Shown: piece after piece, positions 1-48,206 of the stretch
Position numbering within the stretch: the stretch's first letter is position 1
Layout: every line of letters begins with the position of its first letter
Assembly (NCBI GenBank): GCA_944359935.1
Contig: CALVTD010000003.1
Coordinates: 1-48,206 of the forward strand
Origin: an uncultured Clostridia bacterium
GTDB lineage: Bacteria > Bacillota > Clostridia > Christensenellales > UBA1242
Reading direction: 5' to 3'
DNA: 48,206 bases
Notes under the pieces: model-generated
The model's input: the letters and a program-made list of their open reading frames with translations, nothing else
What the model was told of the DNA's origin: nothing
The model's database searches: none
Made by a program: the position numbers and the translations under genes

Positions 1-181
1 GTAGCGATGTATGGAAGGGATAAATGCTGAAAGCATCTAAGCGTGAAGCCCACCTCAAGATGAGATATCCCATAACACAAGTTAGTAAGACCCGTTGTAG
101 ACTACAACGTTGATAGGTCGGAGGTGTAAGCACAGTAATGTGTTCAGCTGACCGATACTAATAGGTCGAGGGCTTGATCAC
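1..181 (+). rRNA. rrl: 23S rRNA, 3' end (partial)
   Basis: Conserved 23S 3' motifs GCTGAAAGCATCTAAG, GTTGATAGG, TACTAATAGGTCGAGGGCTTGA; followed by 5S. End approximate. Confidence 0.97.
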
Positions 182-276
182 GGATTTGGCATTAAGTTCT
201 GTTATGTAGTTGTCAGAGTTCTATCCAAGGCTCTGTTAGAGAGATAATTTCAGGCAAAACCTGTGATTATACCATA

Positions 277-392
277 TCTGGTGGCGATAGAGAGAAGGTT
301 CCACCTGTTCTCATTCCGAACACAGAAGTTAAGCTTCTCATCGTCGAAAATACTTGGCTGGTAACGGCCCGGGAAGATAGAACACTGCCAGA
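277..392 (+). rRNA. rrf: 5S rRNA
   Basis: TCTGGTGG...CTGCCAGA terminal helix, CATTCCGAACACAGAAGTTAAGC motif, 116 nt. Confidence 0.97.
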
Positions 393-402
393 TAACAACA
401 TT

Positions 403-429
403 AAAGCAACCTTAAAAGGTTGCTTTTTT
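403..429 (+). terminator. Intrinsic terminator after 5S
   Basis: AAAGCAACC-ttaaaa-GGTTGCTTT followed by T run. Confidence 0.8.
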
Positions 430-442
430 GATTTTAATTTTT

Positions 443-720
443 GCAGTGTTCTCTCTTCCCGGAAGGGAAGATATCGCCAAGTCAAAGAAGTATGCGTGGC
501 GATGCGGGCAAGCCCTAATGAACACTGCCAGATAACAAAAAAACGCACCCGCAAGGGTGTGTTTTTTTTCTGGCAGTGTTGTGCGTCTTTGACGCACTGC
601 ACAATTTAAATTGTGCCTATCTTCCCGCACGGAAAGATATCTTCGATGCGAAAAACTGCGTTTTTCTAATGAACACTGCCATATAATTTCATTAAAGCGA
701 CCTCGTAAGGTCGCTTTTTA
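443..720. repeat. Inverted and direct copies of the 5S 3' end interleaved with hairpins and extra terminators
   Basis: Antisense copies 443-462 and 569-627, sense copies 465-536 and 630-686, terminator-like hairpins 537-569 and 693-719. Confidence 0.9.
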
Positions 721-729
721 TTTTTTTTC

Positions 730-785
730 TATCGGCAAAAAAATTATTACTTGTGTTTGACTTTTTGCCGATAAATGCGTATAAT
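730..785 (+). promoter_or_regulatory. sigma-A promoter of the Fic gene overlapped by a 12-bp inverted repeat (putative operator)
   Basis: TTGACT(757-762)-17 nt-TATAAT(780-785); TATCGGCAAAAA (730-741) / TTTTTGCCGATA (762-773). Confidence 0.75.
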
Positions 786-801
786 AATGTTGAGGTAAAA
801 T

Positions 802-1668
802 ATGGAGTTTGTAGGTGTAAGTGAAATCGCCAAGAAATGGGGCGTTAGTGAACGGACAGTGCGAAATGATTGCGCCACTGGCAAAGTGCCGGGTGCATTT
901 TTGCAGGGGAAAACTTGGAAAATTCCTGTTGATGCAGTTAGGCCTGTTCACAAAAAAAATAAATTGCTTGAAATTTTAAAGCAGCAAAAAGAAAGCCATT
1001 TAAAGGGCGGAATTTATCATAAAATTCAAGTGGCATTTGCATATAACTCAAATCATATTGAAGGAAGCACTTTGACGGAAGAGCAAACTCGATTTATTTA
1101 TGAAACCAAAACTATCGGTGTGCAAAAACATTCAGTGAATGTGGATGACATTATTGAAACAATCAACCATTTTAAATGCGTTGATTATGTTATTGATAAC
1201 GCATTAAAGCCATTAACTCAAAAGTTTATAAAAAAACTGCATTATATTTTGAAATCTTCAACAACAGATTCTCAAAAAGCTTGGTTTAATGTGGGAGTGT
1301 ATAAAAAATTGCCAAATGAAATAGGTGGAGAGCAAACTTGCTTGCCTGAAAATGTTGAACAAGAAATGGAAAATTTATTGCGTAAATATTCATCAATCAA
1401 AAATAAAAAACTTGAAGATATAGTTGAATTTCATCAAAAATTTGAAAAAATTCACCCATTTCAAGATGGCAATGGCAGAGTTGGGCGATTAATAATGTTT
1501 AAGGAATGTTTGGCAAACAATATTGTGCCGTTTATTATTGATGACAAATATAAAACATATTATTATCGCGGGCTTAAAGAATGGGGTAGTGAACGCGGCT
1601 TTTTGCTTGAAACATGCTTGTTTATGCAAGATAATTTTAAGAAATGGTTGGAATATTTTAGAATTTAA
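802..1668 (+). CDS. Fic family protein with N-terminal helix-turn-helix domain
   Basis: Fic motif HPFQDGNGRVGR, YNSNHIEG motif, N-terminal HTH-like VSEIAKKWGVSERTVR; RBS GAGGT. Confidence 0.92.
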   Translation: MEFVGVSEIAKKWGVSERTVRNDCATGKVPGAFLQGKTWKIPVDAVRPVHKKNKLLEILKQQKESHLKGGIYHKIQVAFAYNSNHIEGSTLTEEQTRFIYETKTIGVQKHSVNVDDIIETINHFKCVDYVIDNALKPLTQKFIKKLHYILKSSTTDSQKAWFNVGVYKKLPNEIGGEQTCLPENVEQEMENLLRKYSSIKNKKLEDIVEFHQKFEKIHPFQDGNGRVGRLIMFKECLANNIVPFIIDDKYKTYYYRGLKEWGSERGFLLETCLFMQDNFKKWLEYFRI

Positions 1669-1763
1669 AAACTCTTTCGTAACTGAATTTGTTTTAAATT
1701 GTTGTAATCTTGCAACTTTGAGGTGTTTGCATCATATTTTCCTCTAAAAATTTAAAAAAGGTA

Positions 1764-1792
1764 TTGAAATTATTTTAATTTCGTGGTATACT
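1764..1792 (+). promoter_or_regulatory. sigma-A promoter (extended -10)
   Basis: TTGAAA-17 nt-TATACT with upstream TG. Confidence 0.6.
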
Positions 1793-1844
1793 AAGGCATA
1801 AGAAAATGATTTCAAGCATTTAATCATTATTTTAGGAGGGACAC

Positions 1845-3572
1845 ATGTCTAATAAACTTACTAAAATTTTAACTTATTGCAGTTTGGTTTTGGTTATTTT
1901 GGCCGTTGTGATTACAACCGCTATTTGTTTGACAACCGCGCTTTCTTATAAAGTTACAGTTGACGTTGTTATTCAAAACATTGTGCCAGAAGAAGCAACC
2001 GATGCCAATGTTACTGTAAATATCAACGGAACAGAAGTTTCAACTCAAAGAGAGAACACCACTCTTACAGTTAACGCTCAAAAAGATAGGGAAGTTACAA
2101 TTACTTTTAACATGACCGACTATAACTATGTTGGCTTGTATAATGGAACAAAAGACACATATCAAGGCACCGACAGCATTTTGGCTGAGCCAACCGAATA
2201 TGTTTACAAGTTCACCGTTACACAAGACACCAACTACACTCTTGTTGTGGATGCTGCATCCTTCTATCAGGTGAGTGTTGGATACAATGCTGACAAACCT
2301 GTTGACGAAGTTGAGGGTGGGGCAATCGCAGTCACTGCATCAGGCGCCGGCGTTTATGCAGATGGTGACACAGCCAACTCTTATATTGTAAGAGAGGGCG
2401 CAGAGGTTAGCGTTTCATATGAGGCAAGTGAATATACTTTCACAGGCTGGACAAATGGCGATGCAACTTCAACTGACAGCGTTTACACATTCGTTGCAAA
2501 CGGCAACACAACAGTTACTGGAAATTTTGAAGCATATGTTTATTATGATGTTAGAGTAAATTACGCTTTTGACGAGCAAGCAATTGGCGGAAACATTGCG
2601 GTTACTGCAAATGGCCAAGAGGTTACACAAGAAGGCATTACACTTAAAATTCGTGATGGCGCAAATGTTACTCTCAGCGTAGTGAGCGGAACAGGTTATG
2701 ATTTCACAGGCTGGACAAATGTCACAGACAATGCCACATCTGCAACTGTTAATATTGCTGTTTCAGCAAACGCAGAATACACTGCAAACTTTAATGTAAT
2801 TAAATATGATATTGAATATGTTGATGGTGAGGAGTCGACAACTGTGCAAGATGTGGTTTATGGCTCAACACTTCAAGCGGGTCCAGAAGACATCTACGCA
2901 AACGGCTGGAATAAATTCCTTGGCTGGACGCTTAATGGAAGAACATATACGCAAGCAATTTTTGACGGGAATAACAGGGAAATCACTTTAACAGCATCAT
3001 ATAGAAACCAAAGTGAAATCAACTACACTTTTGATGCGGCAGCAACCGATTTTAGCACTGCTGGAACAATTTCTTACAACACAGCAAATGGCCTTGACCT
3101 TGCAAATGCCCCAACAAGAGATTACTACAACCTTATTGGAATAAGCATCAACGGCACACAATATCTTTTCAATGAAGAAAAAACTGGTTTCGCTGACGCG
3201 CAAAACACAATCGACCAATATTTGGTTAATCAAAGTGCCTCAACACTTACAGTTACTCCAATTTGGGAACTTGATGGTGCACCTATAACAGTAAACTTAC
3301 CAAGCGACTCTGATTTCAGCGGAAACATGGATAATGAAGACCAAATTACAGCAGATGCGAACATCGAAACATTGATGGTTACAGAATTCTTTGGAATTGA
3401 CGCTTCGCAAATTGCAAGTTTCAAGATTCAATATAACAGCAGAACTTACACAGTTTCTAGAACAACCGCCGATGCTTATGCAACAATCTCATTTGCAGAT
3501 GTGTTTGACACAATCGGGTTTGATGCAAGTGCATCAACAGAATTGACATTCATCTTTACAAGCAATGTTTAA
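1845..3572 (+). CDS. Membrane-anchored surface protein with InlB B-repeat-like domains
   Basis: N-terminal hydrophobic helix; repeated YTFTGWT / GYDFTGWT / KFLGWT motifs ending in T(A/G)NF; acidic Thr/Asn-rich; RBS AGGAGG. Confidence 0.75.
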   Translation: MSNKLTKILTYCSLVLVILAVVITTAICLTTALSYKVTVDVVIQNIVPEEATDANVTVNINGTEVSTQRENTTLTVNAQKDREVTITFNMTDYNYVGLYNGTKDTYQGTDSILAEPTEYVYKFTVTQDTNYTLVVDAASFYQVSVGYNADKPVDEVEGGAIAVTASGAGVYADGDTANSYIVREGAEVSVSYEASEYTFTGWTNGDATSTDSVYTFVANGNTTVTGNFEAYVYYDVRVNYAFDEQAIGGNIAVTANGQEVTQEGITLKIRDGANVTLSVVSGTGYDFTGWTNVTDNATSATVNIAVSANAEYTANFNVIKYDIEYVDGEESTTVQDVVYGSTLQAGPEDIYANGWNKFLGWTLNGRTYTQAIFDGNNREITLTASYRNQSEINYTFDAAATDFSTAGTISYNTANGLDLANAPTRDYYNLIGISINGTQYLFNEEKTGFADAQNTIDQYLVNQSASTLTVTPIWELDGAPITVNLPSDSDFSGNMDNEDQITADANIETLMVTEFFGIDASQIASFKIQYNSRTYTVSRTTADAYATISFADVFDTIGFDASASTELTFIFTSNV

Positions 3573-3578
3573 TAACAA

Positions 3579-3610
3579 CAAAAAGCCTTGAAAAAATTCA
3601 AGGCTTTTTT
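3579..3610 (+). terminator. Intrinsic terminator
   Basis: AAAAGCCTTGAA-loop-TTCAAGGCTTTT followed by Ts. Confidence 0.8.
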
Positions 3611-3630
3611 AATTTTTTTATTAAAATTTG

Positions 3631-3659
3631 TTGACAAAGTTATTTTACTTTGGTATATT
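3631..3659 (+). promoter_or_regulatory. sigma-A promoter of tRNA-Val
   Basis: TTGACA-17 nt-TATATT with extended -10 TG. Confidence 0.7.
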
Positions 3660-3678
3660 TATCTTGCATCCTTTATTT

Positions 3679-3754
3679 GGGAGTTTAGCTCAGCTGGGAG
3701 AGCATCTGCCTTACAAGCAGAGGGTCATAGGTTCGAGCCCTATAACTCCCACCA
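3679..3754 (+). tRNA. tRNA-Val(TAC)
   Basis: Cloverleaf, anticodon loop CTTACAA, GTTCGAG T-loop, encoded CCA. Confidence 0.97.
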
Positions 3755-3756
3755 GC

Positions 3757-4013
3757 AAAAAAGCACACGCATGTGTGCTTTTTTATTTTGCCTTTGGCAA
3801 AATTGCATGGCTTTGCCATGCGCTGGTGGGAGATATATCTGCGCTTGGCTCACTCTTGCAAGCAAGTTCGCCTGCGCTTGATATAACTCCATTAGTTGCG
3901 TTTGCATGGTGGGAGATATATCAGCGCGTGGCTCACCATTGCAAGCAAGTTCGCTTATGCCTTGATATAACTCCCACCAAAAAAAACGGTCATCGCAAGA
4001 TGGCTGTTTTTTT
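3757..4013. repeat. Terminator, hairpins and two tandem cassettes bounded by inverted/direct copies of the tRNA-Val 3' end
   Basis: TGGTGGGAGATATA at 3824 and 3907; TATAACTCC(CACCA) at 3882 and 3966; shared core GGCTCAC..TTGCAAGCAAGTTCGC; terminators 3757-3784 and 3980-4013. Confidence 0.9.
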
Positions 4014-4061
4014 CACACTTTTTTGCCAAAAAGAATATGTAAAGCAAGGAGGTTTTTTAAA

Positions 4062-4571
4062 ATGCCTATTATTTGTAATGATAACACAAATGGATGCTTT
4101 ACTGGGCCTTACTATCCGCGCCCGATTTTTCAATGCTGCTCGGGTGGTTCGTGTGGTGGCCCGAACACGATTGTAAATCCTACGCGTTCGGAAGAGTGGG
4201 GCTTTTTTGTGGGGGCGAGCGCAACGGTTGCTCAAAATCAGGCCTTGCCACTTACGCTGAATGCCAGTGCGGGTACTGCCGTTACGCAAAGTGATGCCAC
4301 AACCGTGGGACTGACGGCGGGTTCTTACCAAGTTTCGTTTAATGTAACCGCATCTTCTGCCGCCAACCCAATGGAGTTTGCCCTTGAACTTAACGGCACG
4401 GTGCTGCCTTATTCTATCGTTACTGCCACTGGTGACAGCACCAACAAAACCCTTTCAAATTCGGTGATTATTTCAGTGCCAACAAATGCCACGCTGAGGA
4501 TAGTTAACCTAACGGCAGGAAATGCCACGGCCACGCGCAGCAATTTGGCGGCGACAAAACTTTTGACATGA
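4062..4571 (+). CDS. BclA C-terminal-domain-like (spore surface) protein with Cys-rich N-terminus
   Basis: RBS AGGAGG then ATG 4062; beta-rich pattern LTAGSYQVSFNV...ALELNG...ATLRIVN resembles BclA/C1q-type domains; family call from recall. Confidence 0.55.
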   Translation: MPIICNDNTNGCFTGPYYPRPIFQCCSGGSCGGPNTIVNPTRSEEWGFFVGASATVAQNQALPLTLNASAGTAVTQSDATTVGLTAGSYQVSFNVTASSAANPMEFALELNGTVLPYSIVTATGDSTNKTLSNSVIISVPTNATLRIVNLTAGNATATRSNLAATKLLT

Positions 4572-4655
4572 TGCTAAAATTCCCTTTCATTTTTATTTCG
4601 AATGGCGTATAATAATTATAGGGATGGCGCAGGCTAAAAAAAGGAGGGGGAAAGC

Positions 4656-4811
4656 ATGAAAAAAGATTTTGTAAATGACGAGCAACGGCTTTACTGGGAG
4701 CTTTTTAGCAAAGGTCCAAAGGGGCTGAAAGGCAACCCTCTGCTTATTACCGAGTTTATGGAAATGGAAAAAGAGCGCACAAAAATTAAAACTGAGGAGA
4801 TGTCAAGATAA
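4656..4811 (+). CDS. Small YqzL-like protein (51 aa)
   Basis: Strong RBS AAGGAGG; MKKDFVNDEQRLYWELFSKG...; position immediately upstream of recO as for yqzL; not in the ORF track. Confidence 0.6.
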   Translation: MKKDFVNDEQRLYWELFSKGPKGLKGNPLLITEFMEMEKERTKIKTEEMSR

Positions 4812-4814
4812 CAA

Positions 4815-5525
4815 ATGTCTACAAAAGTTAAGGCTTTCGTGCTGGAAGCAAAAGATAGCAAAGAAAAAGATAAACTTGCCACCCTTTACACGCTTGAAAA
4901 TGGCAAGTTTTTTGTTAATTTTAGGGGAGTGAGGGGCGCAAAAGCAAAACTGAAAGCGGCAAAAGAAGTTTTTACTTTTGGCGAGTATGTTATTGAGCAA
5001 ACCAAGGCTGGCAACATTGTAACCGAAGCCAACATTATTGATAATTTCATGCCGCTTAGAAATGATTTGGACAAGTTCTATGAGGCATGTTCGATTTTTG
5101 ACATAGTTAAAAAACTTGGTGCGCAAACGCCAGACCCGGCACTCTTTATTGAAATTTTAAAGGCGATGAAAGCCATATGTTATGACGGGGCGCCAAAATA
5201 TTATGTTGTGATTAAGTTTTTGCTTAACATATTTGAAAACATGGGCTACAAACTTAACTTTGATAAATGTGCAAGTTGCGGCGCAGTGCTCACAGGAAAG
5301 AAATACTTGAATCTCGATTACGGCGAAATTGTCTGTGCAAATTGCAGGCAGATGACCTCAATCGAGGTTGCGCCTGCCACAATTGGCGCGCTTAAAATAA
5401 TCAAACAAACGCCTTATGAAAAACTTAAAACCGTCAAACTTGGCGGCGGAGGTGAGATTAAAGCGCTAAATCTTTTGTGTGAAAACTTTGAGTGGCGCTT
5501 TGGTAGTAAGTTTTTTATTGATTAA
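4815..5525 (+). CDS. recO: DNA repair protein RecO
   Basis: N-terminal OB-type start (EKDKLATLYTLENGK), C-terminal Zn finger CASCG...VCANC. Confidence 0.9.
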   Translation: MSTKVKAFVLEAKDSKEKDKLATLYTLENGKFFVNFRGVRGAKAKLKAAKEVFTFGEYVIEQTKAGNIVTEANIIDNFMPLRNDLDKFYEACSIFDIVKKLGAQTPDPALFIEILKAMKAICYDGAPKYYVVIKFLLNIFENMGYKLNFDKCASCGAVLTGKKYLNLDYGEIVCANCRQMTSIEVAPATIGALKIIKQTPYEKLKTVKLGGGGEIKALNLLCENFEWRFGSKFFID

Positions 5526-5549
5526 AAGGTTGCGTGGCAGCCTTTTTTT
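5525..5549 (+). terminator. Intrinsic terminator after recO
   Basis: AAAAGGTTGC-gtg-GCAGCCTTTT followed by Ts. Confidence 0.7.
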
Positions 5550-5584
5550 ATTTGAAAAAATTTTAATTTTCTTTTGAAAAATGC

Positions 5585-5613
5585 TTGACTTAAAAGGCGT
5601 TATTGTTTATAAT
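5585..5613 (+). promoter_or_regulatory. sigma-A promoter of the S10 operon
   Basis: TTGACT-17 nt-TATAAT. Confidence 0.85.
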
Positions 5614-5619
5614 TACTAT

Positions 5620-5829
5620 GCTGTGAAATATGGGTTGATGCCTAAGGTTACTTTGGTTACCGGCAATCAAAGAGAACTTGGGCGGACAAGTTCGTGGCAA
5701 GACCGCGAGCGGCTGACCTTAATCCACATTTTTTATTGCTCAGCAGCATGAAACACACGGATGCGTGTTCGAGGGTTTCAAAAAGCAAGTGGGGCAAGGC
5801 AGTTTAGCCAAAACTAGGAGGAAAATTAA
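5620..5829 (+). promoter_or_regulatory. Long structured 5' leader of rpsJ (candidate ribosomal-protein leader RNA)
   Basis: About 210 nt, GC-richer than flanks, between promoter and rpsJ RBS, with local stems. Confidence 0.5.
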
Positions 5830-6138
5830 ATGGCAACAAAGAAAATCAGGATTAAACTTAAAGCGTTTGAGCACTCACTCATCGATGAGGCTTGCAAAAG
5901 AATCATCCTTGCTGCTGAGAAAAACGGCGCCAAAGTTGCTGGTCCAATTCCACTTCCAACTGACAGGGAAGTAGTTACGGTTATCCGTTCACCACATATG
6001 CACAAAGATAGCCGTGAACAATTTGAGTCTAAGACTCACAAAAGACTTATCGATATTATTAGTCCATCCACTAAGGTTGTAGACGCTATGATGAAACTCG
6101 ACCTTCCAGCAGGCGTGGACATCCAAATCAAACTGTAA
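5830..6138 (+). CDS. rpsJ: 30S ribosomal protein S10
   Basis: [30 protein letters not shown]. Confidence 0.99.
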
Positions 6139-6149
6139 GGAGGCACTTC

Positions 6150-6782
6150 GTGAAAAAAGCAATACTAGGCAAAAAACTTGGCATGACACAAGTATTCAGT
6201 TCTAACGGAACTGTTATTCCTGTTACTGTTATTGAAGCAGGCCCTTGCAGTGTCGTTCAAGTAAAAACAAAAGATAATGATGGTTATGAGGCTGTGGTTG
6301 TGGCTTATGGCAAACAAAAAGAGCACAGACTTAACAAACCAAAACTTGGCGTGTTCAAAAAGGCAGGCGTTGAGCCTTGCAGAATTTTAAAAGAATTCAA
6401 ATTTGACAACAGCGCCGATTACACCGTTGGGCAGGTGATTGATTGTGGAATTTTTGCTGAGGGTGATAAGGTTGACGCAATCGGCATCACAAGAGGCAGA
6501 GGTTTTACAGGTGTTATTCAAAGATGGAATAACCACCGTCTTAAAATGAGCCACGGAACAGGCCCTGTTCACAGAGAGGTTGGCTCTATGGGTGCAAACT
6601 CCACCCCATCCAGAGTTTTCAAAAACAAACATATGCCGGGACACTATGGATGTGAAAGAGTTACAATTCAAAACCTTGAAATAGTTAAAGTCGATGCAGA
6701 AAGAGGTGTTCTGCTTGTCAAAGGATGTGTTCCTGGACCTAAGGGCTCAGTTGTTACCATTCGTGAGGCAATTAAAGCATAA
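6150..6782 (+). CDS. rplC: 50S ribosomal protein L3
   Basis: ILGKKLGMTQ, GRGFTGVIQRW; GTG start with RBS. Confidence 0.99.
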   Translation: MKKAILGKKLGMTQVFSSNGTVIPVTVIEAGPCSVVQVKTKDNDGYEAVVVAYGKQKEHRLNKPKLGVFKKAGVEPCRILKEFKFDNSADYTVGQVIDCGIFAEGDKVDAIGITRGRGFTGVIQRWNNHRLKMSHGTGPVHREVGSMGANSTPSRVFKNKHMPGHYGCERVTIQNLEIVKVDAERGVLLVKGCVPGPKGSVVTIREAIKA

Positions 6783-6796
6783 AGGAGTTAATGAAA

Positions 6797-7423
6797 ATGG
6801 CAAAAGTTAAAGTTTATGACATGTCGGCTAAGGTTGTTGGCGAAATTGAACTTAATGACGAACTTTTTGCTCTCCCTTATAACCAGCCTTTAATTCACGA
6901 GGCAGTGGTGGCATATCAGGCTAACCAAAGACAAGGGAACAAGAGCGCTCTCACAAGAAGCGAAGTTAGAGGTCACGCTAAAAAACCTTGGAGACAAAAG
7001 AAAACAGGTCGTGCAAGACACGGCTCAACAAAATCTCCTGAATACACTGGCGGCGGAGTTGTGTTCGCACCAAAACCAAGAGATTTCTCTAAGAAAATGA
7101 ACAAAACTGCAAAGAGACTTGCACTTCTCACTGCTCTTTCAAGAAAACTTGAACTGGGACAACTTGTTGTTCTTAAAGATTTTGAAATTGCAAGCGGAAA
7201 AACCAAAGACGCAAACGCTTTCCTTAAAGCATTTGGCCTTAAAGGCAGAACACTTGTTGTTGGAAAGCAAAATTCTCGAAACACTCTGCGTGCTTCGGCA
7301 AACATTAAGTCTCTTACCACAGAGAATATTGCAACACTTTCAACCTATGAAGTTGTTGCAAACAAAAATGTTCTTATTACATGCGACTCAATCAAATCAA
7401 TAGAGGAGGCTTACGCAGAATAA
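6797..7423 (+). CDS. rplD: 50S ribosomal protein L4
   Basis: KKPWRQKKTGRAR, GGGVVFAPKPRD; start 6797 preferred over 6791 by RBS spacing. Confidence 0.98.
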   Translation: MAKVKVYDMSAKVVGEIELNDELFALPYNQPLIHEAVVAYQANQRQGNKSALTRSEVRGHAKKPWRQKKTGRARHGSTKSPEYTGGGVVFAPKPRDFSKKMNKTAKRLALLTALSRKLELGQLVVLKDFEIASGKTKDANAFLKAFGLKGRTLVVGKQNSRNTLRASANIKSLTTENIATLSTYEVVANKNVLITCDSIKSIEEAYAE

Positions 7424-7725
7424 TGGAAGCATATGAAATTATTAAAAAACCACTCTTAACAGAAAAAAGTTATGCTGGAATACAAGCGAAAGTGTATTCA
7501 TTTGTGGTTGACAAAAGGGCAACTAAAACCGAAATTAAAAAAGCGGTTGAAAGCATTTTTGGAGTGGAAGTAGAAAAAGTTAACACTATGGTTGTTAAAG
7601 GCCACAAAAAAGTTCAAAACACTAAGGCTGGAAGAACAGTAGGCAAAACCAGCGATTACAAAAAAGCAATCGTTACTTTGACTGAAAAATCAAAACCTAT
7701 TGCATTCTTCGAAAGTTTGTCTTAA
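7423..7725 (+). CDS. rplW: 50S ribosomal protein L23
   Basis: IIKKPLLTEKS, KKAIVTL; TAATG overlap with rplD. Confidence 0.98.
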   Translation: MEAYEIIKKPLLTEKSYAGIQAKVYSFVVDKRATKTEIKKAVESIFGVEVEKVNTMVVKGHKKVQNTKAGRTVGKTSDYKKAIVTLTEKSKPIAFFESLS

Positions 7726-7741
7726 TTAAAAGGAGGAAATC

Positions 7742-8569
7742 ATGGCTATTAAAAAATCTAAACCAACATCAGCCGGCAGAAGATTTTATTCTTCACTCGT
7801 GTTTGATGAAGTTACAAAGAAAACGCCTGAAAAATCTCTCCTCGCTGTTAAGAAAAAACATGCTGGAAGAAATGCTCAGGGCAAAATCACAGTTCGTCAT
7901 CAAGGTGGCGGAAACAGACAAAAATATCGTATCATCGATTTCAAACGCAATAAGGATAACATCCCAGCAAAAGTTGTTGGAATTGAATACGACCCAAACA
8001 GAACCGCTTACATCGCTCTGCTTTCATATGCTGACGGAGAAAAAAGATACATCATCGCTCCACTTGGCCTTAAAGTTGGCGACAGCGTAATGAGCGGCGA
8101 AAACGTTGAAATCAAAGTTGGAAACTCTCTTCCAATTTCATCCATCCCAGTTGGTTCAGTTATTCATAACATTGAACTTCAACCTAAAAAGGGTGCTCAA
8201 CTTGGAAGAAGCGCAGGCAGCGCAGTTCAACTTATGGCAAAAGAGGGCAAGTATGCAACACTCAGGCTTCCAAGCGGAGAAATGAGAAAAGTTTTAACCT
8301 CTTGCCGTGCAACCATTGGAACAGTTGGCAACCTTGACCATGAACTTGTTTCTCTTGGCAAGGCTGGAAGAAAACGCCATATGGGCGTTAGACCAACAGT
8401 TCGTGGTGTTGTTATGAACCCTAACGACCACCCACACGGCGGTGGTGAAGGAAAGAGCCCAGTCGGCATGGCGTCTCCAATGACCCCATGGGGCAAACCT
8501 GCACTTGGTCTTAAAACCAGAAAGCACAAAAAAGCATCTAACCGCTTGATGGTTAAGAGAGTTAATTAG
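7742..8569 (+). CDS. rplB: 50S ribosomal protein L2
   Basis: [26 protein letters not shown]. Confidence 0.99.
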
Positions 8570-8580
8570 GAGAAATAATT

Positions 8581-8865
8581 ATGCAGAAAGAAATTAAAAA
8601 ACCTTATGTGCACCCATCTCTTGTTAAAAAAGTTAGAGAGATGCAAGAGTCTGGCACAAAGAAACCTATCAAAACTTGGTCTCGTGCTTCAACAATCTAT
8701 CCAGAGTTTGTAGGCTTTACTTTTGCTGTTCATAATGGTAAAAAACATGTTCCAGTTTACTGCACAGCCGATATGGTTGGTCATAAACTTGGCGAATTTT
8801 CTCCAACAAGAACTTATAAAGGCCATGCTGCTAAAAAAGCAGCCAAAGGCGCTGGCAAGAAGTAA
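8581..8865 (+). CDS. rpsS: 30S ribosomal protein S19
   Basis: [27 protein letters not shown]. Confidence 0.98.
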
Positions 8866-8878
8866 GGTGAGGTGAATT

Positions 8879-9265
8879 ATGGCTACAAGAATTAGACAAA
8901 AAGCAGAAAAAAGGGCTAAGGAAAAAGATATTCGTCCTTTTGCTAAGGCTAGATACATTAGAATGAGCCCTTCAAAAGTTAGAATTGTGCTTGACCTTAT
9001 TAGAGGCAAGAACGCTAAGGAAGCGGCTGCAATTCTTGCAAACATGCCAAACGCTGCGGCTGAGGCATCTTTAAAAGTTTTAAACAGCGCAATCGCAAAC
9101 GCTGAAAACAACAAAGGTATGAATGGTGACAACCTTTTTGTTGCAGAAGCATATGTTTGCCAGGGCCCAATTCTTAAAAGAATTATGCAAAGAGGCAAAG
9201 GCTCGGCTGACAGAATTTTAAAGAAAACATCGCACATCACTATTGTGCTTGATGAAAAAAGATAG
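8879..9265 (+). CDS. rplV: 50S ribosomal protein L22 (N-terminal extension)
   Basis: RMSPSKVRIVLDLIRGK, SAIANAENN, TSHITIVL. Confidence 0.98.
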   Translation: MATRIRQKAEKRAKEKDIRPFAKARYIRMSPSKVRIVLDLIRGKNAKEAAAILANMPNAAAEASLKVLNSAIANAENNKGMNGDNLFVAEAYVCQGPILKRIMQRGKGSADRILKKTSHITIVLDEKR

Positions 9266-9274
9266 GAGGGCAAA

Positions 9275-9943
9275 ATGGGACAGAAAGTTAATCCAATTGG
9301 ATTCAGGCTTGGTGTAAACAAAGAATGGAACTCAACTTGGTATGCAAAGAAACAAGATTTTGCTCCAAATCTTTTGGAAGACCAAAAAGTTAAAAAGCAC
9401 ATTAAATCAAAATATTATGCTTGTGGAATTTCAAAAATCACCATTGAAAGAACCGAAAACAAACTTGTTATCAACATTTTCACTGCTAAACCTGGCATGA
9501 TTATCGGTTCAAAAGGCACAGGCATTGAAAACATCAAAAAAGAAGTTTCAAAAATTATCAGACCTGTTAAATCTTTAATCATCAATGTTAAAGAAGTTAA
9601 AAAACCAGACCTTGACGCTGTTTTGGTTGCAGAAAGCATCACAGCACAACTTGAAAAGCGTATTCAATGGAGAAGAGCACTTAAAATGGCTTTGCAAAGA
9701 GTTATGAAAGCGGGTGCTAAGGGCTGCAAGGTTCAGGTTAAGGGTGTTATTGACGGCGCAAGTTCTCTTCACAGAACAGAGCATTATATGGAAGGCACAC
9801 TTCCTCTTCACACTCTCAGGGCTGATATTGACTACGGCACTGCCGCTGCTTACACAGATTATGGCAAACTTGGCGTAAAGTGCTGGATTTATAAGGGAGA
9901 TATCCTTCCTGCAAAGTCGTCTGAGAAAGGAGGACAAGAATAA
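9275..9943 (+). CDS. rpsC: 30S ribosomal protein S3
   Basis: [24 protein letters not shown]. Confidence 0.99.
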
Positions 9944-10386
9944 TGTTGATGCCAAAGAGAGTTAAAAGAAGAAAGGTTTTTAGAGGCAGAATGAAAGGCA
10001 AAGCAACCCGCGGCAACACCGTTGCTTACGGACAGTTTGGCCTTATGGCATTGGAGCCATGCTGGATTAAATCTAACCAAATTGAAGCAGCCAGAATTGC
10101 TATGACTCGTCATATCAAGCGTGGTGGTAAAGTTTGGATTAAAATTTTCCCAGACAAACCTGTTTCTAAGAAACCTCTTGGAACGCGTATGGGTTCAGGA
10201 AAAGGCGCACCAGAATTTTGGGTTGCAGTTGTTAAACCAGGCAGAATTCTTTTTGAAATTGAAGGTGTTTCGGAAGAACTCGCACGCGAAGCAATTAGAC
10301 TTGCTGGGCACAAACTTCCTTGCAAAACTAAGTTTGTAAAGAAGGAAGAGGCTCCGGTAGAAGGTGGTGAGAAAGATGAAAATTAG
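9943..10386 (+). CDS. rplP: 50S ribosomal protein L16
   Basis: [23 protein letters not shown]. Confidence 0.99.
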
Positions 10387-10594
10387 TGAAATCAAATCAT
10401 TAACTCAAACTGAACTTAATGCAAGATTAAAAGAGTTAAACATGGAACTATTCAATCTTCGTTTCTCAAACGCTTCTAGAAATCTTGCAAATCCTGTTCA
10501 AATTAGAAATGTTAAAAGAGAAATAGCAAGAGTCAAAACAGTTATAAGAGAAAAAGAATTGGCTGGCGCAAATGGAGGAAACGATGGAAAATAG
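10376..10594 (+). CDS. rpmC: 50S ribosomal protein L29
   Basis: [20 protein letters not shown]. Confidence 0.97.
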
Positions 10595-10844
10595 AAATTC
10601 AAGACTTACAAGAATTGGTCAAGTTGTAAGTGCTGGAAAAATGGATAAAACCATTGTTGTTTCAGTAACTTCAAGAGTTAACCATCCAATTTACAAAAAA
10701 GTCGTTCATAAAACAAAAAAATTCAAAGTTCACGATGAAAAGAACGAGTGTGGAATTGGCGACACCGTGTTAATCATGGAAACCAGACCACTTTCAAAAG
10801 ATAAATATTATCGTCTCGTTAAAATCATCGAGAAAGCAAAGTAG
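10584..10844 (+). CDS. rpsQ: 30S ribosomal protein S17
   Basis: [21 protein letters not shown]. Confidence 0.98.
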
Positions 10845-10853
10845 GAGGGCAAT

Positions 10854-11222
10854 ATGATTCAACCTCAAACAAGATTAAAAGTTGCCGACAACACCGGCGC
10901 AAAAGAAATCATGTGCATAAGAGTGCTTGGGGGTTCATTTAGAAGAAGTGGCAATATTGGCGACATTATCGTTGCTTCTGTTAAAAAGGCTATCCCTGGT
11001 GGCTCTGTTAAGAAAGGGGACGTTGTTAAAGCAGTTATTGTGCGCTCCTCAAAGGGCCTTCGCAGACCAGACGGCTCTCATATTAGATTTGATGACAATG
11101 CCGCTGTTATCATTGATAATCAAAAACAACCAAAAGGAACACGTGTTTTCGGGCCTATCGCTAGGGAACTTCGTGATAAGGGATATATGAAAATTATTTC
11201 TCTTGCTCCTGAGGTTATTTAA
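10854..11222 (+). CDS. rplN: 50S ribosomal protein L14
   Basis: [16 protein letters not shown]. Confidence 0.99.
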
Positions 11223-11233
11223 AGGAGAAAGTC

Positions 11234-11731
11234 ATGAAAATGAACATCAAAAAAGGTGACAATGTTTTAGTTATAACCGGTAAAGAAAAAGGCAAGGTTG
11301 GAAAGGTTATGGAAACCAGCCCTAAAACTGGCAAAATAACAGTTGAAAACATCAACATGGTTACTAAACATAAAAAACCAAGATCTCAACAAGACAAAGG
11401 CGGCATTATTAAAAAAGTTGCTCCTATCGATGCATCAAACGCTATGGTTGTGTGCCCAACTTGTGGAAAAGCAACCAGAGTAAGCCACAAAGAAATTGAT
11501 GGCAAAAAAGTTCGCATCTGCAAAAAATGCGGGGCAAGCCTTGATAAAGAACATGTAAAAACTGTTAAAAAAGAGGCTAAAAAAGCAGAAAAAACAGCAA
11601 AAAAGGCTGAAAATGCTGAAAAAATTCAAAAAACCGATGCTGAGGTTAAAGAAACCAAGGCTGAGGCAACACAAGAAAAAGCAGTTAAAACTGCACCTAA
11701 AAAGTCGAAAACAACCACACAAGGCAAGTAA
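11234..11731 (+). CDS. rplX: 50S ribosomal protein L24 with C-terminal Lys/Ala/Glu-rich extension
   Basis: KOW motif IKKGDNVLVITGKEKGKVG; CPTC..CKKC; low-complexity tail. Confidence 0.97.
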   Translation: MKMNIKKGDNVLVITGKEKGKVGKVMETSPKTGKITVENINMVTKHKKPRSQQDKGGIIKKVAPIDASNAMVVCPTCGKATRVSHKEIDGKKVRICKKCGASLDKEHVKTVKKEAKKAEKTAKKAENAEKIQKTDAEVKETKAEATQEKAVKTAPKKSKTTTQGK

Positions 11732-11743
11732 GAGAGGTTCGTT

Positions 11744-12298
11744 ATGGCAAAGAAAGAACAAAACAGAATGGTTAAACTTTACAGAGAACAGGTTGTTCCA
11801 GCGCTTACCGCTGAATTTGGTTACAAGAATGTTAATGAAGTTCCAAAACTCGTTAAAATTGTTGTCAACGCAGGCCTTGGTGATGTAAAAAGCAACTCAA
11901 AGAGTTTCAACACTGCTCTTGAAGAACTTGCTTTAATCACTGGTCAAAAACCTGTTGCAACCCTTGCTAAAAAATCAATTTCTAACTTCTCTCTTAGAGA
12001 AGGTCAAAAAATTGGCGCAAAGGTTACTCTTAGAGGGGATAAAATGTATGAATTTTTTGACAGACTTATCTCTATCGCTCTGCCAAGAGTGAGGGACTTC
12101 CATGGTGTGCCTGACAAAGCCTTTGATGGCAGAGGAAATTATTCCCTTGGCATTAAGGAACAACTTATCTTCCCTGAAATTTCATACGACAAAATTGAAA
12201 AAGTAAGAGGATTTGATATTGTTTTTGTTACCACTGCAAAAACAAATGCAGAGGGCAAGGCACTGTTAAAGGCACTTGGAATGCCTTTCAGTAAGTAA
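11744..12298 (+). CDS. rplE: 50S ribosomal protein L5
   Basis: ITGQKPV, LPRVRDF, FDGRGNY. Confidence 0.99.
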
Positions 12299-12308
12299 GA
12301 GGTGAAGT

Positions 12309-12494
12309 ATGGCAAAGAAAGCACTTATTCAAAAACAACAAAAACCAGCAAAATATAAAACCAGAGAATACACTCGTTGCAGTTTGTGTGGCAGACCTCA
12401 TGCAGTGCTTAAAAAATATGGCATTTGCAGAGTTTGTTTTAGAGAACTTGCAAACAAAGGTGAAATCCCTGGCGTTAAAAAGGCTAGTTGGTAA
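12309..12494 (+). CDS. rpsN: 30S ribosomal protein S14 (Zn-binding type Z)
   Basis: RCSLCGRP...[13 protein letters not shown]. Confidence 0.98.
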
Positions 12495-12505
12495 GGAGGA
12501 GAAAG

Positions 12506-12907
12506 ATGTTATTGACAACAGATTCAATCGCAGACATGCTTACAAGAATCAGGAATGCGCTTAAAGTTAAGCACGCTGATGTTGTGGTTCCTGCGTCAAA
12601 AGAAAAAACAGAAATAGCAAAAATTCTCCTTGAAGAGGGTTACATCAATGCTTTTGAAATTAAAAGCAATGGAAAATACAACGACATCATCATCACCTTG
12701 AAATATGATGATGAAGGCCAAAGTGTTATTCAAGGCTTGAAAAGAATTTCAAAGCCAGGCCTTAGAGTTTATGCTCAGGCTGACAAAATCCCATATGTTA
12801 TCAGTGGTCTTGGAATTGCAATAATCTCAACAAATAAGGGCATCGTTACTGACAAAGTTGCAAGAAAACTTAATGTCGGCGGCGAAGTGCTTGCATTTGT
12901 TTGGTAA
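12506..12907 (+). CDS. rpsH: 30S ribosomal protein S8
   Basis: [32 protein letters not shown]. Confidence 0.99.
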
Positions 12908-12917
12908 GGAGGGCAAA

Positions 12918-13466
12918 ATGTCAAGAATTGGAAATAAACACATTTTAATCCCACAAGGAGTTACTGTAACATATGCAGACGGAGTTATAACTGTTAGTGG
13001 CAGCAAAGGCACATTAACTCAGGTTATTGACAAAGTTATCACTCCAAAGATTGAAAACAATCAAATTACATTCGTAAAAAATAACGCTGAACAAGAAACC
13101 GATGCTAAACAAGGGCTTTACAGAGCGCTTGTTGCAAACATGGTTAAAGGCGTTAGTGAAGGTTTTGAGAAAACAGTTGTCATCAACGGTGTAGGTTACA
13201 AAGCACAAGTTAATGGCAAGAAAATTGTTTTGAATGTTGGATTTTCACATCCAGTTGAAATTGAAATTCCTCAGGACCTTAACGCAGTTTGTCCATCAAT
13301 AACTGAAATTAAAATCACAGGAATTGACAAGCAAAGAGTTGGACAATTTGCATCAAATATTCGCGACATCAGGCCTGTTGAGCCATATCACGCATATGGA
13401 ATTAGATACAGCGATGAAGTCGTTATAAGAAAAGTCGGAAAAGCCGCAGGTAAAGGCAAGAAATAG
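12918..13466 (+). CDS. rplF: 50S ribosomal protein L6
   Basis: MSRIGNK, GVGYKA, GFSHPV, RPVEPY. Confidence 0.99.
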
Positions 13467-13477
13467 GGGGAAGGGCA

Positions 13478-13846
13478 ATGATTAACGTAAAAGATAAAAA
13501 CAGCGAAAGAAAAGTTCGTCATGCAAGAGTTAGAAAAAACCTTTCTGGCACAAGTGCAAAACCAAGACTTTGTGTTTACAGGTCTTTAAACAAAATCTAT
13601 GCTCAAATTATTGATGACGAGCGCAGAGTTACACTTGTAAGCGCTTCTTCTCTTGATAAAGAACTTGCTCCTACTCTTGCTGGTAAAACCAAAACCGAGC
13701 AGGCTAAAATGGTTGGCGAAGCAATTGCTAAGCGCGCTAAAAAAGTAAAAATCACCGAAGTTGTTTTCGACAGAGGTGGCTACATCTACACAGGCAGAGT
13801 TGCAGCACTTGCTGAGGGCGCTAGAAGCGCTGGCTTGAAATTTTAG
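13478..13846 (+). CDS. rplR: 50S ribosomal protein L18
   Basis: [22 protein letters not shown]. Confidence 0.99.
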
Positions 13847-13857
13847 GAGGAAGGGAA

Positions 13858-14400
13858 ATGGAAGAAGTTAAAAAAGACAAAAAATTTGAACCAAAATCCA
13901 GAGAAAACCGCCGTAGCCCAAGAGACGATGGAGGGTTTGAAAACAAACTCGTAACCGTTAGAAGAGTTACAAAGGTTGTCAAAGGTGGAAGAACACTTCG
14001 TTTCTCTGCTCTGGTTGTTGTTGGTGATGGCAAAAACAGCGTGGGAATTGGTGTTGGAAAAGCAGCCGAAGTTCCTGCTGCAATTGATAAAGCCGTTGCT
14101 GCGGCAAAGAAAAATATGCATTTAATTCGTGTTGTTGATGGCACAATCCCTCATGAAGTTGTTGGAAAGTTTGGTTCTTCAAACATCATCATGCTTCCTG
14201 CTAAACAGGGTACTGGTGTAATCGCTGGTGGCTCTGCTCGTGCCGTTTTGGAACTTGCTGGAATTAAAGATATTGTTACTAAAATTCACGGCTCAACCAA
14301 CAAAATCAACGCGGTTAAAGCAACTATGAACGGGCTGATTGCTCTTCGCACTCGTGAAGAAATCGCCGCTCGTCGTGGTAAAAACCCAGAGGAAATTTAG
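13858..14400 (+). CDS. rpsE: 30S ribosomal protein S5
   Basis: RVTKVVKGGR, GTGVIAGG. Confidence 0.99.
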   Translation: MEEVKKDKKFEPKSRENRRSPRDDGGFENKLVTVRRVTKVVKGGRTLRFSALVVVGDGKNSVGIGVGKAAEVPAAIDKAVAAAKKNMHLIRVVDGTIPHEVVGKFGSSNIIMLPAKQGTGVIAGGSARAVLELAGIKDIVTKIHGSTNKINAVKATMNGLIALRTREEIAARRGKNPEEI

Positions 14401-14409
14401 GAGGGCGCT

Positions 14410-14595
14410 ATGGCAGATAAAACTATAAAAGTAACTTGGGTTAAGTCCACAATTGGATATAACAAAAAACAAGCAAAAATAGTCGAAGCATTGGGCTTTA
14501 AAAAACTTGGTCAAACAAGGGTTTTGCCTGACAATGCAAGCATTAGAGGAAGCATCTTCCATGTTAAGCACTTGCTTAAAGTGGAAGAGGAGTAG
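14410..14595 (+). CDS. rpmD: 50S ribosomal protein L30
   Basis: KSTIG, ALG, IRG..VKHLLKVEE; position between rpsE and rplO. Confidence 0.97.
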   Translation: MADKTIKVTWVKSTIGYNKKQAKIVEALGFKKLGQTRVLPDNASIRGSIFHVKHLLKVEEE

Positions 14596-14604
14596 GAGGA
14601 TATT

Positions 14605-15051
14605 ATGCAGATAGGAGATCTTAAACCTGCACAGGGCGCGACCACTAAAAAGGTGAGAGTTGGTCGTGGCATCGGCAGTGGCATTGGCAAAACAAGTGGC
14701 AGAGGCCACAAAGGTCAAAATGCCAGAAGTGGTGGAGGAGTTAAGGCTGGATTTGAAGGCGGAAATATTCCTCTTATTCGCAAAATCCCAATCAGGGGCT
14801 TCAACAACAAAGACTTCAAGAAAGTTTACTCAACAATCAATGTTGGCGAGTTAGACGTGCTTGACGCAAACACAGAAGTTGACATCAACTTCCTTTATGA
14901 AAACAGATTCATTGGCAAAATTCAGCCATATGGATTAAAAATTCTTGGAAATGGGGAACTTACAAAGCCTCTTATTATCAAGGCTAAAAAAGTTACCGCT
15001 GCTGCAAAAGAGAAAATCGAAAAGGTTGGCGGAAAAATTATTGAGGAGTAA
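14605..15051 (+). CDS. rplO: 50S ribosomal protein L15
   Basis: RVGRGIGSGIGKTSGRGHKGQNARSG. Confidence 0.99.
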   Translation: MQIGDLKPAQGATTKKVRVGRGIGSGIGKTSGRGHKGQNARSGGGVKAGFEGGNIPLIRKIPIRGFNNKDFKKVYSTINVGELDVLDANTEVDINFLYENRFIGKIQPYGLKILGNGELTKPLIIKAKKVTAAAKEKIEKVGGKIIEE

Positions 15052-15054
15052 GGT

Positions 15055-16362
15055 ATGTTTAAAACCCTTTATAACGCTTTCAAGATAAAAGATGTTAGAA
15101 GAAAGTTACTTTTAACCCTTCTTCTTCTTTTCATATATAGGCTTGGATGTTGGCTTCCTATTCCAGGTTTTGACATCAGTGCCATTTTAGAGCAAGATAA
15201 CAATCTTTCCAGCGGAACAAGCATTTTCGGCTTAATGAACATGCTTAGCGGAAATGCGCTGCAAAATTGTTCGGTGCTGGCGCTTGGCGTTTCGCCGTAT
15301 ATCACGGCAAGCATTGTAATTCAACTTTTAACAGTTGCAATTCCTGCTCTTGAAAGGCTTTCAAAACAAGGCGAAGATGGCAGAAGAAAAATCAATCTTT
15401 ACACCAGAATTGCCGCGCTTGTGCTTTCAATCGCGCAGGCAGTTGGCATTGTTGTGGCATACAGCGACGGGCTTGATGTAGGCAACGCTCTGTGGGCTGG
15501 CGCACCAACATGGCTTATTGGCATGGGTGTTGTGATTATTCTTGTGGCAGGCGGCATGTTCACAGTATGGATTGGTGAAAGAATCACTGATTTGGGCGTT
15601 GGAAACGGCATGAGTTTGTTGATTTTCGTGGGAATTCTTTCTTCAAGCATGAGTTCAATTGCTCAGGGAATTGCTCTTGCAACGGAAGACATCACCGTGG
15701 TTTGGACAATCGTGCTTTACATTGTTGCAGTTGTTTTAATTTTCGGTTTGATTGTTTTTGTGGATAGCGCAGAAAGAAAAGTGCCAATTCAATATGCAAA
15801 ACAAATCAAAGGCAGAAAGATGTATGGCGGGCAGAGCACATTCATTCCAATTAAGGTGAATGGCTCGGGCGTTATTCCAATCATCTTTGCAAGTGCACTT
15901 TTAACTTTCCCACAACTGATTATTTCAATCTTCGCACCAGAGTCAACTTGGTATCAACAATGGCTGGGAACAAACTCTTGGCTTTATATCGTTCTGCTTG
16001 CACTTTTAATTTTGGCATTCTCGTTCTTCTATGCTCAAATCACATTCAACCCAGAGGATGTAAGCAAGCGAATTCAACAGCAAGGTGGCTTCATCCCTGG
16101 CATAAGGGCTGGAAAGCCAACGGCAGAATATTTAAAGAAAATTTCAAGAAGAATCACGCTTTTCGGTGCTATATTCTTGGCGCTGATTGCTCTTATTCCA
16201 TCACTGGCATTTAAGGCAATAGGTGATTCCATAAGTTGGGGAGTGCTGATTAACGCATTCAGTGCAACTGGGCTTATGATTCTTGTTAGCGTGGCGCTTG
16301 AATTTGACAAGCAACTTGAAGCGCAAATGCTTATGAGAAACTATAAAGGTTTCTTAAACTAA
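15055..16362 (+). CDS. secY: Preprotein translocase subunit SecY
   Basis: LGVSPYITASI, GVIPIIFA, GGFIPGIRAG; multiple TM helices. Confidence 0.99.
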   Translation: MFKTLYNAFKIKDVRRKLLLTLLLLFIYRLGCWLPIPGFDISAILEQDNNLSSGTSIFGLMNMLSGNALQNCSVLALGVSPYITASIVIQLLTVAIPALERLSKQGEDGRRKINLYTRIAALVLSIAQAVGIVVAYSDGLDVGNALWAGAPTWLIGMGVVIILVAGGMFTVWIGERITDLGVGNGMSLLIFVGILSSSMSSIAQGIALATEDITVVWTIVLYIVAVVLIFGLIVFVDSAERKVPIQYAKQIKGRKMYGGQSTFIPIKVNGSGVIPIIFASALLTFPQLIISIFAPESTWYQQWLGTNSWLYIVLLALLILAFSFFYAQITFNPEDVSKRIQQQGGFIPGIRAGKPTAEYLKKISRRITLFGAIFLALIALIPSLAFKAIGDSISWGVLINAFSATGLMILVSVALEFDKQLEAQMLMRNYKGFLN

Positions 16363-16455
16363 GGCTATTTCAATGGGAGGGGTTCCCTCCCGTTGTGAGC
16401 AATAGTGAAAGCAATTTCACAAAAACACGGGCAACGCCTAAAAAAGGAGAAAATC

Positions 16456-17088
16456 ATGAAATTAGTGCTTTTAGGGGCAGCAGGCAGTGGCAAAGGCACA
16501 CTCGCAAAAAAAATCACCAGAGATTTTGGCATTCCACAAATATCAACTGGCGACCTTTTTAGAGAGATTGTGAAAACTGGCTCAACCTTAGGAGAACTTG
16601 TGAAAGGTTATCTCGACAAAGGCGCACTTGTTCCAAATGAAGTGACTTTTGACGTTCTTAAAAACAGAATTTCACAACCAGACTGCAAAAAAGGGTTTAT
16701 TTTGGACGGCTTCCCACGTTCATTAGACCAAGCCAAAATGCTTAGTCAAGTAACCGATATTGATGCAGTAATCAGTGTGGAACTTGGGTTTGAGGAACTT
16801 GAAAAAAGGCTTGTTTCAAGAAGAACTTGCCCAAAATGTGGCGACATTGACAATGCAAATTATGAAGGTTTCACCGGATATTGCAGAAAATGTGGCACAA
16901 AACTGTTTCAGCGTGATGACGATAAACCTGAGGCAATAAAGGCTCGTCTGGAAGTTTATAAAAACAACATAACACCACTTATAAACTTCTACGGTGATAA
17001 GGTGTTTACTGTTTCAAGTGCAGGTTCGCCTGACGAAACATACGCACCAGTAAAAACTTTTTTGGTTAAATTGGAGGCAAAAATTTGA
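16456..17088 (+). CDS. adk: Adenylate kinase
   Basis: LLGAAGSGKGT, ILDGFPR, Zn lid CPKC..CRKC; RBS AAGGAG. Confidence 0.98.
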   Translation: MKLVLLGAAGSGKGTLAKKITRDFGIPQISTGDLFREIVKTGSTLGELVKGYLDKGALVPNEVTFDVLKNRISQPDCKKGFILDGFPRSLDQAKMLSQVTDIDAVISVELGFEELEKRLVSRRTCPKCGDIDNANYEGFTGYCRKCGTKLFQRDDDKPEAIKARLEVYKNNITPLINFYGDKVFTVSSAGSPDETYAPVKTFLVKLEAKI

Positions 17089-17828
17089 ACCATTTAACGC
17101 CAGCAGAAATTGTTTTAATGAAAAAGGCAGGGGCTTTAACCAGAGATGCCCTTAATTATGCTGAAACGCTTATAAAACCAGGCGTTTCAACATTAGAACT
17201 TGACAACTGCGTAAAAAAGTTTATAATAAATAGTGGTGGTCAGCCGTCTTTTTTGGGCTATGAGGGTTTTCCGGGAAGCATCTGTGCTTCCGTCAACGAA
17301 ATGGTTGTGCACGGAATTCCATCAGCAGACATTATTTTAAAAGAGGGCGACATAATCAGCATTGATGTTGGGGTTATTTATAAAGGCTACAATGGCGATG
17401 CTGCAAGAACCTTTCCTGTGGGAAAAATTTCTCCTGAGAAGGCTAGGCTTATTGAAGTTACTAAACAAAGTTTCTTTGAGGGCATTAAAGAGTTGAAAGT
17501 GGGAGAAAGACTTGGCAAGGTTTCGCACGCCATACAAACCTATGCTGAAAAGCATGGTTACAGCGTGGTGCGTGAACTTGTTGGGCATGGCATCGGCAGA
17601 AAAATGCACGAGCCGCCAAACATTCCAAACTATGGCAAGCCAACTGATGGGCCGATTGTTACTGACGGGGCATGCCTGGCGATTGAGCCTATGATTAACA
17701 TGGGCAAAAAAGAGATTGCAATGCTTAGGGATGGATGGGGCATCGTCACACGAGACCATATGCCATCCGCCCACTATGAAAACACTGTTTTTGTTACCAA
17801 AGATGGTGTGGAAATTCTAACTTTGTAG
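17085..17828 (+). CDS. map: Methionine aminopeptidase type I
   Basis: VVHGIP, GDAARTF, GHGIG, AIEPM, SAHYE; TTG start. Confidence 0.98.
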   Translation: MNHLTPAEIVLMKKAGALTRDALNYAETLIKPGVSTLELDNCVKKFIINSGGQPSFLGYEGFPGSICASVNEMVVHGIPSADIILKEGDIISIDVGVIYKGYNGDAARTFPVGKISPEKARLIEVTKQSFFEGIKELKVGERLGKVSHAIQTYAEKHGYSVVRELVGHGIGRKMHEPPNIPNYGKPTDGPIVTDGACLAIEPMINMGKKEIAMLRDGWGIVTRDHMPSAHYENTVFVTKDGVEILTL

Positions 17829-17835
17829 GTGAAAC

Positions 17836-18102
17836 ATGCAAGTTGGAGATATTGTTGTTGCAACAAAGGGAAAGGAAAAAAATGACATCTTTGTGGTTGT
17901 AAAAATTGAAGGTGGCTTTGCTTACATTGCAAATGGAAAACGCGTTTCGGTTTTTAAACCAAAAAAGAAAAATGAGAAACACATTCAAAAAGTTTCAAAA
18001 CAAAGATTTTTGCTTAGCGATGAAAAGGATATTAAAGTCGATGCCGCTGTGCGAAAATATCTAAAAACCCAAAAGGAGAGGATATGTCAAAAGAAGATGT
18101 AA
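17836..18102 (+). CDS. KOW-domain RNA-binding protein (L14e-like)
   Basis: [27 protein letters not shown]; typical position between map and infA. Confidence 0.8.
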
Positions 18103-18305
18103 TTGAATTTGAAGGTGTGGTGGAGGAATTATTGCCTAATTCCACATTTAAAGTTCGCCTCATCAACGGGCATGTCATTATCGCTTACATCTCTGGCAAA
18201 CTTAGGGTGCACTGCATCAGGGTTGTGGAAGGAGATAAAGTAAAAGTCGAAATGAGCCCTTACGACCTTACAAAAGGCCGAATTACATGGCGAGACAAGG
18301 GCTAA
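18084..18305 (+). CDS. infA: Translation initiation factor IF-1
   Basis: [24 protein letters not shown]. Confidence 0.99.
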
Positions 18306-18318
18306 GAAGGAGTAAATT

Positions 18319-18435
18319 ATGAAAGTAAGAGCATCCGTTAAACCTATTTGCGATAAATGCAAGGTTATTAAAAGAGACGGGAAAGTTATGGTTATTTGCC
18401 CAAAAAGTGCTAAGCACAAACAAACTCAGGGCTAA
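18319..18435 (+). CDS. rpmJ: 50S ribosomal protein L36
   Basis: Manual translation [38 protein letters not shown]; not in the ORF track. Confidence 0.98.
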
Positions 18436-18453
18436 AATTAAGGAGATAAAAAT

Positions 18454-18831
18454 ATGGCAAGAATTGCAGGTGTAGACCTTCCAAGAGAAAAAAGATTAGA
18501 GATAGGACTTACCTATATCTATGGTATCGGCCAAGTTACAGCCGGTAAAATTTGTGCTGAAACAAAAATCAGCCCAGATATTAGAGTTAAAGATTTGACT
18601 GATGACCAAATCGCTAAACTTCGTTCTTACATCGAACACAACGTAACCGTTGAAGGAGACCTTAGAAAAAAAGTTAGCCTTGACATTAAAAAATTAAATG
18701 AAATGGGCTGCTATCGTGGCATTCGTCACCGCAAAGGGCTTCCTGTTCGTGGACAAAACACACGTAACAATTGCAGAACAAGAAAAGGACCAAGAAGGGC
18801 TGTTGCTGGCTCATCTAAGAAGGGTAAATAA
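18454..18831 (+). CDS. rpsM: 30S ribosomal protein S13
   Basis: [25 protein letters not shown]. Confidence 0.99.
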
Positions 18832-18842
18832 GGAGATAAACA

Positions 18843-19256
18843 ATGGCAACAAAAACTAACACAAAAAATAAAAAAACAACAACCAGAGTTAGAAAGAGAG
18901 TTTCTAAAAACATTTCTAATGGACAAGTTCACATTAAAACCTCTTTCAACAACACCATTGTAACCTTCTCGGATGCAGAGGGCAATGTTATTTCATGGTG
19001 CAGTTCTGGTAAACTTGGGCTTAAAGGCTCAAAGAAAAGCACACCTTTTGCTGCTCAAACATGCGTTGAAGAGGCTGCAAAGGTGGCAAAAGAACATGGC
19101 CTCAACTCTGTTGAAGTATATGTTAAAGGCCCAGGCAGCGGAAGAGAGGCTGCAATCAGGGCTCTTCAAAATTGTGAACTCAATGTAACTCTTATCAAGG
19201 ATGTTTCTCCAATCGCACACAATGGATGCAGACCTCCTAAGGTTAGAAGAGTTTAA
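18843..19256 (+). CDS. rpsK: 30S ribosomal protein S11
   Basis: [24 protein letters not shown]. Confidence 0.99.
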
Positions 19257-19270
19257 AAGGAGAAAAACTT

Positions 19271-19897
19271 ATGGCAAGAACTATTGAACCTGACTGCCGT
19301 CAGTGTAGAAGAGAAGGGTGCAAACTTTTCCTTAAAGGCGAAAGATGCACCACTAAAAAATGTGCTATGGAAAGGCGTCCAGTTATTCCTGGCCAACATG
19401 GCAATTCACGCAGAAGAGTTACATTCACTGAATACGGCTCACAACTTCGTGAAAAACAAAAAATTAAAAGAATTTATGGCTTGTTAGAAAACCAGATGCG
19501 CGCTTACTATGAAGAGGCTGAAAGAATGAAAGGCGTAACTGGTGATAACATGCTTTCCCTTATTGAAAGAAGGCTTGATAACGTTGTTTACCGCATGGGC
19601 ATTGGTGCAAGCAGAAAGCAAAGCCGCCAAATGGTTAACCATGGTCTTATAACAGTTAATGGCAGAAGAGTTGACATCGCATCTTATCTTGTTAAAGCAG
19701 GGGATGAAATTGCTGTTAAAGAAAACAAACTTGAAAAAACAATGATTAAAGCAATCAAAGGCATGAAAATTGTTATGCCAAAATGGCTTGAATTTAACAG
19801 TGAAACTTTGAAAGGCAAAATTCTTGCTCTTCCTCAAAGAGATGATATTGATGCCGACATTAAAGAACGTCTTGTAATCGAGCATTATTCGAGATAA
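19271..19897 (+). CDS. rpsD: 30S ribosomal protein S4
   Basis: CRREGCKLFLKG, QLREKQK, ERRLDNVVYR. Confidence 0.99.
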   Translation: MARTIEPDCRQCRREGCKLFLKGERCTTKKCAMERRPVIPGQHGNSRRRVTFTEYGSQLREKQKIKRIYGLLENQMRAYYEEAERMKGVTGDNMLSLIERRLDNVVYRMGIGASRKQSRQMVNHGLITVNGRRVDIASYLVKAGDEIAVKENKLEKTMIKAIKGMKIVMPKWLEFNSETLKGKILALPQRDDIDADIKERLVIEHYSR

Positions 19898-19913
19898 TTG
19901 GAGGGATAAAATT

Positions 19914-20867
19914 ATGATGGAAATGGAAAAACCAAAAATCGTTTGTGAAGAAACCGAAGGCGGCGCATATGCTAGATTTACAGTTGAGCCACTTGAAAAA
20001 GGTTATGGAATCACGCTTGGCAACTGCATGAGAAGAACACTTCTTTCTTCGCTTCCTGGCTCAGCACCAATCGCTGTTAGGATTGCTGGTGTGCCTCATG
20101 AATTTTCAACAATAAGAGGTGTTACAGAAGATGTTGTAGACATCATCTTAAACCTTAAAACATTGTTTGTTAAAGTTAACAACAAAGACAGAAACTTTAT
20201 CACATTTTTAAGGCTTAAAAAGCAAGGTGCAGGCGAAGTTACTGCAAAAGACTTTGAGCCAAACGATGAAGTTGAAATTCTTAACCCAGACCTTCACATC
20301 TGCACAATGGACGATGGCGCTGTGCTTGATATGGATGTTATGATTGGCAATGGAAGAGGCTATGTTCCAAGTGCTCAAAACAAAACAAAATTTGACAACA
20401 TCGATTTCATCGCGATGGATTCGCTTTTCTCACCAGTAAAAAAGGTGAATTTCAGCGTGGAAGCAACTCGTGTTGGACAAAGCGTGGATTTTGACAAACT
20501 TGTTTTGGAAGTTGAAACAAACGGAACTGTAAAAGCAACAGAAATTGTTTCTCTTGCAGGCAAAATCATGATGGAACATGTTGGATTGTTTGTTGAACTT
20601 TGTGAAGATATGGCAAACGAACAAATTTTGGTTTCTAAGGAAGAAGACAAACAAGTTAAAATTTTGGAACTTCCAATAGAAGAGATGGACCTTTCAGTTA
20701 GGTCTTATAACTGCCTCAAACGTGCAGGCGTTAACACTGTTGAGGACATTGTGAAGAAATCAAGAGCCGATATGCTTAAAGTTAAAAACCTTGGAATTAA
20801 ATCTATTGACGAGGTTATTCAAAAACTTGAAAGTTATGGCCTTTCACTTCGCAAAGATGAAGAATAA
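19914..20867 (+). CDS. rpoA: RNA polymerase subunit alpha
   Basis: EPLEKGYGITLGN, LSVRSYNCLKRAG. Confidence 0.99.
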   Translation: MMEMEKPKIVCEETEGGAYARFTVEPLEKGYGITLGNCMRRTLLSSLPGSAPIAVRIAGVPHEFSTIRGVTEDVVDIILNLKTLFVKVNNKDRNFITFLRLKKQGAGEVTAKDFEPNDEVEILNPDLHICTMDDGAVLDMDVMIGNGRGYVPSAQNKTKFDNIDFIAMDSLFSPVKKVNFSVEATRVGQSVDFDKLVLEVETNGTVKATEIVSLAGKIMMEHVGLFVELCEDMANEQILVSKEEDKQVKILELPIEEMDLSVRSYNCLKRAGVNTVEDIVKKSRADMLKVKNLGIKSIDEVIQKLESYGLSLRKDEE

Positions 20868-20879
20868 AAGGAGAGAACA

Positions 20880-21389
20880 ATGGCTAACGATAAACTTGGT
20901 AGACCATCCAAAGAGAGAGCAGCAATGCTTAGAGGTTTAGTAACCGATCTTCTTTGGTACGGAAAAATTCAAACAACCCTTGCAAAAGCAAAGTCTGTTC
21001 GTTCTGAGGCCGAGAAACTTTTAACCGCAGCAATCAAAACATATAAAGATACTGTAACTGTAACAAAGGAAATCAAAGATGACAAAGGCGTTAAAGTTAA
21101 AACCGAAGTTGTCAATGATGGTCCTAAAAAACTTGCTGCAAGAAGAAAAATCATGGCTTATGTTTATGATAAGCAAGAACAACGCGCAGACAAAGAATCT
21201 AAAACTGCTTTCCAAGCAAGAACAGAGGGCATCAATCATCCTCTTCTTGAAAAGATTTTCAACGTGTATGCTCCAAAATATGCAGAGCGCGCTGAAAAAC
21301 TTGGACAGGGCGGCGGATACACTCGCATCATCAAACTTGGTATGCGTAGGGGAGATGCTGCTGAGATGGCAGTGATTGAACTCATCTAA
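20880..21389 (+). CDS. rplQ: 50S ribosomal protein L17 (long form)
   Basis: KLGR, IQTTLAKAK, GGYTRIIK, RRGDAAEMAVIEL. Confidence 0.97.
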   Translation: MANDKLGRPSKERAAMLRGLVTDLLWYGKIQTTLAKAKSVRSEAEKLLTAAIKTYKDTVTVTKEIKDDKGVKVKTEVVNDGPKKLAARRKIMAYVYDKQEQRADKESKTAFQARTEGINHPLLEKIFNVYAPKYAERAEKLGQGGGYTRIIKLGMRRGDAAEMAVIELI

Positions 21390-21750
21390 TCGTGGGGGCA
21401 AACAAAAAATTAACGCGGGCACGCCTAACGGCTAACCGCTTTTTTTGTTTTCTCCCACGAACCCTCGGGCGAATTGCAACTTAATGCTTGTTTTCGCCTT
21501 TTGGCGAAAATCTGCGCGCGAGCAGTTGAATTCGCCCTCTCGCGGCCAAACGAAAATCGCGCTAACGCTGGCGATTTTGCCGCGACTTAAAGAGGAAGTG
21601 GTTAAAAATGGACGCGGCTGGCGCATTAGACGAGAAAGGCGAACTTGCTTGCAAGGGTGAGCCTGCCGAAGTCGCATTCTCTCGCAGAGAGAATTAGAGG
21701 TGACAGCAAATTTTCATGAACAGGCACAGCCTTTGCCTCATGAAAATTTG
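21390..21750. repeat. Mosaic of REP-like hairpin modules downstream of rplQ
   Basis: Successive stem-loops; modules at 21481-21517, 21541-21588 and 21637-21663 recur at 30644, 30854 and (inverted) 3847. Confidence 0.85.
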
Positions 21751-21763
21751 GCTCCAATGTTTT

Positions 21764-21792
21764 AAAAAGATAGGGAAACCTATCTTTTTTTA
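21764..21792 (+). terminator. Intrinsic terminator of the alpha operon region
   Basis: AAAAAGATAGG-gaaa-CCTATCTTTTT. Confidence 0.85.
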
Positions 21793-21852
21793 TTAAAAAA
21801 TGAATAATTAAAAAATAATTAACAAAATTAAATTTTTTTCATATTTATTTAT

Positions 21853-22710
21853 ATGAAAATAAAAATAAAAAAGGTTAAAAATGCAGATTTAAAAAATTAT
21901 TGCTCTTTTAAAATTGGTGGGAGAGCAAAATGCATTTATTTTCCTGAAAATATCGGGCAAATAAAATACTTAATAAATGCTTTAAAAAACAAAAATAAAG
22001 AATATTTAATTCTGGGAAATGGCACAAATATATTATTTCCTGATAAAAAATTAAAAAAGATAATAATTTGTTTAAAAAAATTAAATGAAATTCAAATAAA
22101 TGGTGAAGAAATTGTTTGTGGTGCGGGTGCAAACCTCTTTAATCTTAACAGCGCGTGCGCACAAAACAGTTTAGAGGGGTTGGAGTTTACATATGGTTTG
22201 CCAGGAAGCGTTGGTGGAGCAGTGGCTATGAACGCTGGTGCATTCGGTGATGAAATTTGCAATCATCTTTTTGAGATTGTGGTGTGTAAGGATGGTGAAA
22301 TTTACTCTCGCCAAAACTTAAAATTTCGCTATCGCAAAGGTCCTCTTGAAAAAGGCGAGATATTGTTGTTTGCAAAATTTAAATTAAAAAAGGGTGAAAA
22401 ACAAAAAATAATTCAACTTCAACATGATTTTTTGCAAAAACGGCGAGACACTCAACCATATGGAGAGTGTAGCGCAGGCAGCGTGTTTAAAAGAGGGGAA
22501 AACTTTATTCCTGCAAAACTTATTGACGAGTGGGGGCTTAAAGGTTTAAAAATCGGCGGCTGCGAAATTTCAAAAAAGCATGCGGGGTTTATTGTCAGCG
22601 CCGGCAAGGCTAGGCAGAGTGATGCTTTGGCGCTTATTGAACTTATCGAGTGGGTGGCAAAAGCAAAGGGATATATTTTCGAAAGAGAAATTGTGGTTGT
22701 AACCAATTAG
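21853..22710 (+). CDS. murB: UDP-N-acetylenolpyruvoylglucosamine reductase
   Basis: SFKIGG, LGNGTNIL, PGSVGGAVAMNAGA, SAGSVFK, ISKKHAGF. Confidence 0.96.
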   Translation: MKIKIKKVKNADLKNYCSFKIGGRAKCIYFPENIGQIKYLINALKNKNKEYLILGNGTNILFPDKKLKKIIICLKKLNEIQINGEEIVCGAGANLFNLNSACAQNSLEGLEFTYGLPGSVGGAVAMNAGAFGDEICNHLFEIVVCKDGEIYSRQNLKFRYRKGPLEKGEILLFAKFKLKKGEKQKIIQLQHDFLQKRRDTQPYGECSAGSVFKRGENFIPAKLIDEWGLKGLKIGGCEISKKHAGFIVSAGKARQSDALALIELIEWVAKAKGYIFEREIVVVTN

Positions 22711-22796
22711 GCAAACTGCGCTTTTTCTGCAAATTACTTTTTCGCTATGCTTGCAAAAATTGGGGTAAATTGCTATACTTAAACTAAGGAGTTAGC

Positions 22797-23558
22797 ATGA
22801 TACTTTATGGTGATTATCATACACACACTGTGTATTCAAAACATAACCACGGCAAAGGCACGGTTTTGCAAAATGCCACGGTTGCCGCTGAAAAAGGTTT
22901 GAAGCAAATTGCTGTTACAGACCACGGCTTTAATCATGAGTTTTTTGCAGTAAAAAGAAAAGAATTGCCGCAAATCCGTGAGGAAATTTTGAACGCGAAG
23001 GAAATAACCGGCGTGGATATACTGCTGGGCGTTGAGGCAAATTTGATTTCGCTTTCAGGTGAGGTGGACTTAAAGGAAGAGGACTATGAAAAACTGGACA
23101 TCATCCTCATGGGTCATCACAAACTTGTTAAAACCCCAACTTTGCGGGACAAGTTTAAACTTATGTATGCCAACATGACAGGTTCGCCTTACAAGGCTAG
23201 TGCGGACAGGCTTGCGCGCAACACCACAGCATTTTTGAAAGCGCTGGATAAATATCCAATCGATGTGATTACTCATCTTAACTATGGCTGCCCAACTGAC
23301 ACTCTGGCAGTGGCAAGGCTTGCTAGGCAAAAGGGCGTGCTTGTGGAACTTAACGGCAAGCGCATCAATTTCACTGATGAAGAGGTGCTTACAATGGCGG
23401 AAGAGGGCGTGAAGTTTATCATCAACTCGGATGCTCACGCACCGCAGCAAGTTGGGGAATGCAACAGGGCGATAAACCTTATTTACAGGCTTAACATTCC
23501 ACCACATTTGATTGTCAATCTTGACAAAGAGCCAAATTTTCAAAAGAAGAGGGGCTGA
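22797..23558 (+). CDS. PHP-domain phosphatase (YcdX/histidinol-phosphatase-like)
   Basis: DYHTHT, VTDHG, GVEAN, NSDAH. Confidence 0.9.
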   Translation: MILYGDYHTHTVYSKHNHGKGTVLQNATVAAEKGLKQIAVTDHGFNHEFFAVKRKELPQIREEILNAKEITGVDILLGVEANLISLSGEVDLKEEDYEKLDIILMGHHKLVKTPTLRDKFKLMYANMTGSPYKASADRLARNTTAFLKALDKYPIDVITHLNYGCPTDTLAVARLARQKGVLVELNGKRINFTDEEVLTMAEEGVKFIINSDAHAPQQVGECNRAINLIYRLNIPPHLIVNLDKEPNFQKKRG

Positions 23559-23560
23559 AT

Positions 23561-24523
23561 TTGAGTTTTTCCAAGGATGTTAAAATTGAATTGCTTACTG
23601 GCAGCGAGGAAACGGCAGACACCGCTTTTGCATTTTTGTCGGGGCTTTTGCATGGCGCGGGCGAGATTGAAAAAAGCGCCCAGGGCCTTAAGGCTTACAT
23701 CGTAACCGATTTAAATGAGTTATATCAAAAGGTCAACAACATTGTGCATGCTTTGTATGGCGACTACTTGGAACTTGAAATTGAAGACGACTATGTTATC
23801 AACAAAACCACCTATTATCGCATTACTTTCCCAGTCAGCATTGCTCAAAGTGTGCTGCTTGACGCGGGAATTATATATTTGCAAGACGGCGGTTATCAGT
23901 TAAATTATGGCGTTGACAGCAACATTGTTGCATCAAATGAGGAGAAAATTGCGTTTTTAAGAGGGGCGTTTTTGGGTTGCGGAACTTCATCGATAAGGTT
24001 GAGTGAGGCCGAGAATGTTAAAACATCCTCTGGCTACCATTTGGTACTTTCCTCTCTCAGCCATGAGTTTTTAACAGACACGGCTGGGTTGCTTAGTGAA
24101 TTTGGAATTTTTTCTAAACTTGTTGAAAGAAAAAACCTTTATGTCTTATATCTAAAAGAGGCGGAGGCGATTAAGGATTTTCTTGCGCTGATGGGGGCAA
24201 ACCAAAGCGTGCTTGCGCTTTCAAACGAGATGATTAGGCGAGAAAAACGCAACCAAATCAACCGCGAAGTGAATTGCATCAATGCCAATATTTCCAAAAC
24301 CGTTGATGCCAGCATGAGGCAAATTGACGCAATAAACACAATAATTTCCACGATTGGGCTGGATAGCCTTGAAGATGAACTGCAAGAGGTGGCTATGCTA
24401 AGGCTTGCCAACCCAGAGGAGAGTTTGGAGGGGCTACTAAATTTAAGCACAATAAGCCTTTCAAAAAGCGGGCTTAACCACAGGCTTAAAAAACTTATTA
24501 GAATTGCTGATGAATTAAAGTAA
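23561..24523 (+). CDS. whiA: DNA-binding protein WhiA
   Basis: MSFSKDVKIEL, AFLRGAFLGCG, NREVNC..AN..KT, SKSGLNHRL; TTG start. Confidence 0.93.
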   Translation: MSFSKDVKIELLTGSEETADTAFAFLSGLLHGAGEIEKSAQGLKAYIVTDLNELYQKVNNIVHALYGDYLELEIEDDYVINKTTYYRITFPVSIAQSVLLDAGIIYLQDGGYQLNYGVDSNIVASNEEKIAFLRGAFLGCGTSSIRLSEAENVKTSSGYHLVLSSLSHEFLTDTAGLLSEFGIFSKLVERKNLYVLYLKEAEAIKDFLALMGANQSVLALSNEMIRREKRNQINREVNCINANISKTVDASMRQIDAINTIISTIGLDSLEDELQEVAMLRLANPEESLEGLLNLSTISLSKSGLNHRLKKLIRIADELK

Positions 24524-24532
24524 GGAGAAATC

Positions 24533-27500
24533 ATGAAACAATTTGTGCACTTGCATGTCCACACCGAATACAGTTTGCTTGATGGACTGGCTCGTATTGA
24601 AAAATTGATTGAAATAACCAAAGAGCGTGGGTGGAAAGCCGTGGCCATTACAGACCATGGCAACATGTTTGGTGTGCTTAAATTTTATGAGGCTTGCATC
24701 TTAAATGGCATCAAGCCAATTATTGGCTGTGAGTTTTACATAGCGCGCGACCACAAAGTTAAAAACACCAAAGAGGATATTGGACACCTTATCTTGCTGG
24801 CAAAAAATAATGAAGGCTATCACAATCTGTTAAAACTCATTTCAATTGCGCACGTTGACGGAATGTATTACAAACCAAGAATTGACTATGAACTTTTGAA
24901 AAAATATTCCAAGGGCGTGATTTGCCTTTCCGCGTGCCTGGCAGGCCATGTGCAGAAACTAATTTTGCAGAGGCGCTTTGACGAGGCTGAAAAGTGCGCG
25001 CTTTGGCATAAGGAAGTGTTTGGAGATGACTACTATCTTGAATTGCAAAACCACTATTTGCCAGAGGACAAAGAGGTGATTTTGCACTTGACCGAACTTT
25101 CCAAAAAACTTGGCATTAAACTTGTTGCCACCAACGACGTGCACTATCTCAACAAAGAGGATGCCGAACTTCAAGACGCGCTGATGTGTGTGCAGATGCA
25201 TAAGTTTGTGGATGACAACGACAGAATGAAGTTTGAAACAAACGAGTTTTACTATAAAACCTATGAAGAAATGTTGGAGGCGCTGCCAGGATATGAGGAG
25301 GCGCTGGACACAACTCTTGAAATTGCCGACAAATGCGAGGTTGTGCTTAAAACCAAATCACTGGGCGAAATTGCCAGTGTGGACGAAAAATACAAACTTC
25401 CAGCGAATAGAAACTATATCCCTCAATATGTGCCAGAAACAGGCGAAACCACCTTTGACTATTTAAAGCGCATGGCGTATGAGGGCCTTGAAAAACTATA
25501 TCCTGAAATCACCGATGAACTTAAAGAGCGCATGGAGATGGAACTGCAAACCATTAAAGAGCAAGGGTTTGTGGAATACTTTTTGGTTGTGTGGGACTAC
25601 ATCAATTATGCAAGGCAAAATGACATACCTGTTGGGCCGGGGCGTGGCTCTGGCGCAGGCAGTTTGGTGGCGTACTGCATTGGCATCACCAAAGTTGACC
25701 CAATGAAATATCATTTGTTCTTTGAGCGCTTTATCAATAAAGAGCGTGTGTCCATGCCCGATTTCGACGTGGATTTTTGTATGGATAGGCGCGGCGAGGT
25801 TATTGAATATGTTAAGCGCAAATACGGCCCTGACCATGTGGCAGGTATTGTTACATTTGGATCAATGAAAGCCAAAAACGCCATTCGTGATGTTGGCAGG
25901 GTGCTTAGGCTTCCAATAAGCGTGGTGGATAAACTTTGCAAAGATATTCCAAACTTTCCACCTGATGGACTTAAAAAAGATAAGCCGGTTTTGAAATATT
26001 ATTTTGGCAGAACCAAAGACCCGGCGAATGATAAATTCATCATTCCAGATTTAAAAAAGGCATATGAAGAGGATGAACTTGTCAAGAAGGTTGTTGACAT
26101 GGCAATCAAACTTGAAGGCGTGCCAAGAAACACATCCATGCATGCGGCAGGTGTGTTGATTGCTCCACAACCTGCATCCGATTTTGTGCCACTTGCACGA
26201 AACGGCGAGGATATTGTTACTGAATATGACATGATTGAAATTGAGCATCTTGGGCTTTTGAAGATGGACTTTTTGGGGCTTAGAACACTTACCGACATCA
26301 AGAAAGCGCAGGATTATATCAAAGAAAACCATGGCGTGGACATTGATTTCTACAACATGGAATATGACGACCCAAAAGTTTTTGAACTGATAAGTTCGGG
26401 CAACACCGATGCCGTGTTCCAACTTGAAAGCGCGGGCATGAAGCGGTTCATGAAGGATTTGGGGCCAACCTGCATGGACGACATCATTGCGGGGATTTCG
26501 CTTTACCGTCCAGGACCAATGGATTCCATTCCGCAGTTTGTCAAGTGTAAAAAAGACCCTTCTGCCGTTGTGTATGACGACCCATGCTTGGAAGATATTT
26601 TGGATGTTACTTACGGGTGCATTGTCTACCAAGAGCAGGTTATGAAAATCACTCAGGTTATGGCAGGATTTTCACTTGGTCAAGCGGATAACATCCGCCG
26701 TATCATGGGCAAAAAGAAGGTTGATAAAATTGCAGCCGAAAAAGTTAAGTTTGTGGAAGGCTGGGAGGACCCAACCGGCAAAGCCTCAATTCCAGGTGCC
26801 GTAAAACTTGGGCACAAAAGGGAAGTGGCAGAAAAAGTGTTCGACCGCATGGCTGAATTTGCAAAGTATGCCTTCAACAAATCTCACGCTGCGGCATACG
26901 CATATGTGGGCTATCAAACCGCCTATCTTAAAACATACTATGAAGTTGAGTTTTTGACCGCTGTTTTAAATAACCGAATAACCAACGCGGATGAAATTAA
27001 AAAATATGTTACATATGCTAAAAAAGAGGGCTTTGAGGTGTTGCCGCCAGACATCAACAAATCTGGCACATATTTCAAAACCGAGAACGGCAACATCCGT
27101 TTTGGGCTTGCCGCACTTAAAGGCGTTGGCGCAAGCGTTATTGATTTGATTATCAACGAGCGCAACAAAGGCGGCGAGTTTAAAAGTTTTGAAGACTTTG
27201 TTTCAAGGGTGGATACTCAGGCGCTTAACAAAAGAGTGCTTGAAAGTTTGATTGTAAGCGGTGCGTTTGACACCTTTGGAAAATATCGCTCACAACTTAT
27301 GGCAGTTTATTCCATTGCCGTTGACAGGGCTGTAAAAGATAACAAAAATAAACAAACAGGGCAGTTTAGCATGTTTGATAGTTTTGAGCCGCTAAAAAAT
27401 CAATTCAACACACTAGATTATCCAAATATAAAAGAATACAACAAAGAGTCGCTGCTCAAATTTGAAAAAGAGGTGGTGGGAATTTATCTTTCAGGCCATC

Positions 27501-28150
27501 CGCTTAATGACTATCTCGACTATTACGACAACTTCAATTTGACAAGCGACATGATGAAACCTGCCGAGGATATGGACGAAGAATTGGAAGAAGAGGGCGG
27601 CGAGCAAGATGCCGTTTACGACCAAATTTATGACGGCATGCCTGTAACTTGCGGCGGAATTATCGTTGATAAAAACAAAAAATTGGGTAAGGATGGCAGA
27701 GAGTTTGCCTTTCTTAAAATTGAAGATTTATACGGGACTTTTGAAGTTTCGCTGTTTGGAAATGTTTATCCAAGGTTTAAAAATATTGTGGATGAGGATG
27801 CACTGGTTACGGTTAAGGGCAAAATCTCGCTGAGAAACGGCTCGCCAAGCGTCAATGCGCAAGAGATTATACCTTGGAAAAAGCGTGGCGAGCAGGCACA
27901 AGTTGACAACACTTCAAGCAAACTTTACCTTCGTTTTGACACTAAGGACATTGACATTTACAACAAGGTGTGCTCTTCGCTCAATGCCTATCCTGGCGAG
28001 GCGGAGGTGATTATCAAATGCACCTCATATAACAAGGCGTTTATGTATAACGCCAAAGTTGAGTTAAACAACTATCTTCTAAATGAACTATACGGCATAA
28101 TTGGCTATGATAATGTAAAAACTAATCAAGTTAAAAAGGAGAACGCATGA
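24533..28150 (+). CDS. dnaE: DNA polymerase III subunit alpha
   Basis: HLHVHTEYSLLDG, GPGRGSGAGS, MPDFDVDF, YAFNKSHA. Confidence 0.99.
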   Translation: MKQFVHLHVHTEYSLLDGLARIEKLIEITKERGWKAVAITDHGNMFGVLKFYEACILNGIKPIIGCEFYIARDHKVKNTKEDIGHLILLAKNNEGYHNLLKLISIAHVDGMYYKPRIDYELLKKYSKGVICLSACLAGHVQKLILQRRFDEAEKCALWHKEVFGDDYYLELQNHYLPEDKEVILHLTELSKKLGIKLVATNDVHYLNKEDAELQDALMCVQMHKFVDDNDRMKFETNEFYYKTYEEMLEALPGYEEALDTTLEIADKCEVVLKTKSLGEIASVDEKYKLPANRNYIPQYVPETGETTFDYLKRMAYEGLEKLYPEITDELKERMEMELQTIKEQGFVEYFLVVWDYINYARQNDIPVGPGRGSGAGSLVAYCIGITKVDPMKYHLFFERFINKERVSMPDFDVDFCMDRRGEVIEYVKRKYGPDHVAGIVTFGSMKAKNAIRDVGRVLRLPISVVDKLCKDIPNFPPDGLKKDKPVLKYYFGRTKDPANDKFIIPDLKKAYEEDELVKKVVDMAIKLEGVPRNTSMHAAGVLIAPQPASDFVPLARNGEDIVTEYDMIEIEHLGLLKMDFLGLRTLTDIKKAQDYIKENHGVDIDFYNMEYDDPKVFELISSGNTDAVFQLESAGMKRFMKDLGPTCMDDIIAGISLYRPGPMDSIPQFVKCKKDPSAVVYDDPCLEDILDVTYGCIVYQEQVMKITQVMAGFSLGQADNIRRIMGKKKVDKIAAEKVKFVEGWEDPTGKASIPGAVKLGHKREVAEKVFDRMAEFAKYAFNKSHAAAYAYVGYQTAYLKTYYEVEFLTAVLNNRITNADEIKKYVTYAKKEGFEVLPPDINKSGTYFKTENGNIRFGLAALKGVGASVIDLIINERNKGGEFKSFEDFVSRVDTQALNKRVLESLIVSGAFDTFGKYRSQLMAVYSIAVDRAVKDNKNKQTGQFSMFDSFEPLKNQFNTLDYPNIKEYNKESLLKFEKEVVGIYLSGHPLNDYLDYYDNFNLTSDMMKPAEDMDEELEEEGGEQDAVYDQIYDGMPVTCGGIIVDKNKKLGKDGREFAFLKIEDLYGTFEVSLFGNVYPRFKNIVDEDALVTVKGKISLRNGSPSVNAQEIIPWKKRGEQAQVDNTSSKLYLRFDTKDIDIYNKVCSSLNAYPGEAEVIIKCTSYNKAFMYNAKVELNNYLLNELYGIIGYDNVKTNQVKKENA

Positions 28151-29019
28151 AGATTTTGCTGATTGCAAGTGGTGGCGATGCACCTGGCATGAACAAGTTT
28201 ATTGCACAAATGTATAAAAGGTATGGCAGCAGCCTTTACGCTTGCAAGGGCGGTTTTGAAGGGTTGTATAACGCAGACATTGTGCCTGCAAGGTTTTTTG
28301 AGCCGTTCAAAGTTGCAAATAGTGCAGGATGCTGTATTAAAAGTGGAAGATTTCCGCAATTTAAACAAAAAAAATATTTTAACAAAGCACTTGAAAACGC
28401 CAAGAATTTCGACTTTGTGGTTGTCATGGGCGGGAATGGTTCAAAGAAGGGCGTTAAAGAACTTGCAGAGGGCGGCGTAAAAGCAATTTTTGTGCCTGCA
28501 ACCATCGACAATGATGTTGAGGGCACAAATTACTCCATTGGCTTTCACACCGCTGTTGCCATGGTTTGCTACGCCGTTAGAAATGTTATGCCAAGCATGC
28601 AATCACACTCTCGGGCGTGCGTGTTTGAGGTGATGGGCAGGCACTCGGGCGAGATTGCACAAAACGCAGCAAAAATTTTGCAGCCGCAATTTTTGATTAC
28701 TCAGCCATCTCAGTTAAACATACCTGAAATGGCAAGCGAAATTTTAAAACGCCACAAAAAAGACCAAGCCACATCAATCATCATTCGTGAAAACATCATA
28801 GATTGCGATGATTTAACAAAAAAATTAAATGATGAAATTGGCCAGAGACTTGTGAAAAATTTTGTGGTTGGGCATCTTCAAAGAGGGGGAAAGCCAACAA
28901 AGGCAGAACTTAAAATGTCTGCCGCTTTTGCCTATGCAACCATTAAAGCGATAGGCAAAAATCAAAGTGGCGTGGCAATAGAGTTTGTTGACGGCAAAAT
29001 GCGCATACAAGAAATATGA
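28147..29019 (+). CDS. pfkA: 6-phosphofructokinase family protein (short, divergent)
   Basis: SGGDAPGMN, TIDND, EVMGRHSG, GHLQRGG. Confidence 0.88.
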   Translation: MKILLIASGGDAPGMNKFIAQMYKRYGSSLYACKGGFEGLYNADIVPARFFEPFKVANSAGCCIKSGRFPQFKQKKYFNKALENAKNFDFVVVMGGNGSKKGVKELAEGGVKAIFVPATIDNDVEGTNYSIGFHTAVAMVCYAVRNVMPSMQSHSRACVFEVMGRHSGEIAQNAAKILQPQFLITQPSQLNIPEMASEILKRHKKDQATSIIIRENIIDCDDLTKKLNDEIGQRLVKNFVVGHLQRGGKPTKAELKMSAAFAYATIKAIGKNQSGVAIEFVDGKMRIQEI

Positions 29020-29059
29020 TAAATAAAATGAGACAAAATGGTTTTTTTTGGTTAAATCG

Positions 29060-29088
29060 TTGACAAAAAGCGCAGGTTATGATATATT
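29060..29088 (+). promoter_or_regulatory. sigma-A promoter of tRNA cluster
   Basis: TTGACA-17 nt-TATATT with extended -10 TG. Confidence 0.7.
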
Positions 29089-29108
29089 TACATAGTCGCT
29101 TAGCGCGC

Positions 29109-29182
29109 GCGGGTGTAGTTCAGTGGTAGAACCCCAGCCTTCCAAGCTGGTTGCGAGGGTCCGATTCCCTTCACCCGCTCCA
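29109..29182 (+). tRNA. tRNA-Gly(TCC)
   Basis: GCGGGTG acceptor, anticodon loop CTTCCAA, CCA end; T-loop reads TCCGATT. Confidence 0.95.
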
Positions 29183-29187
29183 TTCGG

Positions 29188-29264
<77 letters not shown>

Positions 29265-29270
29265 TAATAT

Positions 29271-29347
29271 GGTGGTCGTAGTTCAGTTGGCAGAACGCCA
29301 GATTGTGGCTCTGGAGGTCAAGGGTTCGATCCCCTTCGATCACCCCA
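29271..29347 (+). tRNA. tRNA-His(GTG)
   Basis: G-1, anticodon loop TTGTGGC, C discriminator plus CCA. Confidence 0.96.
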
Positions 29348-29361
29348 TATTTACTTTTCGG

Positions 29362-29436
29362 TGGGGTGTCGCCAAGCGGTAAGGCATTGGACTCTGACTC
29401 CAACATGCGTAGGTTCGAATCCTACCACCCCAGCCA
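29362..29436 (+). tRNA. tRNA-Gln(CTG)
   Basis: TGGGGTG acceptor (U1-A72), anticodon loop CTCTGAC, CCA end. Confidence 0.96.
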
Positions 29437-29587
29437 AGTTGGTTCGTCAGGCTGCTTTATTGGCAGGATTCGAACCTACGGTTCGCCCCTTCGGGCGGGG
29501 AACAAAGCAAGTTTGTTCCCGTTTTGACTGAAAAACAAGCACACCGGCTTGTTTTCCCGAGCGTCAAAACTTTTGCCACCCCAGCCA
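29437..29587. repeat. Inverted T-arm copy, hairpins and direct copy of the tRNA-Gln 3' end
   Basis: GGCAGGATTCGAACCTACG (29462-29480) antisense to the T arm; GCCACCCCAGCCA (29575-29587) direct. Confidence 0.88.
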
Positions 29588-29611
29588 ATAATTACGCAAA
29601 AAAATCAACAC

Positions 29612-29687
29612 GGTTCACTAGCTCAGTCGGTAGAGCACTTGACTTTTAATCAAGGGGTCCCGGGTTCGAGCCCCGGGTGAGCCACCA
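29612..29687 (+). tRNA. tRNA-Lys(TTT)
   Basis: Cloverleaf, anticodon loop CTTTTAA, CCA end. Confidence 0.97.
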
Positions 29688-29713
29688 AAAAACTCCTTTT
29701 TGGGAGTTTTTTT
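29688..29713 (+). terminator. Intrinsic terminator after tRNA cluster
   Basis: AAAAACTCC-loop-GGAGTTTTT. Confidence 0.8.
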
Positions 29714-29795
29714 ATTTAATCAAAAATTCTGGGTTAAAATCGTTATTGACTTTGTGTTATAAATAATTTATAATTCATTTATCAAAGGGTGGGAA

Positions 29796-30476
29796 ATGGA
29801 AGATTTTGTTAAAACAACGCTGAAAAAATATTTGGATGAAGGCAAAACATTGATTGAATGCAGAAAGTTGGGATTGGACATAAGTCAATTACCAGATAAA
29901 AATTTTGATTATTTTTGTTTGTCCACGCAAAGGTTTCCAGACAACTATTTTGAAGAGGAGAAAAATGGCGTTACATATGTCACTCCTGATAAAATTAAAA
30001 ATTCCCGCTTGCCGCACATGGGAATCATTCTTAAAGACGGAACAATTTTTAGAGTTGACACCTTTCATGCCGAAGTTGCTTTGTGGCTTAAATTCAACAA
30101 GCGCAACCCACAAGATAAAGAGTACATTGATTTGCGCGGCAGTTTAAGATATGTGCATTTTCCTCATTCTAAAAAATTGAGTGTGGTGCAAGGCTATGAT
30201 TATTCTAAAAAATTTGAACAAACAAACTTATATGATTTGATACATGCTTGGACAACTTACTATGACTGCACAAAGCATGACACTGATATTTTGCTAACTG
30301 AAAATCAAGTTATCACGCTTTTTAGGTTGTGTAAAGTGTATGATGTTGATTTTGAAGATATGCTAAACAGCAATGTTGGCTTTTGCATGGAGAGCGTTAA
30401 TCCTGAGCAAAGAAAAAAGGCAAATCAAAACAACAGTTTGATTAACGCAACTTTAAGTAGAATTCGCGATTTTTAA
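29796..30476 (+). CDS. Hypothetical protein (226 aa)
   Basis: Long ORF with own promoter TTGACT(29746)-17 nt-TATAAT(29769); no recognised motif. Confidence 0.75.
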   Translation: MEDFVKTTLKKYLDEGKTLIECRKLGLDISQLPDKNFDYFCLSTQRFPDNYFEEEKNGVTYVTPDKIKNSRLPHMGIILKDGTIFRVDTFHAEVALWLKFNKRNPQDKEYIDLRGSLRYVHFPHSKKLSVVQGYDYSKKFEQTNLYDLIHAWTTYYDCTKHDTDILLTENQVITLFRLCKVYDVDFEDMLNSNVGFCMESVNPEQRKKANQNNSLINATLSRIRDF

Positions 30477-30553
30477 TTTATTGTGCAAAGTTTTTTGCCA
30501 ATTTTGTTGACTTATTGGCCATGTTTTGATAAAATATCTTTGCACTTAAATAT

Positions 30554-30628
30554 TGGGGTGTCGCCAAGCGGTAAGGCACAAGACTTTGACTCTTGCATGC
30601 GCAGGTTCAAATCCTGCCACCCCAGCCA
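30554..30628 (+). tRNA. tRNA-Gln(TTG)
   Basis: Anticodon loop CTTTGAC, CCA end; promoter TTGACT(30507)-17 nt-TAAAAT. Confidence 0.96.
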
Positions 30629-30968
30629 AATGAAAAAACTGCGTTAATGCTTGTTTTCGCTTTGCAGCGAAAAGCTGCGCTCTTTTACTTGTTTTTTCAT
30701 TTCGCGACCAAACGCAAGTCGACGAGCGACTTGGTCGCGACTGCCGTCCGCAGCTGAAATTCTAAGTAATTTTGGGCTATGATAAACTGCGCTTGTGTTC
30801 TGTCTGTGCTTGCAGCCCGGCGATGAACGCTGGCGCTTGTTTTTTTTGTAATGCGCGGCCAAACGAAAATGCCAAAGGCATTTTGCCGCGACTTGAATTT
30901 GTTAAAATAAAACCCGTTTTTTTATTCTCGGCAGGATTTGAACCTGCGACCCGCCTCTTCGGGCGGGA
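30629..30968. repeat. Hairpin-module mosaic closed by an exact inverted copy of the tRNA-Gln(TTG) T arm
   Basis: GGCAGGATTTGAACCTGCG (30930-30948) is the exact reverse complement of 30600-30618; modules shared with 21481-21588. Confidence 0.88.
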
Positions 30969-30990
30969 AAAACAATATGCAATTTTTGCA

Positions 30991-31019
30991 TTGACATACA
31001 GCCTTGTTAATGATATATT
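30991..31019 (+). promoter_or_regulatory. sigma-A promoter, probably giving a leaderless mRNA
   Basis: TTGACA-17 nt-TATATT ending 6 nt before ATG 31026; no SD. Confidence 0.6.
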
Positions 31020-31025
31020 TAAGAC

Positions 31026-32132
31026 ATGAAAGGATTTATAAAGCCAGACTTTAAAAATTGTGTTTTAAACATTTCAGCCACTCTTGCTGAATTTTTAGGC
31101 GCGCCAAATAAAAATGCAACCTTGCCAATTTTAAAACAAGCATTACAAAGTGATGCCAAAAATGTGGTTTTTATGTGTTTTGACGGGCTGGGCTTGCATC
31201 CTTTAAAATTAAATGTGCAAAAAGATGATTTTTTGATGAGGAATATAAAACAAACGCTGACTTCTACTTTTCCTTCAACCACAACCAACGCCACAACCTC
31301 GCTGCTCACAAACCAGTGTCCTTTGGAACATGGCTGGTTTGGTTGGAGCATGTATTTTCAAAATATGCACAGCAATGTTGACATCTTTTTGGGCACAGAC
31401 AGCATTAGCGGCGAAAAAGTAGGCGATTATAAAAGCCAACTTGGGCAGTTGAATTATTATTTTGATAACGCGAAAACCGACTATCAAATAAACACTGTTT
31501 TTCCAAAATATGTTGAGGTTGCTCATCCCGAACGCAACAATGTTTGTATGTCGCGCGAACAATTTTTTGGCTGCATTCAGCAAATTTGCGAAAGGGAAGG
31601 CAAACAGTTTATCTACTCGTATTATCCAGAGCCTGACTCAATCATGCACAAGCACGGCGTAACCAGCGAGCAAGCCAAACAGGAAATTCAAAACATTTCA
31701 AAATCTTGTGAAGAACTGTTTAACAGCACAAGCGACACGCTTTTTGTAATCTCGGCCGACCATGGCCAGATAGATGTCGAAGGCTATATTGATTTTTATG
31801 ACGACGACGAACTTATGGATATGCTTGAAATTTATCCGTTTTTAGAGCCTCGCGCAGTTGCATTTAAGGTAAAAAATCAAAAATTAAAGCAATTTGAACA
31901 ATATTTTAATTTGGCATACTCACAAGATTTTGAATTACATAAATCAAGTGATTTGGTTAAACAGGGGTATTTTGGCGAATGTGGCGATAAGCAAGATTTG
32001 CTGGGTGATTACATTGCAATATGCAAAACAAACAAACTTGGCATTTTAAATCCATTTTCGCCAGCCTTTAAGGGGCATCACACAGGGCTGACGCAAGAGA
32101 TGCAGGTGCCGTTGATATTATTACGAAATTAA
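31026..32132 (+). CDS. Alkaline phosphatase superfamily protein (type I phosphodiesterase/nucleotide pyrophosphatase-like)
   Basis: FDGLG, STFPSTT nucleophile motif, PDSIMH, SADHG, GHH. Confidence 0.9.
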   Translation: MKGFIKPDFKNCVLNISATLAEFLGAPNKNATLPILKQALQSDAKNVVFMCFDGLGLHPLKLNVQKDDFLMRNIKQTLTSTFPSTTTNATTSLLTNQCPLEHGWFGWSMYFQNMHSNVDIFLGTDSISGEKVGDYKSQLGQLNYYFDNAKTDYQINTVFPKYVEVAHPERNNVCMSREQFFGCIQQICEREGKQFIYSYYPEPDSIMHKHGVTSEQAKQEIQNISKSCEELFNSTSDTLFVISADHGQIDVEGYIDFYDDDELMDMLEIYPFLEPRAVAFKVKNQKLKQFEQYFNLAYSQDFELHKSSDLVKQGYFGECGDKQDLLGDYIAICKTNKLGILNPFSPAFKGHHTGLTQEMQVPLILLRN

Positions 32133-32236
32133 AAAGCCGATATGGCTTTTTATTTTTTGTGAAATTTTTTTGTTTTTGTAACAAACTATGATAGAATTAT
32201 ATAAGCCAGGTTGGCTTTAAGATTTACGGAGGAAAA

Positions 32237-34546
32237 GTGAACTACATATTCTTAGGAGTAATCATTGTTCTATTCATAGCATTGTATTTCATATTTCGTA
32301 AACAAATCAACAAGAAATTGTCTTTTGTGATGAAAGGCGTGTCGTTATTTCTTGCAGTTTGCTTTTTCATTCGTTACTTTTCTTCAAGCCATTCAATTTT
32401 TCAAGATGTTTCAGCATTGTCTGGCAGCCCATTTTCGCCGTTTGTAACTTTTATGACCGCGCTTATGGTTTGGCTGTCGGTTGCCAGCGTTATAATTTTA
32501 ATGATGTTGCCATTTTTTAAATTTGATGTGCTTAAAAACTATGCAAAAACCTTTTGTTTGGTTGTTAGCATTTTAAACATTGGCTTCATGTCGCAAATTA
32601 TTTATTCTTTCACCGGCACTTATGACCTTTCGCTTGGCGGAGGGTTTTACGCGATTGAGGTGGGAATAAGTTTTGTTTACAGTTTATACATATTCTTAAC
32701 AAATGGTTATTTTAAAATTTCAAAAAAGCAAGGGCTTGAAATGCTTGCATGCTTGCCGATTGTTTTGTTGTTTTCAATTCCGCCGTTTATTCCTCAAACT
32801 TTTTTTGGAAACATAGGCAGCCTTGCGAGCAAAGATTTTGCGTTATATCACAGGCTATATCTATACCTATGTTTTATTGTGTTGTTTGGGCTGTATTTTC
32901 TTTTGCGAAACCGCAACAGGGAATACATTCGAATGGCGCTGCTATATATTTCACTGGTGACACTGGTTTCATACTGCTTTGATTATGATTTCCACAGATT
33001 TATAGAGCCAACAAGATGGCCGCTACATCTATGCAACACCGCAATGTTCATCACGCCAATTTGTTTGATGTTTAAGGTGGAAAAGGTTTTTTATTTCACG
33101 CTGTTTATAAACGTTTTGGGCGCACTGCTTGCAATGTTTATGCCAAACTATGGCGACACCCTCGGCGCGTTAAGCCCAACCGTGGTTAGATTTTGGACCA
33201 ACCACATCATGGCGTTTGCTATGCCGCTGCTAATTATTTTGCTAGGGATTTATCAGCGGCCAAAACTTAAACATTTTTACTATTCTATGGTGGGCTTTTT
33301 AATTTATTATGTTTTCGTGCTTATTATTAACGCTTGGTTTACAAACTATGACGCTTCGGTTGACTTCTTCTTTATCAACAGCGATTTTGTGGCAGAAAAA
33401 CTTGGAACTTGGGCGGAAAATCTGCGAGTGCCGTGGTCGTTTAATATCGGCTCGCTTACATTCACTTTCTATCCGCTGTATCAATTTTTGTATTTTCTGG
33501 TTTACACGGTTTTGGGCTTGGGCGTTTGGTTTGTGTATGTGTGGATATTTCAAATGCAAGATTTCTACAACATGGTTAGAGGCAAAAACAAAAAAATTAA
33601 ATTGGATAGTTTGGCATTAAAGCAAAAATATAATCAAAAGGAGGTTGATAAGTGCATGAATGAGGCAAGCAAAGACAAGTTGGTTATCAGTGGCGTGTAT
33701 AAGCAGTATGGCAACAATAAGCGTTACTCAGCCGAAAATGTCAGTCTGCAAGTTAAGGCGGGTGAAATTCTTGGCTTCTTAGGGCCAAACGGCGCTGGCA
33801 AAAGCACAATCATTAAATGCGTTGTTGGAATTCAGCCAGCCACTAAGGGTAGCATTGAAATTAACGGCTATGACATTCAAAAACAACCAGAAATGGCGAA
33901 AGCACAATTTGGGTTTGTGCCAGATCACTATGCACTTTATGAAAAACTCACCGGCAGAGAATACATCAACTACATAGCAGATTTATACAATGTTGAAAAA
34001 CAGGATAGGGACAAAAGGCTTGCAAAACTTTTAAAATCACTTAACATGGAGCATGCTATAGATAACAAAATTGCAACATATTCACATGGTATGAAGCAAA
34101 AGATTGCAATTATGTCGGCGCTTGTGCACAATCCAAAACTTTGGATTTTGGACGAGCCTTTAACAGGGCTTGACCCAACATCTATTTACGAAGTAAAAGA
34201 ATGCATGCGAGAGCATGCAAAGGCAGGAAACATTGTTTTCTTTTCCAGCCATATAATTGACGTGGTTGAAAAAATTTGCGACAGAATTGTTATAATCAAA
34301 AACGGCAGAATTGTTAAATCAGTAACAATGAAAAAACTGCAAAAAGACAACATCAACTTGGAAGAATTTTATTTAAACATTATAAATCAAAAAGATGTTT
34401 TGCCAGGCGAAGTTGAAATTCCGCAAGAAAACGCGCAGCCGCCTGAAAGTAAATTTTTTGAAGAAAAACCTAAAAAAGACGGTTGGATTAAAAAAATAAT
34501 TAAAAAAATTAAATTAAAAAAACAACAAAAAAAATCAAAAAAATAA
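32237..34546 (+). CDS. Multi-pass membrane protein with YwaF-like domain fused to a C-terminal ABC ATPase
   Basis: About 440 aa hydrophobic region with WPLHLCN; Walker A GPNGAGKST, signature YSHGMKQK, Walker B ILDEP, SSH; GTG start with RBS GGAGG. Confidence 0.85.
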   Translation: MNYIFLGVIIVLFIALYFIFRKQINKKLSFVMKGVSLFLAVCFFIRYFSSSHSIFQDVSALSGSPFSPFVTFMTALMVWLSVASVIILMMLPFFKFDVLKNYAKTFCLVVSILNIGFMSQIIYSFTGTYDLSLGGGFYAIEVGISFVYSLYIFLTNGYFKISKKQGLEMLACLPIVLLFSIPPFIPQTFFGNIGSLASKDFALYHRLYLYLCFIVLFGLYFLLRNRNREYIRMALLYISLVTLVSYCFDYDFHRFIEPTRWPLHLCNTAMFITPICLMFKVEKVFYFTLFINVLGALLAMFMPNYGDTLGALSPTVVRFWTNHIMAFAMPLLIILLGIYQRPKLKHFYYSMVGFLIYYVFVLIINAWFTNYDASVDFFFINSDFVAEKLGTWAENLRVPWSFNIGSLTFTFYPLYQFLYFLVYTVLGLGVWFVYVWIFQMQDFYNMVRGKNKKIKLDSLALKQKYNQKEVDKCMNEASKDKLVISGVYKQYGNNKRYSAENVSLQVKAGEILGFLGPNGAGKSTIIKCVVGIQPATKGSIEINGYDIQKQPEMAKAQFGFVPDHYALYEKLTGREYINYIADLYNVEKQDRDKRLAKLLKSLNMEHAIDNKIATYSHGMKQKIAIMSALVHNPKLWILDEPLTGLDPTSIYEVKECMREHAKAGNIVFFSSHIIDVVEKICDRIVIIKNGRIVKSVTMKKLQKDNINLEEFYLNIINQKDVLPGEVEIPQENAQPPESKFFEEKPKKDGWIKKIIKKIKLKKQQKKSKK

Positions 34547-34595
34547 TTAAAAAATCAAAAAAATAATTAAAAAATCAAAAAAATAATTAAAAAAT
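34531..34595 (+). repeat. 20-bp tandem repeat (about 3.25 copies)
   Basis: AAAATCAAAAAAATAATTAA at 34531, 34551, 34571. Confidence 0.9.
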
Positions 34596-34604
34596 GAAGG
34601 AAAA

Positions 34605-36302
34605 ATGCAAAAAAATAAGGCTGAAAAATTAAAAAATAGCAAAATAAATTTAAATAAATTTAAAACGCTTTTCTTAATGCAATTAAAAGAACGGCTTAAT
34701 CTTTCATTCTTAAAAAATAAAAAGCAACTTCTTTTTAAAGTTATTTTTGCAATTTTGGGTTTTGTGGTTGTAACGGCGGTGGCATATTTGGTGCTTTGGC
34801 TGTGTCAATTTTTAAACATTTTTTCAGCCTTAAACAGAATTCCAATTTCTGTTATGGCGGTTGTGTTTTTTGTAATTTTTGTTTTGAATTTGTTCACCTG
34901 CACGGTTGGGTTAAGCAAAACGCTTTTCTATTCCAAAGACAATCAAATGCTTGTAACTTTTCCTGTAAACGGCAATTTGATTTATCTTTCCAAAATGCTT
35001 GTTTACTACATAAATGAAATAAAAAGAACATTCACTTTTGTCATTCCAATCTTTTTTGCATATGGGCTTTTGTCGGCGTTGCCATTTATGTATTTTATTT
35101 GGATGCCAATCATGTTGGTTATTTTTGCAGCAATTCCAGTTTTGATTGGCGGGCTGCTGTCTTTTCCAATGCACTATGTGTTGAAATTTTTAAGAAGATT
35201 TCCACTTGTGAAAACAATCTCTGCGCTAATTTTGGTTGGCGGATTGGTGGTTGGGGCAGTTTTCCTTATTGAGGCAATTCCTGAAAACATCAACTTGATT
35301 GAAAGTTGGACTGCTGTTTCACGAGCGATGCGAAGTTTTCTATCTTGGTTTAGTGATGCTTTTTACATCTTCTATGCATTCACGATATTTTTGTGCGGCA
35401 AGTTTGAAAACTTGCAGTCGGTTTTGTTCACGGAATATTCTTGGATTGTGCTGCTTATCATGCTTGCAGTGATATTGGTTTTAGTGGGATTAAACTATCT
35501 CATTTCCAGACCGCTGTATCTGCGCAGCATCTCAAAACAATTTGAGTTTGATGTGAAAAACAAAAAAGTTAAGCACTTTAACATCAAGCGCAACAGTTTT
35601 GTTTCCACAAGCATCTATGAAAGCAGAAGGCTGGTTAGAGATAATGGCGTGCTTTCCACAGCGATTGCAACGCTTGTTATCACTCCAATTGCCATACTTT
35701 TGCTGTGCTCCATCTATGCGGCAATCAACACCAGGGCGATGGGCGATTTCTTTGTGATAGGTTTTAATATTTTAATATTATTATTGTTCATCATGGCGTC
35801 AAACATTGGCGTTTCATCCATTTACAGCAGGGATGGTGAGGCAATGTTTTTAAACAAAACCAAGCCTCAAAAACCATATAAAATTTTGTTTCCAAGGTTG
35901 TTTTTTAACTCAGTTGTCAGTGTGATTATTTTAACAATTTCGGCGCCAATATTTTTTGTAAACTCTACTTTAAGCGCAGGAAACGCAATTTTAGCGTATT
36001 TTATGATGCTTTTTCTTATTCTGGCGCACATATTATGGAGCGCGGAACTAGATTTCCTCAATCCGCAAACGGTTAGAATGCGCACAGAGGGAATACTTTC
36101 TGGAAACCCTAATGAAGTCAAATCCACAATACTGGCGTTTGCTTTAAGCGCGGTGGCGTTTGGGCTGATTTTATTCTTCCTCATGGACGGAGGAAACTTT
36201 GTTTGGTTTAAGCTTTTCTTTATTGCGCTGGCGCTGTTGCTGCTTAGAGGGTGGATGTTCTACTACAAAAGCAAAGTGTTGTTTAAGGAGATGCAATCAT
36301 GA
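34605..36302 (+). CDS. Putative ABC-2-type exporter permease
   Basis: Many TM helices; SKDNQMLVTFPV and SIYSRDGE..FL motifs typical of these permeases; follows the ABC ATPase. Confidence 0.75.
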   Translation: MQKNKAEKLKNSKINLNKFKTLFLMQLKERLNLSFLKNKKQLLFKVIFAILGFVVVTAVAYLVLWLCQFLNIFSALNRIPISVMAVVFFVIFVLNLFTCTVGLSKTLFYSKDNQMLVTFPVNGNLIYLSKMLVYYINEIKRTFTFVIPIFFAYGLLSALPFMYFIWMPIMLVIFAAIPVLIGGLLSFPMHYVLKFLRRFPLVKTISALILVGGLVVGAVFLIEAIPENINLIESWTAVSRAMRSFLSWFSDAFYIFYAFTIFLCGKFENLQSVLFTEYSWIVLLIMLAVILVLVGLNYLISRPLYLRSISKQFEFDVKNKKVKHFNIKRNSFVSTSIYESRRLVRDNGVLSTAIATLVITPIAILLLCSIYAAINTRAMGDFFVIGFNILILLLFIMASNIGVSSIYSRDGEAMFLNKTKPQKPYKILFPRLFFNSVVSVIILTISAPIFFVNSTLSAGNAILAYFMMLFLILAHILWSAELDFLNPQTVRMRTEGILSGNPNEVKSTILAFALSAVAFGLILFFLMDGGNFVWFKLFFIALALLLLRGWMFYYKSKVLFKEMQS

Positions 36303-36724
36303 AAAAGACGATTATTTTCTCCATTGCAATAATTTATTTGGTTTCCATTATTGTGGTAACATTCTTTGGCATGCAGTCAAGGCTTGACCAATTTCAGGTG
36401 TATATGACGGACATTGAAATCACTTCCTTTGACCAAGAGGTTAATGGCAACAAGTATTTGTTTGTGGATTTTAATGATGAAGAGGGTTATGCCAGCGTGT
36501 TTATTGATTATGACTATGCTCCTGACAATGCCACACATCCAGACAGGGTTTCTTTCAGCCTTACTGGCAACACTTACACCGATGACAACGGCGAAACCGC
36601 TTATTATGCCGAGGTTTCGGCTAACGGCGAGGTTGTTTTCTATTCGCGCAAAGCGGTGGTGCTTACAATAAGAACCACCGACGGGTCAAGTCTGGCAGAT
36701 TCGGTTACAATAATTTGTAGGTAA
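36299..36724 (+). CDS. Small membrane-anchored protein, possible Ig-like domain
   Basis: N-terminal TM helix; PDNAT..VSFS...VSANGEV...IRTTDGS resembles bacterial Ig-like repeats; ATGA overlap with the permease. Confidence 0.65.
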   Translation: MKKTIIFSIAIIYLVSIIVVTFFGMQSRLDQFQVYMTDIEITSFDQEVNGNKYLFVDFNDEEGYASVFIDYDYAPDNATHPDRVSFSLTGNTYTDDNGETAYYAEVSANGEVVFYSRKAVVLTIRTTDGSSLADSVTIICR

Positions 36725-36797
36725 AATTGTTTGGGCAAAAAAGAATAATGTGCTAGAATGTGACTAATACTAAGATGAATAAGTAAAAGGAGTGCAT

Positions 36798-39026
36798 ATG
36801 AAAAAATTAGCAATTGCTTTTTGCGGAGCGCTTTGCGCTTGTGTTGCTGCATTTGGGGTGGCTTGTTCATGTTCAACCGAGGATGATAAAACTATTTCCA
36901 GTGTAAGCACATCATCTTTTAAAAACTATTATCACGTTACTGAAACCATCGACTTTAACAATGTAAAACTTGATGTTAAATATGAAAATGGGACGTCTGA
37001 AACTTTAACATATGCAGAGTTTGATATACCAGTGGAAGATGCCGCTGAACAAACGCAGTTTATTGTTTATACAGATGGGTTATATGCTCAAACAGCGGGA
37101 GAACTTCAAACTGGGGAATATACCATCACATGTCAAATAATAGGTAATGATACTGTATATAATCTCGGGAAGATAAATGTTTCTGAAAATATGAATTTGA
37201 TTTATGACCTCGTTTTGTATTCCGAGCCTAGTTTTATTACCACATATAAAAATAACATAGCATCTGTTTCAGCAACCAACGAAGACGCTTTCTATTTGGA
37301 CAACTCTGATAACGAGTATGTTGTAGGTGATGATAATGCATTTATTTTTAAGCCAACGCTTTCATTGATTAGTAAAAGTGCAAGTGAAATAGTTGAAGCA
37401 GATGAATATGATGTAAATGTTGAAGTTTACATAATGCAAAATGGTGAATGGTCAAAAATAGAAGATGAAACTTATTACTCATTTCAAAATTTTAAATTCG
37501 ATTTTACTGATGCAGCAATAGGGCAATCTTTCAAAATTGAAATGACACCTGCTGATTTTGAAAAAGATATGTATGGTAATCCTGTTGAGCCAGTTACTTT
37601 TAGTTTTACAGTTCAAGATGGTTGGAATGCTTATACGGCAGATGATATTGCAAGAATCAATTTGGTTTCTGATGAAGTTAAAAGTTTATTGCAACAAAAC
37701 AAATTTTCTCGTTCACAATCACAAGCGATTTTCTATGAAAATGGAAAATATGTAAAAAAGTATTATTACGATATTTGGGAAAATTATCTTGCTAGTAAAG
37801 GATATTCAGCAGAAAATTTGGTGGACGTCAATGCTGTATATATGCATAATGATATAGAAGTTAAAGTTGAAGATTTGCCAAGTGATTATTTTGTAACAAC
37901 AGGTGAGGCTGGCGCTTATACAAAGGCTGATGGTTCTCTCAGGGATTATAGTTTCTTATATACACATTATTTAAATGAAGATTTCACATTTAATGGAAAT
38001 TATTTTAAACTTGATGTCAGTGATATACCTCTCGGTTATTCTGATTCTGGTAAGATTTTTACAAGTGATGCAGATATTATCCCAGGACATTCAACCGTGT
38101 TTGTGTTCTCTGGTTTATTAGATAATACAACAACGGAAAGGGCATATTTTAAAAATGTTAACACCGTTGGAAATACTGGCGAAGTTCAATCTGGCGCAAC
38201 TGAATCTGCGGAAGATGCTGCTGGTGGACTCATTCTTTTAAAATCAATTCATGTCACGACAGAAATAAGCAACAGTATTGCAAAACAATACATGATTGCA
38301 TGGTATGCAGAAAGCAGTCAGTTGGATGTAAACAACACAACAGACAGGGGAAATGTTTATATTGATTATGTAAAAACTTACGATTGCTTTAATAGCGCTT
38401 TCTTTGCGTATGCTTCCGAAAAAAATGAAATCGCAAACAGCGAAATGAAGCGTTTTGGTGGACCAATAATGTTCTTAATCAGCGAAGCGGAAAATTCAGA
38501 AGGGACTACTGTGGGCAAAAGGAGAGGCGGAATTTCAATAGATGAAAACACAATTCTCGAAAATTATGTCACAGGAGAGGAGCCTTGGTTTTCTGTAATG
38601 AACGCTAATAAAATTGCTACTCAACTCAAAGGCCTAAATGATTTATTAAACGGATATACAGAGTCAAATATTGTATATAACAATATACCAAATAAAGAAG
38701 GCGAATACTTGAATTTGATTATGGTTGCTATGGACCAAGATTATTTAGGCTCGCAAGAAAGAAATATTTATTCTGATTATGTTTATGGAAACGACGTGCC
38801 ATTTAATACTGATAATACAACATTAAATGGAATTATCGCAGATTCTAGTTATTTAAGCCCAGCATTTATGACAAGCAATGGTGAAATTGCGTATATAACT
38901 GGTAACGACAGCATGGCATTTTATCCAGGCGCCGGCTCATCATTTACAGGCGATTACCTTTACATGATGTATCCAGCTGACGGGACGATGATTGGTGCGG
39001 TTCTAGGAATGGAACAGATTGCTTAA
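36798..39026 (+). CDS. Large putative lipoprotein with N-terminal Ig-like domain
   Basis: MKK, hydrophobic stretch, VAC/SC lipobox-like; YHVTETIDFNNVKLDVKYENG Ig-like pattern; RBS AAGGAG. Confidence 0.7.
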   Translation: MKKLAIAFCGALCACVAAFGVACSCSTEDDKTISSVSTSSFKNYYHVTETIDFNNVKLDVKYENGTSETLTYAEFDIPVEDAAEQTQFIVYTDGLYAQTAGELQTGEYTITCQIIGNDTVYNLGKINVSENMNLIYDLVLYSEPSFITTYKNNIASVSATNEDAFYLDNSDNEYVVGDDNAFIFKPTLSLISKSASEIVEADEYDVNVEVYIMQNGEWSKIEDETYYSFQNFKFDFTDAAIGQSFKIEMTPADFEKDMYGNPVEPVTFSFTVQDGWNAYTADDIARINLVSDEVKSLLQQNKFSRSQSQAIFYENGKYVKKYYYDIWENYLASKGYSAENLVDVNAVYMHNDIEVKVEDLPSDYFVTTGEAGAYTKADGSLRDYSFLYTHYLNEDFTFNGNYFKLDVSDIPLGYSDSGKIFTSDADIIPGHSTVFVFSGLLDNTTTERAYFKNVNTVGNTGEVQSGATESAEDAAGGLILLKSIHVTTEISNSIAKQYMIAWYAESSQLDVNNTTDRGNVYIDYVKTYDCFNSAFFAYASEKNEIANSEMKRFGGPIMFLISEAENSEGTTVGKRRGGISIDENTILENYVTGEEPWFSVMNANKIATQLKGLNDLLNGYTESNIVYNNIPNKEGEYLNLIMVAMDQDYLGSQERNIYSDYVYGNDVPFNTDNTTLNGIIADSSYLSPAFMTSNGEIAYITGNDSMAFYPGAGSSFTGDYLYMMYPADGTMIGAVLGMEQIA

Positions 39027-39048
39027 AAATATTGGTTGTTTAAATATT

Positions 39049-39078
39049 AAAGTTTAGCATTAGTGCTAAACTTTTTTA
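39049..39078 (+). terminator. Intrinsic terminator
   Basis: AAAGTTTAGCA-loop-TGCTAAACTTT followed by Ts. Confidence 0.8.
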
Positions 39079-39127
39079 TTGCGTTTAAGGCAACCTTGTG
39101 TTATAATTTTTTCAACAAGGAGGAGGT

Positions 39128-40396
39128 ATGTCAAAAGTAAAAGTATATCGCTACCCAAACGGAGCAAAAATTATTTATGTGGAAGATAAGGACGCCGAGT
39201 TTACATACTTTACTGGTGAGTTTAAAGTTGGAGCCGTGGATGAAGAGAAGGGCAAAGAGGGCGCAGCGCACTTTTTAGAGCACATGGCATTTAAAAGCAC
39301 TACGAATATGAGCGAATATGAAAGAAGAAAAACACTGAATATAATGTGCGTAAACAATAATGCTTATACAGGTCCATATTCAATTAGTTTCGTTTGTTCG
39401 TCTTTGAATGAGTTGTTTAATGAGGGCTTTAAAATTTACATAGATGGGGTTACAAATTGCAAATTTGATAAAGGTGAAGTAAACAAAGAAAGAAAAGTCA
39501 TTTTGGAAGAATATAAAAGAGGTTTGTCAAATCCAAATCGTATTGCAGGAAGACTGGGTTATAGAAAAATGTATAAAAATAGTGAATTTTCTCATGACAT
39601 AATAGGCACAAAAACATCAATTCAAAAAATTTCTGTAAATGATTTAAAAGAGTTTTATCAAAAATTTACGCCAGATAAATTTACTATTTATGGCGGTGGA
39701 AAAATGAGAGCAAGCCAGTATAAAAAATTGATGGAAAAATATCTTGGTAAGTTTTTGTTTATGAAAGATTTTAAAAGTATTCCACAACCTATCGAAGAGC
39801 CAATAGAAAAGCCAAAGTTTTATGCTTTAAATAAAGATAATGCTCAAACGCAAGTAGTGTTGCAGATGAACATATTTAATTTTTATGATTTAAGAAAGGC
39901 TGCGTTAACTTATATAGATGCTGCAATGAATGATGTGGGAGGAAGGCTGTATGTTGAAGCGCGTGATAAACAGGGGTTGCTGTATGATATTGGCACAAAT
40001 CATGGTTTAAACGAAAATTGTGGTTGGCTTGCACTGGGTTTTGGGTGCATTAGTGATAATGTGCCAAAAGTTTTAGCGATATTTAAAAACTGTTTAAAAG
40101 ATATAGCAACAAACGGTTTGGACAAAGATGAATTTCAAAAAATTAAGAACACAATAAAAGTTCGTTTGGCAAATGCCAAGATTAGTTTGAACAGAAAAAT
40201 AAACAATGCTTATCATGATGTAAGATTTAATGGATGTTTGCTTACTGACAAAGAAAGATACGCAGAACTTGAAAACGTTACTAATGAAAACATTAAACAG
40301 GTGGCGCAATATCTTTTAGATAACCAAAGTTATGTGATTGTTGGCGTTGGAAAAGGCATTACACAAAAACATCTTGAAAGTTACAAAAAGGCTTAA
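39128..40396 (+). CDS. M16 family (insulinase/pitrilysin-like) zinc metallopeptidase
   Basis: GAAHFLEHMAFK (HXXEH), NAYT, ERKVILEE, RDKQGLLY. Confidence 0.93.
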   Translation: MSKVKVYRYPNGAKIIYVEDKDAEFTYFTGEFKVGAVDEEKGKEGAAHFLEHMAFKSTTNMSEYERRKTLNIMCVNNNAYTGPYSISFVCSSLNELFNEGFKIYIDGVTNCKFDKGEVNKERKVILEEYKRGLSNPNRIAGRLGYRKMYKNSEFSHDIIGTKTSIQKISVNDLKEFYQKFTPDKFTIYGGGKMRASQYKKLMEKYLGKFLFMKDFKSIPQPIEEPIEKPKFYALNKDNAQTQVVLQMNIFNFYDLRKAALTYIDAAMNDVGGRLYVEARDKQGLLYDIGTNHGLNENCGWLALGFGCISDNVPKVLAIFKNCLKDIATNGLDKDEFQKIKNTIKVRLANAKISLNRKINNAYHDVRFNGCLLTDKERYAELENVTNENIKQVAQYLLDNQSYVIVGVGKGITQKHLESYKKA

Positions 40397-40516
40397 AAAA
40401 TAAGCCTTTTTTTGTTGCAAAAAAATTAAAATTATTTTTAAAAAACACCTTATTTTATTTTGAAAAAAATCGCCTTTTTTGTATACTTATCTCGTATCGA
40501 AAAAAAGGAGAAATGC

Positions 40517-43144
40517 ATGAAAAAATTTGTTTACGCTTTTAAAGAAGCAGACGGAAAAAACAAAGCACTTTTTGGTGGTAAAGGTGCAAACCTTGCAGAG
40601 ATGACTCGCCTTGGCATGCCTGTTCCACAAGGGTTTATCGTAACCACTGAGGCTTGCACTCAATATTATGCAGATGGAAGAAAAATCAATGACGGCATTA
40701 TGAAACAAATTGAAACTAAACTTGCCGAACTTGAAAAAATTACAGGAAAGAAATTTGGCGACAGCAAAAATCCTCTTCTTGTTTCAGTTCGTTCAGGCGC
40801 AAGAGTTTCTATGCCTGGTATGATGGATACAATTTTAAATCTTGGACTTAATGATGAAGTGGTTGAAGGCTTGGCAGGACTTTCTAACAACCCAAGATTT
40901 GCTTACGATTCTTACAGAAGATTTATTCAAATGTTTTCTGATGTTGTTATGCAACAGGACAAATCTAAATACGAAAGAATTTTAGACGAAATTAAAGAAA
41001 AGAAAGGCGTTAAATTTGATAAAGACCTTTCTGCTGACGATTTAAAAGAAATTGTTAAACTCTTTAAATCACTTTATAAAAAAGGTCTTGGCGAAGAATT
41101 CCCACAAGACCCAAAAGTTCAACTTATGGAAGCAGTTAAGGCTGTGTTCAGATCTTGGGATAACGACAGAGCAAACGTTTACAGAAGAATGCACGACATT
41201 CCATATGAATGGGGCACTGCTGTAAATGTTCAGTCTATGGTGTTTGGTAACCTTGGCGATGATTCTGGAACAGGCGTTGCGTTCAGCCGTAACCCTGCAA
41301 CAGGTGAGAACCAATTATATGGTGAGTATTTGATGAACGCTCAGGGAGAAGACGTGGTGGCTGGAATTAGAACTCCACTTCCTATTTCAACCCTTAAAGA
41401 ACAAAATCCAAAGGTTTATGACGAATTTGTAAAAATCGCAAAAACTCTTGAAAAACACAACCATGATATGCAAGATATGGAGTTCACCATTGAAAAAGGC
41501 AAACTTTACATGCTTCAAACAAGAAACGGCAAGAGAACCGCTAAGGCCGCATTAAAAGTTGCCGTTGACCTTGTTAAAGAAAAAATGATAACCGAAAAAG
41601 AAGCACTTCTCATGATTGACCCTAAACAACTTGATGCGCTTTTGCACCCTCAATTTGAGGCGTCTGCACTCAAAAAAGCACAGGTTATTGCCGAGGCACT
41701 TCCTGCTTCACCAGGGGCTGCTTGCGGAAAAATCTGCTTCACAGCAGAAAAAGCCAAGGCTATGGCTGAAAAGAAAGAGAAAGTTGTGCTTGTAAGGCTT
41801 GAAACCTCGCCAGAAGATATTGAAGGCATGGCCGCTTCACAAGGCATTTTGACTGCAAGAGGAGGAATGACTTCTCACGCTGCCGTTGTTGCAAGAGGCA
41901 TGGGAACTGCCTGCGTTGCTGGCTGCTCAGCAATCAAGTTTGCCCCAGACGGCAAATCATTCTCAATCAAAAACAAAACCTTTAAAGAAGGCGACGTTAT
42001 AGCATTCGATGGTTCTACTGGAAAGATTTATGCTGGCGCTGTTGCAACTGAGCCTGCAAAAATTTCTGGTGAATTTGCCACAATTATGGAATGGGCAGAC
42101 CAAAACCGCAAACTTCAAGTTAGAACAAATGCCGACAATCCAAAAGACGCAAAGAATGCGTTTGAATTTGGGGCAGAGGGCATTGGCCTTTGCAGAACCG
42201 AGCATATGTTCTTTGAGGCTGACAGAATTATGGCTATGAGAGAAATGATTGTTGCTTCAACTGTTGAAGAGAGAAGAAAAGCACTTGCAAAACTTCTTCC
42301 TATGCAGAAAAAAGACTTCAAAGGTCTTTACACAGCAATGAAAGGCCGCCCAGTTACAATTCGTTTCTTGGATCCACCTCTTCATGAGTTCCTTCCTCAC
42401 ACCGACGAGGAAATCAAGGCTCTTGCAAAAGAGATGAACATTTCTGCTGCATCACTTAAACAAACAGTTGCAGACCTTCATGAGTTCAACCCAATGATGG
42501 GCCACAGAGGTTTGAGGCTTGCAGTAACATATCCTGAAATTGCTGAGATGCAAACCCAGGCTGTTATTGAGGCCGCTATTGAAGTTAAAAAATCACATGG
42601 CTATGACATCGTTCCTGAAATTATGATTCCTCTCACTTGCGACGCAAAAGAATTTAAGTTTGTTCGCGACATTGTTGCAAACAAAGCAGACGAAATCATT
42701 GCTAAGAAGAAAGCAGATTTGAAATACAAAATCGGCACAATGATTGAAATTCCTCGTGCAGCGCTCACTGCTGACGAAGTTGCAAAATATGCAGAGTTCT
42801 TCTCATTTGGAACAAACGACTTAACACAAATGACCTATGGTTTCAGTCGTGATGATGCTGGCAAATTCCTTGATGTTTACTATCAAAAGAAGATTTTTGA
42901 AAGCGACCCATTTGCAAGACTTGACCAAAACGGCGTTGGCAAACTTGTTAAAATGGCTGCTGACCTTGGCAAAAGCACTCGCCCAGACATCAAACTTGGC
43001 ATATGCGGTGAGCATGGTGGAGACCCATCAAGTGTTGAATTCTGCCACAACGCAGGGCTTAACTATGTTTCATGCTCTCCATTCCGTGTGCCAATTGCAA
43101 GGCTTGCGGCTGCTCAGGCAAACATCAAAAACCCAAGAAAATAA
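40517..43144 (+). CDS. ppdK: Pyruvate, phosphate dikinase
   Basis: GGKGANLAEM, SVRSGARVSMPGMMDT, RGGMTSHAAVVARG, SFGTNDLTQ, GICGEHGG; RBS AAGGAG. Confidence 0.99.
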   Translation: MKKFVYAFKEADGKNKALFGGKGANLAEMTRLGMPVPQGFIVTTEACTQYYADGRKINDGIMKQIETKLAELEKITGKKFGDSKNPLLVSVRSGARVSMPGMMDTILNLGLNDEVVEGLAGLSNNPRFAYDSYRRFIQMFSDVVMQQDKSKYERILDEIKEKKGVKFDKDLSADDLKEIVKLFKSLYKKGLGEEFPQDPKVQLMEAVKAVFRSWDNDRANVYRRMHDIPYEWGTAVNVQSMVFGNLGDDSGTGVAFSRNPATGENQLYGEYLMNAQGEDVVAGIRTPLPISTLKEQNPKVYDEFVKIAKTLEKHNHDMQDMEFTIEKGKLYMLQTRNGKRTAKAALKVAVDLVKEKMITEKEALLMIDPKQLDALLHPQFEASALKKAQVIAEALPASPGAACGKICFTAEKAKAMAEKKEKVVLVRLETSPEDIEGMAASQGILTARGGMTSHAAVVARGMGTACVAGCSAIKFAPDGKSFSIKNKTFKEGDVIAFDGSTGKIYAGAVATEPAKISGEFATIMEWADQNRKLQVRTNADNPKDAKNAFEFGAEGIGLCRTEHMFFEADRIMAMREMIVASTVEERRKALAKLLPMQKKDFKGLYTAMKGRPVTIRFLDPPLHEFLPHTDEEIKALAKEMNISAASLKQTVADLHEFNPMMGHRGLRLAVTYPEIAEMQTQAVIEAAIEVKKSHGYDIVPEIMIPLTCDAKEFKFVRDIVANKADEIIAKKKADLKYKIGTMIEIPRAALTADEVAKYAEFFSFGTNDLTQMTYGFSRDDAGKFLDVYYQKKIFESDPFARLDQNGVGKLVKMAADLGKSTRPDIKLGICGEHGGDPSSVEFCHNAGLNYVSCSPFRVPIARLAAAQANIKNPRK

Positions 43145-43168
43145 TCAAAAAAATAAAGAAAAAATTAA

Positions 43169-43200
43169 AAAAAAACGACCATTTTTGGGTCGTTTTTTTT
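43169..43200 (+). terminator. Intrinsic terminator after ppdK
   Basis: AAAAAAACGACC-loop-GGTCGTTTTTTT. Confidence 0.8.
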
Positions 43201-43203
43201 GTT

Positions 43204-43402
43204 TTTTCCACAAAAATTAAAATTCGATGAAAAGTTTTTCCACATCTTTCTTTAAAAAGATAAAAAGAAAATTTAGACAAAAAAGTTAATTTGAGGGCTT
43301 GACAGAGTGAGTGAGTGCGTGTATACTTGTTTTTAACGAAAGGTTACAACCCGCTTTAAATTCTTCCACACAAGCGAATTTTTGCCTTTTAATTTATCCA
43401 CA
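43204..43402 (+). promoter_or_regulatory. Cluster of DnaA-box-like 9-mers around a sigma-A promoter
   Basis: TTTTCCACA 43204 and 43236, TCTTCCACA 43362, TTATCCACA 43394; TTGACA(43299)-17 nt-TATACT(43322). Confidence 0.6.
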
Positions 43403-43414
43403 GGAGAAGAAATT

Positions 43415-43987
43415 TTGGAAATCACAAGTTACGGCAAAGCAAAAAAAATGTTGGAGCAAGATGGAGCAAACATTAGGTTCGTTGCACCAAGCATATTGGA
43501 TGAAGCGCTTTGTTTGATTGCAGTTGAGCATTCAAACGATGCATTATCAAAAATTCCAAGAAGTTTGCGCACGGATGTGGTTTGTTTGGCAGCAATGAAA
43601 AATGGCAACTATTTAGGGGACGTGCCATTTCTTAACAGAACAGAGGATATTTGCAGAGAGGGCGTAAAAAATCAAAGTAAGGCTAGTTTGGTTTGTGTGC
43701 CAGAGGAACTGCTAGATGTTGACATTTGCAAGGATGCTGTTGCGGCAAACGGATACAACATTAAAGATGTGCCAGAAAAGTTTATAACAAAAGAGATGTG
43801 CAGGGCCGCTGTAAGCAAAAATCCAATGTCGCTTGAATATGTGCCAGTTAAGTTTAGAACTGATGAAATTTGTCAAATTGCTGTTGATGGCAATAAAAAT
43901 GCCGCAGCATTTGCCTCTCCAAAGTTTCAGGAAATTTTAAAAGTTTCAAAAAAGCCAAAAAGTGGGTTTTTGCGCTTTACAAAATAA
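43415..43987 (+). CDS. DUF4116-like repeat protein
   Basis: About 25-aa repeats of type C..AV..N...L..VP....T.E(I/M)C; TTG start at 43415 chosen from RBS AGGAG. Confidence 0.75.
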   Translation: MEITSYGKAKKMLEQDGANIRFVAPSILDEALCLIAVEHSNDALSKIPRSLRTDVVCLAAMKNGNYLGDVPFLNRTEDICREGVKNQSKASLVCVPEELLDVDICKDAVAANGYNIKDVPEKFITKEMCRAAVSKNPMSLEYVPVKFRTDEICQIAVDGNKNAAAFASPKFQEILKVSKKPKSGFLRFTK

Positions 43988-44036
43988 AAGATTTGTGCTA
44001 TACTTAGCCATGAAATTTATTTAGAGGTGAAGTGTT

Positions 44037-44231
44037 ATGATGAATTATCCGCCAATTGATGAACTTGTAGCAAAAGTAGGCAATGTTTATGTGCTTTGCA
44101 ACTTGATTACTAAGCGTGCTAAGCAAATTGCAACCGTAAGAAGGGCAGAACTTGCAGGCAGCGATAAAAAAGAAATCAGCATCGCTTGTGAAGAAATCTA
44201 TCAAGGCAAAGTGGTGCCAAGCGACTTTTAA
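44037..44231 (+). CDS. rpoZ: RNA polymerase subunit omega
   Basis: YPPIDEL, KRAKQI, SIACEEI; upstream of priA. Confidence 0.92.
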   Translation: MMNYPPIDELVAKVGNVYVLCNLITKRAKQIATVRRAELAGSDKKEISIACEEIYQGKVVPSDF

Positions 44232-44298
44232 TTGAAAAATTTTAAAAGTGTGATATAATTCTATTGCAAAACGCAATAGAATTTTTTTAAGGAGTGTC

Positions 44299-46470
44299 AT
44301 GTTCGCGTCAGTGATTATCGACCAAGATGTTAAAGCGCTTAACAAAGTGTTTGAATATCTTGTTCCGGATGGAATAGATGTGCAGGTTGGGGCAAGGGTC
44401 TGCGTGCCATTTGGGCAAAGAACCTTGCAGGGCTTTGTTATTGCGCTTAAAGAAAATTGCGACTATGACGCGGCAAAAATAAAAAAGATTTATGGCGTTA
44501 TGGATGATTTTGCACTTATAAAGGGCGAACTAATCAAATTGATGGGCTTTATGTGCGATGAATTTCATTTAAGGCAAACCTCTGTTTTAAGATTGTTGGT
44601 GCCAAGTGAAATTCGTGAAGGCAAGGTTAAAGAACTGTTCGAAAAGTATGCAGTTTTGGGAGATTATGACCTTCAAAGTTTAAGCAGGGCAAAAAAGCAG
44701 CAACAAATCATTCAAAAATTGCAAACTGAGCAAAGGATGCTTATTAGCGACATTAAACAGCAATTTGGCGAGAGCGCAGTTAAGGCGCTTATTGACAAGA
44801 ATTTTATCGTGGTTGAAAAACAAAAAATAAACCGCACTCCACTTTGGCTGGGCAGGGACGATAAGGCGGTTACTTTAAACGCGCAACAACTTAACGCAAT
44901 AGAAACCATTCAAGGGAATAAAACCTTTCTATTACATGGCGTAACCGGCAGTGGAAAAACCGAGGTTTACATGCACCTGATTTCGCGCGCACTTGAAAAT
45001 GGCAAAAGTGCGATTATGCTTGTGCCTGAAATTTCACTCACGCCGCAAGTGGTTTCGCTGTTTAGGGCGCGCTTTGGTGAAAAAATTGCGCTTCTTCACA
45101 GTTCGCTTTCGGCGGGAGAAAGGTTTGACGAGTGGCGCAGGATTTTTAGCGGTGAGGCTCAGGTTGTTGTGGGGGCGAGGTCGGCCATCTTTGCACCATG
45201 CGAAAATGTGGGGATTATAATAATCGATGAAGAGCATGAGCAATCTTACATAAGCGAAGCCAATCCTCGCTATAACAGCCAAGAGGTGGCAGCGTTTAGG
45301 GCAAGGTTCAATGGATGTCCGCTTGTGCTTGGAAGTGCAACGCCAAGCATTGACGACTATCAGCGCGCGATGGATGGTGAAATCCAACTGGTGGAGATGC
45401 CTGTTCGCGCCAACGGCAGGCCGCTTCCTAAAATTCAAATCATTGACATGATGAATGAACTGCGCGCAGGCAACAGCGGAATATTTTCAACGCAACTGCT
45501 CTGTGATCTGGCAAAAGTCATCAATCAAAAAAAGCAGGCCATGATTTTTATAAATCGCAGGGGATATTCCTCGTTTATGATGTGCAGAGAGTGTGGATAT
45601 GTGGCAAAATGCAACGATTGCGATGTGAGTTTGGTGTATCATAGAGAGGACAACAGGCTTAAATGTCATTATTGCGGCAAGCAGTATAAGGTTTTGGATG
45701 TTTGCCCAAATTGCGGCTCGGCGCGCATTAAGCAGGGCGCAGTTGGCACGGAAAAGATTGTAAGCGAACTAAAAAATCTTTTTCCAGATGTGAAAATTTT
45801 GCGCATGGATAATGACACAACGTCAAAAAAGAACGCACATCAAAAACTGCTGCAAGAGTTTGCGTCCACTAAGCCAGCCATTTTGGTTGGCACGCAGATG
45901 ATTGCAAAGGGGCATGATTTTGAAGATGTTACGCTTGTTGGAATTATAGATGCCGACCAAAGTTTGTATCGCGCCGACTATCGCAGCGCTGAGCGCTGTT
46001 TTCAACTTATCACTCAGGTGAGTGGCCGCGCTGGACGAAGCGTAAGTGAAGGCAAGGTGGATTTGCAAACCTACTCGCCGCGGCACTATGTTTATAAATT
46101 TGCAGCCAACTATGATTACAAATCATTTTTCAAAAAAGAGGCGAATATTCGAAAAACCGCCGCTTTTCCACCTTTTTCAAAAATCATCCGCATACTTTTT
46201 TGTCATAGTGATGAAAATGTGGTGAAAGATGAGTTAAAATCATGTTATAATAAACTGTTGAAAGTGCGTGAAAAACATTTTGATGACATCATCTATATGG
46301 ACGCCATGAAATCGCCAATCAAGCGAATTAAAAATTTGTATAGATATCAAGTTATCATTCGCATGCGCCTTGAAAACAGCAGGGCAATAGAAAATGAAAT
46401 TTATGATTGCACCTTAGATGCGTTAAAATCCAGCGTGTTTTTTGAGGTCAATCCAGAAAATATGTCATAG
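44299..46470 (+). CDS. priA: Primosomal protein N'
   Basis: LHGVTGSGKTEVY, IDEEHE, Cys cluster, GTQMIAKGHDF, QVSGRAGR. Confidence 0.99.
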   Translation: MFASVIIDQDVKALNKVFEYLVPDGIDVQVGARVCVPFGQRTLQGFVIALKENCDYDAAKIKKIYGVMDDFALIKGELIKLMGFMCDEFHLRQTSVLRLLVPSEIREGKVKELFEKYAVLGDYDLQSLSRAKKQQQIIQKLQTEQRMLISDIKQQFGESAVKALIDKNFIVVEKQKINRTPLWLGRDDKAVTLNAQQLNAIETIQGNKTFLLHGVTGSGKTEVYMHLISRALENGKSAIMLVPEISLTPQVVSLFRARFGEKIALLHSSLSAGERFDEWRRIFSGEAQVVVGARSAIFAPCENVGIIIIDEEHEQSYISEANPRYNSQEVAAFRARFNGCPLVLGSATPSIDDYQRAMDGEIQLVEMPVRANGRPLPKIQIIDMMNELRAGNSGIFSTQLLCDLAKVINQKKQAMIFINRRGYSSFMMCRECGYVAKCNDCDVSLVYHREDNRLKCHYCGKQYKVLDVCPNCGSARIKQGAVGTEKIVSELKNLFPDVKILRMDNDTTSKKNAHQKLLQEFASTKPAILVGTQMIAKGHDFEDVTLVGIIDADQSLYRADYRSAERCFQLITQVSGRAGRSVSEGKVDLQTYSPRHYVYKFAANYDYKSFFKKEANIRKTAAFPPFSKIIRILFCHSDENVVKDELKSCYNKLLKVREKHFDDIIYMDAMKSPIKRIKNLYRYQVIIRMRLENSRAIENEIYDCTLDALKSSVFFEVNPENMS

Positions 46471-46478
46471 GAGGAGAA

Positions 46479-46952
46479 ATGGCAAAAAGAAAAGTTTTAA
46501 AATTTCCCGATGAAAGGCTTAGAAAAGTTTCAAAAAAAGTCACCGAATTTGACGATGAACTTGCCGAACTTTTGGATGACATGCGTGAAACTATGTATGC
46601 CAATGACGGCATGGGCTTGGCCGCTCCACAGGTTGGCGTGCCAATCCGCGCAGTGATTATGGATATTTCAGGCAACTTTTTTGAATTTATCAATCCTGAA
46701 ATCGTGCATGCCGAAGGTGAGCAGGAAGACGAAGAGGGCTGCCTCAGCGTTGGCAATTTTAATGATGTGGTTAAAAGGCCGCTTAAAGTTACCGTGCGCG
46801 CTCAGGATAGGCTGGGATATAAGTATGAAATAACCGGCGAAAAATATTTTGCCAGGTGCGTTTGTCATGAATTAGACCATCTTGACGGCATTTTGTTCAT
46901 CGACAGAAGCAAAAATGGCAAAGAATACATCAAAAAGTATGGTAAAAAATGA
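46479..46952 (+). CDS. def: Peptide deformylase
   Basis: GMGLAAPQVG, EGCLS, HELDHLDG. Confidence 0.99.
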   Translation: MAKRKVLKFPDERLRKVSKKVTEFDDELAELLDDMRETMYANDGMGLAAPQVGVPIRAVIMDISGNFFEFINPEIVHAEGEQEDEEGCLSVGNFNDVVKRPLKVTVRAQDRLGYKYEITGEKYFARCVCHELDHLDGILFIDRSKNGKEYIKKYGKK

Positions 46953-47854
46953 AAATATTGTTTTTAGGTTCTCCAAATTTCGCAAAAATTGTGCTGGAAG
47001 GCATATTGCAGGCAGGGCATGAAGTCGTGGCTGTGATTTGTCAGCCAGACCGTCCTGCAAGCAGAGGGCATAAAATCACAATGCCAGCCGTAAAACCTTT
47101 TGCGCTTGAAAAGGGCATCCCTGTTTTGCAGTATGAAAAAGTTAATGCGCATGTGGAAGAAATTGGCAAATTGAAATTTGATTTGTTTGTCACTGCCTCT
47201 TTTGGGCAAATTCTTTCACGCGAATTTTTGGGATTAGGGCTGGGCGTGAACGTGCATCCATCACTTCTTCCGCAACTGAGAGGGGCAACGCCAATTCAAA
47301 CCGCGCTGCTTGAAAATATGGATAGCACGGGTGTCACCATTCAGCGAATGGTTTATGAAATGGATGCAGGCGATGTCATCTTGCAGCAAAAAGTTGAAAT
47401 CGCTCAGGATGACGATTATTTGTCGCTTGAAAACAAACTTGCAAAAGTAAGCGTAGGGCTTTTAAACGAGGCGCTTAGGCAAATTGAAAATGGCAGTGCG
47501 TCGTTCACTCCGCAGAAAGGAAAGCCAACTTTCACAAGACTGATTCAAAAGCAGGACGGCAAATTGGATTTTAATCAATCGGCGCTTGAAAATGTTTGCA
47601 AAGTTAAAGCGCTTTCAAGCAATCCTGGCGTGTATTTTGAAATAAACGGGCAGCGCATAAAAGTGCTTAAAGCGGCTGTGGCGGCAGACAACCTTTTATA
47701 TCAACCTAAGGATATTATTAAAGATAAAAACCAATTTTTAATTAAATGCAACAATTCGGTTTTGCAAATTTTGTCTTTAATCAGCCCGTCTGGCAAGGTC
47801 ATGGATGGCAAGGCTTTTTTAAACGGGCTTAGGGACGCTGAAAAGGTGGACTGA
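46949..47854 (+). CDS. fmt: Methionyl-tRNA formyltransferase
   Basis: QPDRP, NVHPSLLP.LRGATPIQ, MDAGD. Confidence 0.98.
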   Translation: MKILFLGSPNFAKIVLEGILQAGHEVVAVICQPDRPASRGHKITMPAVKPFALEKGIPVLQYEKVNAHVEEIGKLKFDLFVTASFGQILSREFLGLGLGVNVHPSLLPQLRGATPIQTALLENMDSTGVTIQRMVYEMDAGDVILQQKVEIAQDDDYLSLENKLAKVSVGLLNEALRQIENGSASFTPQKGKPTFTRLIQKQDGKLDFNQSALENVCKVKALSSNPGVYFEINGQRIKVLKAAVAADNLLYQPKDIIKDKNQFLIKCNNSVLQILSLISPSGKVMDGKAFLNGLRDAEKVD

Positions 47855-48206
47855 TGATTTTAGATTATTCATTGCAACAAATTGAAGAATATGCTGTAAA
47901 AAAAGGCTTTCCTGCGTTTAGAGGAAAGCAAATTTTTGATGCGGTTATGAACGCCAAGCAATTAAATCAAACCAATCTGCCAAAGCAAGTTTTGCAGCAG
48001 ATTGAAGAGGATTATCCAAACTTTGAAATTGTGAAAAAACTAACATCCAAAGACGGCACAATCAAATATGCCTTGCGCATGAAAGACGGGCAGGTGGTGT
48101 AAAGCGTGCTGATGAGCCATGACTATGGCAAAACGCTGTGCGTTTCATCACAGGTGGGTTGTGCGATGGGCTGTAAGTTTTGCGCTTCTTCGCTAAACGG
48201 ACTGAT
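47854..48206 (+). pseudogene. rlmN: RlmN-like radical SAM methyltransferase, 5' part, interrupted by in-frame TAA at 48100-48102 (nonsense mutation or sequence error)
   Basis: FRGKQIF, SKDGTIKY; after TAA the frame continues [29 protein letters not shown] (CxxxCxxC). Confidence 0.8.

Follow-up and report, generated by a model that had tools for sequence, protein, structure and literature searches.

Self-folding repeat units behind 5S rRNA and tRNA genes of a Clostridia genome, probably of the tRNA-linked repeat kind

The data presented here indicate that the short repeats behind 5S rRNA and tRNA genes of an uncultured Clostridia bacterium are probably cassettes of a known type, the tRNA-linked repeats (TLRs), with the architecture of the RtT units that follow E. 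coli tyrT. In the source genome, the 5S rRNA gene and several tRNA genes are followed by antisense and sense copies of their own tails, arranged as an antisense copy, a short sense piece, GC-rich hairpin cargo and a sense copy that reaches the gene's end. Specifically, the antisense and sense copies of the host gene's 3' region form a closing helix that makes the unit a self-folding module, the inner part of the antisense copy pairs with the short second sense piece, and the hairpin cargo lies between both sense pieces. Cargo families are common to several loci and species, and the arms are matched to each host gene. Units lie past the host's terminator or within the spacer of a tRNA operon; tandem units, each with its own terminator, are frequent, and gain and loss of units are seen between close species.

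The original prediction had presented this layout as a candidate new system, which it is not: the antisense-plus-sense design already exists in the E. coli tyrT repeats and in the closing helix of the Rfam RtT family, and 5S-linked members are described in excerpts of PMC8144298. According to the same excerpts, TLRs have been known in E. coli since 1978, with no agreement on their origin and function. For these old questions, the genus provides a comparative system in genomes below 1 Mb, where some species have units at about one third of their RNA genes and others at nearly none. With ten or more tRNA kinds served by one cargo family, filled and empty sites in close relatives, and 5S arrays, both the origin of the arms and a role as RNA become testable by comparison and straightforward RNA work. 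The units are also a possible source of annotation errors, in that their tRNA-like pieces and strong hairpins may pass for pseudo-tRNAs, integration scars or regulatory switches.

Four host genes and their units

The window, meaning the whole stretch of 48,206 nucleotides that was analysed, holds four host genes. As predicted, all four are followed by an antisense copy of their 3' region (14-20 nt), and three also by a sense copy, exact over 14 nt at both 5S and Val and over 12 nt at Gln CTG, with none left at Gln TTG; elsewhere in the source genome, sense copies reach up to 18-26 nt. Two units each follow the 5S and Val genes, one follows Gln CTG, and one remnant follows Gln TTG. They begin 50 nt (5S), 70 nt (Val) and 25 nt (Gln CTG) behind the gene, and 300 nt behind it for the Gln TTG remnant. 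The first array consists of the following features:

277-393, + strand: 5S rRNA gene (Rfam RF00001, 90.2 bits), host of the first array
403-429, + strand: T1, a terminator-like hairpin and T run that separate 5S from unit 1 (read directly)
443-533, + strand: 5S-linked unit 1, with antisense copy 443-462, sense piece 465-473, two cargo hairpins and sense copy 520-533
537-569, + strand: terminator-like hairpin T2, with A run, stem and T run (read directly)
569-684, + strand: 5S-linked unit 2, with antisense pieces 569-580 and 617-627 and sense copy 671-681
694-728, + strand: terminator-like hairpin T3, at the end of the 5S array (read directly)

The antisense copy of unit 1 corresponds to gene positions 369-388 over 20 nt with one mismatch, and its fold is closed (-39.7 kcal/mol, z -5.4). 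In unit 2, two hairpins split the antisense pieces, followed by the cargo and the sense copy; this unit also folds into a closed structure (-44.6 kcal/mol, z -7.3) and is found in one of the nearest relatives (G089) and absent from the other (G050). The 5S sense copies are thus located at 465-473, 520-533 and 671-681. Both inner terminators are centres of palindromes: T1 of an imperfect one at 369-462, which matches its own reverse complement at 79%, and T2 of a self-inverted match at 521-580.

The second array lies behind a valine tRNA:

3679-3754, + strand: tRNA-Val (TAC), by ARAGORN and the Rfam tRNA model, host of the second array
3755-3822, + strand: terminator-like hairpin (about 3755-3784) and two small hairpins, before the units (read directly)
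3824-3897, + strand: Val-linked unit 1, with antisense copy 3824-3837, cargo hairpin 3847-3873 and decayed sense copy 3882-3890
3907-3979, + strand: Val-linked unit 2, with antisense copy 3907-3920, cargo and sense copy 3966-3979 with terminal CCA
3980-4013, + strand: terminator-like hairpin that closes the Val array (read directly)

Both Val antisense copies are 14 nt long with one mismatch each and extend up to the CCA end. Unit 1 folds into a closed structure (z -3.1), and the arms of unit 2 are paired along their full length (-32.1 kcal/mol, z -5.1). The core of the first cargo (3847-3873) matches hairpin units of 24-27 nt at 96-100% on contigs C3 (21637-21663), C19 (four copies), C16 and C13.

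The remaining two hosts are glutamine tRNAs:

29362-29436, + strand: tRNA-Gln (CTG), by ARAGORN and Rfam, host of the third unit
29461-29587, + strand: Gln-linked unit of cargo family R1, with antisense T arm 29461-29480, four hairpins and sense copy 29576-29587
30554-30628, + strand: tRNA-Gln (TTG), by ARAGORN and Rfam, host of the fourth, cut-off unit
30629-30929, + strand: GC-rich hairpins of a dispersed repeat family, between tRNA-Gln TTG and the unit remnant (read directly)
30930-30968, + strand: front only of an R1-type unit, with antisense T arm 30930-30948 and the first hairpin

In the Gln CTG unit, the antisense T arm (20 nt, one mismatch) is followed by a short sense piece, and the R1 model matches 29462-29587 at 112.9 bits (fold z -4.5). 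Its arms match the host tRNA at 19 of 20 positions and the form found in G050 and G010 at 20 of 20, and hence arms are not always kept current. Behind Gln TTG, the antisense copy is exact over 19 nt; no sense copy was found and the remainder of the unit is missing too. In G006, G010 and others, this tRNA is followed by full units. Contigs C19 and C35 carry matches to part of the sequence behind Gln TTG so that here, as for the Val core, the prediction of cargo common to other sites stands, as does that of locally copied sequence, the arms matching their own host. The hairpin stretch at 30629-30929 is also comparable to positions 21387-21764 of the window.

Spread, folding and transcription

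Few or no random stretches score as high as these copies: of 400 random 400-nt windows from the source genome, none reached the antisense score of 5S or of either Gln gene, and two reached that of Val (p 0.005). Among the 33 RNA genes with enough flank, eight score above every control downstream and two reach such a level upstream. One of the eight, Arg-TCT, owes its score to cross-matching with the Gln unit in its flank, neighbouring tRNAs having been left unmasked in this scoring. The original prediction pointed to other RNA genes and relatives as a check, and further tRNA genes of the source genome, of G010 and, rarely, of G007 have a like layout, with units behind about 12 of 37 tRNAs in G010 versus 2 of 31 in G007.

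The R1 cargo family is present in 43 of 101 genomes of the genus and 29 of 151 of the order, at 0-8 copies per genome in the genus set. A tRNA lies upstream on the same strand for 36 of the 42 copies examined, within 60 nt for 30 of these, and five of the remaining six copies are at a contig start. Hosts within the genus are Gln-TTG, Gln-CTG, Trp, Leu-AAG, Leu-TAA, Lys-CTT, Arg-ACG and Asn-GTT, joined outside it by Ser-TGA and Gly-TCC; one cargo family thus serves at least ten tRNA kinds, and its arms match each of them. These arms track species-specific changes in the host, as seen for Arg-ACG (locus L077 versus L078), Glu-TTC (source genome versus G010) and the 5S tails. Genome G034 carries three consecutive R1 units (L063) and five or more 5S units, whose types are ordered differently from those of the source genome. 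Inversions created by assembly or amplification might be suspected in a source genome that is a 51-contig draft. However, because the layout recurs in dozens of independent assemblies and in complete E. coli K-12, and is also found in RNA-library contigs, the likelihood of such an artefact is vanishingly small.

All five complete units of the window fold into structures closed by the arm helix (z -3.1 to -7.3). In the R1 hairpins, 94.9% of cells are paired, versus at most 49% when the pairing is slid; changes on both sides occur in 19 of 24 pairs, a level of covariation that none of 500 shuffles reaches. Both strands of the units fold equally well, and G-U versus A-C cells (51 versus 23, cells that are not independent) lean weakly to the sense strand. 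Contigs from four metatranscriptome runs of one study, which come without strand or end information, cover part of the arrays: one contig in one of the four runs spans 316-542 with no differences and joins 5S, T1 and unit 1, contigs in two runs lie over 3824-3927 of the Val locus, and positions 589-1323 have zero cover across the four runs. These contigs weakly suggest that the 5S unit is transcribed by read-through.

Such transcripts could in principle act on their own host, as the original prediction considered: the read-through antisense arm would pair with the real T arm or 5S end and thereby mark or block the precursor. At three of the four loci, 24-70 nt separate the gene from the arm, and the palindromes at 369-462 and 521-580 are centred on terminators, which would allow the gene end and the arm to pair across the terminator. 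However, a nearer partner is available to the arm within the unit; the minimum-energy folds use this partner, and because this internal pairing covaries, fold-back on the T arm becomes less likely. Covariation also supports the inner helices, the Gln-TTG arm is 300 nt away, and the nearest relatives dispense with the Gln-CTG unit, so that we regard such maturation control as very unlikely. For cassettes of the TLR kind, the unit would instead be made within the host transcript and fold by itself. The antisense arm may sequester the spare copy of the gene tail and prevent mispairing with the real tRNA or 5S, and the copied tail may give the unit the 3' trimming point of its host, as proposed for E. 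coli RrB.

Gain, loss and possible mobility

The Gln-CTG unit is missing from the corresponding place in G089 and G050, the nearest relatives, which provides an empty site of the kind that the original prediction proposed to look for. In the source genome, the unit is placed inside the spacer, and old spacer sequence flanks it on both sides, sense copy included; this single filled-versus-empty comparison shows no target duplication. Given these losses, the copy range of 0-8 and the contrasting counts of G010 and G007, the spread is patchy, as would be expected of a selfish mobile element no less than of a useful RNA.

The original prediction saw no candidate enzyme in the window, and profile searches extend this to the source genome, where one XerS-like recombinase is the sole tyrosine recombinase and no RVT_1, Y1_Tnp (PF01797) or Resolvase was found; beyond this recombinase, there is no transposase, integrase or reverse transcriptase. 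Likewise, the suggested co-occurrence with RAYT/IS200-type TnpA or reverse transcriptase genes did not materialize across the 101 genus genomes: R1 is present in 3 of the 11 with PF01797 versus 40 of the 90 without, and in 13 of the 27 with a reverse transcriptase versus 30 of the 74 without. The suggested reverse-transcription process accordingly finds neither a gene in this genome nor an association in the genus.

Two known element types were rejected: RAYT-moved REPs for lack of a Y1 transposase in the source genome and of an association in the genus, in agreement with the original prediction, and MITEs for arms that, as inverted repeats, differ at every host and for the missing target duplication at the one comparison. 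Plain integrase direct repeats do not account for the layout either, as also foreseen. A related reading holds that the sense copies are att repeats left at tRNA genes after the decay of integrating phages or islands. These copies begin in the T loop, or in the anticodon loop in G010, and Williams is said to have reported in 2002 that tRNA-targeting integrases favour these two sites. Nevertheless, 5S genes also host units, the interior is a conserved, covarying structure and not decayed phage DNA, no tyrosine recombinase other than the XerS-like one is present, the Gln-CTG unit is embedded in old spacer sequence and does not lie between the repeats, and the antisense arm goes unexplained, which makes scars of this kind highly improbable.

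The non-autonomous palindromic element of the original prediction is retained as a rival, although we hold it to be rather unlikely. Here, cargo and arms would move as DNA between RNA genes, the folded arms would mimic the double-stranded 3' end of a gene, a host or transient enzyme would join them, and repeated insertion would yield tandem arrays. The CTX phage reportedly integrates by XerCD through a folded single strand that mimics dif; hairpin insertion of this type would leave a gene tail, a loop with terminator, an inverted arm, cargo and a direct repeat, which is the order of the units. The patchy copy numbers, the identical cargo family with fitted arms at ten or more tRNA kinds, the rearranged arrays of G034, the empty site in two relatives and antisense arms that begin at the mature 3' end (Val and 5S unit 2) fit as well. 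On the other hand, the XerS-like recombinase is the only mobility enzyme and would require its own binding sequence, whereas the arms vary at every host; R1 is unlinked to Y1 transposases or reverse transcriptases, the one empty site shows no target duplication, and the excerpts of a mobilome preprint (10.1101/2024.07.17.603846) contain no circular DNA for the E. coli tyrT region.

For TLR-like cassettes, host recombination between the repeated tails could multiply, shuffle and remove units at the DNA level, and arms may be renewed by hairpin-guided strand switching in replication, requiring no enzyme borne by the unit. A bolder and distinctly unlikely extension is a cassette system with its own aiming, in which shared cargo would gain, by a templated step, a backward and a forward copy of the mature 3' end of any stable RNA behind which it lands, the folded arms would imitate the target, and host machinery would insert, excise and shuffle the cassettes at the ends of RNA genes, similar to the use of folded attC sites by integron cassettes. 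Candidate routes are the single Xer-type recombinase, strand-switching in replication and copying from mature RNA. If true, this would describe a target-mimicry mobile element without an enzyme of its own, ranging from E. coli to gut Clostridia.

Comparison with known systems

Several systems share part of this design. Tandem inversion duplications, reportedly formed by snap-back at short palindromes in the Salmonella lac system of the Roth laboratory, likewise show one short segment in direct, then inverted, then again direct orientation, and their palindromic joints fall at hairpins, a role that the terminator and the T arm would have here, but leave the foreign cargo in the third copy and its recurrence at many genes unexplained. 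CTX and other Xer-dependent elements resemble the units in layout only (site, loop, inverted copy, cargo, direct repeat), and the recombinase here is Xer-like; Xer sites, however, are fixed in sequence, whereas these arms vary by host gene. REP/BIME and REPIN elements are also small, GC-rich palindromic units dispersed or clustered between genes, and the Val core is such a unit, yet REPs carry no copies of a neighbouring gene's end, and no RAYT or Y1 enzyme is found here.

The TLR class takes its definition from PMC8144298, which follows Egan and Landy 1978 and Rudd 1999. In the excerpts consulted, its members lie in a tRNA or rRNA operon directly behind an RNA gene, with one to five units per locus, their 3' end copies that of the gene ahead of them, over 18-19 bp in E. 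coli, and they are transcribed with the operon and processed into a discrete RNA. The units of the window agree in placement, gene-end copy and number per locus, with copies shorter than in E. coli. The 5S-linked E. coli members rrA, rrB and rrF, in the same excerpts, lie between terminators T1 and T2 with an 18-bp copy of the 5S end; transcription through T1 is reported, as is binding of RrB by Hfq and CsrA. Their order, in which 5S is followed by a terminator, a unit whose last part copies the 5S tail and a second terminator, occurs twice here. The rrnB unit has a 13-nt exact sense copy and no antisense match of 8 nt or more, so that the antisense arm is not universal in the TLR class; the units of the window differ by their clear antisense arms.

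Taken together, the likeness to RtT (tyrT/tyrV, rttR, RF00391) is one of design and not of sequence. The RF00391 model, which matches E. coli four times, has no match in the window at its gathering score, and two regions searched with a cut-off relaxed to E = 5 gave none either. The sense copies of the window are exact over 12-14 nt, compared with 19 nt in E. coli, and in this genus one cargo family serves many tRNA kinds. In the 178-bp tyrT units of E. coli K-12, a diverged antisense T arm of 22 nt is followed by a sense piece of 9 nt, GC hairpins and a sense tail of 19 nt, and the Rfam consensus structure joins antisense arm and sense tail in a helix, with a free end of 9 nt. This outer helix with its free 3' tail recurs in the window, as do tandem units behind a tRNA, an antisense T arm paired to the tail copy, a further short piece of the T arm in sense orientation, GC-rich hairpins and a free acceptor strand with CCA tail.

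Copied gene tails behind stable-RNA genes

The source genome (G000) is assembled into 867 kb over 51 contigs at about 40% G+C, with an estimated completeness of 97%, and the window is its contig C3; two short contigs, C41 and C48, stand at 55-57% G+C compared with about 40% elsewhere and may be foreign to this genome. The window begins in the 3' end of the 23S rRNA gene and continues into the 5S gene. The original prediction described four RNA genes followed by antisense copies of their own tails, and this layout is correct at 4 of 4 loci, because a coordinate-only script that compared the final 45 nt of each gene with its own downstream flank located the antisense and sense copies. The limits of terminators and hairpins were read from sequence rulers and may be off by a base or two.

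RNA genes of the window and copies of their tails (copies are script matches to the gene tail)
277-393: 5S rRNA gene
443-462, 569-580, 617-627: 5S, antisense copies
465-473, 520-533, 671-681: 5S, sense copies
3679-3754: tRNA-Val gene
3824-3837, 3907-3920: tRNA-Val, antisense copies
3882-3890, 3966-3979: tRNA-Val, sense copies
29109-29687: tRNA cluster Gly-Arg-His-Gln(CTG)-Lys
29461-29480: tRNA-Gln(CTG), antisense copy
29576-29587: tRNA-Gln(CTG), sense copy
30554-30628: tRNA-Gln(TTG) gene, apart from the cluster
30930-30948: tRNA-Gln(TTG), antisense copy

To control for chance, the scores of the RNA genes were compared with those of 400 windows of 400 nt drawn at random from G000 itself. None of these 400 controls reached the antisense score of 5S (17), Gln CTG (17) or Gln TTG (19), and two reached that of Val (11). 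Of the RNA genes, 33 had flanks long enough for this comparison, and in eight of them the downstream search for reverse-complement matches exceeded every control. Since neighbouring genes were left unmasked, one of the eight, Arg-TCT, owes its score to the Gln unit that lies in its flank; the same level was attained upstream in only two of the 33. The layout recurs at other RNA genes and in relatives. Specifically, both an antisense and a sense copy are also present in G000 at Glu-TTC (contig C2), Met (C4), Ser-TGA (C16), Leu-TAA (C21) and Lys-CTT (C1), and Glu-CTC (C18) carries the antisense copy only. With neighbouring tRNAs masked, 12 of 37 tRNAs are flagged (score of at least 12) in the relative G010, ten of them with both copies, and 2 of 31 in G007.

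Self-closing units with shared cargo and fitted arms

The folded repeats behind these genes (units) are self-closing modules of conserved structure that are attached to stable-RNA genes. Each is built on one uninterrupted stretch from the 3' region of its host, X.Y, which in tRNAs runs from the T arm through CCA (in two G010 units from the anticodon arm through CCA) and in 5S comprises the last ~25 nt. The reverse complement of X.Y is followed by a loop of 0-4 nt, X, a cargo of one to four GC-rich hairpins, and Y, such that the inner antisense part pairs with X and the outer part pairs with Y, thereby closing the unit. All five complete window units adopt the closed fold, with z-scores of -3.1 to -7.3; the reverse strands are equally stable because the sequence is palindromic. 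A count of G-U versus A-C cells (51 versus 23), which are not independent, leans too weakly to decide the strand. Every unit of an array has a terminator-like hairpin of its own behind it. The Gln TTG unit retains the front part only (antisense arm and first hairpin), and 300 nt of dispersed hairpin repeats lie between the gene and this remnant.

Several further arrangements accompany these units. Two long stretches, 369-462 and 521-580, are imperfect palindromes with their centres in the loops of T1 and T2, terminator-like hairpins of the 5S array, and each takes in the tail of the preceding gene or unit, the terminator itself and the antisense arm that follows. At two G010 loci (L014 and L026), units behind tRNA-Thr(TGT) and one tRNA-Met are jointed in the anticodon loop, not the T loop, with sense copies of 39 and 41 nt and an antisense copy that corresponds to the anticodon arm. 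G000 also contains mirror units on the 5' side, in which the first 36-43 nt of a tRNA are copied upstream of the gene: on C37 upstream of tRNA-Met 4173-4247, on C26 upstream of tRNA-Ile, and on C21 between tRNA-Cys and tRNA-Leu-TAA. The C37 copy is interrupted by hairpins in the anticodon loop and then followed by an antisense piece; the D loop of the C21 copy is split by a 38-nt hairpin, present twice, which the Glu-TTC unit contains as well.

The arms are specific to the host, the cargo is shared, and the units turn over quickly. The cargo of the Gln-CTG unit recurs behind other tRNAs in relatives, and a covariance model of this family, R1, was built from ten copies. R1 units occur in 43 of 101 genus genomes, at one to eight per genome where present, and weaker matches in 29 of 151 order genomes (20 of 95 genera). 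A same-strand tRNA lies upstream in 36 of the 42 copies examined, within 60 nt in 30, and five of the six copies that lack one sit at a contig start. Hosts within the genus are Gln-TTG, Gln-CTG, Trp, Leu-AAG, Leu-TAA, Lys-CTT, Arg-ACG and Asn-GTT, and outside it Ser-TGA and Gly-TCC; at each, the left arm is antisense to the host's own T arm and the right arm equals the host's own tail. Arms change with the host between species, as seen for Arg-ACG (locus L077 versus L078), Glu-TTC (G000 versus G010) and 5S ends in many genomes. The cargo covaries: 94.9% of cells are paired compared with at most 49% for slid partners, and both sides change in 19 of 24 pairs, a level reached by 0 of 500 shuffles. 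The Val cargo differs from R1: it copies a hairpin unit of 24-27 nt that is scattered over no fewer than four other places. The predicted combination of locally copied sequence and partly shared cargo is therefore borne out by arms that fit each host, by R1 at many kinds of tRNA and by the dispersed Val core. Units with antisense arms were also found at 16 of the best-matching 20 5S loci of the genus, which is not a frequency because the query used to pick the loci by similarity already contained the units.

GC-rich hairpins also make up a dispersed composite repeat, at most ~400 nt long and without an Rfam family at gathering score, which occupies a dozen or so intergenic places, including window 21387-21764 and 34490-34618 and sites on C2, C4, C6, C10, C16, C19, C20, C21 and C35. 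It lies directly behind tRNA-Leu(TAG), tRNA-Ser(GGA) and tRNA-Gly(GCC), and its sub-units take up the 300 nt that follow tRNA-Gln(TTG) and are also the source of the Val core. Part of the C4 tRNA-Met unit (~2400-2514) matches C20:13026-13075 at 92% over 50 nt.

Gain, loss and possible transcription

Alignment of orthologous loci revealed empty sites. In most relatives, Gln(CTG), Gln(TTG) and Lys form a tight cluster with no unit; the unit behind Gln CTG is common to G000, G006 and G010, in which Gln TTG is located elsewhere. The Gln CTG-Lys spacer measures 66 nt in G089 and 58 nt in G050, the nearest relatives by sequence, which have no unit there, and 175 nt in G000. The old spacer sequence is recognisable on either side of the G000 unit, and this comparison of filled and empty sites displayed no target duplication. 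The Gln-CTG antisense arm fits the tRNA form of G050 and G010 at 20 of 20 positions and its own tRNA at only 19 of 20; here the tRNA has changed and the arm did not follow. The second 5S unit is absent from G050, and G034 carries at least five 5S units with the types ordered differently. tRNA-Gln(TTG) adjoins Gln(CTG) in most relatives (window 29437-30628 compared with loci L002-L011, L115 and L116). In G000, G089 and G050 it has been relocated to behind a 226-aa ORF, and in G006 and G010 it is inverted; G050 has two copies of this ORF.

The main rival explanation, which appears unlikely, is that the units are a non-autonomous mobile element that mimics its target with its folded arms; the data fit a useful RNA and a transcribed but selfish cassette equally well. 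Among the enzymes searched for, none belongs to the units. A whole-genome search of G000 recovered one tyrosine recombinase (Phage_integrase family), with XerS as its best, full-length match, although below the NCBIfam cut-off (190.7 versus 267 bits), and no match to RVT_1, Y1_Tnp or Resolvase. Y1_Tnp is present in 11 and RVT_1 in 27 of the 101 genus genomes, and the proposed co-occurrence with these enzymes did not emerge: R1 is found in 3 of 11 genomes with Y1 versus 40 of 90 without, and in 13 of 27 with a reverse transcriptase versus 30 of 74 without, a rough check because related genomes are not independent. The unit-rich G010 and G000 have neither enzyme.

About half of the sequence words in window 1-10000 are present in four metatranscriptome runs from one chicken-gut study. 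One 229-nt contig covers 316-542 with 0 differences, from 5S through T1 and unit 1 to the foot of T2, and 113-nt contigs cover 3824-3927 in two runs (X1 and X3). The latter start, ahead of unit 1, with nine extra letters identical to the spacer that separates the Val units, which suggests a strain variant with a third tandem Val unit. Most of the unit sequence, at positions 543-735, 3755-3823 and 3928-3979, is uncovered in all or most runs, a gap that counts neither for nor against transcription. The lack of any cover over 589-1323 in all four runs argues against uniform DNA carry-over. These contigs, which carry neither strand nor transcript ends, lend weak support to read-through transcription into the units.

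The reading that we favour, and regard as reasonably probable as a whole, is that the units are co-transcribed as trailers of the kind known from E. coli tRNA-linked repeats (TLRs). The antisense arm would sequester a spare copy of the host tail, and the copied tail would set a host-like 3' end. Repeated tails could recombine, changing copy number, and hairpin-guided strand switching may renew the arms.

Likeness to tRNA-linked repeats of E. coli

According to PMC8144298, E. coli tRNA and rRNA operons contain 22 TLRs at ten loci, whose function is unknown and each of which closes with 18-19 bp from the 3' end of the gene upstream; three follow 5S, flanked by terminators T1 and T2, and are transcribed via read-through. 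The window 5S locus has the same order of gene, terminator, unit and terminator, present twice. In E. coli K-12, each 178-bp unit of tyrT and tyrV contains GC hairpins together with three copied pieces of tRNA-Tyr, namely a diverged antisense T arm of 22 nt, a sense piece of 9 nt and the sense tail of 19 nt, and the outer helix of the Rfam model of their RNA, RtT (RF00391), is an antisense:sense pairing as in the window units, with a 9-nt free tail. At E. coli rrnB, a sense copy of the 5S end was found and an antisense copy of 8 nt or more was absent from the 300 nt behind rrfB, and the antisense arm is therefore not universal in the TLR class.

An Rfam search of the window gave no RtT match, and loose thresholds over two regions returned, beyond tRNA and 5S, chance-level matches only. 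Retrons, DGRs, homing spacers of CRISPR-guided transposons, T-boxes and integron attC proper were set aside, as no defining gene or motif was seen. A literature search for partial tRNA copies downstream of tRNA genes had no match, and bacterial work on tRNA-linked repeats beyond PMC8144298 was not among the matches listed, older subscription papers lying outside the search. Circles of the E. coli tyrT region were not evident in a mobilome preprint (10.1101/2024.07.17.603846).

The idea of a candidate new system is not supported, since the design is already known from E. coli TLRs and RtT. The match to a described repeat family extends to this design and not to sequence; as judged from the comparison of sequences, the likeness of the window units to RtT is one of design. 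The units represent a known but unexplained kind of element, and what is new is the phylum in which they occur and their comparative features.

Follow-up and report, generated by a model that had tools for sequence, protein, structure and literature searches.

Directly downstream of the 5S rRNA gene in this uncultured Clostridia bacterium, a genus-wide structured element is present as two tandem units, and each unit is a multi-helix junction assembled from copies of the 5S end in antisense and sense orientation. We are confident that this element is conserved and resembles the tRNA-linked repeats (TLRs), which follow stable-RNA genes in Escherichia coli, in design. We also lean, by a modest degree, toward the fuller reading that two tandem units of a genus-specific element, built like the E. 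coli TLRs, are transcribed by read-through and act by the mechanism proposed below. One part of that mechanism, a functional pairing of the unit with the 5S, is a tentative proposal that we regard as possible but rather doubtful when it is taken by itself.

The window, by which we mean the whole stretch of 48,206 nucleotides (nt) that was analyzed, begins inside a 23S rRNA gene, as does the contig, and carries the 3' end of that gene at positions 1-181 on the plus strand (Rfam LSU_rRNA_bacteria, 154 bits, model positions 2745-2925). The 5S rRNA gene follows at 277-393 (plus strand; Rfam 5S_rRNA, 90.2 bits, full length) and is the single 5S locus of a genome of 867 kb in 51 contigs that is 97% complete. 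The public runs that contain this stretch are labeled as chicken gut metagenomes. The echoed source segment is the last 24 nt of the 5S (369-392, plus strand), and it falls into two halves, the 3' strand of helix IV/V at 369-380 (V) and the 3' strand of helix I at 381-392 (I). Behind the 5S lies the terminator T1 (403-432, plus strand), with a stem at 403-411/418-426, a T run after it and an A run upstream; it is terminator-like on the minus strand too and was listed by the terminator scan on both strands. The far end of the element is marked by a promoter-like site at 757-785 (plus strand; TTGACT, a 17-nt spacer and TATAAT), which lies after terminator T3 and serves the HTH-Fic gene at 802-1668 (Pfam Fic and HTH_17). 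In a promoter scan of 150-900, this was the sole plus-strand site, and none was found between the 5S and 757. The genes beyond the element are, after HTH-Fic, those for a repeat-domain protein, a tRNA, RecO and S10.

The original prediction had described echoes of the 5S end that alternate in strand, and a repeat search found all of them again. The antisense copy at 443-462 is complementary to 369-388 at 19 of 20 positions (95%), and within the antisense copy at 569-627, positions 617-627 are complementary to 370-380 at 11 of 11. The arms 521-544/557-580 are 83% complementary over 24 nt. Sense copies of the tail were recovered by the repeat search at 375-395, 515-535 and 666-686, the last 17 nt of the sense copy at 465-536 are identical to 380-396, and a further sense copy spans 630-686. 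If up to three mismatches are allowed, the 48,206-base window contains four occurrences of the 17-mer GAACACTGCCAGATAAC from the 5S tail, all within this region (380-396 and 520-536 exactly, 671-687 with two mismatches and 565-581 on the minus strand with three), where 0.06 occurrences would be expected by chance and none of 100 shuffles reached four. The 12-mer CCGGGAAGATAG from the other half was not significant when searched alone in the same way (5 occurrences against 1.27 expected; 2 of 100 shuffles reached five). The echo pattern is thus confirmed as real and far above chance.

These echoes are the strands of a common architecture. A unit starts about 60 nt past the 5S end, behind T1, and its 5' half is the antisense of the last ~24 nt of the 5S (blocks I- and V-), usually parted by two hairpins, Pa and Pb. 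Its 3' half holds the sense blocks V+ and I+, parted by the hairpins P3 and P4, and the unit finishes by repeating the 3' end of the 5S together with its trailer and terminator. I- and I+ form the closing stem P1, V- and V+ form the hairpin P2, and the whole is a junction of up to six helices. Across the genus, the unpaired junction bases are strongly conserved, with G (100%) and C (90%) between P3 and P4 and U (95%), A (95%) and A (100%) after P4, and the P2 loop shows no conservation.

Unit A (about 441-536, plus strand) has its antisense I block, the 5' strand of P1, at 443-451 and its sense I block, the 3' strand of P1, at 520-528, within a copy of the 5S end and trailer at 520-536. Its antisense V block lies at 452-462, P2 at 454-460/465-471, P3 at 472-479/497-504, the junction G-C at 504-505, P4 at 506-508/513-515 and TAAT at 516-519, so that the unit has P3 and P4 without Pa and Pb. 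Its fold has an energy of -39.7 kcal/mol (z -5.3), and it scores 57.4 bits (E 2e-13) against the covariance model R1 described below. Unit B (about 567-686, plus strand) has antisense I at 570-580, P1 at 571-580/672-681 with sense I at 672-681, Pa at 581-587/591-597, Pb at 599-605/610-616, antisense V at 617-627, P2 at 618-626/631-639, CGATGCG at 644-650, P4 at 650-656/660-666 and TAATG at 667-671; it has Pa, Pb and P4 without P3, folds at -44.6 kcal/mol (z -7.3) and reaches 60.7 bits (E 2.6e-14).

The inserts that had been noticed within the echoes (474-519, 581-616 and 640-670) are all present, 581-597 and 599-616 form hairpins without a mismatch and CGATGCG-hairpin-CTAATG closes both sense inserts. 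What found no support is their interpretation as iterative, site-specific insertions of hairpins, since both junctions are already occupied by hairpins in the form of the unit that is common in the genus: Pa and Pb separate the antisense halves, and P3 and P4 the sense halves. The shared insertion point lies where the 3' strand of 5S helix V meets that of helix I, and in the unit it becomes the center of a multi-helix junction. Most units of more distant species have all six helices, and forms that lack some of them occur mainly in the near relatives of the window's genome; judged from these sequence comparisons, it is for that reason simpler to read units A and B as reduced forms than as targets of hairpin insertion.

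The genus is represented by 154 species genomes, among which 112 contain a 5S match, exactly one each, and we compared the 5S and about 1 kb downstream in all 112. At least one echo of the genome's own 5S tail lies within 800 nt downstream at 87 of the 112 loci (up to two mismatches); an antisense echo is present at 81 and an antisense echo together with a sense helix-I copy at 54. In total, there were 326 echo matches against 22 for reversed control patterns. In a set of 100 loci, the R1 model matched 107 units on the 5S strand, spread over 74 of the loci, and the other 12 loci gave one weak match (E 0.0015), which brings the loci with units to 75 of 112 and leaves 37 without a model match. 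The number of units per locus is one in 45 loci, two in 26, three in 2 and four in 1, and the first unit lies a median of 61 nt past the 5S end, always on the 5S strand. There were also 38 opposite-strand matches to R1, all of which overlap same-strand matches and have far lower scores. When whole genomes were searched with R1 in a sample of 151 drawn from the order, the window's genome and the four sampled genus genomes matched, at the 5S flank only, and the 146 genomes of 94 other genera gave no matches under stricter filters. The element is dispensable, given the 37 loci without a match and a species with 97% 5S identity (L037) that has no unit in the usual place.

Conservation of the fold was assessed with R1 because MAFFT alignment followed by RNAalifold on 20 full units gave a poor alignment, with P1 and some of Pa and P3 as the only stems recovered. 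R1 was built from seven full units and has 145 positions and 43 pairs. Pairs were counted in the 62 best matches (E < 1e-12), which represent 60 distinct rows from 50 loci. In these rows, which were aligned by fitting them to the model and come from related, not independent, species, 90.7% of cells are paired against 72.5% after shuffling, 34 of the 43 pairs change on both sides, double-change cells number 419 against 120 in shuffles and the covariation score is 0.399, compared with 0.121 for shuffled rows (reached in 0 of 500) and 0.044-0.075 with slid partners. Every pair of Pa, Pb, P3 and P4 covaries, and the fold z-scores of eight units range from -3.4 to -8.2. These observations support the earlier suggestion that there is selection on structure, for which the first hint had been a compensatory difference between terminators that we also see: an A-T pair in T1 (403-426) corresponds to a G-C pair in T3 (694-717).

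The units also follow the 5S of their own genome. Helix I of the 5S differs among species by paired flips, with TCCAG...CTGGA in most, TCTGG...CCAGA in the window's clade and ACCGG...CCGGT in others. When variable 5S sites were masked (N) in the search pattern and then compared with the genome's own 5S, I+ agreed with it in 70/75 and 71/75 cases (expected 42.6 and 50.4), V- in 72/94 (expected 38.1) and V+ in 53/80 (expected 33.1). For 50 of 60 units, the genome's own 5S is a better pairing partner of the antisense block V- than V+ is; the two are equal in 8 units, and the 5S is the worse one in 2. Among units at least 150 nt from the 5S, the 5S is the better partner in 14 of 15. Summed over units, V- and the 5S form 493 Watson-Crick pairs with 21 mismatches, and V- and V+ form 419 with 91; among the 60 units, the pairing of V- is perfect with the 5S in 42 and with V+ in 5. 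P2 thus keeps a defect while complementarity to the 5S is kept, and the closer fit of the antisense block to the 5S of its host than to its partner strand is a new clue to what such repeats might do.

Not all of the structural evidence speaks for an RNA. Among the 2386 cells there are 46 G-U pairs and 45 A-C mismatches, so that G-U is not enriched, and because G-U is rare and no commoner than A-C, the stems are equally good on both strands (by stem, G-U and A-C number 28 and 7 in P1 and 3 and 23 in P2, where the bias favors the minus strand). This quality on both strands fits what DNA-level palindromes or template-switch repair would give. Template-switch (quasi-palindrome) mutations, according to the portions of Monttinen and Loytynoja 2022 (PMC8794818) drawn on here, create and maintain hairpins, leaving reverse-complement copies of neighboring sequence and one-step Watson-Crick stems, a pattern in keeping with echoes that switch strand and with the scarcity of G-U pairs. 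The array could then be a non-adaptive DNA by-product, in which fold-back or template-switch errors at the terminator palindromes combine with unequal crossing-over and any RNA that is made is functionless. The alternating echoes do center on terminator hairpins (369-462 round T1 and 521-580 round T2), the number and order of units shift between near relatives and within metagenomes, more than a few loci (the 37 mentioned above) have no unit and the process is known to create and repair perfect stems (PMC8794818, in the same portions). As a purely mutational mechanism, however, it leaves the junction bases and the P2 defect unexplained. Species that share only 88-98% identity in the 5S, and whose flanking genes differ, retain the order of the helices and the junction bases, and P2, the easiest stem to repair, is the one that is seldom perfect, whereas the distant pairing of V- with the 5S is perfect in most units; neutral repair predicts the opposite. 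We consider this explanation unlikely, though it deserves to be taken seriously.

The terminators themselves invite another reading. T2 lies behind unit A (537-569, -17.1 kcal/mol), with an A run, a stem at 544-550/555-561 that includes one G-T pair and a T run at 562-569, read on the plus strand by hand from the sequence, since the terminator scan lists this hairpin on the minus strand only. T3 lies behind unit B (694-727, plus strand; stem 694-703/708-717 and a T run in the terminator scan) and is a diverged copy of T1 (380-435 against 671-726, 79% identity over 56 nt), so that each sense copy does have its own terminator, as had been proposed. With three terminator-like hairpins within 330 nt, T1 listed by the scan on both strands and T2 on the minus strand, the region might mainly serve termination and insulation, as bidirectional terminators against rrn polymerase and convergent transcription, and the units would be no more than structured spacers by which those stems are extended. 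The stems of T1 and T2 do reach 20-24 bp when the flanking sense and antisense copies are counted in, and E. coli rrn operons with TLRs also end in dual terminators (PMC8144298, in the sections used here). Such a role leaves the conservation of P3 and P4, the junction bases and the tracking of the 5S by V- unexplained, and 25 of the 112 loci do without any echo; we regard it as improbable.

The arrangement is almost certainly not an accident of assembly. That several rrn 3' flanks had been collapsed into one mosaic was the outcome that the original prediction had named as fatal to it, and some circumstances could have pointed that way, in that the window begins inside the 23S gene at a contig end and short repeats break the contigs of the public runs. 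Against this, each of the 112 genomes among the 154 of the genus that have a 5S match has only one, another species of the genus (L036) has unit A followed by unit B as in the window and contigs of independent runs bridge 5S-T1-A, A-T2-B and B-T3-fic, with one run (X18) covering 316-542 exactly and another (X5) covering 433-649 and 658-1297. The probability of an artifact is close to negligible.

The same public data show that the array is recombining. In X5, a DNA run, position 379 is also joined to 520, so that unit A is lost and the 5S takes its tail from the sense copy of unit A; in X11, position 670 is also joined to 380, which places unit B before unit A, an order that is present at locus L006 as well. 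Such exchanges alone can prevent the sense copies, trailers and terminators from diverging from those of the 5S. Direct repeats of the 3' end of a stable-RNA gene are, moreover, the classic mark of integrase insertion, and the genes right behind the array vary between species, as they would if the copies were att-site scars of integrative elements that insert into the 5S 3' end and duplicate it. This origin is very improbable, as there is no integrase or recombinase among the neighboring open reading frames, the copies are confined to 369-687 of the 48-kb window (within 320 nt), they alternate in strand with half of them antisense and the 100-150 nt between them are conserved covarying structure.

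Among known systems, the closest kind is the TLR, to which the genus element is analogous in architecture. In the sections of Stenum et al. 2021 (PMC8144298) used here, TLRs are described as repeats in tRNA and rRNA operons that finish with 18-19 bp identical to the 3' end of the gene immediately before them; 22 occur in E. coli K-12, with one to five per locus. They have been known since 1978 (Egan and Landy 1978; Rudd 1999, both cited in PMC8144298), and in those sections their function is given as not established. The RNAs rrA, rrB and rrF (of rrnA, rrnB and rrnD) lie between T1 and T2 behind the 5S, are made by T1 read-through and bind Hfq and CsrA in vitro; one proposal, made for RrB, is that the repeat supplies a second copy of the RNase E site that serves the 3' end of the 5S, and E. 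coli RrB is described as conserved only in Enterobacterales (PMC8144298, same sections). In the E. coli rrnB trailer itself, we found a sense copy of the 5S tail 168 nt downstream, 30 nt long and 87% identical, and round T1 a weak palindrome with 35-nt arms (80% complementary) that extends into the 5S tail. To our knowledge, Rfam has a model for RtT but none for rrB.

Like TLRs, the units described here lie directly behind the last stable-RNA gene and between successive terminators, are flanked by terminators without a promoter-like site of their own, repeat the 3' end of the gene at their own 3' end (17/17 at 520-536 and 15/17 at 671-687) and number one to four per locus, compared with one to five for TLRs. 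Unlike TLRs, they hold an explicit antisense of the last ~24 nt of the 5S, their sense and antisense copies form the unit's own stems, they show no likeness in sequence to the E. coli rrnB trailer when compared by eye and they belong to a different phylum (Clostridia), in which they are found only in one genus, whereas RrB is found in Enterobacterales. A further difference is that the genes for Hfq, CsrA and RNase E/G were not found in the window's 97%-complete genome, nor was that for RNase M5; those for RNase III, RNase Y and RNase J were found. Among the titles listed from the literature on TLRs and on RNAs and terminators downstream of the 5S, none reported such modules in Clostridia. A TLR-like design with more than 100 units in about 75 species and with strong covariation, in a phylum distant from E. 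coli, makes the question of why these repeats copy the 3' end of a gene a testable one: are the signals for 3' processing reused, or is there antisense pairing with pre-5S?

Our results lead us to propose how such a unit may work. A unit would be transcribed only by polymerase that has passed the rrn terminator ahead of it, as is suggested by the lack of a promoter-like site between the 5S and 757, by the position of the units on the 5S strand and by the E. coli precedent. The re-created 5S 3' end, trailer and terminator would reuse the signals for 5S 3'-end formation and trimming, and successive units would in consequence probably be released as discrete RNAs in amounts that follow rRNA transcription. 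Since the E. coli partners and enzymes and RNase M5 were not found, this processing step is proposed by analogy only. The antisense half may then pair with the 3' segment of the 5S, either in the read-through precursor or in free pre-5S, as is suggested by its complementarity to the own 5S while V+ has a conserved defect. The unit would in this way be a masked anti-5S guide, with the imperfect sense half as the mask, and long duplexes between 5S and antisense would be open to cutting by the RNase III of the genome. Unequal recombination at the sense copies would shuffle, delete and multiply the units while keeping their tails the same as the 5S tail.

That anti-5S pairing can have effects is known from AS5, a natural antisense RNA to the 5S in tobacco chloroplasts, whose overexpression lowered 5S stability and polysome association (Hotto et al. 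2010, PMC3017836, in the portions drawn on here). According to the same portions, AS5 resembles the units in being complementary to the 5S and encoded at the rrn 3' end, but it comes from the opposite strand and spans the whole of 5S-trnR, whereas the units carry a short antisense downstream on the same strand, masked by a sense copy.

Pairing with the antisense half would compete with native folding of the 5S. In an energy model that leaves out kinetics and proteins, 277-464 folds at -72.7 kcal/mol against -50.3 kcal/mol for 277-432, a prediction that the antisense block, as soon as it has been transcribed, can capture the 5S tail; a swapped fold of 277-536 reaches -98.1 kcal/mol against -90.0 kcal/mol for the modular fold and the swapped fold is again favored for 277-727 (-189.6 against -166.4 kcal/mol). 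The best fold of 277-536 pairs the 5' strand of the 5S with the sense copy of unit A. These modeled folds raise the thought that the array is a switch, in which the antisense would capture the 5S 3' end and a downstream sense copy would close helix I with the 5S 5' strand, to yield alternative, extended or two-piece 5S-like molecules or to commit the transcript to RNase III. If this were true, terminator efficiency would be tied to 5S maturation; we think it quite improbable.

Signs of transcription were sought in public RNA runs. In the RNA library X18, a contig covers 316-542 without a difference and there is none on 543-1300; as strand and ends are not readable from contigs, we take this as a weak hint of transcription beyond T1. 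A second RNA run (X19) covers the rRNA parts only and nothing past the 5S, and because the RNA data are contigs, this missing cover says nothing about the absence of transcription.

Other identities were considered and set aside. The units resemble the 5S itself in the order of a helix I 5' strand, one or more side arms, a helix V hairpin and a helix I 3' strand, and their 3' strands are copies of the 5S 3' strands, but their helices are perfect complements where those of the native 5S are imperfect, two extra hairpins stand between the helix V and helix I 3' strands and the Rfam 5S model has no match over 441-686 at E < 1. A search of positions 1-6000 of the window with Rfam 15 (E <= 1) returned only the 23S, the 5S, tRNA and chance-level matches, the best match over the region being MicX with 28.3 bits against a gathering score of 75, and the loci of six relatives gave no match at E <= 0.1. 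Three likenesses were considered, SRP RNA helix 8 (CCGGAAGG...GCCAAG), twister (UAACACUGCC) and the hammerhead core (CUAAUGA vs CUGAUGA), and were dropped because Rfam includes all these families yet gave no match to them, the P2 loop is not conserved and a third of the loci (37/112) have no model match for a unit. A role as a CsrA or Hfq sponge, as in E. coli, was rejected because the genes were not found in the genome, and a model in which RNase M5 acts on P1 as a mimic of helix I was rejected because no RNase M5 gene was found there.

The hosts of the element are uncultured gut bacteria. At 3 of 10 loci from other families of the order, we found sense-only echoes, which the R1 search did not find to be homologous to the genus element. 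Two of them copy the 3' end of a tRNA (33 nt and 31 nt) and one that of a 5S (50 nt), and their presence in three other families suggests, at the level of sequence, that a TLR-like design may be widespread and may have been overlooked.

The outer pairs of helix I of the 5S rRNA (window 277-286 with 383-393) switch among species, with both strands altered, as seen in the window and in loci L004-L126 fetched from relatives. The majority of species carry the type TCCAG...CTGGA, while TCTGG...CCAGA is found at 8 loci belonging to the clade of the window and ACCGG...CCGGT in other species. At one locus, L006, the 5S is of the CTGGA type, yet unit B, the second of the two structured modules downstream of the gene (567-686 in the window), is of the CCAGA type on both strands, a mismatch that suggests exchange of sequence between the units and the 5S tail.

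Rearranged forms of the array were found in public DNA runs. In one contig, position 379 is joined to 520, such that unit A (441-536 in the window) is lost and the 5S tail derives from the sense copy of that unit, and in another, 670 is joined to 380, giving the order unit B followed by unit A. Sub-modules of a unit can also be duplicated, as one unit of locus L005 (genome G010) carries a tandem duplication of the block formed by hairpins P3 and P4, about 186-329 nt past the 5S end.

In other families of the same order, the 3' end of the stable-RNA gene upstream recurs past a terminator in the sense orientation only. At L024:1669-1941 a 33-nt piece of a tRNA reappears 240 nt downstream with 97% identity, and a second repeat unit of 94 nt is present. 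At L031:1200-1429 the repeated piece of a tRNA measures 31 nt, lies at a distance of 199 nt and is 100% identical, and at L032:492-816 the 5S 3' end recurs over 50 nt, 275 nt away, with 98% identity. None of the three was detected by R1, the covariance model built from seven full units of the genus.

The first gene past the array in the window (802-1668) encodes a protein with HTH_17 and Fic/DOC domains, and a promoter-like site at 757-785, close to the consensus, belongs to it; gene content at this position varies among species of the genus. Elsewhere in the same genome, the RNase Y gene is divided between two contig ends (G000:C9:30213-30938 and G000:C7:3-815). One of the two pieces matches positions 273-514 of the model and its counterpart matches 2-272, and the simplest explanation is that the assembly is broken here, not that the gene itself is split.
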